A DNA stretch of 64,000 bases, taken from IMG/VR virus record IMGVR_UViG_3300020474_000007, positions 1-64,000 of that record; one strand, given 5' to 3'. The position numbers were made by a program, and so were the translations under genes. Each line of letters starts with the position of its first letter. Within the stretch, counting starts at the first letter, position 1. Below are positions 1 to 64,000 of this stretch, one piece after another. Origin of the DNA: a virus. Under the pieces are notes generated by a model. It was not told the DNA's origin. It was given only the letters and a program-made list of their open reading frames with translations, and searched no databases.

Positions 1-2
1 CG

Positions 3-278
3 TTTAATATTAGTACCATTACTGACGCAGGTACTGGAACTTATATAGTAAACTTCGATACAGCTTTTGCAAATGATACGTGGTCTATGGCTGGTGCTGG
101 TAGATTTGCTCTATACACAGGCGACAGTAATTCTCCACAAATAAATTTAGACAGAAAAGTAAATCGTAGTTCAGCTATAACAACTACTTATGCTAAAGTT
201 TGCGCTACTTACCATTATGGAAGCAGTATTAATCTTGCTGATCCTGAAGAAATGATGTTAATATTTTTCGGAGAATAA
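3..278 (+). CDS. Tail fibre-associated protein, C-terminal part (5'-truncated by window edge)
   Basis: The frame is open from base 3 (FNISTITDAGTGTYIVNFDTAFANDTWS...), upstream of the track's ATG at 87. It matches the 'N(V/I)SSI.D.G.G.Y.VNF' domain also seen in 1148..1804 and 4040..4993. Confidence 0.6.
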   Translation, partial: FNISTITDAGTGTYIVNFDTAFANDTWSMAGAGRFALYTGDSNSPQINLDRKVNRSSAITTTYAKVCATYHYGSSINLADPEEMMLIFFGE

Positions 279-287
279 GGAGAAAAA

Positions 288-536
288 ATGAAATTAATAA
301 TTTATCCAAATGATGATGGTGGGGTGGCAGTCATTCACCCATCGCCCAACACAAAATATACAACAGAGGAGATTGCTCTTAAGGATGTTCCTAAAGGCAA
401 ACCTTACAGAATCATTGAAGATCATGAAATTCCAATAGACAGGACTTTTCGCAACGCTTGGGAATCTGATTTCACTGAGCCTGAAGGTTTTGGTATAGGA
501 GCCGACGAGTTCTTTAGATTAGGCTACGGAGGATAA
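288..536 (+). CDS. Conserved small phage tail fibre assembly-like protein
   Basis: KDVP.G.PY.I...IP.DR.FRNAW motif, common next to fibre genes in aquatic phages; AAGGAG SD upstream. Confidence 0.55.
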   Translation: MKLIIYPNDDGGVAVIHPSPNTKYTTEEIALKDVPKGKPYRIIEDHEIPIDRTFRNAWESDFTEPEGFGIGADEFFRLGYGG

Positions 537-537
537 T

Positions 538-1146
538 ATGAATATAAATATTAACATGATAAAAGCTAAAGATATATGGAGAGACAAAATTCGTGCAGAC
601 AGACAGCCTTATTTTGAATCCTTAGATGTAGATTATTTAAAAGCTACAGAAGCTCAGAATGTTACGCTTAAAAGTCATATAGAAACAAAGAAGCAACAGC
701 TTCGTGATGCTCCAGAAGATTCTAGGATTGACGAAGCTGATACGCCAGAGTCGCTAAAATCAATAGATCCTGTAAGTGAAATTATGTATATAACAGAATT
801 AGATCAAGCTAAGTTAGATAAACTTACAGAGATAGATGAAGATTGGAAGGTAATACTTAATGCTGGCTTTGAAACACCAGAAGGATGGAGTCTTGGTATT
901 ACTACAGATGATGTAGCATTATTAAATGGAGCATACTCTCTTGCAAAAGAAGCCGCTGCTCTTGGTTCTACAGACCCTGTAACTATCTTAGATACTAATG
1001 GTGAGCCTCACTCGTTGAGTGTGGCTGAAATGACACCAATTATGTTGGCGTATGGTGCTGCAAGAGCTTCGCTAAGTGGAGCAGATGCGGCTAGAAGAAA
1101 ACTGGTTAAAGACGCAACGACTGTAGAAGAACTAGCGGAGATATAA
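538..1146 (+). CDS. Tail fibre assembly/chaperone-like protein with DUF4376-like C-terminal domain
   Basis: N-terminal 'KAK..WRDKIR..R.P....LDV....KQQLRDAP' helical motif; C-terminal 'ILDTNGEPHSLSVAEM' resembles DUF4376; fibre gene context. Confidence 0.5.
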   Translation: MNININMIKAKDIWRDKIRADRQPYFESLDVDYLKATEAQNVTLKSHIETKKQQLRDAPEDSRIDEADTPESLKSIDPVSEIMYITELDQAKLDKLTEIDEDWKVILNAGFETPEGWSLGITTDDVALLNGAYSLAKEAAALGSTDPVTILDTNGEPHSLSVAEMTPIMLAYGAARASLSGADAARRKLVKDATTVEELAEI

Positions 1147-1147
1147 C

Positions 1148-1804
1148 ATGAGTGTAGCCAGAGACATAAGCAGACAAACATCGAGACAAACTGTAACTCT
1201 AACAGCAAGTCAAACAGCTGTCACTGTTACTGGTGGATTTACCAGCTCTACTGTTGAGGTTTACCTTAATGGAGTTAAACTTGTTCAAGGTCAAGACTAC
1301 TCACTAAATGGAACTAGTGGTATAACATTATCGCAGGGTGCTAGTGCTGGAGATATTATTGAGTTTGCAATTCGTAATAGCTCCAATTCTGGATTTAGCG
1401 CAGCTGATACTGGTCAGATTGTAGGCGGGGCTGTAACTTTCAATAAGCTATCGAACAGTGCAACTGAAGGTGATAACGCTAGATTAAGAGTAGCAAAAGT
1501 TTTTGGATCTGTTGATCTAAACGCAGGCGTTGGGGGAATTCCCGCTAAACTTGGAACAAATCTAAATGTTAGCAGTATTGATGATGCTAATCGTGGTACT
1601 TGTACCGTTAATTTTGAAACCCCTATGTCAGATGCTAATTATACAGTTGTGTGTTCACCTAGAGAAATTGATGGAGTAACTAACACATGGACAGCCGTTA
1701 CTAGGAACCATACAACTAGTTCCTTTTATTTAGTAGTAACAAAATACAACAATGCAGTATCTGACCTACAAGCAAGTTTTGTTGTCTTCGGAGAATTATC
1801 ATGA
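1148..1804 (+). CDS. Tail fibre/baseplate-associated structural protein
   Basis: N-terminal 'VEVYLNGVKL..G.DY' beta-sandwich repeat; C-terminal 'AKVF...NVSSIDD..RGT.TVNF..PM.DANY' domain. Confidence 0.6.
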   Translation: MSVARDISRQTSRQTVTLTASQTAVTVTGGFTSSTVEVYLNGVKLVQGQDYSLNGTSGITLSQGASAGDIIEFAIRNSSNSGFSAADTGQIVGGAVTFNKLSNSATEGDNARLRVAKVFGSVDLNAGVGGIPAKLGTNLNVSSIDDANRGTCTVNFETPMSDANYTVVCSPREIDGVTNTWTAVTRNHTTSSFYLVVTKYNNAVSDLQASFVVFGELS

Positions 1805-2298
1805 CAAAAACACACAACAATGCAACGCTATCGTCTTCGCTTACTGGAGCTGTAGCATTTTTTCCTCTATCGAGTGCGCCTATTGGCTGGATCAAGGCTG
1901 ATGGTTCTGCTATATCTAGAACAACTTACTCAGAATTATTTACTGTAATTGGCACAGATCATGGCACTGGCGATGGTAGTACAACATTTAATGTTCCAGA
2001 CCTGCGTGGTGAATTCTTAAGGTGTTGGGATGATGGCAAGGTGGTAGATTCTGGCAGAGCAATCAATACATCTCAGTCAGAAGATTGGAAAGCTTTTTAC
2101 CAGACTAACACCGGAATAAATACACATTCCTATGATCACACACATGTATATATGGGTAAAACTTTATACCCAAATTATACTGGTAATATGTTCACGGGAG
2201 GCTGGGCGGCTCCAGCGGCAGCAGTTGGTACAGCGTGGGACGATGAAGGAGAAATTAGACCAAGAAACGTAGCTTTATTAGCTTGTATTAAAACATAA
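1801..2298 (+). CDS. Phage tail collar domain protein
   Basis: Canonical collar motif GAVAFF...APIGWIKADGSAISRTTYSELFTVIGT..GTGDGSTTFNVPDLRGEFLR; C-terminal E.RPRNVALLACIK; ATGA overlap with the upstream gene. Confidence 0.9.
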   Translation: MTKTHNNATLSSSLTGAVAFFPLSSAPIGWIKADGSAISRTTYSELFTVIGTDHGTGDGSTTFNVPDLRGEFLRCWDDGKVVDSGRAINTSQSEDWKAFYQTNTGINTHSYDHTHVYMGKTLYPNYTGNMFTGGWAAPAAAVGTAWDDEGEIRPRNVALLACIKT

Positions 2299-2309
2299 AG
2301 GGGAACAAT

Positions 2310-2654
2310 ATGTCAGATTTTTTACCAGTATTAAATGCAGCAGACCCAACCGTGGTTCCTGCAAAAACTTATGACAGGGTTTGGATAGAATCAGTGATAA
2401 TTAAAGCTCCAGACCCTAACGGAGAAGTTCGCGGAGAAGTAAAAATGCATAAATATGGAATGTTTGATAAATTAGACGAGGTTGGAAATACAATTAGTGT
2501 AGCTGAGCTAGATCCAACCGGAGGTAAATGGTTGATGATAGATAATATGCTAGAAGAAGCCTCTGAAGATAATGATCTCCAAATGGCTTTTGGCGCTCTT
2601 TTGGGTTATGTAGCTAAACTAGGCGTAGAAAACAATGTTATCAGCGCAGGGTAA
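2310..2654 (+). CDS. Hypothetical protein
   Basis: 114-aa ORF with AAGGGG SD, in the tail module. Confidence 0.6.
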   Translation: MSDFLPVLNAADPTVVPAKTYDRVWIESVIIKAPDPNGEVRGEVKMHKYGMFDKLDEVGNTISVAELDPTGGKWLMIDNMLEEASEDNDLQMAFGALLGYVAKLGVENNVISAG

Positions 2655-2664
2655 TAGTTATTTA

Positions 2665-2680
2665 GTGTATAAATAGTTAG
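2665..2680 (+). promoter_or_regulatory. GTGTATA-N6-TAG motif, candidate late promoter (copy 1)
   Basis: GTGTATAAATAGTTAG, intergenic, 18 nt before the ATG at 2698; the motif recurs five times on the + strand. Confidence 0.6.
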
Positions 2681-2697
2681 ATCGGAAAGAGGAAAAC

Positions 2698-2967
2698 ATG
2701 GCTATTTTTTCAATAGAAATCGCTGACCAAGATGTTGGTAGGGTCATAGAGGCATTATGCCAAAATTATGGATACCTTGAAAATATTCAAGACCCCCAAG
2801 ATTTGGCAAAGACAATAACAAACCCTGAAATACCTAGTGCTTTTGCTAATAGGATGGTGAGAAGATTCCTAACAGAACATGTTACAAAGTATGAGGTAGA
2901 CAAAGCAACAAAAGCTGCAATAGATAGTATTAATTCAAACCCTGAAATAAATGATCCACAGTTATAA
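2698..2967 (+). CDS. Hypothetical protein
   Basis: 89-aa ORF with GAGGA SD, directly after the motif. Confidence 0.65.
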   Translation: MAIFSIEIADQDVGRVIEALCQNYGYLENIQDPQDLAKTITNPEIPSAFANRMVRRFLTEHVTKYEVDKATKAAIDSINSNPEINDPQL

Positions 2968-3137
2968 TGTTTGGAATTAGTCACTTACCATTTTCGACAT
3001 CGATAACAAAGTTCGTTAACGGCTTTGAGGAAGGTATTATATTATTCGTTAATAGGACTGATTCATTTTCATTATGTAACACAACTGTAATTACTATAAC
3101 TTTAACTATAGAGCAAGATAAAGTCTTAGAACTATGA
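2967..3137 (+). CDS. Small hypothetical protein (56 aa, not in ORF track)
   Basis: MFGISHLPFSTS...TVITITLTIEQDKVLEL*; TAATG coupling with the upstream stop; fills the gap on the coding strand. Confidence 0.55.
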   Translation: MFGISHLPFSTSITKFVNGFEEGIILFVNRTDSFSLCNTTVITITLTIEQDKVLEL

Positions 3138-3196
3138 ACACCGTAGAAATAACACTTCACATCCTTAAGCATTTAGATATAGTACTAAAGAGGTAA
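3134..3196 (+). CDS. Possible 20-aa mini-ORF
   Basis: MNTVEITLHILKHLDIVLKR*; ATGA overlap with the previous stop; ends 1 nt before the next ATG. Confidence 0.3.
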   Translation: MNTVEITLHILKHLDIVLKR

Positions 3197-3197
3197 T

Positions 3198-3503
3198 ATG
3201 GCAAGCGAAATTCATGTAAACGACGTAGGGACCAAGTTCCTTATTACAATCAAAGAGGATGCTACTATTGTAGACATCTCCTCTGCTACCACATTAAGTA
3301 TTTTTATTAAAAAGCCAAACGATACAGTCTTGGCTAGAACAGGCACTTTACACACAGATGGCACTGATGGCAAAATGTATTATGACATTGCCGCAGGAGA
3401 TCTAGACGAAGCGGGGCAGTATAAACTACAGGGACGGGTTTCTATAGGTACAAGCACTTATTACACAGATGTCTATCATTTTAGAGTTCACTGCAACATA
3501 TAG
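3198..3503 (+). CDS. BppU-N-like Ig-fold structural protein
   Basis: 'ND.GT.F.ITI.....VDIS.AT.....KKP....DG..GK..Y....GDLDEAG.Y..Q..V' pattern of baseplate upper protein N-terminal domains. Confidence 0.6.
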   Translation: MASEIHVNDVGTKFLITIKEDATIVDISSATTLSIFIKKPNDTVLARTGTLHTDGTDGKMYYDIAAGDLDEAGQYKLQGRVSIGTSTYYTDVYHFRVHCNI

Positions 3504-3512
3504 GAAAATATT

Positions 3513-4028
3513 ATGTCTTGGCAAGGTCAAATTTCAACTATGGTTCGTCACATGATAAATGACGTAGATTCTGCGACATATAAGTACGCAGATAAAAGAC
3601 TTGAAACAGCAATATTAGTGTCTGCGCAGCTAGTAACCTTAGATATTGATCTAAATAATAATTATGATATTAATGTAGAGCAATGTCATCTTTCACCAGA
3701 TCCTACTGACACAGAAACAAAAGACAATGCATTTATTAATCTTGTAGCGGTAAAAACATCGTGTATTATTATAGGAAGCGAAGTTCGTAGTGAAGCTTCT
3801 AATGCAATTTCAATCAAAGATGGTCCATCAGCTATAGATCTCAGAGGCGTGGCGGGAACGCTTTCTGTCTTATACTCTAGCCTGTGTGACAAATACGAAA
3901 AACTTGTTATGGATTACGCGGCTGGTGTTGCTGGTCATGCAATACTTGGCCCATATAGCCCCGGTAGCGACTTCATTCAAAGAAATTATAATGACCGTGA
4001 TTTCAGGGGTGGATATTTTAGACACTAA
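3513..4028 (+). CDS. Putative head-tail adaptor/connector
   Basis: N-terminal 'VR.MI.D.....Y.Y.D..L' and mid 'SIKDG...ID' resemble SPP1 gp15/HK97 gp6-like adaptors; size about 170 aa. Confidence 0.5.
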   Translation: MSWQGQISTMVRHMINDVDSATYKYADKRLETAILVSAQLVTLDIDLNNNYDINVEQCHLSPDPTDTETKDNAFINLVAVKTSCIIIGSEVRSEASNAISIKDGPSAIDLRGVAGTLSVLYSSLCDKYEKLVMDYAAGVAGHAILGPYSPGSDFIQRNYNDRDFRGGYFRH

Positions 4029-4039
4029 AGGAGAAAACA

Positions 4040-4993
4040 ATGACAGCAAGAGCAAGCTCTACTTTAAAAAGTAACATTAATACTGACATCGCGGATAATA
4101 ACGCTGGAGACATTACAGCTCAAGATGTTAGAACTAATTTGGTTGACATAGTAGATTCAGTAAAAAATATAATGACTACTGAGTTATTAAGCACTGAATA
4201 TTTTCAAACAGATGTATACATTGGTAATGTAGCTGCTCAGAACGAGTCCAAATTGCATGTTACATATGGCATTCAATTTTCTGGAGGCAGTATACAAACA
4301 GAAGCTTATCCCGGCCCCGGATCTATAGATCACGGTCAACTTGATGCAGGATCTTTAGGAGATGATGACCACCCACAATACTTCCCAGTTAATGCTTCTA
4401 GGGCTATCACTGGCGATGTTAATATTAACAATCAATGGATTAGCAGTAGTGGGACTACAAATAGAGGCATGAAGTTTGTACAAGACGCTTCTCAGAATGA
4501 AGAGATTACTCTAGGTAATAATACTAGTTTTAGATTCTCCAACGGTTCAGAGCTAAGCTCTGCGATGGGAGTTGCTAAAGCTTGGATTAATTTCTCAGCT
4601 TCTGGAGCTGCTGATCCCGTTACTGTAAACTCTGCTTATAACATCGCTTCAATCAGCAGAGATAGTTCTTCTGCTGGTAAGTTTACGATTGCCTTTAAAG
4701 ATGAAACTTTTAAAGACACTCATTACGTAGCAATAGCTAACAGTAATGGCAGAAACGATGGAGACACGGCTGACGACTTTAGTATTAACACTGTTGGGAT
4801 GGTTATCCGCAACGGTGCTGGAACTAGTCTTGATCCCCATAAAATTAGCTACAGGGTAATGTCTTCTGATTCTCTGGACACCTCTGGTAGCACTCCCGGT
4901 TTTGTAGACGCTCCTATAAATAATTTAGTTGTATTTGGTTTAGGGTCTGGAGTAACTGGAGATAATATAGCATCAGTTACAGTCAATAATTAA
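4040..4993 (+). CDS. Fibre-like structural protein
   Basis: N-terminal 'ADN..GDI.A.DVR..L.DIVDS' anchor motif, 'H..L...LGDDDHPQY' fibre motif, C-terminal AKAWINF domain. Confidence 0.6.
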   Translation: MTARASSTLKSNINTDIADNNAGDITAQDVRTNLVDIVDSVKNIMTTELLSTEYFQTDVYIGNVAAQNESKLHVTYGIQFSGGSIQTEAYPGPGSIDHGQLDAGSLGDDDHPQYFPVNASRAITGDVNINNQWISSSGTTNRGMKFVQDASQNEEITLGNNTSFRFSNGSELSSAMGVAKAWINFSASGAADPVTVNSAYNIASISRDSSSAGKFTIAFKDETFKDTHYVAIANSNGRNDGDTADDFSINTVGMVIRNGAGTSLDPHKISYRVMSSDSLDTSGSTPGFVDAPINNLVVFGLGSGVTGDNIASVTVNN

Positions 4994-5023
4994 TATTACA
5001 ATTTCTCACGCTAAGGACAAGAC

Positions 5024-8000
5024 ATGTCTAATCATCCAAAGTTATTTGATAGAATCAAACAAATTAGTGATTCTACTGGTACTGGCTCATTAACCTTAAA
5101 TAGTGCGTCTGTGGGTTTTGGCACTTTTGCTAGTGCCTATGCAGATGGCGAAAAACTTTTCTACGCAATCACTGATGGGTCTAACTACGAGATTGGCTCA
5201 GGTATTTTTCATAGTGGCGTTAGTGCTATGTCTGCTACTCTAGAAAGAGGGGCAATAGTAAGTACTAATAATAATAGTAATGTTAATTTTCTATCTGGCA
5301 AAAAAGAAGTTTATGTAACTTATCCAGCTACACATTCAGTTTTTATGGGTTCTGGTCTTGCTGGTCACGAATTGCCAAAAGAAAGTGGCTTGGCTTTTTG
5401 GAAATCTTCTCATATTCTCAGCTATGATTCTAATATTATATGGAACGATGCTTTAAATACACTTGGTATTAGAACCAATAATCCCACACACGCTTTAGAT
5501 GTTGGAGGCAATGGCGGTCAACAGTCTATGATTCGTGCTTCTGGTTATGTGGTTGGTCCTACTGGAATACATTTCCCAGCAAACAACGGTGGAGACTCCA
5601 GCTATGTTGGTGGAATACAGTATAAACATTTTCTACCCAACAAGCTTGGTGATTCAAATATTAAATCCATCTTCAACATAAGTGGCGTTGTAGATGAAAT
5701 ATTAGGATTAAAAGATCAAAATAAAGGCACTTTTTTCTCTGGTCCACCTAGTGGCTGTACTGGCAGTTGCTCTCCTGCTTTGCCAAGCTTTAGACACATC
5801 ACTATGGAAGATCTTCCGCAATCTGTAATCGATTCTAGCGTTGGCGTGGATTCTCTTAAAAATACATTAAAAGTAAGTGTTCAGGATGGAAAATACAGTG
5901 TTAGTGGAGTAGGTCTAAGTGGTCAGTTAAATCCAGACATACAACTACAAAAAGGTCTCACCTATTACTTCGATGTTAATGCTATTGGGCATCCCTTTTG
6001 GATTAAAACTTCTGGTTCTATCGGAACTGAAGCTGCTTATAATAATGGCGTTTTATCAAACAATAACGGGCTGACTAATGGAACTTTAAAATTTGAAGTC
6101 CCCCATGACTCTCCTCCTATTTTGCATTATAATTGTCAGTATCATTCTGGAATGTCTGGAATTATATATACAACTTCTATAGACTCTCAGCTTCATCATC
6201 ACACCAGTGATGCTTCATTCCCACCAAAGCTAGAGAATAAACGTTTAGGTTCAGTATATTATACAGATGATAATATTTATGCTTATACAAGTGAAGGTTG
6301 GAAGTTTGCTGAATTAAATGTTATGGAATCTCAAACGCCAGCTCCACCCTCCGAACTAAGTCAAGGTGGAAGTTCTGTAGCCGATATTGCTCAATCTGTC
6401 TTTTTAGACAGCGCTGGCGCTAGCGTTAGATATAAGCCTTCTTTAATTAAAACTTTGTCCGCTTCTGGAACAGTTCTTGAGATAGATGTTTCTGGAATAT
6501 CTAACCCCTCCGGCATTACTATACAAGCTCAAAAAGCAGACACTAGTGGTAATTTTACAATCCCAGCAAGCTCTATTGGGACCATACCGAGTGGCTCTTC
6601 TTTAACAAAGTTCTCTACTACTCTTCCGCTTATAGCTGGAGTATTCGCAAGTGGTGATACTGTAAGATATAGAGCTGTACCTACACACCAAATAGCGCTA
6701 TCGTCAACAAATCATGCTTTTACAGTTCCTGCTAATAACAACCCAGATTTTTCAATCGGTATTTATCACGGAGGAAATCAAGCCTTCTCTGGGGTATACA
6801 CAGCTGACAATCTTGGCTTTGCTTATGGTTCTAATTTAAAAGACAACAGGTTGGTGGTAGAATATGAAGGCAACCTGCCTATGCTTAGTCCTGTTGACCG
6901 ACGTAATTTTCATAGCTTTCAAAGACTTGATGCTTCAACGAACATGAATGATGTTCATCAACTTGAATGCTCACAGAATGGTACTTTGTTTGCAATAAAT
7001 GCAGAAGGTGAGATGTATGCTTGGGGTAATAATCGCTACGGTCAATGCGCTAACGGAGCCACTAGCCAAGAATTTCAATCTTTCCCTAGACAAATAGTTA
7101 CTGTCTCAGACAACTCTGGAAATCCATATCGTTGGAAGAAAGTTCAGGCTGGCGATGATTATATCATAGCATTAACAACTGGTGGATTAGTTTTTCATTG
7201 GGGTAAATTGCCTGACGATACTAATAGCTTTTCTACCAGAACAGTTTTAACGCGACCAACACTATTGTCTAGTACGCAATTTGATCAGATTTCATTATTC
7301 AACAAAACGGCGGCGGCTGTGGATACTAATGGAAGTCTGTTTTTATGGGGACATACTCATCCCGCTTTTTGGCCCACACACCGAGTAGGTAATTTCTTCC
7401 GTGGTTTCCTAAATACTCAGTCAACAATGACACCGACGAATATACCTACAACGTTAACTAATGGTGGAAATGTTACCGTTGCTGATGTAAAGATTGGTAT
7501 GGATCATATATTAGTTAGAGATGGCAACAATTTGTATGGATGGGGATCTAACAGCGAGCTACAATTGCAAACGAGCCAAAATCTTGATGATGCAAATGAG
7601 ACAATCGATTTGCAAGAAATTGCTACAGATTGCGCTACTGGTCCCAACAGTTTCGTTGCTGGGGATTCAGCCACTATATATGCATCTACCGGAGGGGGTA
7701 TGTATGGTAGAGGAAAATATTTAGATTCTACACAAGATGCTACTGATTCTATGCAAAAAATTTATACTGTAAATGGTACTGTAGATCAGATATTCGCAAG
7801 TAAAGTAAGTGACAGTCAGTTTAACACCTTTGTTGCACTGCAAGGCAGACAGTGCTATGTTTGGGGTCATAATTGTGGATTCATGTCGTACAACAAAGAT
7901 TCAGTTAGGGGCAAAAAAGAAATACAAAATGCTCTGGATGGAGAAACTGAATCAGAATATTATCTATACGACTTAAGAATTTCTAACCCAATGTACGTGG

Positions 8001-8299
8001 GTGAGTTTTTGACAAATTTTGACAGCACGTATAAAGATAACGCAGTAGCCATGAATAGGTACAATTTTATGTTAGCTGCTAGAAAAATTCAATATTCGGT
8101 TTACCAAAATGGAAGTCGCGCAAACGAGTTGGAGAAAAATATGCGATCTCCACAAATTTATGCCAAAGATACCAATCTGATTACTGGTGACAACACATTC
8201 TCAAATCCTGCTTTCCTTAATTGGGGTCTGCTATTTTGTGCTACATCTGGCACTAATACGAGCAGCAGCATGGATTGGGGTAGGTTTAGACATATTTAA
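5024..8299 (+). CDS. Tail fibre/structural protein with cupredoxin-like domain and RCC1-like repeats
   Basis: N-terminal 'DRIKQ...TGTGSLTL' phage tail motif; GHPF...YNCQYHSGM type-1 copper-like ligand set; C-terminal RCC1-like repeats (GEMYAWGNNRYGQ, LYGWGSNSELQL). Confidence 0.7.
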   Translation: MSNHPKLFDRIKQISDSTGTGSLTLNSASVGFGTFASAYADGEKLFYAITDGSNYEIGSGIFHSGVSAMSATLERGAIVSTNNNSNVNFLSGKKEVYVTYPATHSVFMGSGLAGHELPKESGLAFWKSSHILSYDSNIIWNDALNTLGIRTNNPTHALDVGGNGGQQSMIRASGYVVGPTGIHFPANNGGDSSYVGGIQYKHFLPNKLGDSNIKSIFNISGVVDEILGLKDQNKGTFFSGPPSGCTGSCSPALPSFRHITMEDLPQSVIDSSVGVDSLKNTLKVSVQDGKYSVSGVGLSGQLNPDIQLQKGLTYYFDVNAIGHPFWIKTSGSIGTEAAYNNGVLSNNNGLTNGTLKFEVPHDSPPILHYNCQYHSGMSGIIYTTSIDSQLHHHTSDASFPPKLENKRLGSVYYTDDNIYAYTSEGWKFAELNVMESQTPAPPSELSQGGSSVADIAQSVFLDSAGASVRYKPSLIKTLSASGTVLEIDVSGISNPSGITIQAQKADTSGNFTIPASSIGTIPSGSSLTKFSTTLPLIAGVFASGDTVRYRAVPTHQIALSSTNHAFTVPANNNPDFSIGIYHGGNQAFSGVYTADNLGFAYGSNLKDNRLVVEYEGNLPMLSPVDRRNFHSFQRLDASTNMNDVHQLECSQNGTLFAINAEGEMYAWGNNRYGQCANGATSQEFQSFPRQIVTVSDNSGNPYRWKKVQAGDDYIIALTTGGLVFHWGKLPDDTNSFSTRTVLTRPTLLSSTQFDQISLFNKTAAAVDTNGSLFLWGHTHPAFWPTHRVGNFFRGFLNTQSTMTPTNIPTTLTNGGNVTVADVKIGMDHILVRDGNNLYGWGSNSELQLQTSQNLDDANETIDLQEIATDCATGPNSFVAGDSATIYASTGGGMYGRGKYLDSTQDATDSMQKIYTVNGTVDQIFASKVSDSQFNTFVALQGRQCYVWGHNCGFMSYNKDSVRGKKEIQNALDGETESEYYLYDLRISNPMYVGEFLTNFDSTYKDNAVAMNRYNFMLAARKIQYSVYQNGSRANELEKNMRSPQIYAKDTNLITGDNTFSNPAFLNWGLLFCATSGTNTSSSMDWGRFRHI

Positions 8300-8312
8300 T
8301 ATAGGAGAAAAG

Positions 8313-10646
8313 ATGCAAGACTACATACTTACAGTCAGAGATTATGAAGCAAAAAATAGAACATTGAGTTCTATTGAAAATTTTGCTGTAACTGATATTC
8401 TCAATATTGAGTCTACTCTTTCCTTTAGGTTTAAATGCAATGTAGAAACTCATAAATTAATACAAGATCAAATGAAAGAAGATATTGTTTGGTTAGAAAA
8501 ATTTAATAGACCTACATTATGTCTTTCTGCTTTTAAACAAGATGCAGGAGCTTTACAGTCACAGGTGGCACAAATTGAAAATTTACCTGATGGATCGAAT
8601 GTGGATATTGTTATTCTGGATGCTGGAGACGTTTTAAAAGATTTTGAAATATTTTCTGACAGAACACGCCCATGCGATCATTGCAGTGATGCATATGAAT
8701 CTAGAGTGAAATATACAGATTGGAATATACGTACAGATGTTCCAGACATATTTACATCATCTTATGGGCATCAAGTCTATTTTGATTTAGATTCATCGCA
8801 TGATCACCCTACTATGGTGGCTTGCATTGCGGCGGGTAACGACATGGGCTGGTCTAAAAAGTCGAGTATATATAGTTTAGATATAAACCAAACTTTGTAC
8901 AATGGATTGTATCTTGCCCCACAAATGATAAGGAATTGGCATCTAAGTAAGCCAGTAAATTCCTCTACTGGTTATCGCAATCCAACGGTAGTGATTATGT
9001 CCTTTTCTCTTGGACAAGCTAAGCCTGTCTTTGTTGGCACTGGTATGAATGCTAGTGGAATAGCTGCGTACGGTTTGCTTAATAAAGTTGGTGTCTCTGG
9101 AGTTTCTTATCGAGGAGTAGTATATCCTTTAGATAGTAGTGTTTCTGATATTCCTACTTACCTTCATTCTAAAAAAATAAATTTTACTTTATCGACAGAC
9201 AGAAATGGTACAAGTCCATTAAATAGAATTAATACGCAGGATACTTTTGGCGATATCACGCAGGCTCAAAAAACTCTTTTCAGAACTATGGCTGATACTG
9301 CTAATATCTTTTGTGTTTCATCAGCCGGTAATAATAGAGCTACAGTAGTAAATTCTGGTCATGCTGATTTTAGCAACAAGATTATTAGTTGGGACGGCAC
9401 TGAAGCATACTACAACCGCGCTAGAACCCCACAAGATATATCTAAAGTTTTTTCAATTGGGTCTATTGGCTCTGACAAAGAAAGAACCGTTGCTGAACAC
9501 TCAAATATCGGTCCAAATGTAGATCTGTACGCTCCCGGTGAAGACATAATTGTGTTTAAGGGAAAAAATCAATCTGGGGATGACTATACATCTAGCGACA
9601 CAATGGGGAAATCATTCGGAACTAGCTTTGCAACGCCACAGGTGGGCGGCATGATCGCTTGCTATCTTTCTAATAACAATCATAATGCTTCTTACGCTGC
9701 GGTTAGTGGTTGGTTGATGAGTCATGCTCAGCCTATGTTAAAACCATCTTATGATACCATCCCAGCAGAAAAACAAAACGATTCTATAAAGACTGATAGT
9801 TCGTCTTTTAACAGAGCTGCACATTACCCCGGATTAAAAGTAAGCTTGCCATCAAAAAATCCAGTTCTTCACAATCCTAGCCACTCCGATGTAATAGTTA
9901 ATCGCGGTGAGACTCAAGAGATAATTGCTGTTCCTGCTACTTACAGTTTCACCTCGCCGGATCAATCTTACATGATTGATGCTACTCAATCAGCATTAGT
10001 TGTGGCTTCTAGTGGAAGATTCTTCATGGGTTCAGCTAACTCAGATGTTGTAAGAAACGGTATGTTTACATCATATCCAAGTGGTCTTGGTTTAGGAAAA
10101 AGACATTACCTAATTTTTGATAAAGATAACAATCCCGATGTAGTTTATCAAGTAATGCAAGCTAGCCTAGAGGTAGATACTAAATTTTTAGGAGCTGGAT
10201 CTCCACACCCTTCTTCTGTCATGGGGATGTATTTTAAATATACAGACGATAACAATTTCTTAGCTTCACAAGTAACCACAAGCGGTATATTCTACAAGAC
10301 TAGGCTGTACGCATGTTCTGGTGGAGTCGAGTCAACATTGCATTCGACTCCGTATAGAAGCTATGCCCCTGCTACTCATAGAGGGGCTTTTGTTCAATCT
10401 ATGTATCACATAAATACAGGTACTAGTGAATATTATAGACACATTATTAACCGTTCTAATAAACTTGGTCAAACAAACAGTGTTTCGCCTCTCGTTGATT
10501 CTGCTTGGATCACTGTCTCTGCCGCAAACTCTCCACCCAATGGTAAGCCCGGACTATTTGTAGAGAGTCATGATCAAAATCAGCCTAATCCTTTAATTAG
10601 TTCATTTTCAAACGTGTTGTTGAATGATGACACTCAAAAACTATAA
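8313..10646 (+). CDS. Subtilisin-like (S8) serine peptidase, probably virion-associated
   Basis: Catalytic motifs in order: IVILDAG (Asp), HPTMVACIAAG (His), SAGN (oxyanion Asn), GTSFATPQV (Ser). Start moved to ATG 8313, which has an AGGAG SD, from the track's 8187. Confidence 0.85.
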   Translation: MQDYILTVRDYEAKNRTLSSIENFAVTDILNIESTLSFRFKCNVETHKLIQDQMKEDIVWLEKFNRPTLCLSAFKQDAGALQSQVAQIENLPDGSNVDIVILDAGDVLKDFEIFSDRTRPCDHCSDAYESRVKYTDWNIRTDVPDIFTSSYGHQVYFDLDSSHDHPTMVACIAAGNDMGWSKKSSIYSLDINQTLYNGLYLAPQMIRNWHLSKPVNSSTGYRNPTVVIMSFSLGQAKPVFVGTGMNASGIAAYGLLNKVGVSGVSYRGVVYPLDSSVSDIPTYLHSKKINFTLSTDRNGTSPLNRINTQDTFGDITQAQKTLFRTMADTANIFCVSSAGNNRATVVNSGHADFSNKIISWDGTEAYYNRARTPQDISKVFSIGSIGSDKERTVAEHSNIGPNVDLYAPGEDIIVFKGKNQSGDDYTSSDTMGKSFGTSFATPQVGGMIACYLSNNNHNASYAAVSGWLMSHAQPMLKPSYDTIPAEKQNDSIKTDSSSFNRAAHYPGLKVSLPSKNPVLHNPSHSDVIVNRGETQEIIAVPATYSFTSPDQSYMIDATQSALVVASSGRFFMGSANSDVVRNGMFTSYPSGLGLGKRHYLIFDKDNNPDVVYQVMQASLEVDTKFLGAGSPHPSSVMGMYFKYTDDNNFLASQVTTSGIFYKTRLYACSGGVESTLHSTPYRSYAPATHRGAFVQSMYHINTGTSEYYRHIINRSNKLGQTNSVSPLVDSAWITVSAANSPPNGKPGLFVESHDQNQPNPLISSFSNVLLNDDTQKL

Positions 10647-10663
10647 TGTAGCAGGAGCATTTA

Positions 10664-10969
10664 ATGACTATAAAAATTAAATCTGAAGAACGCCACGTTA
10701 GTGATAATACCACTTTACAAAAAGGTGATATAGCGTATTCTTCTACTTTTCCACATAGCGTAAAGGTGGCATCTGAAAATAATCAAAGTTGGGCAACTAT
10801 AGAGCCTATTAGACCAGTAACTCAGTTTACTCCCAACAGTGATAATCAGGGTGGATTAGTTGGAACAATGTGTTTTGACAATAACTTCCTGTATATTAAA
10901 ACTGCATCTGGATGGAAAAGATTAGCTCTATCAGATATGCCATTCACATCCCCTGCGGTCCCAACATAA
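10664..10969 (+). CDS. Small fibre-hinge-like structural protein
   Basis: G.MCFD.NFLYIKT.SGWKR.AL motif of trimeric fibre proteins; a similar motif occurs within 5024..8299. Confidence 0.5.
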   Translation: MTIKIKSEERHVSDNTTLQKGDIAYSSTFPHSVKVASENNQSWATIEPIRPVTQFTPNSDNQGGLVGTMCFDNNFLYIKTASGWKRLALSDMPFTSPAVPT

Positions 10970-11454
10970 TGCCTATAAATGTACCACAATCTGTCTTTGA
11001 CAAATATTATGATGTAATAGATTCCACTTTTAATATATTTGGAGTCACCTGTCAACTTGTGTCTATAGAAAAGCGCGAAGTAATAGTGCATAATCCTGAC
11101 AACAATCTTCCAGACATCAATTCAATCAATGATCACAGGAGAGGCGGGGGTGATCGTAATCGTGGAACTAAAACCATTAAAGAAGTAGAAGTATTAACTG
11201 ACATAAAATTAAAAGTTTATTGGGATTCTAAACAGTGGGTTGGAGCTACTGACACAATTAAAACAGCTGATGGGGCCATACAAACAATTGGGCTTATGAC
11301 AGACTTGGCTACTGTATTAAATTCTAAACAATTAATAGTACACAAAGGCATAAAAGATAAAAAAGAGATGAGGTTTGAGAGAAGTGGAGAACATATTCCA
11401 GTAGGGTTAAAGCAAGATAGATATTTTGCATGTTTCTGGAAAAGAGTACAATGA
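10969..11454 (+). CDS. Putative head closure/head-tail joining protein
   Basis: Position before the neck, terminator and tube genes; beta-rich, about 160 aa. Start moved to the TAATG-coupled ATG at 10969. Confidence 0.45.
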   Translation: MPINVPQSVFDKYYDVIDSTFNIFGVTCQLVSIEKREVIVHNPDNNLPDINSINDHRRGGGDRNRGTKTIKEVEVLTDIKLKVYWDSKQWVGATDTIKTADGAIQTIGLMTDLATVLNSKQLIVHKGIKDKKEMRFERSGEHIPVGLKQDRYFACFWKRVQ

Positions 11455-12086
11455 TAAGCATAGAGTTAAAGGAAAGCATTGGCGTAATAGGGAATAAAAT
11501 AAAACAAGCTTTTGCAGAGGAGATTAATACCTTAGTTAAAAAGCGAGAAAAAAATATATTAAGTCAATGCAAAGATTTGGTATCTGCTTGGATAATATCT
11601 CAACCAGAAGTACAATCTTTAAATGATCATTCTGTAGGGTCTTTAGCTGGACAGTTTGGTTTACACCCCGGTCAAGATTTAATAGCAACAAAAGAAATTG
11701 TTGACGCTGTAGAAAGTTCTGTGCAAGTTAAGTTCATTCCTTTCGACAAGAAATTAAATGGAGGATTTTTCGTATATTTTCAACCTAGTAATTTTCAAAA
11801 TTTATTATCACTCGGCTCAGGACATGTGGTAGATAGCTCGTCTGACTTACACTGGCTCGATTGGCTTTTAACTCAAGGGGATACTATTATTGTGGTTGGA
11901 TATTCATACAACCCTGAATCTGGGATAGGTAGATCTGGTTTAGGAAGTATGACTGATGGTGGATCTTTTAGAATACCTCCCCAGTTTTCTGGAAATGTAG
12001 ACAATAACTTTATTACTAGAGCCTTGATTGGCAGTATGCAAGAAGGTCAAATAGCAGATATTTTCAAGAAGGAATTAGGTATCTAA
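11451..12086 (+). CDS. Putative neck/tail completion protein (HK97 gp10-like position)
   Basis: Synteny; C-terminal 'G..DNNFITRAL' resembles gp10-like termini; ATGA-coupled start at 11451. Confidence 0.4.
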   Translation: MISIELKESIGVIGNKIKQAFAEEINTLVKKREKNILSQCKDLVSAWIISQPEVQSLNDHSVGSLAGQFGLHPGQDLIATKEIVDAVESSVQVKFIPFDKKLNGGFFVYFQPSNFQNLLSLGSGHVVDSSSDLHWLDWLLTQGDTIIVVGYSYNPESGIGRSGLGSMTDGGSFRIPPQFSGNVDNNFITRALIGSMQEGQIADIFKKELGI

Positions 12087-12087
12087 A

Positions 12088-13053
12088 ATGGCTGATAGTT
12101 TTAATCTCAAAGGCTTTGATAGTGTCTTCAGCTCATCTCTAAATAATGAGCTACAGGACAATTTGATCGAATTCTTCGATTGGGGTTTGCTTAAAAAAGG
12201 TAACTATTTTAATGTAGATCTTAATGAACAGTCTATGGACGGAGAAGACTACAGTAAATTAACCATGTCTACCAATCCTAACTTTTCTGCTGGTAAAGCT
12301 TGGCAGGGGTTTAGAAAGAATTGGATATGGCAAAGCGGCATAACAAGCTCTGCTGGAGATCCTGCTCCTCTGGTTGGAACCGACCCCCTTGTTCCGGGGA
12401 TATCTGGAGTGTATGTGGACAGCACTTTTTATCCCTCAGATACCACTGGAGCCTATGCCCACAAAGTAGATTATTTTAACGGTAGAGTAGTGTTTGACAA
12501 CCCTATACCTACAGGAAGTCTAGTACAGGCAGAATTTAGTTATAAATATATAAATGTAGTATATGCTAATAATTTACCATTTATAAGAGAATTACAGTAC
12601 AGGTCTCTAGAAGACGCTCAGCCCAATGAGGATCTCGTACCAGCGGAGATGAGGGTACAACTACCAGCTATAGCCATAGAAATCGTCCCCCGCAGAACGT
12701 TCAAAGGATATGCTATCGGGGGTGGTCAATATGTGTATACAGATGTGTTGTTCCACTGTTTAGCAGAGAATGAGTTCACAAGGAACCAGCTGGTAGACAT
12801 AGTATCTTTTCAGAACGACAAGACAATATTCCTGTTTAATAGCAATAGTGTAGCCAAAAGTGGTGATTTTCCCCTAGATGGCTATGGATATCCAGTTCCT
12901 AGCGCTCTGAGATACCCTGATTTAGTGACAAAACATGCGGGGAACGTGGTGTTCCTCCAAAACAATATAGTAACTGGCATGAACACTATCAATAGCAATT
13001 TTTACGCTGCGACAGTGAGAACCACTGCGGAACTCATTAAAGCAACTATATGA
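12088..13053 (+). CDS. Putative tail terminator protein
   Basis: Directly precedes the tail tube gene; 'LPAIAIE...D.LFH.LAE.E..RNQL.DI' terminator-like C-terminal half. Confidence 0.5.
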   Translation: MADSFNLKGFDSVFSSSLNNELQDNLIEFFDWGLLKKGNYFNVDLNEQSMDGEDYSKLTMSTNPNFSAGKAWQGFRKNWIWQSGITSSAGDPAPLVGTDPLVPGISGVYVDSTFYPSDTTGAYAHKVDYFNGRVVFDNPIPTGSLVQAEFSYKYINVVYANNLPFIRELQYRSLEDAQPNEDLVPAEMRVQLPAIAIEIVPRRTFKGYAIGGGQYVYTDVLFHCLAENEFTRNQLVDIVSFQNDKTIFLFNSNSVAKSGDFPLDGYGYPVPSALRYPDLVTKHAGNVVFLQNNIVTGMNTINSNFYAATVRTTAELIKATI

Positions 13054-13061
13054 TAGTTTTT

Positions 13062-13077
13062 GTGTATAAATAAATAG
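13062..13077 (+). promoter_or_regulatory. GTGTATA-N6-TAG motif, candidate late promoter (copy 2)
   Basis: GTGTATAAATAAATAG, intergenic, 30 nt before the tail tube ATG. Confidence 0.65.
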
Positions 13078-13106
13078 ATTTTCTTACCACTGAAGGAGAG
13101 TTTATA

Positions 13107-14231
13107 ATGCCCAATCAAAGAATTTTCTACGCCTGCCAAGCAGTTGCGATTGAAGCCCCGCAAGCAGGCGGGACTGTAGAAGTCGCTCATGGTGTGCAGA
13201 GCGTTGGAGTTACCACTAATTTTAGCCTTGAACAAGCTTTTGAATTAGGTCAGATTCAAATTTATGAAAATATTGAAGGTGTGCCTGATATTGAGGTGAC
13301 TTTAGAAAAAGTTCTCGATGGCTATCCACTGCTATTTTTCTTAGCCACAAGAGGCGCTGGCCTTTCTGCTACCCTTGTAGAACGATCAAAACTGCGATGT
13401 AATGTTGGTTTGGGCATTTTCGATGACGGTGTAGACGTTGTTGGTACTGATGGAGCTGGTGGCACTCAAAATGCAAACGCAGAAGTTATTGCTTCTGGTA
13501 TGTATATGAGTAGTGTTGCTTATAATATTAATACTGATGGCAATCACACTGAAAGTATCTCCTTGGTGGGAAATCAAAAAACTTGGAATTCCTCGCCTGT
13601 TCTTGTAACTCAAGCTAGAGTTCAAGCTGCCTTCCACGAAGGAGGCGGTCCTTCCAACGTTGGTGGTGATATACCTCATAATAATAAAGCTGGACAACTT
13701 CACGGTGGTATTCAACGTAGAGAAAATGTAAACTGGGCAGCTTCAATTCTTCCTGCTAGTATTATCAGGGCTATTGATCCCCTTCATAAAGCCGTCACGG
13801 ACGTTGCTTATAATCCTGTTGTTAATAATAACACTGACACCGATGGGAAACCTATCGCTCATGTTCAGAGCATCTCCATCAGTACTGATTTTAGTAGAGA
13901 AGATATCAATGAACTTGGTCGTAAAGCCCCTTACTATCGTTCACCTAACTTCCCGATTGAGGTTACTTGTGATATTGAGGTTCTTTCTACAGATGGCGAT
14001 TGGGTACAAGCTTTTGAAGAAGGTTATCTAACTGGCGTAAATGCTGGTAATAATACTCCAGAAGAAACAATTACAATTACTTTAGACGATGGAACCAAGT
14101 TTGAACTTGGAGCTAAGAACAGACTTTCTTCAGTTTCTTACGGCGGCGGCGATGCTGGTGGTGGAAATGCTACTATGACATTTAGTTATTCGACGTTTAA
14201 TGACTTGACGGTAACTTCGCCTACTCAATAG
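13107..14231 (+). CDS. Major tail tube protein with internal duplication
   Basis: Two similar segments, HGVQSVGVTTNFSLEQAFELG and AHVQSISISTDFSREDINELG; strong AAGGAG SD; lies between the terminator and the tape measure. Confidence 0.7.
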   Translation: MPNQRIFYACQAVAIEAPQAGGTVEVAHGVQSVGVTTNFSLEQAFELGQIQIYENIEGVPDIEVTLEKVLDGYPLLFFLATRGAGLSATLVERSKLRCNVGLGIFDDGVDVVGTDGAGGTQNANAEVIASGMYMSSVAYNINTDGNHTESISLVGNQKTWNSSPVLVTQARVQAAFHEGGGPSNVGGDIPHNNKAGQLHGGIQRRENVNWAASILPASIIRAIDPLHKAVTDVAYNPVVNNNTDTDGKPIAHVQSISISTDFSREDINELGRKAPYYRSPNFPIEVTCDIEVLSTDGDWVQAFEEGYLTGVNAGNNTPEETITITLDDGTKFELGAKNRLSSVSYGGGDAGGGNATMTFSYSTFNDLTVTSPTQ

Positions 14232-14268
14232 TTATAAAAACTTTAACAAATTTTACAGGAGAATTAAT

Positions 14269-14607
14269 ATGGCATGGGCAGGCAACAGCGGAATCGCTGA
14301 CAATTTGTTTACCGGAGCAACGATTAGCAACGGTGCAGTTACTATCCCCAGTGGCACAATTACTAGTTATATTCCTACAGACCTTGATGTAGCTAACGAC
14401 GCTGATGGTGGCGCATCTGAGTTTGTTTTTGGAATGTGCGAAACGCTAAGTACTAAGGTTGCAGCTGCTAGTCTAACTGATGTAACTGCTTCTACTACAT
14501 CGACGCTAGCTGGTAGCACACTTACTAAGACTTATTCATTTACTGTCAAACTAAACTTCAACGAGTCAGCTAATATTGGCAACTTGAACGTTCAAAGTAA
14601 TACGTAA
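14269..14607 (+). CDS. Small structural protein (hypothetical)
   Basis: A/T/S/G-rich, 112 aa, AGGAG SD, directly after the tube gene. Confidence 0.6.
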   Translation: MAWAGNSGIADNLFTGATISNGAVTIPSGTITSYIPTDLDVANDADGGASEFVFGMCETLSTKVAAASLTDVTASTTSTLAGSTLTKTYSFTVKLNFNESANIGNLNVQSNT

Positions 14608-14649
14608 GCAAATAAGTTTTTTGGATTCAAAAGGACTAAAACAATGATT

Positions 14650-14700
14650 AACTCCCGCTAATGAGGTTTTGTAGTGAAACAGCATGAACGGGAGTTTTTT
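14650..14700 (+). promoter_or_regulatory. Hairpin enclosing the SD and GTG start of 14674, followed by a T-run
   Basis: AACTCCCG (14650-14657) pairs with CGGGAGTT (14689-14696); inner ATG/CAT and GTTT/AAAC pairs; T-run 14695-14700. Confidence 0.45.
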
Positions 14701-15699
14701 ATTTCTAGTGTCAGATATGGTGTGGTAAGCGTAGAAGATCTAGAAATAATCCCATTGACGATAGATCAGTCATTTAAAGCTTCGCAAGTTTATGAGAAGG
14801 CTTACCATCAGGCTTTCTTGGATGAAGTTATGACTGAGGAAGAAATGTTGGACTTTATGATGGAAAAAGAAATATGGTCTTACGAAGATGATATAGCAAT
14901 CAAAGGTCTTGAAAAGGATATTTCTAAATTAAAAGAACAAATATATTTACAAAGACATGATTCTAAAAAAGTGAGACATGCTAGGGCTTTTTTGAGAGCG
15001 GGAGAAAAACAAATAGATAATAAGCTAGCTATTAAACATACTCACTTTGTTCACACGGCAGAGGGTGTAGCGTCTGCTGAAAAAATGGCTTGGACTATTA
15101 CCAATACTACATACAAGGATGGTAAACTTTATGATTTTGATGAATTCTCTATAGATTATATATTGTCTGAATGGCAAAAGACTTTGATTCCAGAATACAA
15201 CATCAGAGATCTTGCTAGAAATGAACCTTGGAAATCATTGTGGGTTGTTAGAGAAAAAGCGGGATGTGATTTGTTTTATAAAAGAGATGGTCAAGAGCTT
15301 ACAATCAATCAAAAAAATTTAATAATGTGGTCACAGATGTATGATAACATACAAGAGTCTGTAGATTGCCCATCAGATGATGTTATTGAAGATGACGATA
15401 TGTTAGACGGTTGGTTCATAGTGCAGAGGAAAAAGAGAGAAAAAGAAAAATTAGAACAAGAAGTGGATCAAATGAATCCCAAAATTGCAAATTCTGACGA
15501 AGTATTTTTAGTAAACAATAAAGAGCCGGATGCAAGAGTCGCCACTTTGAATGATCGAAGAGCAAATGCGCGTAAAAGAGCCAGAATGAACGTATTAAAA
15601 GAAAAGGGGGAAGTACAGACAGGAGCTTTTCCAGATGAAATCATGGACATGAAGAACAGACAGAGTGAATCTTTTAAGGATAAATTTACAAGGAGTTAA
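14674..15699 (+). CDS. Putative tail assembly chaperone (long paralog)
   Basis: Charged helical protein between tube and tape measure; N-terminal half is similar to 16078..16935; GTG start. Confidence 0.5.
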   Translation: MKQHEREFFISSVRYGVVSVEDLEIIPLTIDQSFKASQVYEKAYHQAFLDEVMTEEEMLDFMMEKEIWSYEDDIAIKGLEKDISKLKEQIYLQRHDSKKVRHARAFLRAGEKQIDNKLAIKHTHFVHTAEGVASAEKMAWTITNTTYKDGKLYDFDEFSIDYILSEWQKTLIPEYNIRDLARNEPWKSLWVVREKAGCDLFYKRDGQELTINQKNLIMWSQMYDNIQESVDCPSDDVIEDDDMLDGWFIVQRKKREKEKLEQEVDQMNPKIANSDEVFLVNNKEPDARVATLNDRRANARKRARMNVLKEKGEVQTGAFPDEIMDMKNRQSESFKDKFTRS

Positions 15700-15701
15700 C
15701 G

Positions 15702-16100
15702 ATGGGTGATCTATCAGAGTTTGTAAATAATCGCGGTCAATACAAAAAAGCTAGAGAAGAAAAGTATAAATTGGACTCTAGAGACCGTCTTTCTAAAATA
15801 CTAAAAAAGAAAATTCAAACCACAATGATTGGTGCTTTGAGTAGTATAGAGCAACATCTCGGATTTTTGTGGACAAATCAGAATGGAGAATTGACAGAAG
15901 ATCAAAAGAAGTTATTAGAATTATACAACATGGTTCGTTCTGAGATATTAGACAGGGGAAACAATCAAGCTAGAAACATTGATGCAGAGCTGTCTCAATA
16001 TGAAGTAGAATGGTTAAGATACACTATGATCATGCCAGTAGTAACAAAAATTGAAACTAAAACAGAGGAGGATCAAAATGATTCAGGACAAGGAAACTAA
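15702..16100 (+). CDS. Hypothetical protein
   Basis: 132-aa helical ORF with AGGAG SD. Confidence 0.6.
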   Translation: MGDLSEFVNNRGQYKKAREEKYKLDSRDRLSKILKKKIQTTMIGALSSIEQHLGFLWTNQNGELTEDQKKLLELYNMVRSEILDRGNNQARNIDAELSQYEVEWLRYTMIMPVVTKIETKTEEDQNDSGQGN

Positions 16101-16935
16101 AGTAGACGTAAAAGTTGGTGACGAAACAGTTAAGATCGTCGTAAGAAAACCCACTGCGCCATTGATGTCAAAAGCTCAGGGCATAGCTGCTAAGGCTTGG
16201 TCTGTACACGCCAGAGAAGGAGTTATGACTAAAAAAGAACTAGAAAAGTTTATGAAAGAACATGGCATTTGGGATGAGACGAAGGATGAAGAAGAAGCAA
16301 AGAAGCAAAGAGAAATTGCAGATTATGAAAAACAATTGTACGTTAGAGGTAAAAATGGTAAACTAAAGACCTCTGAGGGGCGAGATATTGCAATTAAGAT
16401 GAGAATCGCTAGAAATGAGCTTAGAGATCTTATTGCCGAACGAATTGCTTTAGAGCAAAATACAGCTGAATCACTGGCTGATAATGAAAGATTTGACTTT
16501 TTAGTGGCAAATTGCACCTTTCGTGAAAGCGGAGAAAAGGTGTATAGTTCTTTAGAAGATTATACAAATGAGGCTGACGGAGAAGTTGCTTTTGCAGCTG
16601 CCAGCGCTTTGGCGCAATTACTGTACTCTGTAGATAAAAGCTTTGAATCTAATCTTCCAGAAAATAGATTTCTACAGATGTTTGACTTTGTAGATAAAGA
16701 TTTAACTTTAGTAGACCACGATGGAAATTTAGTGGATACTAAAAACAGAAGAATAGACGAAGAAGGATATCTCCTAAATAAAGACGGTAAACGTACAGAT
16801 TTAGAGGGCAATCTCTTAGACGATAATGGTCGTTATGTTCCTTCTGTTACATATACAGATGATAAAGGTCGTAAAATTAGCACTTCTAACGGACAGAAAA
16901 GCAAAGCTAAAGTACCAGCAGAGGATAGCGTGTAG
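16078..16935 (+). CDS. Putative tail assembly chaperone (short paralog) with C-terminal D/N-x-x-G repeats
   Basis: Immediately upstream of the tape measure; ATG 16078 with GAGGAGG SD; repeats LVDHDGN/IDEEGY/LNKDGK/TDLEGN/LDDNGR. Confidence 0.55.
   Translation: MIQDKETKVDVKVGDETVKIVVRKPTAPLMSKAQGIAAKAWSVHAREGVMTKKELEKFMKEHGIWDETKDEEEAKKQREIADYEKQLYVRGKNGKLKTSEGRDIAIKMRIARNELRDLIAERIALEQNTAESLADNERFDFLVANCTFRESGEKVYSSLEDYTNEADGEVAFAAASALAQLLYSVDKSFESNLPENRFLQMFDFVDKDLTLVDHDGNLVDTKNRRIDEEGYLLNKDGKRTDLEGNLLDDNGRYVPSVTYTDDKGRKISTSNGQKSKAKVPAEDSV
16540..16555 (+). promoter_or_regulatory. GTGTATA-N6-TAG motif (copy 3, intragenic)
   Basis: GTGTATAGTTCTTTAG, about 400 nt upstream of the tape measure ATG. 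Confidence 0.4.
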
Positions 16936-16956
16936 TCTTTAAAATGGAAATAAAAG

Positions 16957-19900
16957 ATGGCAAAATTTGTCCTGACTGCACAATTACAATTACAAGCACC
17001 ACGTAATGTCAATCAAGTCGTTAATCAGATACAGAATCAGCTACGGGGCGTAGCTGTTGATATAGATGTACGCAATGCTGCAAAGACTCAGAGAGAAATC
17101 CAAAACTTAAGTCGGACTACCGATAAGGCTGCTGACTCTGCGAAACGGATGGGTAGCGCGTTTAATGTTTCTCTTAAGAGGTTTGCTGGATTAGCTCTTG
17201 CGACTAGGGCTGTATCTCTGTTTACTAATACCCTTGGCGGTGCTGTAAAAGAGGCTATATCTTTTGAGAGAGAGTTGATAAAGATTTCTCAGGTTACTGG
17301 AAAGTCTATATCACAATTAAGAGACCTTACTAAGACTATTACTTCATTATCTACTAGTCTAGGTTCTTCTTCATCTGCATTATTAAATGTATCTAGGTCG
17401 TTATCTCAGGCGGGTTTTAGTGCCAAAGAAACTGAGATCGCTCTTTCTACTCTTGCTAGGACAACCTTAGCTCCTACTTTTGATGACATTACTAAGACGG
17501 CTGAAGGTGCTATTGCTGTCTTTAATCAGTTTGGCAGAGGCGCAGAAGCCTTAGAGCAGCAGCTTGGTGCTATTAATGCTGTCGCTGGTAAGTTCGCTGT
17601 TGAAGCAGGCGACTTAATTTCTACTGTACGTAGAACGGGTGGTGTGTTTAAATCTGCTGGTGGTGATCTAAATGAACTTATTGCTTTGTTCACAAGTGTT
17701 AGATCAACTACGCGAGAAAGTGCGGAAAGTATTGCTACTGGTTTAAGAACTATTTTCACACGTATACAACGACCAAAAACTATTGACTTCATGAAACAGT
17801 TTGGTGTTCAACTTACAGATTTAGAGGGTAAGTTTGTAGGACCGTTTGAAGCTACAATGAGACTTAGTAAAGCCTTAGCTGGCTTGGAACAGGGTGATAT
17901 TACTTTTGTTCGTATAGCAGAAGAGTTGGGTGGGTTTAGACAAATTGGCAAAGTCATTCCTCTTATTCAACAGGCTAGAGTTGCACAAGAAGCTTTAAAT
18001 GTAGCCCAAAGGGGTGGTGACTCGTTAGCAGCAGATGCCGCTAAAGCACAACAAACATTAGCTGTACGTATCGTACAAACTCAAGAAAAATTCATTGCTT
18101 TAGTTAGAAGCATATCCGAAACTACAGCCTTCCAGTTGATGGCTAATAGTGTGCTTGCGCTGGCTGACGGTCTGGTAAAGGTTGGCGAAGCAATTAAACC
18201 CGTATTGCCATTGATAGCTGCTCTTGGCGCTTCCAGAGGTATTGCTGCTCTTGGAGGGTTTGGTGGTAAAGCTTCTAAAATGGTTGGCATGAATAAAGGA
18301 GGCTCAGTACCCGGAACTGGAAATAGAGATACTGTTCCCGCCATGCTCACGCCGGGAGAGTTCGTAATAAGAAAAGAAAGCGTCAAAAGTTTAGGTGCTG
18401 AAAATTTACATAAAATGAACAAGTATGCTTCTGGAGGTATTGTTACGGCTGATAGGCATGGTTATGGAAAGTTTGGTGCTAATTCACCAGCCATGAAAGC
18501 AGCTAAAAGAGCAACAGAGCAGTCAGATGGTGTTACTGCGTGGAGAAACAAAAGTCAAAATGAAAGACAAGCGGAGGCAGCTAGGATTGATGCCGCTGGA
18601 AGGAAGAAGGGTTCAGAAAGAGTTGATCCTAAAAAAATTAAGAGTGCTACGTTAAGTGGTGAGTTTGGTGTTTCATTTTTGAGAGGAAATGCTGGAAGTA
18701 AAGGTCTAAACGCTACGATAGGTCAAGTACTAAAAGAGTCAAATAAAACGGGGGCTGACAGACTTAAATCATCTCTGTTGAAGAGAGCTGGATCAAAATC
18801 ATTAAAAGATATAAATTATAACAATGCTAGAATTACAGCTACAGGAGCTGTTCCAACTTACTTGCAAGGAGACGGTGGTAAAATATTCAGAGATGAGATA
18901 GAAGCCGCAGTTCCGCAAATGTTTTCCAAGGCAACGGAATCTTTCACGGGAGAATTAAGACCTTCTGCCGCCTTGCCATTAAATAAATTAGTATCTAAAT
19001 CAGCTATAGGTTCTATAGAAGGTCAATTTTTTGAAGCATTCATTAGATCTGTTACTAACAACACAATTAAAGATCCTAAGAAAGATGAAATATTCGATTT
19101 CGCCGCACTAGCGGCCTCAAAGAGTGACCTTGAAAGATTATTTGGAGACAACCCTTTTGTTCTTCCTAATGAATTTAAGAATGATGCTAACAGTGCAGCT
19201 AATCGTGCTAGCGCGATTGGTAAGGCGATGTCTCTTCCCGGCACTCAATTGAGATTTTATAACAAGGGTGGTAATGTCAAAGACACAGTTCCTGCTATGC
19301 TAACTCCGGGTGAGTTTGTGGTTAACAAAGCATCTGCACAAAAGATTGGTTACAATAATCTTAAACAAATGAATAAAGTTAAGGGTTACAACGCAGGCGG
19401 TGTTGTTACTGGTAATAGACATAATTATGGAGTAGAGTCTGCTGGCAATCCCTTAACTGATCTTCTATATGGTAAAGGTAAAACTGACGCAGGCGGTGAC
19501 AAGAAACTTGCTGACGGTGCTGCAAAAGCTTCTAAGGGGATGGCTAAGTTGGCTGGCGCTGCCTTCGCCACAACAGCTGCTCTTTCTGCTATTATACCAG
19601 CCGCTAAAGAAAATGAGAATGTTTATATCACTGGCGCTCGTTCTTTAAATCAATCTCTAATGACAATCATAGGTGGTGCTAGTACCGCTGGTTTTGCTCT
19701 ACAGTCTTTTGGTAAAGACATAGACGTTGGCGCATTACTTAAGAATAAATTTGTTGGTCCCTTAGCTGCTGCTGGTACTGCTGCGTTTATAGTCTCTAAG
19801 ACATTCCATTCTTTGGAAAATTCATCAGCAAGATTAAAGAAATCTATTGAAGATGGAAACAAAGCTCAAGCAGTTGCGCTCTCTACTCAGGCCAGTACTT

Positions 19901-22900
19901 CTGGTGCTAGATCTGGCGTTTCTATGGGCGTTGGATTGGCTGCTGGCGCTGGCGTAGGACTTCTAACTGCTACCGCTGGTCTTCCAGTTGCTTTGACTGC
20001 CGCAGCTCTTGCTGCTGGAGCGTTTGCTCTGGGTACAGAACTCAGTCTTTCTAGCATGACAGATGGATTCCAAGATTTCCTTTCTATGTTTGGCGCTTCT
20101 ACTTCTGCGCAAATCAAGGCGCAAACAGCCCTGACTATTTCTAGTAATGATTTTGAAACAGCGTTGAAGAAATTAGGCACAGCTGCCAATACTGCTGCGG
20201 AAGCCATGAAACAAGGCAATGCTAACCTTGCAGGCAGTTTGGACATCCTAGCGGATACAATCCAAAAAGAAAGACAAGCTCTTATAACAGATACCAATAA
20301 TAAATTTAAAGTAGATCAAGATGAAAATGTAGGTAGCCTCCGTGGAAAAGTCTTAACTAATATGAGTAGCAATCTTGCTACCCAGCAAAAGCTTCGTAGT
20401 GGAGACCTTAAATCACAAAACATAACAAGAATGCCAGTAATGGGAGCAGATGTTTTTGAGGTTAATACAAAGGGTCTTATTAAAGAAATCACCGTTCTTT
20501 CTCAAACAATTGAACAGTTGAGGACTACGGGGGGAAGTCAGGAAGAAATAAATAAAAATGTTAGAAGAAGAGATTTGCTAGGCTCTGTAAATGTTCAGGG
20601 TGACTCTTTTTTCAGAAACTCAAAAACTGCTTCAGGCGTTCTTGGTAAGAATGAATCAATTTCACAAGAAGCAACAAAAGCTAGACAAGAAGCAAACAAA
20701 CGAATATTTGATCAATCTGCTCCAGTTCTCAATATAGAACGTAGACGTTTCTTAAGACAGCAGGCTGGCAATCAAGGCAGCACTGAGAATGTTAGTTTTG
20801 AAGATTTCCGCAAGAGTCTTAGCACAGCTGGTGAAAGCGGTAAACTTTTTGCAGAAATTTTGGGAGATCTTTCTGAAGCAGACTTAAAGGAAACAAGGCA
20901 GGCATTTGATAATGTTGCAAAAGAAGTTGATCGTGCCAGAAAAGCTTTCTTGGCTATCAACGTTGATCTGAGGTCTGTCACTTCATCTGCCACTGCTACT
21001 ACGGCTGGATTGAATTCTCTCATAACTGGGTTTACCACTGGTGCATCTCAACTTCAATCTGATTTTGCCACCATAACAGCTGCTATGGGTTCAGCTGGTG
21101 AAAATATGAGACCAGAAGATGTAGAAAAAGCTTTAGGTGGAGTCACACGTAAGCTTGCAGAGTTTGGAGCAGATGATGCAACTGTTAATAAAGTTAGCAC
21201 AAATGTAAAAGCTTTTGCAAAAGTTCAACAACAATTCCCAGCTTTAGTTAAAGACGTAAAATCGCAACTTTCAGATGTATCAGGAAATCTTACTACTGGA
21301 AATCCACAAGATGTTAAAGACGCATTTAAAAAGGCTATTGAAAACAGTTTAGATGATAGTGTTGGAGAAGAAGCTCGTAAAAGAATTATCAATGCTTTTG
21401 ATGCTGTTGAATTAAAACCAGACCAACAAGGTCGTTTATCACAACAACAATTTGATGTGTTCGGAGAAATAATACAAGGAATAAGCCAAGACCAATTGAA
21501 ACAATTTGAGTCTTCTGTAGCTGCTGTTGTTGAAGCAGAAAATAAGATGTTGGTGATACTTAATAAAAAGATTGCTACAGAAAATGATCTGATAAAAGCT
21601 CAGCAGTCAGCTATAGACATTTTCAAGGAAGCTAGACAAATAGAAGCTGAGTTTGGTGGTAAAAGATTTACGCCAGCAGACAGAAAAGCATCACTCTCTT
21701 CTCGGGCTAATGTTTTAGGCAGAGGCGCTGGGCTAACTGATATTGATTCTAATTTATCTGTGGATTCTCTTAGGCAAAGAAACGCAGAGATTAAAAACAG
21801 ATTCCAAGGTAATCGCTCTGCTTTAGATGCTGGTGGAGCTGATGCTTCTACTAAGGCTGACATTCAAGAATCACAGAATAGACTTAAAGCAGCTCAGAAA
21901 GAACAAATTCAAACTATTAGAGAGTTGGTTTCAATTCAAAGAGACGAATTGAAAATTATACAAGAAAAAAATCGTTTGGAAAAAGATTCCATTGACTCTC
22001 TCCTTGGTGGTAATATAGAGAAGTTCTTTGATCAGCAAGCAGCTCAGGGTGCTATATCGGCAGCTTCTGGTGGTGATCAAAGGTTGATGGATGCTTTTGG
22101 TCCTCAAGCGATGAACGATGCTAGAGTTGAACTAGCAAGAATGAGAGATGCTGGTGTTCAAGATGTTAATGGCGTTAATCTGGATGGTAGAGGAGGATTG
22201 CTAGAAACTGTTAGTATTGATGCAGCAAGGCAAAGAGGTCTTGGTTCCGCAGCATTGCAAGCTGGTAGGCTGGCGGCTGGAACAGACGACAAGAGTTTGG
22301 CAGCTAAACAAAATTTAAGAAATAGCGCTGGTCTTCTCGCAGAGACGGGAGATCTTGGAGCTGATATGGCTCAAATGGAAGTTGACTCTGTGAATGAAAT
22401 GATGGTCAAAGCTCAGACAGTAGTTCTTGAAGCCAAAACTATTGGCGATACTAATCAAAGAATAAGAGATAATAGAGATGCAGACAGAGTGGTTCCTGTT
22501 GAGATAAAGAAAGAAAACGTTGGCAACACTCAGATTTCTAGAAAAGCAGCTGGTGATATGCACATGTTAAGGCGAGGAGGCGTTGTTTATGCCAACCAAG
22601 GAATGTTTGTTCCTAGAGGAACTGATACGGTTCCTGCAATGCTTACACCCGGAGAGTTTGTAGTAAGAAGAGAAGCTGTTCAAAGAGGTAATAATCTTGC
22701 TATATTAAAATCTATGAATAGTGTGCCACAACAAGCGGCTCCAGCTCCAGCTGCTGGTTATGCTAACGGTGGTGTCGTCTACAGGAGTCAAGGCTCTAAT
22801 GGTCCAGAGGGCGGGATGGGAATTAGCATGGAAGCTATCAATAAACTATCTGAATCATTTAGAACATTCAATGAAGCTTTTGGTAAGAATATTAAACAAC

Positions 22901-23094
22901 TCGCTGACACCAAATTTAGTGTCTCACTTGATAATAATAATATAAATGTAAATCTAAATGGTGGCTCATTCTTGCAGTCGCTATCAGAGTCGCTCAAGAA
23001 GTCGTTGCTACAAGAAGTTGGCAACCAATTGGCTGGATTCAAACCGTCATCAACCGGACTAAAGGAAGGCAGATCAGTTCTGCCGGTCGCGTAA
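16957..23094 (+). CDS. Tail tape measure protein (TP901-like core)
   Basis: 2045 aa, Ala/Gly/Leu-rich and helical; TP901-type core ('AISFEREL..I.QVTG', 'ESIATGLRTIFTRI'); three DTVPAMLTPGEFV motifs. Confidence 0.9.
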   Translation: MAKFVLTAQLQLQAPRNVNQVVNQIQNQLRGVAVDIDVRNAAKTQREIQNLSRTTDKAADSAKRMGSAFNVSLKRFAGLALATRAVSLFTNTLGGAVKEAISFERELIKISQVTGKSISQLRDLTKTITSLSTSLGSSSSALLNVSRSLSQAGFSAKETEIALSTLARTTLAPTFDDITKTAEGAIAVFNQFGRGAEALEQQLGAINAVAGKFAVEAGDLISTVRRTGGVFKSAGGDLNELIALFTSVRSTTRESAESIATGLRTIFTRIQRPKTIDFMKQFGVQLTDLEGKFVGPFEATMRLSKALAGLEQGDITFVRIAEELGGFRQIGKVIPLIQQARVAQEALNVAQRGGDSLAADAAKAQQTLAVRIVQTQEKFIALVRSISETTAFQLMANSVLALADGLVKVGEAIKPVLPLIAALGASRGIAALGGFGGKASKMVGMNKGGSVPGTGNRDTVPAMLTPGEFVIRKESVKSLGAENLHKMNKYASGGIVTADRHGYGKFGANSPAMKAAKRATEQSDGVTAWRNKSQNERQAEAARIDAAGRKKGSERVDPKKIKSATLSGEFGVSFLRGNAGSKGLNATIGQVLKESNKTGADRLKSSLLKRAGSKSLKDINYNNARITATGAVPTYLQGDGGKIFRDEIEAAVPQMFSKATESFTGELRPSAALPLNKLVSKSAIGSIEGQFFEAFIRSVTNNTIKDPKKDEIFDFAALAASKSDLERLFGDNPFVLPNEFKNDANSAANRASAIGKAMSLPGTQLRFYNKGGNVKDTVPAMLTPGEFVVNKASAQKIGYNNLKQMNKVKGYNAGGVVTGNRHNYGVESAGNPLTDLLYGKGKTDAGGDKKLADGAAKASKGMAKLAGAAFATTAALSAIIPAAKENENVYITGARSLNQSLMTIIGGASTAGFALQSFGKDIDVGALLKNKFVGPLAAAGTAAFIVSKTFHSLENSSARLKKSIEDGNKAQAVALSTQASTSGARSGVSMGVGLAAGAGVGLLTATAGLPVALTAAALAAGAFALGTELSLSSMTDGFQDFLSMFGASTSAQIKAQTALTISSNDFETALKKLGTAANTAAEAMKQGNANLAGSLDILADTIQKERQALITDTNNKFKVDQDENVGSLRGKVLTNMSSNLATQQKLRSGDLKSQNITRMPVMGADVFEVNTKGLIKEITVLSQTIEQLRTTGGSQEEINKNVRRRDLLGSVNVQGDSFFRNSKTASGVLGKNESISQEATKARQEANKRIFDQSAPVLNIERRRFLRQQAGNQGSTENVSFEDFRKSLSTAGESGKLFAEILGDLSEADLKETRQAFDNVAKEVDRARKAFLAINVDLRSVTSSATATTAGLNSLITGFTTGASQLQSDFATITAAMGSAGENMRPEDVEKALGGVTRKLAEFGADDATVNKVSTNVKAFAKVQQQFPALVKDVKSQLSDVSGNLTTGNPQDVKDAFKKAIENSLDDSVGEEARKRIINAFDAVELKPDQQGRLSQQQFDVFGEIIQGISQDQLKQFESSVAAVVEAENKMLVILNKKIATENDLIKAQQSAIDIFKEARQIEAEFGGKRFTPADRKASLSSRANVLGRGAGLTDIDSNLSVDSLRQRNAEIKNRFQGNRSALDAGGADASTKADIQESQNRLKAAQKEQIQTIRELVSIQRDELKIIQEKNRLEKDSIDSLLGGNIEKFFDQQAAQGAISAASGGDQRLMDAFGPQAMNDARVELARMRDAGVQDVNGVNLDGRGGLLETVSIDAARQRGLGSAALQAGRLAAGTDDKSLAAKQNLRNSAGLLAETGDLGADMAQMEVDSVNEMMVKAQTVVLEAKTIGDTNQRIRDNRDADRVVPVEIKKENVGNTQISRKAAGDMHMLRRGGVVYANQGMFVPRGTDTVPAMLTPGEFVVRREAVQRGNNLAILKSMNSVPQQAAPAPAAGYANGGVVYRSQGSNGPEGGMGISMEAINKLSESFRTFNEAFGKNIKQLADTKFSVSLDNNNINVNLNGGSFLQSLSESLKKSLLQEVGNQLAGFKPSSTGLKEGRSVLPVA

Positions 23095-23108
23095 AATAGG
23101 ATTCATAA

Positions 23109-26100
23109 ATGGCTACATTTAATATAACAGTATTAAGTACTAGTAGTACCTCTAATGGTTATCGCTTCTCTGGAGTTGATAGAAACGGGGCTATAAGTGG
23201 TACTAATAATGAAACCATAAATGTAAATGCCAATGATGCTATTAATTTTACTTTCTACAATAGCAGTTCTCATCCCTTCTCTTTGGCTGGTACAAGTATT
23301 TCTGGAAAGTCTGCTACTGGTGGATACTATAGCTATCCATCTTATGCTTCGCATACTTTTACGACGGGTGGCACTTATATCTACGATTGTGATGTTCATG
23401 GGTCTTCCATGCAGGGAAACATAGTAGTAGCTGCTGGGACTACGACTACAACTACAACAACAACTAGCACCACGACAACAACCACCACCACGGCAGCGCC
23501 AACTACTACTACTACTACTACTACAACTACCACAGCAGCACCAACCACTACCACCACGACGACGACAGCAGCACCAACCACTACCACCACTACGACGGCA
23601 GCACCAACCACTACCACTACAACCGCTGCCCCAACGACCACAAGCACAACCACGACCGCTGCGCCAACCACGACCGCTGCGCCAACCACGACCGCTGCGC
23701 CAACCACCACAGCAGCGCCTTTCGATGACGGTACTTACAATATTACAAGTACTTTTCCTGATATGAATATGCTTCCGAGTCCATCGGTTCCGGCATCGGC
23801 TACATACGCAACAACTACGACGACAGCAGCTCCATCCGATCAATGCACACTATGTACTAAAGAGCATACTTTAGAATTGTCTGGTGACAGCGCATTAAAA
23901 GCTTCTGTTTTTGGAATGAGAACTCTGCGTTTAAAGATAAAAGGAACGAGTGCCATAAAAATAAATCCACAAGTAAGTGTTATTCGTAACACTCCCGTGG
24001 TGTTAAAATCTAATGGCAAAATAAGAGCTTCCGCTAATTCTATAATGAATCCTAGAAAGTTCATCAAAGTAAACAATGGTAACATTAAAGCCAATTTAGA
24101 ATTTGCAGGCCCGCTGTCTGTGCGCACTAAGATTAAATTAGGAAGTATTTTCTCTAATACTCATGTTGATAAAGTGGTGGGACACTTCGCAACTCTTGGC
24201 AGCTTCTTACCTCAACAAAAGTTGTACCCGTCTGGTGACATTTCTTCTTCTTCTATGATTAACCAAGATGGAAGCACTGCTAACCTATACCAAAGTATTG
24301 ATGAAGGTGTGGCGATTGGTCAGTACATTAAACCTGACAGTCAAAGCTCTTTAGTCTCTGACGACTCTGGCACATTCATTCATCCATCTGCTATAAGATC
24401 TGATGGAAGTTTTAGTTATAAATGCGCTGTCAGTCCAGCTATTATCAATACAGACCACAGCTTCTTGTTCATGCGGGCAGCTGCTCCACTTAGAAACTAT
24501 GGCTCTGACAATGCTCCTCAATATACTTTACAAAACATTAAATTAGAAGATCCATCTGGCAACCTTATAGTCCATTATAAAGATGTGGTTGTTAGGGGCG
24601 ATGCTGACTATGACTCAGACGGGCCTTTAAGTAAAAACTATTTTACAATTATATCTGAACCTGCAATTAATTATGGTGGATTGGGAGCTTGGGAGAAAAA
24701 TTATCCCTTCTTTGGCGCTCATCATGTTCGTGGATCTAACTCTTTTAGTCTTAGCCTAGATATAACCGCTAAGTGCTTAGATGATCCTTTTAGTCAAGGC
24801 TTTGACATTGGCTACGAAGAGAATGTTTGTGACATTCCTGAACTATCTGTGATTAATGATGAAGATGATTTTCAATCTATAGCAGGCTCTCCAATATCTA
24901 CTCAGGGTCAAGACATTTTTCTAAACCCCACAGACAGCTTTAGAATATCAGCTATTGAAATATGTAATAGTGGTGGTCCAAGATCAGATCTCGCCCTTGC
25001 TCCAGCTCATGATAACTATGTTACAGCTTTTGTGCAAGCCCAAGCCAAGGGTAAGTTAATCACAAAGCATATCTTTCCTTCTCAAGTTTTGACTCATAAT
25101 TTTGATACTAGCATTTGGCCCGATGTCAACTCTACGTGGTATCACTCTGGAGAGGCCGGTGTCTTAACTAATAATAATGTTCTTGTTTCTAGTGGAAAAC
25201 TTTTGGCTGAACAAATTTCTGATAGGCAAGCTTCTACTCACATTAAATTAATTAATTCTTCTATTCAAGACTCTGGCAAATTGCTGCTTAAATTTGAGGA
25301 TACAAAACAACTATTCACCACATTTACTAGTGATAACGACGTTGCTGGCGGTGACTTTAATGCTAACTTCAATATTAGACAAAGAAAAACTTTGCCTCTT
25401 CAAGATACTTTTTATGCTGACATTGAAAGTATAAATATTAAAGTTGTAGCGAGAAAAAGAACAAATTCGTCACCAGACTACGCCCTCGACGTTGTGGGAT
25501 ACAGTGACGATAAACTTCTTTTCGTAACTGAGCCATCTGGTGGATTTTTACAGAACATAGCTGGTGGAACTATTATCAACCAAAACGTCATGTCTTCTTC
25601 AATTGTTCCTCCGCAAGAACTGGCAATTGCTAAACATGCAATATCCGATAAGGATAATTCTACTGTATATAGCAATTCTATAGCAAACAGTGGTGGAGAT
25701 CATCATGTTCTTACACAATCTCCACTCATTAACTCTATAGATTTTAAACAATATACTATACCTTTAAAAATTTACGATAAAGAGAATTTACTAGGCGCTC
25801 CAACCAAACATGACTCAAGCCCATATTTAGAGCATTTGTTCGTAGACATCTATCCCATACCTTCAGGGGCTGAAATTGCAGACATATTGCTCGAAGTAAA
25901 ATACAGCCCGCAGAATGCGTTAAATCTTCGTACCATTGGAACACATAACAGTGACGATCCATTAGTGACAACCACAGTATCTCTGTCTCCAAACGGAAAA
26001 GTTACTAATATATCTAGTGCTAAATCTCTCCCTAGTGGTGAAAATATTCCTTACGCCTATGACCTTACGGCTTACGACAATAAACATGTTTATGATAATT

Positions 26101-29100
26101 TTGCAAGACGGTGGAGGGGTGTCTCTGGCAAGGATGTTAACGAAGCTTTTGATGCATCATTTGATTTCTCGTTCGACAGAAGGGCAACCGCCCACCCATT
26201 TAATTCTGGATATTTTGACTTTACAAAGTATAGATCTGATTGTGTTTTAGATTCAGAAGGCAGATCTTTCTCAGGTGTTTTCACGGGAGTCACCACAAGC
26301 GATATCTACAAACAGTTAGGCTGGAGATTCTCTAATGATTTAATTTATACTGGACTGTTAGATCCTGACGGTAACGCCATTGACAGAAGAACAATTAATT
26401 GGTCTTGGAGTAATAGCACTTTCCCCAATCTTACAGACGCATTTGATAGTGCGGCTAGACTTAATGACTCTTCTAAATATATCAGTTTTGATTCAACTTC
26501 TAGCAATGAGTTTTCTTTCTTGGTTAGATTCAGTCCAGACTACATAAGTAGTTCTGATGTTGCTAGCAATTTAGATATGTTTCATCATGGTTTAATAGCA
26601 GCCAAATATGCTGTTAATGATATTGGTGATAAAATTGTTGAGTTCGCATTGGCTTATGAGCAAGATAAGCTGTGCGCATTTTCTAGAGATACAACTGGAA
26701 ATATAATTAGAATAGAAGACGACTTGCCTTATACAAGTTATGTATTCCCACTTACCGCTATGGTCACATATAACGCCTCCGATAATAAATTACGATTATA
26801 CGCAGATTCGGAAGCCAGCGGTACTTTTAACATTCTCAGAGCTGAGTCTTCCGCATTCACAAAAGTTAATACTGATCAAAAAGTTACCTTGGGTTACTCA
26901 GCAGGGTCTGGTCTTGGATCAGAAGTGTTCATCACCGAATTTGGAATGTCTAGTAAATGTATAGATTTAGTTGGTAGTGGATATGTAGAACAAAGAACTT
27001 CTCAGTCAGTTGGCTCTAGTGTAGATCATAAATTAACTGCTGGTGGAGTTACTGATATATTTGATTCAATAAGAAATCCTAATCACGTTTCTTCTAGAAA
27101 CAAAATGTATTCTTACATTGACGATAAAATAAACAACGTCTGGAAGTTAAACGACTTTAGGCATTGTCAGTTCAATCAAAGTTTTAATAGACTTTCCTAT
27201 CGTGGAGATAAAGACTTTGTAGAACACCATCTAGTCCATGATGGATTGCCCTACTCTTCAAGAACAAATTTGTCCCTGCCTTCTACATTACAGGCTAGTG
27301 GCTTGGCCTATCACACCCAGATAGAAAACGATTTCCTACGTTTTAATATCGGAAACGCCTCTAGTGTTCCTTCTTCTGGTAAATTTTACGCAGCTGCTCC
27401 CAGAATTACTAAATCTTTACCAAGAGGCTACCACTTTGCAGAAGAAGCAATTGCTGTAGACACTGTAATTGATTTTCATTCTGACAACACAATTGCTTGG
27501 GATGATGGCAAACTCGGTCCTAAATTAGTTGTTAGTCTTTACAGTCCATCCTTAATTCCTGACTACGATGGGGCAGACAAGTCTTTAGGTTTAGTCAATC
27601 GTCGAATTCATTACTTAGAACCAAGCGGTTGTATTAGAAAAATTACTAGTGGCTTCAATAAAAATGATCTTTTTGATTCTTCAGAATCTTGGTCTGTATT
27701 TAATACAGAATACGAACACGTTATTAAAGAGTTTGATCATCGACATTATGCAACCAATATAAATGATATGTTCTTGCAGTATGATGTCATATATCCTTCA
27801 GGTTCTTCGTTTGACTCAAAAGTTAAAATACACTCAGCTATGATCAGAATGGATCAAGCTTTAACTACTAAGCCAAAAGTCAACGATGATATGAATCTGT
27901 ATACTAGTGGTGAATTTATATCTATAGTTGATTTGTCATTGTTCGTAGATGGTAAAAAATCTTTAGACAATTTGTTTGGCGCTCCATCTGGAATGTCTCT
28001 GTATGTGAGTGGCGTTGCTGTTTTTCCTTCTTCTGGAGATATGAATCTTTATTGCAGCGGAATTCCAACTGCAATAGACGAGGTAAACTTATACACAGCT
28101 GGTCATAGATCTGTCTCTAGCGATTTGGTTCATGGGTCTGATATGTTTGGAAGTCATAACGTGGGTGTTAATATCTATGTTAGCGGTCAAACAAGGTTGC
28201 TAGAAGAGATGAGTTTGTTCTCTTATAATAATCAAACTGTTCCTGCCGCTAGCGGATCTCTAAATCTTGTATTCCCAAGCCCAACATTAGTTGCATACAA
28301 TCAAAATACTTCAGTCAACCTCTTCGTGAAATCTCCAAAGTTTGCTGAAGTATCTAGAATTTTAAACGTCTCAATGCCTCTGTATTCATATGACAGAGAC
28401 TTGTTTGATTTTAGCTCGTCAATGAATTTGGTTAATTACAATGAACCAATAATAAATTCTTCTAATGACTCTGTAAATTTATTCACAATTAATTACGCCG
28501 CTTATGATTCAAATCTTGTTGGTCAAGAGACTATATTGTGGAATGGTAGAAATGTAGGATCTACTGTTGTATCTTTAGACGAGCCTTACATTTCCGTAAG
28601 CCCAACGGATTCGCTTAGAACTCAATCAACCATATGCTATGGAGATTGTGGATATGGTGGCAATTGTAACTACGTAGACATTAATACTCATGGTGTAGAT
28701 TGGTTTAAGTCTTACTGCACTGATGGCGGTATAGCTAGAGGGTTAGATATAGACTCAAATAATCAGTATTATGGTATCAGAAAATATACTGGTTTGATTC
28801 CTCTGTATCCTTATACTATCTCCATGAGAGGTTTTTCAGGCAGCACAGAATATATAAATCTTCCAAAAGAAATAGAAACGGTTGAATATGGAAGTAATAG
28901 TGAAGTTAATTTCTCTGGCATTAAATTATTCACTAATGATCCTTATGGACTTCACGCTAAATACGGTAAGAGTATTGTTGTTAAAGGTAATAGACTTTTA
29001 ATTGGAGCGCCAGAATATGATCTCTATGAAGGATCTAAAAAATTAGATAAGTCTGGGGCTGTGTTTTTATATAAAAGGCTCGCAGCTCCTTCTGGAACTG

Positions 29101-32100
29101 ATTGGTCTAGCCAACCAGATAAAGGTGGTTGGCAGTTGGATAATATCCTAACCCTGCCTTCTGGATTCCAGAGAGATTATTACAAAGTAACAATGAAAGA
29201 CGTTGATCCTACAAGCAACTCTTTTGTTGCTCCTCTTAGAAAGTGGGAGGTTGGACAGTATGGAAGCCAATTTGGACACTCTGTAGATATTGCTATAGAC
29301 GAATCAGACCCAAGCAAAGATGTTATTGTTGTGGGCGCTCCAACTAGTAAATTTGATAGAGTGTTCACAGACCCAGATCCTACACCTGTAAGATCCTGTG
29401 TAATGGTATTTACTGATGAATTCACGGGTTTTGAATCGCGTGGAGGAGTTACCAACGTTGCAGGCTTAGTTCAACAAGTAAATGCAAGAAACCAATATTA
29501 CAATTTGTATGCTAGTCCTCAATTTAAATTAGAAGTTGATATATTAATCTTTGAGTGTACTAAAAATACAAATAGACCATTTAAAATTGATCAAGGCAGA
29601 TTTAGAGAATCACTTAGTGTGGCTCATAGGTTCCAAATAAATAAGATAGTAAGAGGAGATGGAGTCCCTGAATATAATATAATAGCAGATCAAATTAGTC
29701 AAGCTTTCAGAGAAGTTTTTAATTATGATGTATCCAAAACAAATAATGGCTTGCCTGTTTCTTTGGGTTACTTTGTAGATAATAGTGCAAGTTTTGCGGA
29801 GACAGCCATACTCTCTGGCATCAAACCTTTCTTAAATTACTATGAGGAGTATACTTTTGCAAGTGGAGTTCAAACTTGGGATAATATTCCTGCTAGTGGC
29901 GCAATTATAAAAACTCCTTATACTGATCTTGTTGGCGAACAATGGGAAATGTTTGCGATGAGCGGATTAAACGATCTTTTAAGTGACTCAACAATTTCTA
30001 CTAATCGTGAATTATTTACTTCTGGCTATGGAATACTTTATAATGAAGACAATATAAGATTCAATCAAATTCCTCCAAGTGGTGGTAGGGTTTATGTGTT
30101 TAAACAAGAAACAGCAAAATCTGGATTATTCTATAATCAAGATACTCCTATTTGGTCCGTGTCAGATATATTAAAGTTAGATGTTAATGATTTTGAAGAT
30201 GAGGATGAAGATGTAATTAGTGACAAAAAATATGATAGTTTTGGTTACTCTGTTTCTATAAGTAATAATAAAGAAAATATTGCTGTAGGCTCTCCATTTA
30301 ATCGTAGCCGTGGCGTTACTGTGTTTGAACAAAAAGAAGGGTTTAGAGAAACTGAAACTCACAATCAAGTTGCACAATGGCTTGCCACCAAGGATGCTGA
30401 AGCAGTTCAGTTTGGAGACAACGCTTCTGTTTATAAAACTATGTATCAAAAATATCTAGAGTACGCCACTAGTTTTGGTTCTAATGGTGCTGGTGCAAAA
30501 TTATTTGAGACATTAGATCCTAGTGGTAGATTTGATGCCAGAATACATGCTGATTCTTTTGTTGCTGGTAAAAAGACACACGAATATACCAAAGTGTTTG
30601 ATTATCATAATACTTATAATTTCACGGGAAGTAAAACAGAAATTCCAACAGAATTTGCGGCCCATCCAAGAGTTGGTTTTTCTGTCTCTTTAAATGAAGA
30701 TGCAACTATGTTAGCAGTGGGCTGTCCGACTGACAGCATGAATCAGTGGGACGATAGTAACGTTTGGTTTGATAGTAATAAAGAGTGCGATGAAGAAAGA
30801 AATTGGAGAGGTGAGGCTGGGCAAGATGGATATTTATCTACACCTCATGCTAGCGAAAATTATCTTAAAGGCTTTATACCAGCAACTTGGCCTTCTTATG
30901 TAAATGCTGGAGCTGTACAAATATTTCAAACAAGAAAATATTATCCACACGATAAGTTTGTAGAGTATGGGATATATGGCAACAAACATGAATCTTTACT
31001 AGAACCAGAAGCCGTAAAGTCTGGAATAAGATTGCCAGAATATAGCTATGTGTCAGGTATATATGACAATTTGAGTATACCATTTGTCAAGACTCCTTAT
31101 CTTGAAAATACTGAAATTCCAGATGACGCAGGGGTTCTGATGATTGTTTGTCCCGAAGTTGATGCTTCTAGTCCAGCTGTTATACAAAATATTAAAGATT
31201 TCCTTGCAAAAGGCGATAGGAACTTAGTGTTGGTTGGCAATGATCCAGAATTTGAAGCTGAAGGTGCTTATAGAGATTCCAACAGGATCATCAATACCAT
31301 TCTTGAAGAAGTCGGTTCTAGGGTCAGATTACATGCAGCTTCTACTGCAAGTAGAGCTTTAAATGATGACATACCACTCAACGCAGATACCAATGTTATA
31401 GCGGCTAGTGTGCCAATTGGCAGTATAGATACTTATTTGGACGCTGGAAGTATGTTTGCTTCTGGCGTGGCAGACATTAGGTTACACGACCCAACTATCA
31501 GCACTGTAAATCATCCGTGCGATGGCGCTCAGTGGGACGAGTACATTGCTGCTTTAAGACTCATATTGAACCCAAGCGAACAACATCTCGCGGATAATCT
31601 GGCTAGACTAACATACGCAACTGCTAACATAGGGTGTAGCCCTTCAATTGCTCACAATGGGGACTTACGCGCACAGTGGTATGATTGGTGCAAAGATTCC
31701 GCGAACAAAGATATTAGATTCCCTAAAAACATACCATCTGCTTACGGCAAAATACCCGGAATGACTGCTCCATTCTGTAATCCGGGTCTGGGATGTTATG
31801 TAGATCCAGCTGATGACTGTGCGTGGAGAGCCACCAATGTTGATATGCCACCAAGACCAATTCTGGCAGCTGCTGAGACACCGCCTGCGTTCATCGTTAC
31901 CAAGCCGGGAGTTCCAGCCTCAAGCGGACTTGTCCACAGTCACTATGTAGACATTTTGGTTGGTCAAGAAAGCACGACTTTGCTTGGTGCGCCGACTTTA
32001 CCCGTTATGGATTGGTCTTCTGTGCTACCCTCGGCTGACGCTACAGTTACTCAATACAGTGGTAATTATACTGCGCTAGATTTAAATGTAGATAATTCAG

Positions 32101-35100
32101 CTGAACAACAACCATTCTTTAAGCCTCAAGATGTAGGGTCTAAAGGTTATCTTTTACAATCTAGAGCGCTTACTTTTGAAGAACCACTTTATGATCATGA
32201 AAAAATAGAAGATTTTGCACATATATCAGCAGAAGAAGAGTATCCAAACAACACTACATCTTCTATAGTCTTAATTGCTACGTTAGCCTCTGAAGCTAGG
32301 GACAAATTAGAATCAGGAAATGATGAAGCTATTTATTTTTATAGAAATATGTTTTGCAGAAATGATCAAAAATTTACTGATGAAGATATGTATGATGACA
32401 ACCCAAACATATTCGACAACAAAAACTATAGAGTCAATGTTGCTCAATTAGGTGGTTGGACGCAGAGAACTTCATTTGTTGATGGGTATAAAGACTCGTA
32501 CCTTTACACAGAAGACAATTTTACTGACAGCAACGGTGACATTCAAGTTAAGAAAGCTGGCCTAATACATGAAAACAGTAGATTGTATTATGACTCAGCA
32601 ACTCCCGATCAAGGATTTATAGACAGAATAGACTTAAATGTGACTATGGATGAACTACTTAACGGTAAAGATGGTGAACAATATAATAAATACGATGGGC
32701 ATCATTACCAAGTGTGCTGGATTGCAAATACTAAGTCTCTACCAAGCGATGATGATTTAAATAAACTTAAACTATGGTTACAGTCTGGTAATAAAAAGCT
32801 CGTCATAACCTACGGTCACGATAATGATCTTGAGGTAAACAGTTTCGGCACACGACACTTCCCAAGACTCGACGGTGTTGGAACGATAGGTGTAAATAAC
32901 GTAGAAGTTCCTTCTCAAGAAATAGCAGAAAACACTACTAAGTTATGTCAGAAGCTTGGCATAACAATGAAACCCCTCAAAACTAATGCAATAGATTATT
33001 CTGCCCCCAACGAAAGACGAAATGAAAGCCTCTTACCTATAATAGAAAGATATGCTGAATGGGGCAGAGATGTTGCAAAGTTTAATTCTCTCACCCAGAG
33101 GGATGAAGCTTTGCCAGAATTTCCTCCTACTAGCAAGTACGCATTTGTTAGTGACAATAAGAGACTTAAAAGATTTGTATTTACAGACTTCTCTTCTGCT
33201 CCTAATTATGACTTATCTAAACAAGGTCAAAGCAAGACTAATGTAAATAGTCTCTTCATTCCTATTGATCTTAACGGTGGAAAACCAATAGCCAGAATTA
33301 TCTCTACTAATCATAACAGAAGATATTTACATTATAATCAAATTAGAAATACTAAATACAAAACAAATTTATCTTATTTTAATAATTCTGGTTTTACCAA
33401 GGTTAGCTTTGCTACTCCTGCATATCAAACCTCTGGTTATTATTTAGATCTTAAATTTGAATCATTTTCAAACGAAAGCTTAAAATACGAAATAGGCGTG
33501 ACCAATGCGGTTCATCAAGATCCTATAAAGGGTGGCCCCGGCGAATCAAGAAAACATACTCTTACACTATACAATGATAATAGGCAACAAGTTGGACAAA
33601 TTGAATACAATGGATTAAGAACTCATGCTAGTGGTCCAAACAAAACCCTTGGTCCTTTTTATGCTACTAGTTCTGGTATAGACATTTATTTTGGTGTTAA
33701 CGAACGAAAATTGACAAATTTAGGGGATACTGATGCTCTCCCACTGTCAATGCGACTTGTTCACGTTTCGGGATACGCTGTCCCTACTTATGTAAACACA
33801 ACCCCTGTTACCGTGCCATCCTCCGTGCAAGTCATGGAAGTGCGTCCCGCAGTTCCTCCCATAGATATAAACTATGCACCAGAATATAGACAAATTAGCT
33901 CTATTCACGAAATTTATTGCGATTCAGCCACATGCTCTAGCGAGTTTGATAAACCATTTAATTCTAGAGGCGGTCCTGTAACTGTAAACGACCCTACCCA
34001 TGATCACTTATCTGGTCAGAATATATATGCTGTAGATGGACCTGTTATAGCATCTCAAGAAATAGAAACTTTTAGTCCTTTTATAGCTGGAGTTAACAGG
34101 TCTAGAATAACTGTTATCAGTGATCCAAGTATATTCCAAGGTCCAACAGTTTTAACAGATCAACAAACTATTAGAGAAGAGTTAGTTGAATTTATTCAAA
34201 GTCTATATCCCAACACTGTGTTCCCCGTGCAAACAAAGGGGAAACAATTTATTAATAGGACCAAGCTCGTAGCTCCCGAACGTGGAAGTCCTGCTAAATG
34301 GTATGGCGCTCACGGCGGGTCTGGATTGATTATGAGGTTCTTACCAAGTGGAACCACCAGCGTAACTAGATCTAACATGAGTGCATTTACTGGTCATGAG
34401 TCAAGTTATGATCCTACTTATGTACATCGCCCTAAATATTCTTTTGAATGCGAAGATGCTCCACCAGTAAAAGACAGAGAAAAAGCAATGCGTCTACAAA
34501 AACGAGCATTCCTTTCTAGCGCCATTGCTCTTGGAATATTGCCACAATTTAGTGGAGAGTATAAAGGCAAAGTATATGCTGATAATTGCTCCATGTATGC
34601 GGAAACTACTAAGGACTTCTTGGATCTTGAAGAGTTTCCATCTGGGTATCCCGGTGACTTATTTGGGTACACAGTCAAGGCGCTTGGAGATAAAGTTTAT
34701 GTTGGATGTCCATTTGGAGCTTATTCTCAGGAGGATAAAATTGTAAGTTGGTCTGGAATTGCTGGTACTCCAAGTCAAACAATTCCGTCTGGAGTTGCTG
34801 TAAGTAATTATGGTGGGGCGGGTGCTGTCTATTCATTTGAAAGAAATCTGAAGGGGAAAAGCCCCATAAGAAACAAAGACTTTGCTTGGGAAATGGTTCG
34901 TAAATTCAGACCCAACTCAATTAATCCGGGCTTAGATTTGTCTAATACTCTGGAAGCTCAGTCAAGCCATATCTTGGGTACGCATACCTACACTCAAACT
35001 TACCTAGAAAATAATAGCCAGTTTACCGATAAGTTTGGAATGGCTCTTGATTCTATGTCTGGTGTTCTTGTTATTGGTGCGCCGGGACATGACTTCCAAA

Positions 35101-36122
35101 ATTTTGTTGAGTTAGACCCAAGAACTGGACTGTTTATCAATAAAGCTTTTGGACATTCCTTTGACATACGAACAAGAACTGTGCATGACTTAGGCACTTC
35201 TGGTAATAGACATTTATATCCAAACAGCGGATTGGCAATACTAAATAATGGAGCAGCCTACTTATACAGTGAAGAATTTGATTTTTCTAAGAAACAAAAT
35301 GGGTGGAAGTTTGTTGAGAAAATTTCCCCACAGGGGTACGGATCTCATGAACAATATCGTATAATTCCTCCGGGGTATCCAACTGAAGTTGCTGATTCTG
35401 GATCAGAGAATTCTAATTTTGGCAACGCTGTTTCTGTTGTTAGAAGACAAAGAACAGATGCCGACTACACCATAGCCATTGGAAGCAAGGGACACCCCTT
35501 CTCTGGCGTTGGTGGTCACAGCTTGAATCATGGGGCAGCGTATACTTATGATTTAATGTTAAGAAACAATGCGGCTGTAACTCAAAATTCAAGCACCAAT
35601 ATTAAGGCTAGACTATTCTCTCAGACAAGCGGAGAGCAGCCTGACTACCCAATAGTAAATATGAATATTACTAATAATAATCAAAATTACAAAGAGTATT
35701 ATGCTACTGGTATAATTAATAGCAATTCTTTTGGAGAAATATTCTTAGAGGTTTCTGGAGACGATCCTTCGCAATATGGATTCCCGGCACACAGACCATA
35801 TATAGAATCCGTCAATGGCAAAATGCTTGTTGGCACGAATATATGGAATGGAGCCTTAATGTTTGTTGAGGGTCAACCCAACTTAACCTCGGGTGTATTA
35901 AACCTTTCTACTATAGTGCCTAGTTCTGAATTCGTGTATAATGATATAGGATTGTATTCTTTTGGTGTAGGTGGCCTTGTAAACGTTGGTGATTCGGGCT
36001 TATCTCTGTACAATCAATCTGAGACTCCAATAACCCTTGCGGAGTCTGGACTAACATTTTTTACGAGTGGTGTAAGGACTGACGCTGAGACGTTAAACTT
36101 CCGTATCAGAGGATATAAATAA
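23109..36122 (+). CDS. Giant (4337 aa) virion adhesin-like protein
   Basis: N-terminal cupredoxin-like domain (HPF...CDVHGSSM), Thr-rich linker, LamG-like segment, MNLY-type beta repeats, seven FG-GAP-like motifs; directly after the tape measure. Confidence 0.7.
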   Translation: MATFNITVLSTSSTSNGYRFSGVDRNGAISGTNNETINVNANDAINFTFYNSSSHPFSLAGTSISGKSATGGYYSYPSYASHTFTTGGTYIYDCDVHGSSMQGNIVVAAGTTTTTTTTTSTTTTTTTTAAPTTTTTTTTTTTAAPTTTTTTTTAAPTTTTTTTAAPTTTTTTAAPTTTSTTTTAAPTTTAAPTTTAAPTTTAAPFDDGTYNITSTFPDMNMLPSPSVPASATYATTTTTAAPSDQCTLCTKEHTLELSGDSALKASVFGMRTLRLKIKGTSAIKINPQVSVIRNTPVVLKSNGKIRASANSIMNPRKFIKVNNGNIKANLEFAGPLSVRTKIKLGSIFSNTHVDKVVGHFATLGSFLPQQKLYPSGDISSSSMINQDGSTANLYQSIDEGVAIGQYIKPDSQSSLVSDDSGTFIHPSAIRSDGSFSYKCAVSPAIINTDHSFLFMRAAAPLRNYGSDNAPQYTLQNIKLEDPSGNLIVHYKDVVVRGDADYDSDGPLSKNYFTIISEPAINYGGLGAWEKNYPFFGAHHVRGSNSFSLSLDITAKCLDDPFSQGFDIGYEENVCDIPELSVINDEDDFQSIAGSPISTQGQDIFLNPTDSFRISAIEICNSGGPRSDLALAPAHDNYVTAFVQAQAKGKLITKHIFPSQVLTHNFDTSIWPDVNSTWYHSGEAGVLTNNNVLVSSGKLLAEQISDRQASTHIKLINSSIQDSGKLLLKFEDTKQLFTTFTSDNDVAGGDFNANFNIRQRKTLPLQDTFYADIESINIKVVARKRTNSSPDYALDVVGYSDDKLLFVTEPSGGFLQNIAGGTIINQNVMSSSIVPPQELAIAKHAISDKDNSTVYSNSIANSGGDHHVLTQSPLINSIDFKQYTIPLKIYDKENLLGAPTKHDSSPYLEHLFVDIYPIPSGAEIADILLEVKYSPQNALNLRTIGTHNSDDPLVTTTVSLSPNGKVTNISSAKSLPSGENIPYAYDLTAYDNKHVYDNFARRWRGVSGKDVNEAFDASFDFSFDRRATAHPFNSGYFDFTKYRSDCVLDSEGRSFSGVFTGVTTSDIYKQLGWRFSNDLIYTGLLDPDGNAIDRRTINWSWSNSTFPNLTDAFDSAARLNDSSKYISFDSTSSNEFSFLVRFSPDYISSSDVASNLDMFHHGLIAAKYAVNDIGDKIVEFALAYEQDKLCAFSRDTTGNIIRIEDDLPYTSYVFPLTAMVTYNASDNKLRLYADSEASGTFNILRAESSAFTKVNTDQKVTLGYSAGSGLGSEVFITEFGMSSKCIDLVGSGYVEQRTSQSVGSSVDHKLTAGGVTDIFDSIRNPNHVSSRNKMYSYIDDKINNVWKLNDFRHCQFNQSFNRLSYRGDKDFVEHHLVHDGLPYSSRTNLSLPSTLQASGLAYHTQIENDFLRFNIGNASSVPSSGKFYAAAPRITKSLPRGYHFAEEAIAVDTVIDFHSDNTIAWDDGKLGPKLVVSLYSPSLIPDYDGADKSLGLVNRRIHYLEPSGCIRKITSGFNKNDLFDSSESWSVFNTEYEHVIKEFDHRHYATNINDMFLQYDVIYPSGSSFDSKVKIHSAMIRMDQALTTKPKVNDDMNLYTSGEFISIVDLSLFVDGKKSLDNLFGAPSGMSLYVSGVAVFPSSGDMNLYCSGIPTAIDEVNLYTAGHRSVSSDLVHGSDMFGSHNVGVNIYVSGQTRLLEEMSLFSYNNQTVPAASGSLNLVFPSPTLVAYNQNTSVNLFVKSPKFAEVSRILNVSMPLYSYDRDLFDFSSSMNLVNYNEPIINSSNDSVNLFTINYAAYDSNLVGQETILWNGRNVGSTVVSLDEPYISVSPTDSLRTQSTICYGDCGYGGNCNYVDINTHGVDWFKSYCTDGGIARGLDIDSNNQYYGIRKYTGLIPLYPYTISMRGFSGSTEYINLPKEIETVEYGSNSEVNFSGIKLFTNDPYGLHAKYGKSIVVKGNRLLIGAPEYDLYEGSKKLDKSGAVFLYKRLAAPSGTDWSSQPDKGGWQLDNILTLPSGFQRDYYKVTMKDVDPTSNSFVAPLRKWEVGQYGSQFGHSVDIAIDESDPSKDVIVVGAPTSKFDRVFTDPDPTPVRSCVMVFTDEFTGFESRGGVTNVAGLVQQVNARNQYYNLYASPQFKLEVDILIFECTKNTNRPFKIDQGRFRESLSVAHRFQINKIVRGDGVPEYNIIADQISQAFREVFNYDVSKTNNGLPVSLGYFVDNSASFAETAILSGIKPFLNYYEEYTFASGVQTWDNIPASGAIIKTPYTDLVGEQWEMFAMSGLNDLLSDSTISTNRELFTSGYGILYNEDNIRFNQIPPSGGRVYVFKQETAKSGLFYNQDTPIWSVSDILKLDVNDFEDEDEDVISDKKYDSFGYSVSISNNKENIAVGSPFNRSRGVTVFEQKEGFRETETHNQVAQWLATKDAEAVQFGDNASVYKTMYQKYLEYATSFGSNGAGAKLFETLDPSGRFDARIHADSFVAGKKTHEYTKVFDYHNTYNFTGSKTEIPTEFAAHPRVGFSVSLNEDATMLAVGCPTDSMNQWDDSNVWFDSNKECDEERNWRGEAGQDGYLSTPHASENYLKGFIPATWPSYVNAGAVQIFQTRKYYPHDKFVEYGIYGNKHESLLEPEAVKSGIRLPEYSYVSGIYDNLSIPFVKTPYLENTEIPDDAGVLMIVCPEVDASSPAVIQNIKDFLAKGDRNLVLVGNDPEFEAEGAYRDSNRIINTILEEVGSRVRLHAASTASRALNDDIPLNADTNVIAASVPIGSIDTYLDAGSMFASGVADIRLHDPTISTVNHPCDGAQWDEYIAALRLILNPSEQHLADNLARLTYATANIGCSPSIAHNGDLRAQWYDWCKDSANKDIRFPKNIPSAYGKIPGMTAPFCNPGLGCYVDPADDCAWRATNVDMPPRPILAAAETPPAFIVTKPGVPASSGLVHSHYVDILVGQESTTLLGAPTLPVMDWSSVLPSADATVTQYSGNYTALDLNVDNSAEQQPFFKPQDVGSKGYLLQSRALTFEEPLYDHEKIEDFAHISAEEEYPNNTTSSIVLIATLASEARDKLESGNDEAIYFYRNMFCRNDQKFTDEDMYDDNPNIFDNKNYRVNVAQLGGWTQRTSFVDGYKDSYLYTEDNFTDSNGDIQVKKAGLIHENSRLYYDSATPDQGFIDRIDLNVTMDELLNGKDGEQYNKYDGHHYQVCWIANTKSLPSDDDLNKLKLWLQSGNKKLVITYGHDNDLEVNSFGTRHFPRLDGVGTIGVNNVEVPSQEIAENTTKLCQKLGITMKPLKTNAIDYSAPNERRNESLLPIIERYAEWGRDVAKFNSLTQRDEALPEFPPTSKYAFVSDNKRLKRFVFTDFSSAPNYDLSKQGQSKTNVNSLFIPIDLNGGKPIARIISTNHNRRYLHYNQIRNTKYKTNLSYFNNSGFTKVSFATPAYQTSGYYLDLKFESFSNESLKYEIGVTNAVHQDPIKGGPGESRKHTLTLYNDNRQQVGQIEYNGLRTHASGPNKTLGPFYATSSGIDIYFGVNERKLTNLGDTDALPLSMRLVHVSGYAVPTYVNTTPVTVPSSVQVMEVRPAVPPIDINYAPEYRQISSIHEIYCDSATCSSEFDKPFNSRGGPVTVNDPTHDHLSGQNIYAVDGPVIASQEIETFSPFIAGVNRSRITVISDPSIFQGPTVLTDQQTIREELVEFIQSLYPNTVFPVQTKGKQFINRTKLVAPERGSPAKWYGAHGGSGLIMRFLPSGTTSVTRSNMSAFTGHESSYDPTYVHRPKYSFECEDAPPVKDREKAMRLQKRAFLSSAIALGILPQFSGEYKGKVYADNCSMYAETTKDFLDLEEFPSGYPGDLFGYTVKALGDKVYVGCPFGAYSQEDKIVSWSGIAGTPSQTIPSGVAVSNYGGAGAVYSFERNLKGKSPIRNKDFAWEMVRKFRPNSINPGLDLSNTLEAQSSHILGTHTYTQTYLENNSQFTDKFGMALDSMSGVLVIGAPGHDFQNFVELDPRTGLFINKAFGHSFDIRTRTVHDLGTSGNRHLYPNSGLAILNNGAAYLYSEEFDFSKKQNGWKFVEKISPQGYGSHEQYRIIPPGYPTEVADSGSENSNFGNAVSVVRRQRTDADYTIAIGSKGHPFSGVGGHSLNHGAAYTYDLMLRNNAAVTQNSSTNIKARLFSQTSGEQPDYPIVNMNITNNNQNYKEYYATGIINSNSFGEIFLEVSGDDPSQYGFPAHRPYIESVNGKMLVGTNIWNGALMFVEGQPNLTSGVLNLSTIVPSSEFVYNDIGLYSFGVGGLVNVGDSGLSLYNQSETPITLAESGLTFFTSGVRTDAETLNFRIRGYK
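23439..23720 (+). repeat. Thr-rich (T)nAAP coding repeat, including 3 perfect 18-nt tandem copies
   Basis: ACN-codon runs; ACCACGACCGCTGCGCCA x3 at 23649-23702. Confidence 0.95.
35934..35949 (+). promoter_or_regulatory. GTGTATA-N6-TAG motif (copy 4, in the 3' end of the giant gene)
   Basis: GTGTATAATGATATAG, about 175 nt upstream of ATG 36123. Confidence 0.5.
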
Positions 36123-37856
36123 ATGATTAATATATATTCACCCACAGTGAAGAATGGGACTCAACCCGTTGTTATTAGACCAACCCCATTTGTGTCTATA
36201 GGTTCAACCCCCATACGTAATAGCATTGGAACTCTGGGTTCAACTTATAATATTACTTTAACTGGCACTATACTTCCGGGTCAAGGCTCACCTTTTATAG
36301 ACGGAACATTTCACGACACCGCCTCTAGTAGACCGGCTGATGAAGTTAATGTGTCTGGAGAATTACACCAACAGGTTTTTCGCAAACAAAACGCATTACG
36401 AGAATTATTTGCAACTGATGGCGTTAAGATAGAAATTGTGAATCTAGAAGGCAGTGATGCTCCTAACGTAGTTTTCTACGCAAAGATGCAGTCTATTAAC
36501 TTTGAGCCGGGAACATACATTGATTTATGTAGATATACTATAAATTTAACAACCAATTATATTCAAGATATAGACGGCGATGGTGTCATATGGGCAGACG
36601 GGAGAATGCTCAACATAGAAGAAGATGAAAATAAAACTGGCGCAGATAGATTTTATGATACAACTGCTTATACTCCTGACGCACTGAGGGCAAAGTTCGG
36701 GGGTTTTGTTTCTAATTTTACTGAAAACTGGTCTTTAGAAGTTGACGAATCGTTAGGTGAGACCAGTGGTGTTCACGGTATTACTCCAAGGGCTTATATA
36801 GTAACAAGGAACACAAGCGCTACTGGTAGAACCGATTTTAGATTTGACTCTGGAACTGACTCAGAAAAACACGAAGCGTGGGATGAGGCTAAAAGATTTT
36901 TAAGCACAAGTGTTTTAACCGATTTGCCGACAAAGTACCCCGGATATGCTGGCAGCACTGGTCAGGGTACTGGCGGGTTTGGAGCTATGACGCTCGGGCT
37001 AGTATCTCAGTTTAACGGGTGCAATCATTCAAGAACGGAAAATATTGATAAAACAGCAGGCGTTGTTAGTATTACTGACAGATGGTTAATGTGTAGAGAC
37101 ATTGCTTTTGAAAGTTATGATGCGTCAATTAGTTCGGAAACTACTGGTCCTTTTGTTTCTGTTAATATTAATGGAACTATTGCAGGCGTTAGCACCAAGC
37201 CTGCTGGTGCAGTAAGATATGGTGGTCAAACTAGTTCTTCTACTGCCAACAAGGTAGAGAACGCTTTAGCCAAATGGAACCTTGTTAGCGGTAGTGGTAC
37301 TTATGATATGAGTTCTCATATATTTAAACGGGCAAATGCATTAGTTGCGCCCCACTTAAACCCACAGCCATTATCTGTGTCTCTAAGTAGAAATGATTTT
37401 ACAGGAGAATTAAGCTATGCAATTACTTATGATAATAGACCTTTGAATATTGTAACTGAAGCTATGTCAGAGACCATATCTATTAATGATACATATCCCG
37501 GCGATTTATATGCTATGATCCCCGTTATAGGCAGGGTTACTGGGCCAGTTTTACAGTATATAGGAGGTAGGACAGAATACCAAAGAAATGTTTCGTTAGA
37601 ATTAATTTTTGATTATACAGATATAGATTATTCTGTTACAAGTACCAATGATGCAAAAAGAACATCTTTGTTACTTTCCAAGCCATCAGTACAAGAACCC
37701 GCTAGAACTCAGATAGCAAATTTATTAAAATCCGTAAGCCCTTTAAAAGAGCCGGGAATCAGGAAATGTTTCTTACAAGCGCCTCAAGAAAGTTGGTCTC
37801 CAAGAGATGGTCGATACAGTTTAAATGTTTCATGGGTATATGAATTGGATCAATAA
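36123..37856 (+). CDS. Putative tail tip/baseplate structural protein
   Basis: 577 aa, beta-rich, with repeated 'ITL.GTI'/'VNINGTI' and 'E.WS' strands reminiscent of tube/Dit-like folds; synteny. Confidence 0.45.
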   Translation: MINIYSPTVKNGTQPVVIRPTPFVSIGSTPIRNSIGTLGSTYNITLTGTILPGQGSPFIDGTFHDTASSRPADEVNVSGELHQQVFRKQNALRELFATDGVKIEIVNLEGSDAPNVVFYAKMQSINFEPGTYIDLCRYTINLTTNYIQDIDGDGVIWADGRMLNIEEDENKTGADRFYDTTAYTPDALRAKFGGFVSNFTENWSLEVDESLGETSGVHGITPRAYIVTRNTSATGRTDFRFDSGTDSEKHEAWDEAKRFLSTSVLTDLPTKYPGYAGSTGQGTGGFGAMTLGLVSQFNGCNHSRTENIDKTAGVVSITDRWLMCRDIAFESYDASISSETTGPFVSVNINGTIAGVSTKPAGAVRYGGQTSSSTANKVENALAKWNLVSGSGTYDMSSHIFKRANALVAPHLNPQPLSVSLSRNDFTGELSYAITYDNRPLNIVTEAMSETISINDTYPGDLYAMIPVIGRVTGPVLQYIGGRTEYQRNVSLELIFDYTDIDYSVTSTNDAKRTSLLLSKPSVQEPARTQIANLLKSVSPLKEPGIRKCFLQAPQESWSPRDGRYSLNVSWVYELDQ

Positions 37857-37858
37857 TC

Positions 37859-38413
37859 ATGTATGATCGTGTTAATAAAAATTTAACTACTACATCAGCC
37901 CCGTCTTTTGACAGGTCTGCCTTTCCTATTGTAGACTCTGGTGGTTTTTTACACGTAAACAAACAAGCTCCTATCACTGAGGGAACTTCTTTATTTCCTC
38001 CCACTTCTGGGGCCATGTGGCCTTCTGGTGAGGCCAATTTTCAAACATTTGATGAAAGTAAGACTCCTCTTGCGTATCCTGCATCCCTTAGCGGTTTAAT
38101 GTCTTCAGGAACTTTAGTAAATGCTCCTAGTGGTAATTTATTACTAAATAGCGGAATTAGAGATGGGTTGAGCAATGCTGCGGCTACAAAAGTTGAAGCT
38201 GATAAAAGAAATATTGTAGATGTTTTTAATCCGTATATTCACTATATTGCAAAAGATGGAGCTAGTGCTACTCAAGGTGCTATTGGTAGATCATCCCCTA
38301 CGTCGCTTCCTTTTTATGTAAGGTATAATGACAAGTATGAATCTCCACGTTTATTATTTGATAAATATAAAAACATATATGTAGAGCTAGATGCTAGCGG
38401 GGTGCAGTCATGA
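37859..38413 (+). CDS. Ser-Gly-rich hypothetical structural protein
   Basis: 184 aa, 8 SG dipeptides; coupled to its neighbours. Confidence 0.6.
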   Translation: MYDRVNKNLTTTSAPSFDRSAFPIVDSGGFLHVNKQAPITEGTSLFPPTSGAMWPSGEANFQTFDESKTPLAYPASLSGLMSSGTLVNAPSGNLLLNSGIRDGLSNAAATKVEADKRNIVDVFNPYIHYIAKDGASATQGAIGRSSPTSLPFYVRYNDKYESPRLLFDKYKNIYVELDASGVQS

Positions 38414-41400
38414 CAAATAGTATAGCAAGATCTTCCCACTACTACGGAGATGGCTGGCCCTCGTCTGGACTTGTCATACCTCAAGGTTTATCTACTGGTG
38501 GCTGGACGAGACAATCCAGAGGTTATCCGCAACAAACATTTCTTGGCGCTAGTATACGTAGTTTCAATATGCAGGCGGGTTTTGGAGATACCAGTTCAAC
38601 TCTTACCGTAGATATGGTTGTTGACGAGTTTAATAAATCTGACGGAACTAAACTTGGACTTGGTGATGATGTATACCATAGCGGTGAGCATGATTCTTTT
38701 ATGGCTCCTTTTGTCGGATCTCCAGTATTCTTTAAATTTGGTCGTGATTTTGCGACCGTAACAGATGCTTTTCAAACCGCTTATGATGTTGCGTTTAGTG
38801 TGTCTGGGATAACTAACTCTGGAATTACTTGGACAGAAGGAGGCAATGCTTACGACTCTATTGACCAAATTACTTCTTTGTCAAGCGGTGAATTTTTTAA
38901 TTTAGAAACTAGCGGAATAGACACAGTAGTAATAGATGAAAATATAGGAAGACTTCATACTACTTTTGGAGGCATATTGCAATCTTACATTCAAAATAAA
39001 AGCCCCAATGGTGAACCTGTTTATACTGTTCAAGTGGTTGACCCCAGAGAAATACTTTCTAATGTAAAACTTATTTTAAATAACTATGCTGGCACTACTT
39101 TTGAATCTGATAATATCTACAATGTTTTTGGATTTCTTGAACATAATCTAACTAGAACACAGACTTCGGAAATGGTTTCAACTTTCGGCCCAGCATCAAA
39201 ACTGGAAAGACTCGTTGATACTAGTGGAAATGTATCTTTTTCTGGCACAGATACTTTTACTGGTGATGGAGAAAATGGACTTATTTCTACGAATCCAGAT
39301 CCTAGTGGTAGTCAACAAAGTGATTTTTTTGGACCAGATAAATTTCCAATGACGGGTACGGGATTTTCTAGAAGGTCAGATCAAGGTATGCCATATTACA
39401 GAATAAATCAAGCGATAAGAGCTTTGATGGAAAGAGATGTGGACTTACCCAAGGTTTTCAAAACTACAAAATACGGCGATAAAATAAACTTTAGGGGATT
39501 TAAATATGTAGTTGATTTAGAAGGTTTGCCTAAATTGCCAGCATTTTATTATATTGATTACGATGAAATGAATCTGATGGATCTCTGTTTGGAGATATGT
39601 GAGGCTACTAATCATGATCTTTTTGTTAACTTGCTTCCTATAATTGATAGGCCAGAGGTTCAAAAGACATACGATGACAACATTCAAGCTATGAATGATA
39701 CAGTGACAGTTGTTGGCGACGATGAAGAAGAGGAGAAAGAATTAGTTGCGGGACTTATCAAAGTTACTGCTATAGACAGAAGTAAGCCGCCTGATATTGG
39801 TGCTGTGCAAAAATATTTAAATGATTTAGATGTTCAAGGAATTGTTGTAGAACAAAAAGACTTGGGATATGAACTGTCTAATGTTACTACTGAAAAATTT
39901 ATACTTGGTGGTCAAGAAACAAATATGCATTTATTTAGCACTCAGGCTGATCGCGGAATGTATGCGAGAAATCAAAGGGGAGAGGGTGATGGAGCTGAAC
40001 CACTTGGAACACAGTGGGATTTATTAAACTCTTTAAAACAGCAATTAGTACCATACTATGGCACTCTTAGCGATGGAGTGGTATCAATTCCAAAGGGATA
40101 TGGCTCATACCAGCAAATACTTTTAGATACAACGTCTTTGTTTGCTAATGGCGTTGGGGATTACTACGTTGCTACAGAGATGGAGCTAAGATGCGCTTTG
40201 ATATCTTACGAAAAATGGGTTCAGTTTTTAATGGAGTACAACGATAAATATCTAGAGTCCGTGGAGGAAGATGATCTGATAGAGGGCAACGCCGTAGAAG
40301 GAACAGCTCCTAGCGATTTGCCTGATGGTCTAGGGGACAAAGATTTGGTTATCTCCAATAATTATGCGGTTACTGTTCCTAGATGTGTTTGGCCTACATA
40401 TAGCTCTTCTGGAGTTAGTAAATTTGGAGAAGATGACCTTCCAACTAGCGCTTGTCATCCTCCATATGGATATCCTCTTTATTATAAAAGAGCAACCAAG
40501 CTAGGCATACCTCAAGCTGGTTTAGCGAAATTGTCATACACTTGGAATTCCCAGATTCTTCCGAAGATAACTAAGTTAAAAGCTAATAAAGACGGAGAAA
40601 ATTACCAGACATTACTTTCAGATGGCTGGACAGATTTCAAGAAAGATATTTTCCAAGATTCTAATGGAAATACTGATCCATTGCTTTCTTCCTTCCTTGG
40701 TTATGTTGAAAACGCCGTTTCTGGATATGCTACGGATGTTGCGATAAATATTATAGAAGACAGAGTTTCAGATATCAATAAAGCCGCAGCTTCTTTCCCC
40801 TCAATGTCTAGAAAAGCTACTGCTAATGCAAAAAAAGTTCATTCGCATTTAAAAAATATAGCTTCGGAATGTTTGGGTAAAAAGTTTCTTGTTAAGCTAC
40901 CTCACAAAACATCTAAATATTTTAATTACAATATTGAAAATGACGGCGGTATGCATATGAGCGGGCCTTATGGATTTAACAGAGTTACGCCTTCTGGAAG
41001 AGATTATCAAAACAATCAACAAGACGCAGGAGCTGGTAAAAAAAACTCCGCTTGGATGCAAGACTTTTTAGAACCAGTTCGCGCTGCTGGTAATTCTGGG
41101 GTAGATGTTAATCACAAGTCTAATTATAATGGAGCTGCTAATTCTAATTATGATTCTATAGACGACACTATACGATTCAACTACCTCCCATCTGCTCAGG
41201 GTGGATTTTTTAATCACAATCTGATGGAAGAAATCATGCCTCTGACTTTAGTTAATTCTGGACTACCATCTGGAATGAAACAATTACTGATACCCAATGA
41301 TCTAAAACATTTTGTTAACGACAACGGAAGAATTTCCTGCTATGTCAGATTTGATAATAGTCAGGATTTGTCTTTTGCAGGAATTAATCCTAGTCATTTT

Positions 41401-43110
41401 AGTCAACAGGTTATATCTGATTTGCCAGAAGGATCTGAGATTGTAGATGTCACACCAGATATTGCTGAGCAACTAGACAACCTAGAAGAAAGTAGCACAA
41501 ATTTTACTCGTTTAGAATCTAGTCTTCCTGAACAATATAAAAACGAATCTGCCGCCAAAGATAATACAAAAAAATCTGTAGCATTTGTTAGGGCTAATAT
41601 AGATGAAAAACTGTATTTGGTTCCACGGGCTGTTAATGCGCCGACCGTTGTATTTGCACAACAGGTTATAGAAGAAGATGCGTGGACAAAACCCAAGCCT
41701 GTGTTAAACTCTGCTGGAGAAGTAGAGCTGACTTTGCCTTTAAAGCATTCAATTTTTATACCTGCTTCCGGTGAGGGGGAAACCATTAGTATTTTCGATT
41801 GGAAGAGGAATTACAATTACATCACATCTTCTTGGCTGATAGACACGGACAAGTCCGCATTAGATTATACGTCTATCTACGCTTTAATTACCTTGCCGGG
41901 AAGAATACAGCCTACAAAAGATTCTAGATTTAGAGATGGTCCTTATCAACTTTTTAAACCAGACACATTTAAACATTTCTTAACTATGGACGTTGTTAAA
42001 GGAGTTCAAGGTTTTGATAAACCAGCGTATCAAAATGGTCCCCCTACTAACTTAATTAATTGCTTTAGTGAAAACAGACAAAAGGCAGCTAAAAGCCTTC
42101 ACGAAAAAGCTTTGTCTCAACTTTCATACGCTTTTCCACAGCGTATAGACTTGATGAGTCCCTCTCCTGTTTTTCCAGATTTTATTAGTCTACCATTAAT
42201 GTCTAAAGAAAGATGCTACGGACCTTGGGTGGCTACTCAATTGTATGAGACAAGTAGCGGAACTACTGTAAGCAGGAAATATAAAGATCTTGGCGGTTCC
42301 GTAGAAGTCATTAAGGATGAATTTTTGGCTCCTTGGAATTTTGCTGGATATCCCAACATGAATGAGATGGGCAAGCAAAAGGCTAAGTTCTCAAATAGTT
42401 TATTATTATTGTCTGAGCGCGGAGGATTCGTTGTTCCTTCGGCTCCCAGTGGAGTTACCTTAGCCAATGAGTTGAGAAGTACAGGACCATTAGTTACTAA
42501 TATAGGAGTTGATATATCTACTAATGGAATAAAAACAACTTATCAGTTAGATTTGTACACCAATAGTTTTGGGAAATTACAAAAACAAAAAGAACAACAG
42601 CTATCAAGAGCTAGTAGAGATAGACAAAAATCTTTAGATGAAAAGAACGGTTTAATTAGAAGAAGTGCTGGAAAAAATCAAGTAGATTTAAATTATGAAA
42701 TATTAAGACAAGAAATAGACACTAAGATGAAAGAGCTGTCACAACTTATTGGAGCTACAGATCACACTATGACATCTAGGACAGATCTTGTTGCCAGTGT
42801 AAAGTCTACCACGGTGGAGATGTTTAACGCTTCTACAAACCAAAAAGAGCAAGTTAAAAGAACTGGTGTTGACATTTCTACACAAGCTCCAGACACGGCT
42901 CAAAAAGTAGGATCTATGTTTCCAACTCAACAAGCAAACCAAAAAGCTTACTACAATGCTGCCGGGGGATCTATGTCAGAGATGTATACTCCAGTTTCTA
43001 TGGAGCCATATCATCCTAATATGCCTTCAAAACCAGCAACAAAAGCTACAGACGCAGAGAGATTTCATGAAAGAACAGCAGAAAAAACTATAACTATTTA
43101 CGAGGACTAA
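38410..43110 (+). CDS. Putative baseplate hub/tail tip protein
   Basis: 1566 aa; N-terminal 'FLGASI.SF....G....SSTLTV..V.D' and C-terminal 'VTNI.V.I...GI.TTY.L' strands typical of hub (gp27/Tal-like) proteins; C-terminal coiled coil. Confidence 0.5.
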   Translation: MTNSIARSSHYYGDGWPSSGLVIPQGLSTGGWTRQSRGYPQQTFLGASIRSFNMQAGFGDTSSTLTVDMVVDEFNKSDGTKLGLGDDVYHSGEHDSFMAPFVGSPVFFKFGRDFATVTDAFQTAYDVAFSVSGITNSGITWTEGGNAYDSIDQITSLSSGEFFNLETSGIDTVVIDENIGRLHTTFGGILQSYIQNKSPNGEPVYTVQVVDPREILSNVKLILNNYAGTTFESDNIYNVFGFLEHNLTRTQTSEMVSTFGPASKLERLVDTSGNVSFSGTDTFTGDGENGLISTNPDPSGSQQSDFFGPDKFPMTGTGFSRRSDQGMPYYRINQAIRALMERDVDLPKVFKTTKYGDKINFRGFKYVVDLEGLPKLPAFYYIDYDEMNLMDLCLEICEATNHDLFVNLLPIIDRPEVQKTYDDNIQAMNDTVTVVGDDEEEEKELVAGLIKVTAIDRSKPPDIGAVQKYLNDLDVQGIVVEQKDLGYELSNVTTEKFILGGQETNMHLFSTQADRGMYARNQRGEGDGAEPLGTQWDLLNSLKQQLVPYYGTLSDGVVSIPKGYGSYQQILLDTTSLFANGVGDYYVATEMELRCALISYEKWVQFLMEYNDKYLESVEEDDLIEGNAVEGTAPSDLPDGLGDKDLVISNNYAVTVPRCVWPTYSSSGVSKFGEDDLPTSACHPPYGYPLYYKRATKLGIPQAGLAKLSYTWNSQILPKITKLKANKDGENYQTLLSDGWTDFKKDIFQDSNGNTDPLLSSFLGYVENAVSGYATDVAINIIEDRVSDINKAAASFPSMSRKATANAKKVHSHLKNIASECLGKKFLVKLPHKTSKYFNYNIENDGGMHMSGPYGFNRVTPSGRDYQNNQQDAGAGKKNSAWMQDFLEPVRAAGNSGVDVNHKSNYNGAANSNYDSIDDTIRFNYLPSAQGGFFNHNLMEEIMPLTLVNSGLPSGMKQLLIPNDLKHFVNDNGRISCYVRFDNSQDLSFAGINPSHFSQQVISDLPEGSEIVDVTPDIAEQLDNLEESSTNFTRLESSLPEQYKNESAAKDNTKKSVAFVRANIDEKLYLVPRAVNAPTVVFAQQVIEEDAWTKPKPVLNSAGEVELTLPLKHSIFIPASGEGETISIFDWKRNYNYITSSWLIDTDKSALDYTSIYALITLPGRIQPTKDSRFRDGPYQLFKPDTFKHFLTMDVVKGVQGFDKPAYQNGPPTNLINCFSENRQKAAKSLHEKALSQLSYAFPQRIDLMSPSPVFPDFISLPLMSKERCYGPWVATQLYETSSGTTVSRKYKDLGGSVEVIKDEFLAPWNFAGYPNMNEMGKQKAKFSNSLLLLSERGGFVVPSAPSGVTLANELRSTGPLVTNIGVDISTNGIKTTYQLDLYTNSFGKLQKQKEQQLSRASRDRQKSLDEKNGLIRRSAGKNQVDLNYEILRQEIDTKMKELSQLIGATDHTMTSRTDLVASVKSTTVEMFNASTNQKEQVKRTGVDISTQAPDTAQKVGSMFPTQQANQKAYYNAAGGSMSEMYTPVSMEPYHPNMPSKPATKATDAERFHERTAEKTITIYED

Positions 43111-43112
43111 GC

Positions 43113-46100
43113 ATGGCTTATAAAGGAAATTTAAATATACCAATTGAAGAAAATCATTTAATTGTTATAGATGATCCAGATTTAATAGAATTAGGCATAC
43201 CCGCGTTTTCTAAAAAGGGTTTAGATCAACTAGTAAATGATCCGTCTACATATAAAGGTCTTGAACAGTTTCTTTTAAAAAAGAAGGGTAATGATGCTTG
43301 CGCTAGTGGAGAACTAGATCCACAAGAAATAAAAGATCTATTTTTAGGTAAATCTTTTCAGCCTATTTATGGAAAATTTAATTTAGGAGATAAAAAATAC
43401 GAAGCTTCTCCAATTCCTGTTAGTGTTGCCGATGGAGATAGTACAATATCAGACTTGATTGATCAACACGAAAGTGTTATCAATAATATTGGTAATTTCG
43501 CCGCTGTTTCAGATAGCGATTTTGCCCAAGTCATTCAAGATATAAATAACAGTCCATCTGGATGTTTAAATTTTACAACAGACTATGGAATTGCTGGGAG
43601 GGTTTATTTCCAAAGCCCTAAAAACAAAGATTCACGAAGGCTGGTGGTTTCTGCTGGAGATCCAATTTTAGCCACTTCTCCGAGACGAGCCACAGGGGGT
43701 AAATACACATTTTCTAGCACAGAGAAAAAACAATTGAATGATAGTGCAGAAGATGGTTTTGGACAAATCGGCTGTTTTGATCCATACAATGATAAACTTC
43801 CTAAAGCTGACACGGATGTAGTTGGGAGGATGCGACTAAATTACAACAAAGCTCTTGGGTATTTTGAGTCTGGTTCTCAAACTATTTTGGCTAGACTAAC
43901 AGACGATCTTGATCCTGTGGACGCTAGAGAATTAGATATGGATGCTGTAGATGTATTAAAACCCAAAGATTTATATGATAAAGAGTCACCAAGTTTTATA
44001 TCTGCATTCACTTCTTCTTTTGCTATGCCTTTATCTGCACATAATGGTAATCCTCACACTCATGGTCCTAATATTGTTAATTCGACTACGTATGAAAAAG
44101 AATATATTAGAGTTGTTAATAGGGCTGGAAGAGGCTGGAAGAAGGGCGAATTGGTGTTATGCACACTGATTGACAATGAGTGGATTGTTCATGATTTTGG
44201 ACCCGCACAATTAAGTCAAGGAAAAGTACAATTAGGCAAGTGGCAATTTGTTAAAATGCTTGCAGATACTGACGCTTATTTTGCAGACGATAGACGATTT
44301 TGGCTAAACGCAATCTTTTATGAAAATGGAGCAAACCCATACGATAGGGCTATTAAGGGTACAGAATATCCCATACGTATGAGAGCTAGATTTTATGAAT
44401 CAATAAACAGTTACGATAGCGCCACTTTGAAATTAGATGGTCTAAACAACACATTTGCTATATGCTCAGAAAACGTAAGTGTTATCAATTCTCTTGATAA
44501 AATGTCAAAAACAGCACAGATGCCCGATAATGTTGCCGATTTGACAGATTTCCAGCCTAGTACTAGATATGTTCAAACTAGTGCATTTGACTTACTAGGC
44601 AAACACATGGGCGGTAATAATGATTTAGGAAATATCATCGGAAGGACAAATAATCAAGTTAGTCCAGACCCCTTGGCTCAAGATCAAAGAGCAGAGTTCG
44701 CCCAAGATGTTCCATTCTGGTTTGGGCCGATACTTCCAGACGGTTACGCATCAGCCACAACATTACGCTTATTGTCTAGCGGTATTAACGCAATTGCTAT
44801 GGGTTCAGGAATTGTTACTGGCGGGCTATTAGATGTTACTAACAATAGTTGTGATAATAATATGTTATCAAGAATGTCTGCTGATGCGCCTCCTGACGAC
44901 GACGATGATGACGGCGATGATGACGGCGATGATGACGATGGCAGTGATGATGATGACAACGATAATGCCACAGAAATTCCTCCCGTCTTTGGTGCAGACG
45001 ATGACGATACTGTTTGTCTTGAGGAATTATTCATGTTTGCCAATCGATTCGATTACTCGTTAGCCCAACTACCAGCAGAGTACGCTCTTAATGCTTCACC
45101 AAGCGGCTTGTTTGGTTATCCTGTAGAACACATATCTCAACTTGTGTACCACGAAAGATCGTCAACAAACGCAGGATCTCCTATAGCCAAAGCCTATAAT
45201 ACTTTTTTGCGTTCTGATTCAAATAGATTTCATTATCTTGCAACACCAGACGGAGCTAGTGAATTTTTAGATCTACAGCCAATTAATAAAACCAATATAC
45301 AATTCTCTCCATTGCAATATGTTTTTGCAGGACACGCTGATAAGAGTCTTTCAAAAGAGATTTTAGAAATGGGCGATACTCATGCGGGGCAAAGAATAAT
45401 TCAAGATTATGGTAATACTTGGGATATGGCTAGAGAGTTATTAGCCAAGGTGAGGAGTCAAAGCAGTTTTTGGGGAAATATGCTTACAAGAGAAGAGGCT
45501 CTTACTAGTCATAGTTTTTCGGCTGATAGTACTGGCTTTATACCTAAAGGACATACTAATATAGTTTGGGATAAATATATTTTTAGAAAACCTAGAAATC
45601 ACGTTATATCACCTTATGCCTTTTATCAAACTGATCCAAGAGGAGATCAATATGATGGAGCGAATTTAATGCATATAACATACGCCAAAAATACTGCTAG
45701 AATTGGCTCAGCGGGTGTTGTTCAATTAAATTGCACTTTTGATTATGGACTTCCTTACAGGTCTAGGAGTATGGGGGGCCAAGTAACACCTATTAGCGCC
45801 TTGCCAATTATGGGTATGCCTGTATTTGGTGGAGGTACAAATCCAATCAGATCTTATACTAATCCTCAGTGGGGTAACGAAGGTTCTACTTTACAAGAAT
45901 ATTCTGGAGGATTGACTTTATACGCATCGCTGTTTGACCACTGGCCTGAAGAAGACACAATATGTGATCCGCGATATGATTGTCCTTTGCATTTTCTTCC
46001 GGGCAAATTGCATGTAGATGACGTTGTTATGAAAACTCAAACGGAAGACGTTGGTAAAGTCTACGAAGGGGATTGGGTTCCAGCTCATCCATCAGGATTA

Positions 46101-46934
46101 TATACTACAGCAAAGTTGGCTCAGGCAGACTATGAAAGAACTATAGATGTTCCAGAAACTACTGTTGATTTTAGAGTTCCCACGTATGGACACCCATTTG
46201 AACCTGATGTAGACAACACTATTGTCCCAGAGGGGCAACTTATTAATAGAGTTGGCGTTGCAACAGGGTCAGAATACACAGAGACCGTTGGGATACTTAG
46301 GCCCAAAGGAGAATGGAGAATTAATCCAATTTGTAGGGGCATGATGGTTACTAGTTCTCACGGCTTTAGGTACTGGCAAAGAGTCATTGGTCTAAATCCT
46401 GATGACTATACTGTAGTTACTAGGGGAGCAGGAATGTTGCCTTTGCAAAAAGTGGAAGACAGTACTAATAATTTTGTATTAGAGGTTAATAGTGACGACA
46501 CAGGGGATGGAACTAGTTTTACATTTACTGATAAAGGAGAAGGATTCTCGCCTTCTAGCTTTGATAGGATGCATACTAGGGCTGACGAGAATGGCGATGA
46601 ACAGATATATCATGGCGTTTTGGTAACAATACCGGGAGTTGGTGAAGACACTGAAATCGTATTTCACACTGGTCTTGTGTGGGACAAACCGCGAGAAACT
46701 ATCTACCCAAAATTCCACGGAAAAGTTCTCTGTACAGAGCCAGATGCAGCAGAGGAAGAAGGGTACAAAACAGGGTCAAAAAGCACCAGTATAGGCATAT
46801 TGGAGAGGAGTCCTGACGGGTTATATGACATTTTCTTACATTTTGCCCACGATGTAACGTTTGTGGATTGGTCTCGCGGAGCTGACACTATAGGGCTTTT
46901 GCAGCAAGTAAATTTAAATATAGGCGCTGCTTAA
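43113..46934 (+). CDS. Large tail tip-associated protein with poly-Asp tract
   Basis: 1273-aa ORF following the hub; 'KGELVLC.LID.EW' motif; function not recognised. Confidence 0.5.
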   Translation: MAYKGNLNIPIEENHLIVIDDPDLIELGIPAFSKKGLDQLVNDPSTYKGLEQFLLKKKGNDACASGELDPQEIKDLFLGKSFQPIYGKFNLGDKKYEASPIPVSVADGDSTISDLIDQHESVINNIGNFAAVSDSDFAQVIQDINNSPSGCLNFTTDYGIAGRVYFQSPKNKDSRRLVVSAGDPILATSPRRATGGKYTFSSTEKKQLNDSAEDGFGQIGCFDPYNDKLPKADTDVVGRMRLNYNKALGYFESGSQTILARLTDDLDPVDARELDMDAVDVLKPKDLYDKESPSFISAFTSSFAMPLSAHNGNPHTHGPNIVNSTTYEKEYIRVVNRAGRGWKKGELVLCTLIDNEWIVHDFGPAQLSQGKVQLGKWQFVKMLADTDAYFADDRRFWLNAIFYENGANPYDRAIKGTEYPIRMRARFYESINSYDSATLKLDGLNNTFAICSENVSVINSLDKMSKTAQMPDNVADLTDFQPSTRYVQTSAFDLLGKHMGGNNDLGNIIGRTNNQVSPDPLAQDQRAEFAQDVPFWFGPILPDGYASATTLRLLSSGINAIAMGSGIVTGGLLDVTNNSCDNNMLSRMSADAPPDDDDDDGDDDGDDDDGSDDDDNDNATEIPPVFGADDDDTVCLEELFMFANRFDYSLAQLPAEYALNASPSGLFGYPVEHISQLVYHERSSTNAGSPIAKAYNTFLRSDSNRFHYLATPDGASEFLDLQPINKTNIQFSPLQYVFAGHADKSLSKEILEMGDTHAGQRIIQDYGNTWDMARELLAKVRSQSSFWGNMLTREEALTSHSFSADSTGFIPKGHTNIVWDKYIFRKPRNHVISPYAFYQTDPRGDQYDGANLMHITYAKNTARIGSAGVVQLNCTFDYGLPYRSRSMGGQVTPISALPIMGMPVFGGGTNPIRSYTNPQWGNEGSTLQEYSGGLTLYASLFDHWPEEDTICDPRYDCPLHFLPGKLHVDDVVMKTQTEDVGKVYEGDWVPAHPSGLYTTAKLAQADYERTIDVPETTVDFRVPTYGHPFEPDVDNTIVPEGQLINRVGVATGSEYTETVGILRPKGEWRINPICRGMMVTSSHGFRYWQRVIGLNPDDYTVVTRGAGMLPLQKVEDSTNNFVLEVNSDDTGDGTSFTFTDKGEGFSPSSFDRMHTRADENGDEQIYHGVLVTIPGVGEDTEIVFHTGLVWDKPRETIYPKFHGKVLCTEPDAAEEEGYKTGSKSTSIGILERSPDGLYDIFLHFAHDVTFVDWSRGADTIGLLQQVNLNIGAA
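44895..44963 (+). repeat. Poly-Asp (GAY)n low-complexity tract
   Basis: Encodes DDDDDDGDDDGDDDDGSDDDDND. Confidence 0.95.
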
Positions 46935-46938
46935 TTTC

Positions 46939-46954
46939 GTGTATAATATTCTAG
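46939..46954 (+). promoter_or_regulatory. GTGTATA-N6-TAG motif (copy 5)
   Basis: GTGTATAATATTCTAG, intergenic, 29 nt before ATG 46983. Confidence 0.65.
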
Positions 46955-46982
46955 ACAATTGTTCTATTTCAAGGAGAATCCA

Positions 46983-47765
46983 ATGGCAGCAGAGATTAAA
47001 TTTTACGGAAATATTTTGAATCTAGCAGATAATTCGGCTCCAGATGGCAGGCTGATTGCTCATGGAGCAGGATCTGGTCTAGGCTTTTATGGGCCGGGAT
47101 TTCAGGTTTCTGTGCCAGTAGGAAGCTACCAAGACAAAACATATATTACAGACGAAAACGGAGCAGCTGAAGGTTCAGAGCTTTCAAACACAATGCCCGG
47201 AGTTGTTGGCGCGGTTTCTGAAGGCGTTGTAACACAAGGTGGTACAGTCAAAACTGGTGGTGGTGGATCTGCTGCAACTGCTATTGCTTTAGATCAACTG
47301 CCTAACTATCAATGTCCTCTTAATATTAGATTTACAAACGATGTGGCTGTAAAAACACAAAATTGTAAATTAAGAGTATTTAATAGAGCTAATAAAGATT
47401 ACAAAGCAAAAGAAGTTACCACATACGTTTATGAAGCTCGTCACCCTTCAGTCACTCCTGCTGATGGTCAATTAGCCCATCGAGCGAACGCCCATAATGT
47501 TTGGACTACTTTTCAAGGGCGAGCTGCTAGCGATCCGCTTTTAGGCAATGTGCCTACAGATATGAATTTGACCCCTTCTCCCGGTCAGTATGGCAAGAAC
47601 GGAAATTCCAGCGACACTGTTGCAGCTAAAGGCTGGAGTTCTCAGGAGGGTGCGCCTCACTTAGCGACAAGGCACGATTGGTATTTAGCCATTGCTTCTT
47701 CGCCTGATACAATTGGTAGCAAAAAAGACTATGGACTATATTATACTCTAGAATATTTAGAGTAA
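46983..47765 (+). CDS. Putative virion structural protein
   Basis: Start moved to ATG 46983 (AAGGAG SD) from the track's TTG at 46959; G/A-rich; has its own copy of the motif. Confidence 0.6.
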   Translation: MAAEIKFYGNILNLADNSAPDGRLIAHGAGSGLGFYGPGFQVSVPVGSYQDKTYITDENGAAEGSELSNTMPGVVGAVSEGVVTQGGTVKTGGGGSAATAIALDQLPNYQCPLNIRFTNDVAVKTQNCKLRVFNRANKDYKAKEVTTYVYEARHPSVTPADGQLAHRANAHNVWTTFQGRAASDPLLGNVPTDMNLTPSPGQYGKNGNSSDTVAAKGWSSQEGAPHLATRHDWYLAIASSPDTIGSKKDYGLYYTLEYLE

Positions 47766-47802
47766 ATAAAAAGGGGGCATTTCTGCCCCCCTCATATTTT
47801 TT
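47764..47802. terminator. Bidirectional rho-independent terminator
   Basis: Stem AGGGGGCA-TTTC-TGCCCCCT (47772-47791), flanked by an A-run on the left and a T-run on the right, between convergent gene blocks. Confidence 0.85.
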
Positions 47803-48133
47803 ATTCTGCCTGTTTAGTCTTTGGATTCCATTTAGTCCAACCGCCGTCTGGTAGCCAATTGTCACCATCCTTGCGCTTGGGGAATAGACCTCCACCCTTT
47901 TTCATTGATCCAAACGCTAGCTTGGCTCCACAGTCTAAACATCGTAGCTCGAAATATTCATTCTCATCTACAGTTCTAACAACGAATCTGAGATTTTCAG
48001 ATCCACATTTGCCACACTTTGTTTCCTCAAACACCTCTTGAAATCTTGAGATTTGAGTAAATAATTCTCTATGCGTATCCGCATCAAATTCTGCTGTAAT
48101 TCTATTGTTTGCTGTCGTATATGAAAGCTTCAT
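47801..48133 (-). CDS. Zinc-ribbon protein
   Basis: CGKC...CLDC pairs. Confidence 0.7.
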   Translation of the reverse strand: MKLSYTTANNRITAEFDADTHRELFTQISRFQEVFEETKCGKCGSENLRFVVRTVDENEYFELRCLDCGAKLAFGSMKKGGGLFPKRKDGDNWLPDGGWTKWNPKTKQAE

Positions 48134-48910
48134 TTAGTTTCTCCATTCTTCGTTATATCCTACGAACTCTGTAGGAATTGTACTTTTGTCCCGCTGATAA
48201 TCATTTAATACATCAATAATATCACTAGCTACTTTCTTAGAAATCTTGCGATTATTATCTACTTTGAACTTATTCTTGAATAACTTACCTCCATTTACAT
48301 TTAGTTGCTTACACTTAATATCAATAAAATTGTATTGAGCATCGCTCATCCGTGCGGAGTCATTATAGTCTCCACCACTACTATTATTCTGCTTTGAAAG
48401 ATCACGAACAATCTTTGCTGTGTCTTTCTTTGTCAGTTCTTCTGCCGCAACGCCCTTGATCTTTAGAACCTTTCGTAAAGCTCTGGCCTCTGCGCGAGTG
48501 CTAGCAATCGCTACGGCAAAAGCGCAGAACATGTCGTCAGTATTTCCCTCCCAAGAGTCTGCCACCTCTGAGCATCGCAGGCCACTAGCAAATTCTATAG
48601 TGAATATGACTGTTGCTCTGCCGTGGTGATCATCACGATCTGTTGGTTTAACCCAAGTTGGTCCACTAAAAGACATTGGGCCTAATACTATTTCAGAGAC
48701 TCTTCTAAGCCCAGTTACAAGTGGATGACCGTTCATCAACTCATCTTCTTGAAACAGCGTCATAGCGTAATCATGCCACTCTGGAGATAGCATAGATGGA
48801 GCATCTGACGGCGTTATATCTTTTACTGACGTATCAGTGTTTGACGGTGTACTCAATTCTTCTACTCCTTCAAATAGGTTTTCTTCTAGTTGCATTTCTT
48901 TACCTTTCAT
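48134..48910 (-). CDS. Rad52/Sak-like single-strand annealing recombinase
   Basis: 'ATV.FTI.F...EVAD...A.A.TRA..RALR..L.I' core; C-terminal 'SDAQ..FI...ISK..AS.IID.L' motif. Confidence 0.55.
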   Translation of the reverse strand: MKGKEMQLEENLFEGVEELSTPSNTDTSVKDITPSDAPSMLSPEWHDYAMTLFQEDELMNGHPLVTGLRRVSEIVLGPMSFSGPTWVKPTDRDDHHGRATVIFTIEFASGLRCSEVADSWEGNTDDMFCAFAVAIASTRAEARALRKVLKIKGVAAEELTKKDTAKIVRDLSKQNNSSGGDYNDSARMSDAQYNFIDIKCKQLNVNGGKLFKNKFKVDNNRKISKKVASDIIDVLNDYQRDKSTIPTEFVGYNEEWRN

Positions 48911-49680
48911 AATTCAATTTCAATGTATCTGTCTTTCTTCTTCATTTTACCATAATCGGCTACATTATTCAAGATCTTTACAAGTAATTTTTCTAACTCA
49001 TTTTTCAAGAACTCTCTTCTAGCTAAAGACAGGTGATCAGACAAATGCTTGATTCTAATCATAGTAAATCCTTTGGCAAGTATTATACCAGATTTTTTAG
49101 TATCACTAGCTATTTGCTGCTTTAGCTTTGTTTCTCCCCAGATAGGCGCAAAATGAGAAAGACCATCTACTTCTATTATAGTCTTTAGTTCTGGTAAAAA
49201 CAAGTCTACTTCTAACTCTGTGCTAGGCAATTTATAATGATATTGTACATCATAATCTGAGATTAAAAATTCTCTGATAAATTTCTCAAGTTTTGACCCC
49301 TCTACGCTAGCTATTCTAATTTGTTTAATAGCAAGCTCTTTCATCTTTTCTTTGTCTTCTAGGCTTTTATTTTTCCAATTTTCCTTGCCTCTTGTTACAT
49401 ATTCCTGATACTCTTCTTCGCTTATGTTCTTCCATCTCTCCGTTAGTCCGTTACTTATTTTTAGTTTTTCTTGCATTGTTCTTTTCTTGCCCAGTGTTGG
49501 TATCTTGGCCTTACCCTGTTTCAATGCATTTTTTTGAGCATCACTCTTGTTTTTCATCTCTACGTTATTACGTATTAAAACACGCCTTATCTTATTAGGA
49601 TAAGTTTTAAAAATTTGCGCTATTTCATACGTGCTTTTGCACTCATTCACGTATAGATCAACTATTTGTTCTTCATTCAT
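48907..49680 (-). CDS. HTH + Vsr/DUF559-like endonuclease (probable free-standing homing endonuclease)
   Basis: N-terminal HTH (STYEIAQ..KTYP..IRR.L), NUMOD3-like 'GKKRT.QEKLKIS', C-terminal EVDLFLPELKTIIEVDGLSH...G..MIRI. Confidence 0.75.
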   Translation of the reverse strand: MNEEQIVDLYVNECKSTYEIAQIFKTYPNKIRRVLIRNNVEMKNKSDAQKNALKQGKAKIPTLGKKRTMQEKLKISNGLTERWKNISEEEYQEYVTRGKENWKNKSLEDKEKMKELAIKQIRIASVEGSKLEKFIREFLISDYDVQYHYKLPSTELEVDLFLPELKTIIEVDGLSHFAPIWGETKLKQQIASDTKKSGIILAKGFTMIRIKHLSDHLSLARREFLKNELEKLLVKILNNVADYGKMKKKDRYIEIEL

Positions 49681-50114
49681 GATATTATATCTATAATCTC
49701 TTTATAATTATTAGATACTCCCAGAGGTTTTTTACCACTAATACGATATACTTCATTAGCAGTTTGATCATCGTCACATATGATTCCATTTATTTTATCG
49801 CAGTTCTTCAAAAACAATAGTATATTATCTTTAAATTTGATATCACAATACTCATATATCTTAAATTTATTTACTATTTCTATTGCTGAAGATGTATTGT
49901 CCATCCCTCTCGTGACTAAATTTCCTTCAAAAGCCCATAAATCTACAGAATTATAAGCTCCACATAAAAAAGGTTTTGGATACGGTCCAACATCATTATA
50001 AAAGATACTTGCATCTTCTAAGTTTTTAGAACTGGAATATCTAGCCACTTCTGTAAATATACAATCTAAGTCTCTACCCTGAGATAGTGAAGAAATATAA
50101 AATCCTACATTCAT
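49677..50114 (-). CDS. Hypothetical protein (possible glycosyltransferase-like fragment)
   Basis: 145-aa ORF, coupled, within the glycosylation cluster. Confidence 0.5.
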   Translation of the reverse strand: MNVGFYISSLSQGRDLDCIFTEVARYSSSKNLEDASIFYNDVGPYPKPFLCGAYNSVDLWAFEGNLVTRGMDNTSSAIEIVNKFKIYEYCDIKFKDNILLFLKNCDKINGIICDDDQTANEVYRISGKKPLGVSNNYKEIIDIIS

Positions 50115-50115
50115 T

Positions 50116-51003
50116 TTAGTTCACTTTGTTAAAGGTTTGTTGATTTATCGAAAGTTGAGAGAGCAGCGTTTTAATCCTATTTGCAGGAAGATGCTTCTCG
50201 TTGATTTTAGCTCTTACAGCATTGAAATCTATATTGTCTTTATTATCGTAGCTAAGAACTTGACCAAATACAGTTTTTGATAATTTGTCTATAGATTCAT
50301 TAGATTTTTTATAGAATACTTTATTGCCAAAATACAAGGCATCAAAGAAAGACTGATTAAAACTATCTATTTTGTTTAGAAAAACTATTTGTTCATAGTT
50401 ATTATACAATGACATTAAATCTTTTTCATGCAAACTTATTTCTGCTGATTTTGCATCGTAATTGGATATAAAATGATGCGGCTCTGAATCTTCTATTCTT
50501 TTTGTTTCTGCATCTACAAAATATGCTGTAGGTATTTTAAAGTTGACATCGAATGATTTTTTAAGAAAACTATCTGCACAATGATTCAGCTTAATATACT
50601 TGATACTTTTCCTTTTTATCAAAGATTTTGGAATGTTAGAGTTGACTATATACACATGACCCTTGTTGTACATTTCTCCCGATTCATTCAAAGCTTTAAA
50701 CATTTCTGCTACAGATTCTACATCCCACATCTCTGAATCTAAAACAAAATGAAAATTTTCATCTCGTAGTTGACTAAGATAATACATAATATCATAACAC
50801 AATTTACCATTAGTCCTGCTAAGAACAGAACTTGCGTGTGTATAAAATATATTTGGTCGCACAGTATCTAGTATGTCAAATAAACTTTGATTTTTATCCT
50901 GCCACTGAAAACATTCTATACCATCTACTTCTTGAAGACCTCTGTGGAGATACCATAATCTAGTATCCCCAGATGTACTTTGAGTGTCAACTAATACTCT
51001 CAT
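50116..51003 (-). CDS. Divergent glycosyltransferase-like protein
   Basis: GT-B/CgeB-like ends ('RP.IF', 'FFDALY.G', 'KH....RI.TLL'); weak. Confidence 0.35.
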   Translation of the reverse strand: MRVLVDTQSTSGDTRLWYLHRGLQEVDGIECFQWQDKNQSLFDILDTVRPNIFYTHASSVLSRTNGKLCYDIMYYLSQLRDENFHFVLDSEMWDVESVAEMFKALNESGEMYNKGHVYIVNSNIPKSLIKRKSIKYIKLNHCADSFLKKSFDVNFKIPTAYFVDAETKRIEDSEPHHFISNYDAKSAEISLHEKDLMSLYNNYEQIVFLNKIDSFNQSFFDALYFGNKVFYKKSNESIDKLSKTVFGQVLSYDNKDNIDFNAVRAKINEKHLPANRIKTLLSQLSINQQTFNKVN

Positions 51004-51752
51004 TTGTTGTTCCTTATTTCATGATATATTTTAATGTTATTAATTTTTTTTACTGCGTATTTGTTATTGATGCCTTTTATGTCAAATTTTAATTTTATTA
51101 GTTCGTTCAACGCTTCAAATATAAACTTCTTTTTGTAACTTTCTCCTGATACTATATTCCAAAGGCTCTGTATTATTTCTTCATTGTGCAAAAAAATTAT
51201 TTCAGACCAACATTTAGAAGCTCCAAAAGAAAAGTATTCCACGCATATGTCTTCATTTACATTTGCTCCTATGTCTAACTGCTCGTTTTGATCTTCTATG
51301 AAAATGCACGAATGTTGCATATTATCATTTCTTAAAGTTTTATAGTCAAATAATAAATTTCCATTCATTAAGAATAATTTTTTGTTATTGATGTTGTTCA
51401 AACAAAGTCTTAAAGCTTCACACGAATTTGTTTCTGAGAATAATTGATTTTCTACAATTCTAATATCTAAATTTTTATATTTTGATTTAATATATCTTGT
51501 TATTTTATCTGCTTCAAATCCCACACACAAAACTATTTCTGCCTGTGAAAATACTTTGTTTATAGACGATATCTGTACATCTATTAATCTGTACCTTGCT
51601 GTTATGGGAAGTAATGCTGCTGGACCATAAGATTTCATTCTATAGCCCGGAGTGTCAGATATCAAGGCTATAGAAACTGGATCTTCTATTATTTTAGTTT
51701 TGGTTTTTGATTTTTGCTTGTTTCTTGCTGTAGTTACACAACGAGTCTTCAT
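51000..51752 (-). CDS. Sugar/choline-phosphate nucleotidyltransferase-like protein (degenerate)
   Basis: 'G.RMKS.GP..LL.I...LID.QI...EIV..VGF...ENQ.F.ETN...L' LicC/NTP-transferase pattern, lacking the canonical AAG.G and GD residues. Confidence 0.65.
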   Translation of the reverse strand: MKTRCVTTARNKQKSKTKTKIIEDPVSIALISDTPGYRMKSYGPAALLPITARYRLIDVQISSINKVFSQAEIVLCVGFEADKITRYIKSKYKNLDIRIVENQLFSETNSCEALRLCLNNINNKKLFLMNGNLLFDYKTLRNDNMQHSCIFIEDQNEQLDIGANVNEDICVEYFSFGASKCWSEIIFLHNEEIIQSLWNIVSGESYKKKFIFEALNELIKLKFDIKGINNKYAVKKINNIKIYHEIRNNK

Positions 51753-51762
51753 AGATTTATTC

Positions 51763-52482
51763 CTAAAGTTCCACAATAGTGTTTTTTTCTTTGAAATAAC
51801 TCAGTACATCTTCAACATTATGTTCATGACTGATACATCCGTTCCTATTACCTATGGTGGTATAAGCAAGGTTAGAAACATACCATGTGTTCTTGTATTT
51901 AAAACATCCTGATTGTATACAGTCTGTATTGTAAGCATCGTTGATTTTTTGCATGTCTAATTCTTGATCAGAGTTTTCTATCTCTGCTATAAAAGAGTAT
52001 TTGCCCTTTACTGCTTTCTTGAATTTTTCTATACTCTTTATATCACTAACAGTTACAAGTGGGTTTTTATCCTTCATTGTTGGTGATTCATAAACTTTTT
52101 TTGCGTAATTTAAATTTTTTGGAGATGCAAAAATATGAGTTGTAACTTTCTCTGGAAAATCATATTCCCAATTAATTTTCTCTACGTCTTCCTTCGTCAT
52201 TTTATCTAAGTCTACAATAACGTAAAAAGATAAAGCAACTTCTTGTTGGATATTAGATGGATCGTATTCAACCCCGTCTGCGTTTTTTTTATGCCTGATA
52301 TAATTACATAAACCATTAATTACAAAAAAAGATTTATCATCGTCATATGCGTCAAAATGGTCAAGTTTTTCTAACCTGTCAAACTTGCAACCAATTTGCA
52401 CATCTTCTTGGTAAACTGCAAATATACATTCCTTGCAGCTTGTTTTAATAGGGTTATTATTGTCTGACTGCTGAGATTTCAT
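51763..52482 (-). CDS. Hypothetical protein with N-terminal Cys cluster
   Basis: CKEC...GC...LC motif. Confidence 0.55.
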   Translation of the reverse strand: MKSQQSDNNNPIKTSCKECIFAVYQEDVQIGCKFDRLEKLDHFDAYDDDKSFFVINGLCNYIRHKKNADGVEYDPSNIQQEVALSFYVIVDLDKMTKEDVEKINWEYDFPEKVTTHIFASPKNLNYAKKVYESPTMKDKNPLVTVSDIKSIEKFKKAVKGKYSFIAEIENSDQELDMQKINDAYNTDCIQSGCFKYKNTWYVSNLAYTTIGNRNGCISHEHNVEDVLSYFKEKNTIVEL

Positions 52483-52870
52483 ACTGGATACCTTTAACCT
52501 GTACTGATGTAATGATCATTCCTTTATTAGACAATTTTTTTCTTACAGAAGAGAGAGATCTTGTGTTCTTAAATTTAGTGACAAAATCTGAAAATTCTTC
52601 ATCATTTACTTGTTTGGATAAATAGTGTTGACACAAAGCATCTAAATCTACACCTATTAGGTTGATCTGTCCTCCTTTTCGGATGAGGTTGCTAACGTCT
52701 TCTACAACGTCTACATCTGGATTGCAACTTTCAATAGCGTGGTCACAAACAAGGTGCGAGCATGAATTATTGGGGAGTTCTGCTAGCCTGTATGTTCCCT
52801 GTATAATAGGGATGGCAGTGTATCCTTCGATTCCTTTTTCTAAATTTGAAGTCATTATCGCCTTAATCAT
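52457..52870 (-). CDS. Truncated class I methyltransferase-like protein
   Basis: 'NNSC..L...HAIE...LIRKGG.I.L...D' resembles the C-terminal half of Methyltransf_11; the SAM-binding glycine loop is absent. Confidence 0.4.
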   Translation of the reverse strand: MIKAIMTSNLEKGIEGYTAIPIIQGTYRLAELPNNSCSHLVCDHAIESCNPDVDVVEDVSNLIRKGGQINLIGVDLDALCQHYLSKQVNDEEFSDFVTKFKNTRSLSSVRKKLSNKGMIITSVQVKGIQYEISAVRQ

Positions 52871-53307
52871 CTGTTCACCTCATAAGTAGTTTCTATAATT
52901 CCACGCCAGTAAGCCACAAAGTCTTCATCGAAACTCTTTAGATCGTCAGCTAAGACTATATACTGATTACCTTGATCTGATATTTCATTGTTTGTGTTTA
53001 GTTGTATAATTGGGGTGTCTACTGCTTTATGTACATCCTGAACAATATCTTGAGGAAAGGCTGTACTTCCGACAATCATCAAGTCATAATCGACTTCTGG
53101 AGACACATAGTGTAGAGGTAGAATGTATAAATTTTCTGGCCTGTTTTCGTACACTCCCGATTCTTCAAGTTTAAACTTGTAAAAATTGTGTTCAGTTTTA
53201 CAAAGAGCTAGATCTAATTCTTTATCTACAGAAAGTAAAAGCACGTTAAGAGTTTGCTTTCTCTCAGAATTAGCTTGTTTTATATATTTACAAACCACAT
53301 TATTCAT
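52867..53307 (-). CDS. Hypothetical protein (GT-B N-lobe-like)
   Basis: 146 aa; 'DYDL.I', 'F...W..II' termini; follows the GT4 genes. Confidence 0.4.
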   Translation of the reverse strand: MNNVVCKYIKQANSERKQTLNVLLLSVDKELDLALCKTEHNFYKFKLEESGVYENRPENLYILPLHYVSPEVDYDLMIVGSTAFPQDIVQDVHKAVDTPIIQLNTNNEISDQGNQYIVLADDLKSFDEDFVAYWRGIIETTYEVNR

Positions 53308-54427
53308 TGATATACCTCGCCATCAAGTTTCCAATTTCTTTAAAATCGTTTATTTTTGCTCTTTCGTATCCTTTTTTCTTGTCTACTTTTCCTCTTGCGT
53401 TGTAATATTGTCTCATAGCTTTTTTAATTTCAGATTCGCTTGGGTGAAACCATTCTTCTCTACCAGTAGATAGCTCTGCAAACGCTGGATCTGAATGATT
53501 ACACACATCATACACCCCATTTATTAATGTCCCAGTGTTGTTATCTTCAGGATCTATAAAATCTCTTGGACCGCCCTCATTGCTACATATTGGAGTATTT
53601 CCATAAATCATTGCTTCAAAAGATGGTATCGAGAATCCCTCTCCGTGAGAAGGTAATACAAAGCAATCTAGAGAAATGTGCAGTTTTTGTATGTCTTCAG
53701 ATGGTATGAAATCTGATATAATAATTTCTTTTCTATAATCACTTAAACTAGGATACATCCTCATAGCTTTTTTGATTTCATTGCACTTGTGTTCTACTAT
53801 GTGTCCACAGGATTGAGGATTGATACCTGTTTTATGAACTTTTAAAACCAGTTCTACGTCCTCACCATTTTTAAACTCGCTGTGAAAACATCTTACAACA
53901 GCGTCGAGATTTTTTCTATCGTTTAAATCTCCTATATAATAGAATTTAAAACTGCTAGGAGAACCCATACTCAATGATAACTGTGAATCTACATCGTATG
54001 AAGAAATATCAAATGGGTGCGGTACTACTTTTACTGCCGGATCAGGTGCATTAAAACCATCGTTTAGCAGGCTGTCTTGATTACATCTAGATGGAACCCA
54101 AACTTCATCGACAAGTTTCAGGTTGTTATACCAGCTCAAATGTTTAATTGTATTTGACTCAGTTGCAAAGTATGCTATATTCTTTTTAAATTTATCTGTG
54201 CCAACTATAAAGTGTGGCAAAACATGCTGTATGCAAACGTCTACATTATTAGATTTATGCATAGACATATCTACAATTTTTTGCGGAACTTCATGATTAG
54301 TATCTGTTAATTTAACATTCCTACAGACAACATCAATACCTACACTGTTGAGTGCTAATACGTTATTTATTGCAGCTGTAGACCATCCAGAACCTTCTAT
54401 AAAATGAGCTATATAGAGTACTTTCAT
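53300..54427 (-). CDS. Glycosyltransferase family 4 (GT-B)
   Basis: DEVWVPS, RKNL, DCFVLPSHGEGFSIPSFEAM motifs. Confidence 0.9.
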   Translation of the reverse strand: MKVLYIAHFIEGSGWSTAAINNVLALNSVGIDVVCRNVKLTDTNHEVPQKIVDMSMHKSNNVDVCIQHVLPHFIVGTDKFKKNIAYFATESNTIKHLSWYNNLKLVDEVWVPSRCNQDSLLNDGFNAPDPAVKVVPHPFDISSYDVDSQLSLSMGSPSSFKFYYIGDLNDRKNLDAVVRCFHSEFKNGEDVELVLKVHKTGINPQSCGHIVEHKCNEIKKAMRMYPSLSDYRKEIIISDFIPSEDIQKLHISLDCFVLPSHGEGFSIPSFEAMIYGNTPICSNEGGPRDFIDPEDNNTGTLINGVYDVCNHSDPAFAELSTGREEWFHPSESEIKKAMRQYYNARGKVDKKKGYERAKINDFKEIGNLMARYINE

Positions 54428-56085
54428 TTTAGATTTTTCTCCACTCTTATGTTTTCCCAGTGATTGTGCCTATTGCATAACTGTACGAAATGATTATAAG
54501 CAGAATTAAAATCAAAATTGTTTCTTATATTTGCTCCATCGTATGCAGCAGAACTTTCATTAAAGTACATTCCAGCAACAGAAGATGTTGTTGTTCTGTA
54601 TAATAAATCTCTTGTTAATCTTGCTTCCATGTGAGTGTTCAGTTGTGATGGATCGCATAAAACTTCAGATATCAAAAATTTAGCTAATTGGCTATGACTA
54701 ACATTTTTAATTTTTTCTAAATCTGGCTTTGGTTGTGGCTTTCTAAATCTTGGAGGGGATCTCCACGTTGACTCCAAAGGTCTTACCTCTACGCTATCGA
54801 AATAGTCTTCCCATTTTTTTCCCGACTTATCCCACTGAAAATGTTCTAAAAACTTTTGCCTAGTGTTAAATCCCATCTGCATTCTAATTGCCTGTGGTTT
54901 ATCAAAGAATTCTTTGAGTTTTTCAGCTGTTAAATCATTATCTGGAACTGCTCTCATGCAACCCGTTTCCAATTCTTTATATAGAGCTTTTGGTTTTAAA
55001 GGTATCCCTTCTAATTTTCGTATAACAGTTTCCATAGCAGAATAATCAGTTCCCATCACAGGAACTCCGCAAGCAGCGGCTTCTACTTGTGGAAGACCAA
55101 AACCTTCTGAGTTTGCATATTGAATATATATGTCGAATAGATTTATGATTCTTGATAGTTCTTCATACTTTGCGCCCTTTTTTACGTTACTCAGCGTGGC
55201 AGAAAACTTACCACTAAATGGAGACTCTGCTATAGCGCCTTTAAACAATGACGGGAAAGGTCTACCTGTATCATTGCACATATAGGTAAACAATATGTTG
55301 GATGAAAGTTTGTTTTGATGTATTAATTCTGGTATGTCCCAGCCCATATCTGGATAACTAGTGTGGCAGTACAGAAAATAATTTCTAGGATCTTCTACAG
55401 AATCTAATAATTTTCTAAACGATTGAAATAAGTCTGGATAAAGTTTTCTTCTTTGATTTCTCATTACTGTGCCAATAATTTTAGCATCAACTGGTATACC
55501 ACAAGCTTTTCTTAATTCGTCCCTGCTATCTATTGGCTGATACGCTGAGTGTGCAGACGGAGGCGAACTTCCCAGATAATTTATTTTATCCCCAGCCTGA
55601 TTTTTCAAGACTTGCCCAGCCCAATCAGAATATGTTAAACACGCATCAGCAGAACTATATGTAGCTATCCACTGTCTAGCTTGAGGCATTGCGTCTACGG
55701 TTGGCATGATACACCATTTAAAGAAATCTCTGAAAGGAGATCTTTGTTGATACTCTAGCATCCAAAAATCTCTAATGTCACAGACAATATCTGGCTCAAA
55801 ATCTAGACAAGTTTCTTCAAATCTAAATTCTCCAAACTGATTTTGTGGAGTCTGATTATATTGGTCTTGAATATTTTTTGGATCTGATTCGTGGGGCATG
55901 ACTCCATAAAATTTCCAAGGAATGTCTTTAGCTCTGGGATCATTAGGCACTCCATAGCTCCCAAGTTCAGCTATTTCATATTTGCCAGTAGAATGCAAGT
56001 AATTCAATATCTCTCGCGTGTAGGTGGCATACCCAGTGTTAAGAAACGTAGACTCACTGCAAAATAAAATTCTTTTCTTTCGCAT
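54424..56085 (-). CDS. Glycosyltransferase family 4 (GT-B)
   Basis: TGYA, RNQRRK, EGFGLPQVEAAACGVPV motifs. Confidence 0.9.
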   Translation of the reverse strand: MRKKRILFCSESTFLNTGYATYTREILNYLHSTGKYEIAELGSYGVPNDPRAKDIPWKFYGVMPHESDPKNIQDQYNQTPQNQFGEFRFEETCLDFEPDIVCDIRDFWMLEYQQRSPFRDFFKWCIMPTVDAMPQARQWIATYSSADACLTYSDWAGQVLKNQAGDKINYLGSSPPSAHSAYQPIDSRDELRKACGIPVDAKIIGTVMRNQRRKLYPDLFQSFRKLLDSVEDPRNYFLYCHTSYPDMGWDIPELIHQNKLSSNILFTYMCNDTGRPFPSLFKGAIAESPFSGKFSATLSNVKKGAKYEELSRIINLFDIYIQYANSEGFGLPQVEAAACGVPVMGTDYSAMETVIRKLEGIPLKPKALYKELETGCMRAVPDNDLTAEKLKEFFDKPQAIRMQMGFNTRQKFLEHFQWDKSGKKWEDYFDSVEVRPLESTWRSPPRFRKPQPKPDLEKIKNVSHSQLAKFLISEVLCDPSQLNTHMEARLTRDLLYRTTTSSVAGMYFNESSAAYDGANIRNNFDFNSAYNHFVQLCNRHNHWENIRVEKNLK

Positions 56086-56087
56086 CT

Positions 56088-56402
56088 TTAATCCTCAAAT
56101 TCTGGATGACATAGATCAAACTCATTTATTCTAAATATCATCTGTGTATTTTCTTTTGACACATTCTTAGCTGTAGCTTGAAAAGTAATTTTAGTTCCCT
56201 CTACTGCGAACCTCTCTATAATTTCTGCTCCAGTGTGCCAAGCTTCGCACTTTAAATATACTGGTGTCCTGCTTTTATCCTTGCTATTTCTTACTTTTCT
56301 ATAGTTGTAAATTACCACCACCAAATCTGCTTTCAGGACTTTATCAACCATGTATACATCTGGATTATTGACTAAATATCCAGTGAAGCAACAATTATTC
56401 AT
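56088..56402 (-). CDS. ssb: Single-stranded DNA-binding protein-like (OB fold, short)
   Basis: MN....G.L..NP ... CEAW...AE......G pattern of bacterial SSB; short acidic tail; AGGAG SD. Confidence 0.6.
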   Translation of the reverse strand: MNNCCFTGYLVNNPDVYMVDKVLKADLVVVIYNYRKVRNSKDKSRTPVYLKCEAWHTGAEIIERFAVEGTKITFQATAKNVSKENTQMIFRINEFDLCHPEFED

Positions 56403-56450
56403 ATTCTCTCCTATCTTAGTATATTAGCTTGTACAAAACAAAAAAACAAT

Positions 56451-58016
56451 TTATATCTCATAAATTTTATCTATAATAAACGCATTATCTTTACCAGATA
56501 TTACTCCGCAGAATATAAGGTTATTACCTTCGTATAATATATACTTATATTTCTGTCTGACACTAGGAAACGCTATGACGCTATCTAGTACGCAAGTTTC
56601 ATCTTCTATTGTAAGAAATGCCATAATTTTACCTTTAGAATCGCCCTTGGCTATAGTATAATCCGAGAGTCTTTGAAGGTTAGCAGCTACGCAAAGACTT
56701 TTCCCCTTCTTTCCATTCACTATTTCCTTACATGTTGTGTTGGCGGCAGATTTATCGGATGTGTCAATTTTGTTCAGACTTATAGGACATCCAAGGCATC
56801 TTGCCTCTTGATCTACTATCCAGTTAGGATCATCCTCAAGGTCGTATGGAGGGTCAACCAAAAGCTGTATTTCGTTTTCTACAGCTTGCTGTCTAGCAAC
56901 TTTGCTAGTGCCTCCACCATTCTTCTTTGTAGGAGCTAGATCTTTAAGACATTCTGTAAAACTATTCCATCCTTTTAATTTATAGTTTGTTTGTATCCAT
57001 TTTTGCTCTGCTTTAGTTAAAGTTCTAAATATGTCATATTCATATATAGCTCTATTTCTTGAAATACGTCCAACAAAATCCCTGAAAAAGCCAACAGATG
57101 CTAAAGCTTTAAAAGCTGTAGAGCTAATTTTTGGAGCAAAGAATAATAATATTTCTAGCCAAGTAAATTTAACCATTGGTTTAGAAAGTTCTGACTCTGC
57201 CTCTTTTATTCCTTCCAATACCTTGTCACCTGTTTTTCCCGTGAGAGACTTAATATCCTTAATCCCAAAGTATATTTTCCCATCCTTTGTGTTAAATTTT
57301 ATATCAAAATTAGCCAAACTAGGAGTCCTTGCCTCAATATCAAATAGTTTAGCCTCAGAAATTAATTCGTATATTTCTTGGTGTGGGTCTTGTTTTTCAT
57401 TAGCATAGTACAAGTAAGATAAAAAGAATTCTTCAGGATTATGCGCCTTTTGATAAGCGCTCCAGTAAGAACACACGGCGTATGAAATACTGTGAGATTT
57501 GTTAAATGCATATCGGGAAGATGCTTGAATCCAGCCAAAGATTTCCTCTGCTTCTTCTTTGTTTACTGTGCCAATTTTCTTTGCGCCAGTAATGAATTTT
57601 TTCTTAACCTTTGCCATAAGGTCTGCTTTTTTCTTGCCAATTGCTTTACGTAGCTCGTCCGCTTCTTCAAGATTAAATCCAGCAATCTTTTGAGCAATAC
57701 GCATAGATTGCTCTTGATAGACCAACACTCCATATGTAGGTAGTAGAATTTCTTCTAGCGCTTCGTGTAAGTACGTAACCTCTTCACGACCGTGTTTGCG
57801 ATCAATAAAGTGTTGCGTCATAGATTTACCATCTACGAACGCTTTCAAACATCCGGGGCGAATAATAGCAATTAGTGCAGAAAGTTCTTCAATATTATTT
57901 GGCGCTAGTTTTTTAGACCAAGATTTTCCAAGATTGCTTTCTAACTGAAAGACACCCTTGGTTTTTCCTTCTGAAAACAATCTCCAAGTTGCCTTATCTC
58001 CATACTCATTTGACAT
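56451..58016 (-). CDS. dnaE: DNA polymerase III alpha (DnaE), C-terminal half (fingers, HhH, OB)
   Basis: GVFQLES, IRPG, TYGVLVYQEQ, ADELRKAIGKKK, YAFNKSH, MAFLTIED motifs; start set at ATG 58016. Confidence 0.92.
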   Translation of the reverse strand: MSNEYGDKATWRLFSEGKTKGVFQLESNLGKSWSKKLAPNNIEELSALIAIIRPGCLKAFVDGKSMTQHFIDRKHGREEVTYLHEALEEILLPTYGVLVYQEQSMRIAQKIAGFNLEEADELRKAIGKKKADLMAKVKKKFITGAKKIGTVNKEEAEEIFGWIQASSRYAFNKSHSISYAVCSYWSAYQKAHNPEEFFLSYLYYANEKQDPHQEIYELISEAKLFDIEARTPSLANFDIKFNTKDGKIYFGIKDIKSLTGKTGDKVLEGIKEAESELSKPMVKFTWLEILLFFAPKISSTAFKALASVGFFRDFVGRISRNRAIYEYDIFRTLTKAEQKWIQTNYKLKGWNSFTECLKDLAPTKKNGGGTSKVARQQAVENEIQLLVDPPYDLEDDPNWIVDQEARCLGCPISLNKIDTSDKSAANTTCKEIVNGKKGKSLCVAANLQRLSDYTIAKGDSKGKIMAFLTIEDETCVLDSVIAFPSVRQKYKYILYEGNNLIFCGVISGKDNAFIIDKIYEI

Positions 58017-58686
58017 ACAGGTTCCCATCGGCAAATGCTTTGTCAAGTTCAATGTTTTGATAGACTGCTCTATGAGTCTTCAATAATTTTATAAATATAT
58101 TAGCAGTATCTTTAACGTCTTGTAGTGCATCGTGGGCATTCTCTGTGCTTAATCCCATTCTTTCCCTGAGAGTGTCCATGCTGATTGATCTAATGCTAGG
58201 ATCTCCCTCAGTCCACATATGCATATTATCCATAACGTCACATTTATGAATCTTGCTAAAGATTTTTTGTTGCTGTCTCGCATCGTCAAATGGTCCGTAT
58301 TCTTTGCACAGCCTATTAATAATAACCATGTCAAAACCTATGATGTTAAATCCCACTGGAATTGGGTTAAAGAAAGGATCTTTTTTCCAGTTGTATTGGT
58401 CTACGAATGAGCAAAACTTTTTCCATACTGATTTTAAAGCTGGAGCCTTGGATAAAGCTTCTCTCGTTTTATTTGTAACCTTTAGAGCGCCATCCTCGAT
58501 TGGGTCAAGACCAGCAGCAATAGCTTTGTCATCGTCGAGAATGGGTTTAATCTCGCTGTTAAAAGAACCTTTCATAGCTAGATTGCGACCATCTAGTGCA
58601 ATTGCAGCAATTTGTGTAGGTTGTGTCGTAAGTGGATTTCGACTTCCTGTTTCAAAGTCAAATACAATAAAGTCTCTATTTGCCAT
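58006..58686 (-). CDS. DEDDh 3'-5' exonuclease (DnaQ/epsilon-like)
   Basis: ExoI VFDFETG, ExoII GFNI.GFD, ExoIII AHDAL.DV. Confidence 0.9.
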   Translation of the reverse strand: MANRDFIVFDFETGSRNPLTTQPTQIAAIALDGRNLAMKGSFNSEIKPILDDDKAIAAGLDPIEDGALKVTNKTREALSKAPALKSVWKKFCSFVDQYNWKKDPFFNPIPVGFNIIGFDMVIINRLCKEYGPFDDARQQQKIFSKIHKCDVMDNMHMWTEGDPSIRSISMDTLRERMGLSTENAHDALQDVKDTANIFIKLLKTHRAVYQNIELDKAFADGNLYVK

Positions 58687-60250
58687 TAGTTAATTCCTTA
58701 ATTTTCATTAGTTTGTCTAGAAGATTAATTCCTAGAACGTCAAATTTTACATGACCTAGTGCCTCTAGATCAGACATTTCTAATCCTGCTATTTTTTCTG
58801 TAGAACCTTTCTGTACTACCATTGGGCATACGTTTTTCAGTTTGTCTTTGGAAATGACAACTCCGGCAGCGTGTTTTCCCTGAGTTTTAAATGTGCCTTC
58901 AATTTCAATTGCTTGTTGAAAATACTCTGCATAATCACCATCGAGTTTACCATCATCAGTAATGTGGCAGAAGTCTCGCAGCTCATCTGCACGGTTTAGC
59001 AAAGACCATCTTATGATTGACCTGTCTTCACCGTCCATCTCTGCAAGTTGATCTGATATGTCTGCTTCATTTGGAACACTCTTAGTTATAGCATTCATTT
59101 CACTAAAAGAACAAGCCTCATTAATCCGAAGAACTTCTTTTATTGCGCTTCGCCCTTGTAGTCTTCCAAAAGTAATCATCTGGCTGACATGTTCGTTTCC
59201 ATATGTTTTTTTTAGATAGTCTATAACATCGTCGCGCTTTTTGCCCGGAACGTCCATGTCAATATCTGGTAGTGACACATGACCTCCAGTATTTCTACCA
59301 GCGTTATAAAATCTTTCAAACAAAAGATCATGTTCTACTGGGTCAATCTTTGTTATACCAACTAAGTAGGAAATTAAGCAACCTGCGGCAGACCCTCTTC
59401 CCGGCCCAGCCAGCCAACCCATATCTTGTTCTACGTGGCGTATGATGTCTTGTACAATCAAGAAGTATCCAAACAAATCAGCGTCTTTGATGACCTGAAG
59501 TTCTTTTCTAAATCTGTCTCCATAAACTTGTTGTTTATCTTTGTCTTTTCCCACCTTTTGTTTTAAAAGTTTAGTATAGCCCTCTCTTGCCATGTTTGTT
59601 AAATAATCTTCTTGCGATAGATTGTTGGGACATACAAATTTTGGAAGCATGGGTGGATTAAGTATCTCGTATTCCTCACAAGAGTCGTATATGTATTCTA
59701 ATTCTTTAGTTGTTTTCCCTTTGGTAATACACTTATCATCTTTAGAAAAATACTCTAGAATTTCTGTAGGCAAATCATTTTTTCTGATTTTAGTTTGTAT
59801 TTTAGGCAAAGTGGTTTTAAGAGCAGAACATAATAACACCCTATGCAATACAGCTTGCTCTTTTTTGACATAATACGAAGGCTTAATATTGTCCTTTGAT
59901 TGCTGTAGTGCTATTAAGTTGTTCCTGCTAATTATGTCTTTAGCTATATCTTTCGGTATATTGCCATTTTCACCTGTCATAGAAACCATTTGAATTAGGT
60001 CATGCCATCCATCTTTATTCTTAGCATACACAGTAGTGCTATCAAACGAGCAACCAATAATCGGCTTGATGCCAACATCTTTACAGGCTTGATGAAAAGA
60101 TACTGCGCCAGATATAGATTTGTAATCTGTAATTCCACAGGCAGGATAATCGTTATCAGCGCACATCTTTGCAAGCTCGTTTGGCTTTGAGAATCCTCTA
60201 AGCAAACTGTAATGTGTAAAATTCTTCAATGGAAACCAATTCAAAATCAA
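58676..60250 (-). CDS. dnaE: DNA polymerase III alpha (DnaE), N-terminal half (reduced PHP + palm)
   Basis: THYSLL.G, GITD, GPGRGSAAG, LLFERF, PDIDMD, KHAAGVVI, KFDVLG motifs. Confidence 0.93.
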   Translation of the reverse strand: MILNWFPLKNFTHYSLLRGFSKPNELAKMCADNDYPACGITDYKSISGAVSFHQACKDVGIKPIIGCSFDSTTVYAKNKDGWHDLIQMVSMTGENGNIPKDIAKDIISRNNLIALQQSKDNIKPSYYVKKEQAVLHRVLLCSALKTTLPKIQTKIRKNDLPTEILEYFSKDDKCITKGKTTKELEYIYDSCEEYEILNPPMLPKFVCPNNLSQEDYLTNMAREGYTKLLKQKVGKDKDKQQVYGDRFRKELQVIKDADLFGYFLIVQDIIRHVEQDMGWLAGPGRGSAAGCLISYLVGITKIDPVEHDLLFERFYNAGRNTGGHVSLPDIDMDVPGKKRDDVIDYLKKTYGNEHVSQMITFGRLQGRSAIKEVLRINEACSFSEMNAITKSVPNEADISDQLAEMDGEDRSIIRWSLLNRADELRDFCHITDDGKLDGDYAEYFQQAIEIEGTFKTQGKHAAGVVISKDKLKNVCPMVVQKGSTEKIAGLEMSDLEALGHVKFDVLGINLLDKLMKIKELTNGK

Positions 60251-60780
60251 ATCCTCTTTCTAAAAACTGCTAAGCCTTGTCCTTCTACAACCTTATCTAT
60301 TACTTGATAGTGTTCTTCGACAACTCTGTAAGCACTTCTACATTCAGGCCAGTAATCGTGCATAAACATATAGCCATCGTCCGTGATATAATCTTTTATA
60401 AACTTAGCACACTCAGGTCTAGCTCTTCCGTCAATTAAAACAGCATTAAATTTGGTCTTAAAAAATTGTGGATATTCAATGTAAGTTTTAAAATCTTTTG
60501 CTCTAGATGATGTATCTAATTCTTGCCAAGTGGTAGCTTTTATTCTATTTATATCAGGAGTCGCGTAATCCCTAGATACATGAGTTATATTTACATTCTG
60601 ACCACAATTATTCTTAACCTTATTAAACCATTTCTCATCATGCTCTAATGAGTAATATTCGTTAACGTAGTTTGGAAAAAGTAACGTACTTCCTCCACTT
60701 CCGTATTCTAACATAGAATAATAGGATTTCAAATATTTTAATATAGTCTGTATTTCTGTACTACTCATCCACGGTTGCAT
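60247..60780 (-). CDS. Class I SAM-dependent methyltransferase
   Basis: LEYGSGGST, SLEHD..W, VLIDGRAR, MHD motifs; start set at ATG 60780 (GGAG SD), uncertain. Confidence 0.8.
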   Translation of the reverse strand: MQPWMSSTEIQTILKYLKSYYSMLEYGSGGSTLLFPNYVNEYYSLEHDEKWFNKVKNNCGQNVNITHVSRDYATPDINRIKATTWQELDTSSRAKDFKTYIEYPQFFKTKFNAVLIDGRARPECAKFIKDYITDDGYMFMHDYWPECRSAYRVVEEHYQVIDKVVEGQGLAVFRKRI

Positions 60781-61387
60781 AGCTGTCTCCATCATACCTG
60801 AACTTACTGTCATGCGCACCGTCAGCTGGTATTCTTACCCACTTGTTTTTATGTAAGACCTCAAATGTGTATGCCAGTTGATCTTTGTCCGCTAAAGAGT
60901 TTGTTTCAAAATTTACAGTATTTATTTTTATCTTTTTATTTCTAACTAATTCTACCACCTGCAAAACTATATCACAGTCATACCCCTCTGTATCAATCTT
61001 TAAACTTACAATCTCGTTAATTCCAAATTTATCTACCAAGTCTTTCATGGTGATACATTCAACGTCTTCTGATTTTACTAACTCTTCATAGTTTAGATTT
61101 AGTCTGTCGCATTCCCTTTTAATTGTTGGGTGTATTCCATACATTTGATTGCATCCTCGTAACCAATCTGGAAGTCTTTTGCTCGATATGGTCTCAAGCG
61201 GGAGGTAGTATATTTTTTCTGTTCCAGATCTTTTACATACCGCTGCATGAACTTTATGCGTGTTGGGATATTCTGGTATAGAATCAATGTATCTTTTAAC
61301 TGGTTCTACATATACGCCCCTTTGATTGTTTGTAGGAACTGTGTACCTGAAGTCTGAAGTTCCTATGTCAATAAAGTCAACCTTCAT
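60761..61387 (-). CDS. FkbM-family methyltransferase
   Basis: FIDIG, VEP, LKIDTEGYD, FE motifs. Confidence 0.8.
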   Translation of the reverse strand: MKVDFIDIGTSDFRYTVPTNNQRGVYVEPVKRYIDSIPEYPNTHKVHAAVCKRSGTEKIYYLPLETISSKRLPDWLRGCNQMYGIHPTIKRECDRLNLNYEELVKSEDVECITMKDLVDKFGINEIVSLKIDTEGYDCDIVLQVVELVRNKKIKINTVNFETNSLADKDQLAYTFEVLHKNKWVRIPADGAHDSKFRYDGDSYATVDE

Positions 61388-61389
61388 AA

Positions 61390-62064
61390 TTATATTCCTT
61401 CGTAATTTTTGTCAAAATAGAGATATTCTTCAATCTCTGGATATAGTTCAATGTATTCCTTTGTTTTGCCAAGTGGAACATTAACAGGTTGTGGCTCTAC
61501 ATAGATAGGTATCTTTTTTTGATGCTTTAAAACTTCTGGCACAAAATGTTTTCCTAGAAACCATTCGTCAGCACCAAACACTGTCTTATCGTCTTTATAT
61601 TCTTTCATCAATTCTTCCATCTTGAATGGTAGTTGTTTTGCACCTACGCACCCAGCCATGTAATATCTAGCTGTTTTACTTGTTTTTCGCGCATGAGCAA
61701 CCCAAATAAAGTGAGCAATTGACGGTGTGCTAGCGAAGTGCTGCATAGATAAAATATCGTTTCCTTGCATTTTCCAATCTAAGTCCCTACATATCGCTAT
61801 GTCACAATCATCGAAAGCTAGAAATCTCCAGAAGCAACCTTCTCTTCCATTGCTAGGTGGCATTTCTATCAGTTCAACATTACTCATAGTAGATAAAGTA
61901 ATTAATATTTGTTTGTTTACAGTGTTGTCATGATATACTCTAAATTTCCAATTAGGTAAATATTGCTGACAAAATCTGGCAGACACAGGAGCATTCATAG
62001 CATACAACCTGTAGGATCTAGGAGAAGATCCAAATAGACATGTAGACACAGCTGCTTTTATCAC
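61390..62064 (-). CDS. Glycosyltransferase-like protein (GT-A, DxD)
   Basis: 'W..RVY.D...FWRFL......RDLD...DE.FL' family pattern seen in viral glycosylation clusters. Confidence 0.55.
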   Translation of the reverse strand: MIKAAVSTCLFGSSPRSYRLYAMNAPVSARFCQQYLPNWKFRVYHDNTVNKQILITLSTMSNVELIEMPPSNGREGCFWRFLAFDDCDIAICRDLDWKMQGNDILSMQHFASTPSIAHFIWVAHARKTSKTARYYMAGCVGAKQLPFKMEELMKEYKDDKTVFGADEWFLGKHFVPEVLKHQKKIPIYVEPQPVNVPLGKTKEYIELYPEIEEYLYFDKNYEGI

Positions 62065-62103
62065 AATTATTTATCTTCTTTCAAGGGAGGCAATGGCCTT
62101 TTC

Positions 62104-62820
62104 TCAGGCTCTTTTGTCGTAGGGCTGTCTGTCAAGGGTATTTTTGTTGGCTCTTTCGTCATTTTCAAAACCTTTCTTCATCGCAATATAGAGAGATTTA
62201 CAAGCTAATTTACTAGCGTCGTTGTCTGATGGATAATGAACGCCTTGTAGTATTCTAGCAAGACCACAGTATTCTGACAACCTAAAAAAGTCTTTAGTAT
62301 AATGTGGGTACAAGTCAGATAGAGTATGAGCAGCCAATTCCGAATACATTACATGACCGCTAGGGTATGATGGTGTGTGGTGAGTATCTGTTGCCAGAAC
62401 TTTTATTTCTATGTCATGGTGTGGAGCAATTTGAGCTGGCCTAGCTCTATTAAAATAATATTTTAAAACATAAGTGTAATGTTCAAGAATATTATAATTT
62501 CTGTGGAAAACATCTGTTGGAAATTTCAAGTCTCTCTCAAGCAAAAACTGGTAATATAGCTCTAGCGGATCTTGGTCTACCACATGGATGAGATTAAGTT
62601 CTGCATTGCTTCTATTTTGAGTAAGTTTACTTACTTGCTTAAGCTCACTGATTGTTTTTGAACTGCTATTTTTAGAGGGGTTGTTTAAAAGTTTTTTCCA
62701 ATCCACTCCTTTTATAGTATTCAAATCAGACTCATATTCAATAGGATTTTTAAAATACCCTATATCATCTAAGTCAATATTATTGCTAATGATAGCGTCT
62801 ACTTTATTTATCAGTGACAT
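62104..62820 (-). CDS. PAP2/haloperoxidase-superfamily phosphatase
   Basis: Three signature motifs: K...NRARP, PSYPSGH, R...GVHYPSD. Confidence 0.88.
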   Translation of the reverse strand: MSLINKVDAIISNNIDLDDIGYFKNPIEYESDLNTIKGVDWKKLLNNPSKNSSSKTISELKQVSKLTQNRSNAELNLIHVVDQDPLELYYQFLLERDLKFPTDVFHRNYNILEHYTYVLKYYFNRARPAQIAPHHDIEIKVLATDTHHTPSYPSGHVMYSELAAHTLSDLYPHYTKDFFRLSEYCGLARILQGVHYPSDNDASKLACKSLYIAMKKGFENDERANKNTLDRQPYDKRA

Positions 62821-63031
62821 TGTTTTTATGCTCTATAAAGTCTTTGTCTAATCTATGAACTAATCTTTCTCCAGCCCTACGTCTAAAACATGGCAAAACA
62901 CCATGTATACACAAATATACACCAGCTTTGATGCAACACAATCCATGACCTACGGCAAACTTTAAATGCTGCCAATAGGTCATGTTATTGTGATTTAAAT
63001 GATCTTTCCACTTTTTTACCAAGCCTTGCAT
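62804..63031 (-). CDS. Small conserved protein (DUF6356-like)
   Basis: HL....MTY.QH..FA...IHG..P motif; start uncertain (63031 or 63052). Confidence 0.55.
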   Translation of the reverse strand: MQGLVKKWKDHLNHNNMTYWQHLKFAVGHGLCCIKAGVYLCIHGVLPCFRRRAGERLVHRLDKDFIEHKNNVTDK

Positions 63032-63651
63032 GACCAGTATCTGGCTTTCCATCTAGGACCGGGATTTGCGCAGTTGTGTCTAGCTCTGAAGCTTTTGCGT
63101 CTATCGGGATCGTTTTTCTTAATCTTCATATTAGGATCGCCAAAGTTGACCTTAACTACGTTACCCTTATCGTTCTTTACATAAACACTTCTTTTCTTTG
63201 GTCCGTCTGGAGTTAGAAATGGCTTTCCAAGCTTTACTTTCCTGCCTTGATATTCAGCAGCTTTTCCTTTATACACAAGGGTGGTATTGTCTTTTCTGTA
63301 GACTCCCTTTCTCCTGTATATAAACTCTTCTCCAGTTTTTGGATTCTCATATTTGTATGAACTTTTACCCTTGCTCGGAGTTGATTGAGCTTTTTTCCAA
63401 GCCTCTGGATCTGGCCTGTCTTTATCGCCTTTTTTAGCTGGTTTATAATCCTTGCCTTCTCGCTCTTTTTTCTTGCGAATATTTTCCCACAACCCCGGCT
63501 TTGCCTCCGAAATATCCCATTCTTCTACCTCTTCGCCAAAGTCTTCATATTCTGCTTCGGCAGGTACATAAAAATTGTCCTCTGTAATTTCTTCAGTAAA
63601 TCCATATGCTTGTTTATTATATTCGTCGTCTAAAGAGTCCATGAAAGACAT
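63016..63651 (-). CDS. Conserved basic phage protein (DUF6321-like C-terminus)
   Basis: GLWENIR motif; C-terminal KK..VYVK...V.FGDP.M......RRKSFRARH.C.....ARYWSC..W. Confidence 0.65.
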   Translation of the reverse strand: MSFMDSLDDEYNKQAYGFTEEITEDNFYVPAEAEYEDFGEEVEEWDISEAKPGLWENIRKKKEREGKDYKPAKKGDKDRPDPEAWKKAQSTPSKGKSSYKYENPKTGEEFIYRRKGVYRKDNTTLVYKGKAAEYQGRKVKLGKPFLTPDGPKKRSVYVKNDKGNVVKVNFGDPNMKIKKNDPDRRKSFRARHNCANPGPRWKARYWSCKAW

Positions 63652-63652
63652 A

Positions 63653-64000
63653 TCATTCTCCTTTTTTAAATGTGATTTTCTTAGCTTTTGCTAGCAATGC
63701 ATCTAAACTATATACTGGCACTCGCTCCTTAAAATGATTATATATATCTTGTATCATTTGGTGGTCTGGATCTTGCGTTATTTCCATCCATCCAATGAAA
63801 TAGTTCCAAATTCTGTCCTCTAATATTAGCCTATATTTAACACCGTTTGGTCTTCCAAATCTATGATTCCATCCTACGGTTGGTACGCAAATATTCTTGC
63901 CACCATTTCTCCTAAACTTTTCTGAAATGTACCCTTCTTCCCCTCCAAAACCAATAAAGTGACTACTTATTCCGGGCCAATGTTTTTTTTCAAAAGAACA
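63653..64000 (-). CDS. Glycosyltransferase (GT-A) C-terminal part, truncated by window edge
   Basis: Open frame CSFEKKHWPGISSHFIGFGGEEGYISEKFRRNGG...W.HRF; the GFGGEE motif is GT2/GT7-like; absent from the ORF track. Confidence 0.6.
   Translation of the reverse strand, partial: CSFEKKHWPGISSHFIGFGGEEGYISEKFRRNGGKNICVPTVGWNHRFGRPNGVKYRLILEDRIWNYFIGWMEITQDPDHQMIQDIYNHFKERVPVYSLDALLAKAKKITFKKGE

Follow-up and report, generated by a model that had tools for sequence, protein, structure and literature searches.

Mycobacteriophage virions are reportedly glycosylated by phage-encoded glycosyltransferases, as Freeman et al. are said to have described in 2023; the glycoproteins of that system are said to be the capsid and the tail tube, and the glycosyltransferase genes reportedly accompany the structural genes. 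Gly-containing turns occur in fibrous repeats such as the adenovirus fibre shaft. In bacteria, cytoplasmic hyper-O-glycosylation of the autotransporters TibA and AIDA-I is carried out by the heptosyltransferases TibC and AAH. Their acceptor residue in beta-helix repeats is Ser rather than Thr, and one of the mapped sites lies in N-S-G-G (PMC4358343).

Here, we analyze the Ser-Gly dipeptide (SG) in a window of 64,000 nucleotides from a lineage of uncultured marine phages with ~160-kb genomes, for which neither DNA nor protein searches returned relatives among GenBank phages. A preliminary description of the window had counted SG by hand and proposed that it marks exposed virion surfaces for glycosylation by the phage's own enzymes. 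Every one of those counts was reproduced, and they lie far from chance.

Ser-Gly is over-represented in a subset of virion proteins

The SG-rich set comprises four proteins, all encoded on the plus strand: a fibre protein of 1,091 aa (5024..8299), a giant distal tail protein of 4,337 aa (23109..36122), a 184-aa protein (37859..38413), and a distal tail protein of 1,566 aa (38410..43110). Pooled, they contain 126 SG against 55.7 expected (observed/expected [o/e], 2.26; z = 9.4), and SG ranks first among the 400 dipeptides by over-representation. The reverse dipeptide, GS, is at expectation in this set and enriched in no protein. SG is thus enriched both over composition and over GS, in a manner that is Ser-specific and directional, and none of the sequence-level observations that the preliminary description had held to speak against its proposal was made. 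Few dipeptide biases that one could find in a protein set would be as strong or as specific. The remaining 15 plus-strand proteins show no excess when pooled (51 SG versus 51.0 expected), nor do the 20 minus-strand proteins (19 versus about 17), and none of the nonstructural proteins, enzymes included, has one. The sites share an extended context, with a hydrophobic residue at -3, Ala, Tyr, or Phe at -2, Pro at -1, Val, Ile, or Leu at +1, and Phe at +2; Pro alone precedes 24 of 125 sites where 6.2 are expected. Spacing within the window proteins indicates no significant clustering (22 versus 18.6; P = 0.21).

The fibre protein has 23 SG versus 11.8 expected (shuffle z = 3.6), 21 of them within residues 1 to 589 and 2 beyond. 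It consists of a conserved N-terminal anchor (about residues 1 to 266), a cupredoxin-like region (about 300 to 440), and an RCC1 propeller (638 to 952); the cupredoxin matches in a fold search of the N-terminus were weak. The giant protein carries 76 SG versus 31.7 expected (z = 8.5) and 33 GS. Its N-terminus combines a cupredoxin-like domain with a poly-Thr (T)nAAP linker, FG-GAP-like propeller repeats follow downstream, and its C-terminal end weakly resembles phosphodiester glycosidase, the only match, itself weak, in PDB sequence searches with two profiles of the protein. An AlphaFold model of its C-terminal 558 aa, built with 11 orthologues, reached a pLDDT of 44, which is too low for mapping sites. 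The 184-aa protein has 8 SG and no GS among 14 Gly (1.7 SG expected; shuffle z = 5.6), and two of the 8 fall in the family core SG-x-x-x-SGE[AS]N[FY]. The excess is modest in the 1,566-aa protein (19 versus 10.5; z = 2.8) and is not shared by its orthologues, relatives that a pattern scan missed entirely and that BLAST inside the fetched loci recovered.

The preliminary description contrasted SG-rich exposed proteins with SG-poor lumenal ones, and this contrast did not hold up. The tape measure protein (16957..23094, plus strand; 9 SG versus 15.4 expected) is SG-poor, but so are the probable tail tube protein (13107..14231, plus strand; 1 versus 2.9), the probable capsid protein as read in a complete relative, and the RCC1 tip domain of the fibre. 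Gene order bears on the tube assignment as well: in the complete relative G017, only a few genes separate the orthologue from the tape measure gene downstream of it. Three distal tail proteins likewise lack an excess: one of 577 aa (36123..37856, plus strand; 5 versus 4.7), one of 1,273 aa (43113..46934, plus strand; 8 versus 7.8), and one that is SG-poor by count (46959..47765). The 317-aa protein encoded next to the fibre gene (4040..4993, plus strand) has 5 SG versus 3.6 expected, and several of its orthologues are SG-rich (9 to 11 versus 2 to 3.5). The excess therefore does not follow exposure, and only some of the virion proteins show it.

The excess is clade-wide and resides in old sites

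SG is in excess in 12 of 12 orthologues of the giant protein and at 80 of 80 fibre loci. Across 150 family representatives, which include mutually nonhomologous distal modules, the o/e is 2.52, and the lowest value for any member of the fibre family is 1.37, whereas control fibres from lambda, T4, T5, and SPbeta reach only 1.25. In 11 giant orthologues (about 35% identity), the o/e is 2.30 for SG, 0.76 for TG, about 1.0 for GS, 0.72 for NG, and 0.87 for DG. SG occupies 33 sites in 8 or more of these 11 sequences, compared with 2 such sites for GS and 1 for NG. Sites found in a single orthologue number 156 for SG and 158 for GS, which gives no indication that SG is still being gained; the excess stems from old, fixed sites. 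Among 71 members of the fibre family, S59-G60 never varies, and conservation is 90% or higher at S173-G174 and S220-G221.

At the conserved sites, Gly is kept and Ser lost in 80 alignment cells, four times the number for the reverse (20). Ser is replaced there by Asn (19%), Thr (15%), Val (12%), Gly (9%), and Asp (7%), with Phe also seen; ordinary Ser is replaced by Ala (19%) and Thr (18%), and Thr is no commoner a substitute at SG than elsewhere. Ser in SG is nevertheless conserved at 55%, compared with 44% for Asp in DG and 29% for Asn in NG. In the fibres of relatives, SG opens each unit of short tandem repeats (for example, a 15-residue unit repeated about 35 times), and the o/e in such arrays rises up to 4. 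No Pfam family matches the arrays, and a PDB sequence search with an SG-repeat protein returned nothing. Hundreds of uncultured marine phages, none with a cultured relative, share this conserved bias.

Glycosyltransferase genes lie in the replication module

The preliminary description had placed glycosyltransferases on the opposite strand, and they are there. Two minus-strand genes encode GT4-family enzymes: one of 375 aa (53300..54427; PF00534, 1.4e-12; phrog_2170), for which a further search matched only the generic GT-B nucleotide-sugar half, and one of 553 aa (54424..56085; PF00534, 8e-11), with weak matches to BshA and Gtf1. The 3' part of a GT2-family gene (63653..64000, minus strand) crosses the window end, and contig positions 64118-64507 match PF00535. 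The same strand carries genes with family matches to an FkbM-family methyltransferase (60761..61387) and a PAP2-family phosphatase (62104..62820). The latter was considered as a sign of a membrane or envelope target and dropped, since it has no strongly hydrophobic segments.

The glycosyltransferase genes adjoin a split DnaE, with primase, helicase, and RecA further along the contig on the same strand, and they belong to the replication module. Exact copies of GTGTATA-N6-TAG, a putative structural-gene promoter motif, occur only ahead of plus-strand structural genes; the glycosyltransferase genes have none, and coregulation through this motif finds no support. Each genome in the clade has 3 to 4 GT4 and 2 to 4 GT2 genes. 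GT4 was found in 26 of 27 relatives' records and in every sufficiently complete relative; all near-complete relatives have both GT4 and GT2 among their core genes. The SG excess and the glycosyltransferases are both present clade-wide, and this universality leaves no contrast and makes their co-occurrence uninformative. DNA glycosylation as the target of these enzymes is not supported, as four complete genomes contain no thymidylate-synthase-type hydroxymethylase.

A proposed structural turn or a possible modification site

The explanation that we favor, at roughly an even chance, is that Ser-Gly is a lineage-specific structural turn motif in the fibre, spike, giant tail, and decoration proteins. 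Ser followed by Gly would form a tight turn or strand boundary where other phages use Asn-Gly, Asp-Gly, or Thr-Gly; Gly would provide the unusual backbone angle, and the small polar Ser would cap the turn, commonly with Pro ahead of it and a hydrophobic beta-strand to follow. The tandem fibre repeats of some relatives may have arisen by multiplication of this unit. We infer this turn geometry, and likewise that modification would be dispensable. The fraction of Gly preceded by Ser, Asn, Asp, Pro, Thr, or Gly is 0.471 in the giant orthologues and 0.471 in the lambda, T4, T5, and SPbeta fibres. Its division differs, with 0.223 versus 0.113 for Ser, 0.049 versus 0.087 for Asn, 0.061 versus 0.080 for Asp, and 0.048 versus 0.085 for Thr, and SG thus substitutes for NG, DG, and TG within an unchanged total. 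This constant share argues for the turn motif, as do the origin of the excess in old, fixed sites, the retention of Gly over Ser, Asn as the main substitute, the context of Pro at -1 and Val, Ile, or Leu at +1, the tandem arrays, and the lack of a link to exposure. An AlphaFold model of the fibre N-terminus (pLDDT, 74.7 overall and about 96 for residues 11 to 100) places 8 of 14 SG within 2 residues of a strand end (background, 0.33; P = 0.057), with the invariant S59-G60 inside a strand. On the other side, a building style should appear in all beta-rich proteins, and yet the tube, the probable capsid, RCC1, three distal tail proteins, and the enzymes have no excess, while mutually nonhomologous distal modules do. 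The stronger conservation of Ser in SG than of its Asn and Asp counterparts hints at a role for Ser beyond the turn. If structural, the motif would define a family of SG-based fibre repeats that had gone unrecognized, and a simple sequence marker would be at hand for recognizing fibre and decoration proteins in this dark clade.

The alternative closest to the preliminary description, which we consider possible but doubtful, is that SG, often as P-S-G-hydrophobic, is the acceptor for cytoplasmic Ser O-glycosylation by the phage GT4 and GT2 enzymes, producing a glycan coat on fibre, spike, and decoration proteins throughout the clade. A cause independent of fold would account both for the limitation to certain virion proteins and for the spread over nonhomologous modules, but the proteins without SG excess include the probable capsid, the tube, and the most distal domain, RCC1. 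The Ser specificity and directionality (SG 2.30, TG 0.76, GS about 1.0), the o/e far above that of unrelated phage fibres, and the unusual conservation of the Ser are consistent with a sequon, as is the TibC/AAH precedent of Ser-not-Thr modification in beta-helix repeats with an N-S-G-G site (PMC4358343); Thr is not favored as a substitute, however, Val and Phe also replace the Ser, newly gained sites are not in excess, and one invariant SG is modeled within a strand. The several GT4 and GT2 genes per genome, the FkbM methyltransferase in the window, and the lack of a hydroxymethylase pointing to DNA would fit such a coat. Against this, the genes are embedded in the replication module without the motif that precedes structural genes, their co-occurrence with SG is confounded, and the acceptor of a GT4 enzyme cannot be read from sequence. 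As a sequon, SG would be the first acceptor motif in phage virion glycosylation to be defined by sequence, and a conserved multienzyme sugar module would gain a function.

Three further causes appear less probable still. Asn-Gly deamidates and Asp-Gly isomerizes readily, so long-lived extracellular fibres may have switched to SG for durability. The depletion of NG (0.72) and DG (0.87) beside enriched SG would fit such a switch, as would the values in control fibres (NG, 1.29; DG, 1.37) at an equal total turn-type share; it is improbable, since TG and PG are depleted too, and the capsid and tube, equally long-lived, show no excess. The switch would be a deduction of ours. Even more improbably, SG could tag proteins for a different modification, for a fibre-assembly chaperone, or for the phage subtilase, whose gene (8187-10646) lies beside the fibre gene. 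The limitation to a protein subset would suit such a tag; nothing specific points to it, and we know of no chaperone or protease that recognizes Ser-Gly. The least credible cause is a nucleotide by-product, in which the clade's complete avoidance of CCWGG converted Pro-Gly (CCW-GGN) to Ser-Gly (TCW-GGN), or a DNA-motif or codon-pair bias acted. CCWGG is indeed absent from the 64 kb (about 59 expected), and Pro-Gly is never encoded with CCA or CCT and is rare (9 versus 27 expected). The PG deficit of about 18, however, equals a quarter of the SG excess of about 70, no excess is seen in other proteins on which this constraint also acts, and TCTGG and AGTGG are near Markov expectation. A codon-class test largely refutes CCWGG avoidance as the cause: AGY Ser, which is not one step from CCN, precedes Gly at 0.18 to 0.20, compared with 0.21 for TCT, and both Ser codon classes occur at 17 of the 33 conserved sites. 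The signal acts at the amino acid level and involves both codon classes.

Comparison with known systems

The SG sites resemble generic X-Gly and side-chain-capped (Asx/ST) turns in that a small polar residue and Gly precede a hydrophobic strand, Gly outlasts its partner, the partner swaps with Asn, Asp, Thr, or Gly, and the total share is as in other phages. They differ in the near-exclusive use of Ser and in the restriction to a subset of virion proteins.

The Ser-Gly dipeptide is also common to the animal proteoglycan xylosylation sequon, an analogy on which the preliminary description drew and which does not carry over. The phage flanks are not acidic (acidic fraction within 5 residues on either side, 0.096 versus 0.110 protein-wide), SGxG is not enriched (5 of 126 sites versus 9.7 expected), Pro rather than Gly is enriched at -1, and the enzymes belong to another class. 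The mycobacteriophage system offers the parallel of a tailed phage whose several glycosyltransferase genes could serve to modify its own particle. In the present lineage, SG is scarce in the probable capsid and tube, and the glycosyltransferase genes lie in the replication module.

TibC and AAH share with this lineage a bias toward Ser over Thr (SG 2.30, TG 0.76), a point of consistency rather than evidence of modification, and their short-repeat beta substrates may have a counterpart in the tandem SG-initiated fibre repeats of the relatives. They are GT9-like heptosyltransferases, while the phage enzymes are GT4 and GT2; neither the window's contig nor any of four complete relatives contains PF01075 (Glyco_transf_9-like). 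Unlike TibC and AAH, the phage glycosyltransferase genes are not adjacent to their putative SG substrates. It is conceivable, if rather unlikely, that P-S-G-hydrophobic forms a code similar in logic to that of TibC and AAH and served by different enzymes.

Over-representation of Ser-Gly in a subset of virion proteins

A recount reproduced all Ser-Gly (SG) counts of the preliminary description, and we derived an expectation for each protein from per-protein shuffles. The fibre protein encoded from 5024 contains 23 SG dipeptides against 11.8 expected, the giant protein (from 23109) 76 against 31.7, the 184-aa protein (from 37859) 8 against 1.7, and the 1,566-aa protein (from 38410) 19 against 10.5. 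With these four proteins pooled, SG ranks first of 400 dipeptides for over-representation (observed/expected [o/e] 2.26, z 9.4), and Gly-Ser (GS) is at expectation. The pooled SG sites have a hydrophobic residue at -3, Val, Ile, or Leu at +1, and Pro at -1 in 24 of 125 cases (6.2 expected). No SG excess was found in the other pooled + strand proteins (51 against 51.0 expected) or in the minus-strand proteins (19 against about 17). The observation thus stands, and it reaches much wider than was known at first.

CheckV estimates the 74.5-kb IMG/VR contig, of which the window spans the first 64 kb, to be 45% complete. The window's + strand carries a tail/fibre module with large proteins reaching 47765: the fibre gene (from 5024), an 819-aa subtilase (S8; 8187-10646) directly after it that, as called, overlaps its end by ~110 bases, a probable tube gene (from 13107), the tape measure gene (from 16957), and the giant gene (from 23109; 4,337 aa). 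Replication and sugar genes occupy the minus strand, namely two GT4 glycosyltransferases, DnaE split into two genes that flank a DEDDh-type exonuclease gene (56451-60250), an FkbM methyltransferase, a PAP2 phosphatase, and a GT2 glycosyltransferase at the window edge. Past the window, the contig encodes a nuclease, a dNMP kinase, a primase, DnaB, a DUF1559 pilin-like gene, and RecA. We found no relatives among GenBank phages; IMG/VR relatives are numerous, with sizes up to 174 kb and terminal repeats in two. In at least two of them, the giant tail gene is two consecutive ORFs (locus L032:9989-21291; complete relative G017, 59021-70140).

Conservation of Ser-Gly across the clade

The family of the fibre gene comprises 182 representative clusters at E below 1e-30, in which the N-terminal ~266 aa are conserved and the distal parts can be swapped. 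For 150 representatives, SG reaches an o/e of 2.47 in the head and 2.52 in the distal parts, which are unrelated to one another; GS is not in excess (0.9-1.0), and SG is in excess in all 80 viral loci of the family (lowest o/e 1.37). The distal part of some relatives is a tandem array with SG at the start of each short unit (L019:234-4079; L015:1622-7582; L011:2102-7207; L020:510-4763; L007:6390-7865); in one, a 15-residue unit is repeated ~35 times, giving 64 SG against 15.7 expected. The units differ, the 15-residue one starting SGVAISGW and others SGALN, SGYLN, SGLTA, or SGVLR. As these arrays match nothing in Pfam or the PDB, they appear by sequence to be a fibre repeat family not described before.

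The giant protein orthologues, at 28-48% identity, show an SG excess in 12 of 12 (z 3.4 to 9.3) and a GS excess in none. In an alignment of 11 nonredundant orthologues, 47% of aligned cells keep SG, compared with 5-34% for other dipeptides, and Ser is conserved at 55% before Gly versus 34% overall. Of the SG sites, 33 are shared by 8 or more of the 11 sequences; the corresponding counts are 2 for GS and 1 for Asn-Gly (NG). Singleton sites are equally common for SG (156) and GS (158), indicating that the entire SG excess consists of old, fixed sites.

Origin of the Ser-Gly excess

The 64-kb window contains no copy of the motif CCWGG (about 59 expected), which occurs three times in the complete 161-kb relative and is missing from 61 of 80 related loci (window; loci L023-L034 and L040-L119; G017), an avoidance of a Dcm/EcoRII-type site across the clade. 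Pro-Gly (PG) is consequently never encoded as CCA/CCT-GGN and is depleted, and a single C-to-T change could turn PG into SG as a nucleotide by-product. However, AGY Ser codons precede Gly at the same rate as TCT, the PG deficit equals just a quarter of the SG excess, other proteins that are equally constrained show no SG excess, and both Ser codon classes are represented among orthologues at half of the conserved SG sites. A nucleotide-level cause is essentially excluded, and the codon-class, PG-deficit, and unaffected-protein evidence indicates selection at the amino acid level.

We compared these proteins with 17 fibre and tail proteins of lambda, T4, T5, and SPbeta. Pooled, these controls reach o/e values of only 1.25 for SG and 1.05 for GS, and none exceeds z 2.2, so that the plain beta-turn preference named in the preliminary description as a possible refutation does not account for an excess of this magnitude. 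Among X-Gly pairs in the giant orthologues, Ser alone is strongly enriched (2.30), while Asn (0.72), Asp (0.87), Thr (0.76), and Pro (0.44) fall below expectation. In giants and control fibres alike, 0.471 of all Gly follow one of the residues S, N, D, P, T, or G, yet Ser before Gly is doubled in the giants, with Asn, Asp, and Thr correspondingly reduced, so that SG fills the positions that classical turn pairs hold in other phages. At conserved sites, loss of Ser beside a retained Gly is four times as frequent as the opposite case; the replacement is most often Asn, with Val and Phe also seen, and Thr replaces Ser at a rate no higher than at ordinary Ser positions. The most economical reading, to which we give about an even chance, is that SG would be this lineage's structural turn motif in fibre-type virion proteins, where other phages use classical turn pairs. 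A minor variant, in which NG and DG were swapped for SG for durability, appears improbable.

The model of the giant C terminus was too low in quality for SG mapping. A fibre model (first 440 aa, 71 sequences, pLDDT 74.7, about 96 for residues 11-100) places 8 of 14 SG sites at most two residues from a strand end (background 0.33, p = 0.057), 4 in loops, 1 in a short helix, and the invariant S59-G60 inside a strand. The predicted placement is compatible, though not decisively, with a turn or strand-boundary role; an enzyme, too, would act at exposed turns. Contrary to the earlier proposal, SG does not track exposure: in the window, no excess is seen in the tube-like protein, the RCC1 tip domain, or the proteins from 36123, 43113, and 46959. 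In the 161-kb relative, only five ORFs reach an SG z of at least 3, namely a small "head protein" adjoining the probable capsid gene, a 1,098-aa spike-like protein, the fibre, and both halves of the giant protein; its probable capsid protein (2 against 1.9 expected) and minus-strand proteins are not enriched. That only some of the virion proteins carry the excess is the chief weakness of a purely structural reading.

Two virion proteins carry cupredoxin-like domains, at the giant N terminus (23109-23430) and at fibre residues ~320-385 (5984-6180), both with a His/Cys/His/Met ligand pattern (HPF ... C-x2-H-x2or3-M); Foldseek weakly matched plastocyanin and pseudoazurin (E 0.03). The giant C-terminal end (35690-35975, residues about 4194-4288) is weakly similar to the phosphodiester glycosidase (NAGPA "uncovering enzyme") fold (E 7e-4) and may form a receptor-degrading tip; in SPbeta, the distal tail gene yomE is likewise annotated as a phosphodiester glycosidase.

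Glycosyltransferases and known glycosylation systems

The preliminary description took SG for a surface sequon glycosylated by the phage's own minus-strand transferases, which we consider possible but rather unlikely. Records of relatives carry GT4 genes in 9 of 10 and 17 of 17 cases (including 9 of 9 at least 90% complete), the sole exception being a contig that stops just past the tail genes, and GT2 genes are in every genome checked. Because transferases and SG excess both occur throughout the clade, finding them together is not informative. The GT4 genes lie directly downstream of DnaE and are not preceded by an exact copy of the + strand structural-gene motif, and their PDB matches are restricted to the generic nucleotide-sugar-binding half. 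Neither a thymidylate-synthase-type hydroxymethylase nor a heptosyltransferase is encoded in the genomes examined. Most relatives have three adjacent GT4 genes and a distant one, while the window contig and its closest relative have two adjacent only (window 52457-56085 versus genomes G002, G004, G008, and G010-G027); the two small ORFs at the third position have no glycosyltransferase signature. After the giant's cupredoxin-like domain lies a mucin-like poly-Thr (T)nAAP linker (23430-23830; 74 Thr in 140 residues), a region not in relatives, whose alignment begins near residue 240. As a candidate for O-glycosylation, this linker is more conventional than SG.

The proposed analogy with the proteoglycan Ser-Gly sequon does not hold, because the flanks here are not acidic and SGxG is not enriched. 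TibC/AAH, whose enzyme family is absent from the examined genomes of this clade, provides the closest working precedent: it glycosylates Ser, not Thr, in beta-helix repeats, with one site being N-S-G-G (PMC4358343).
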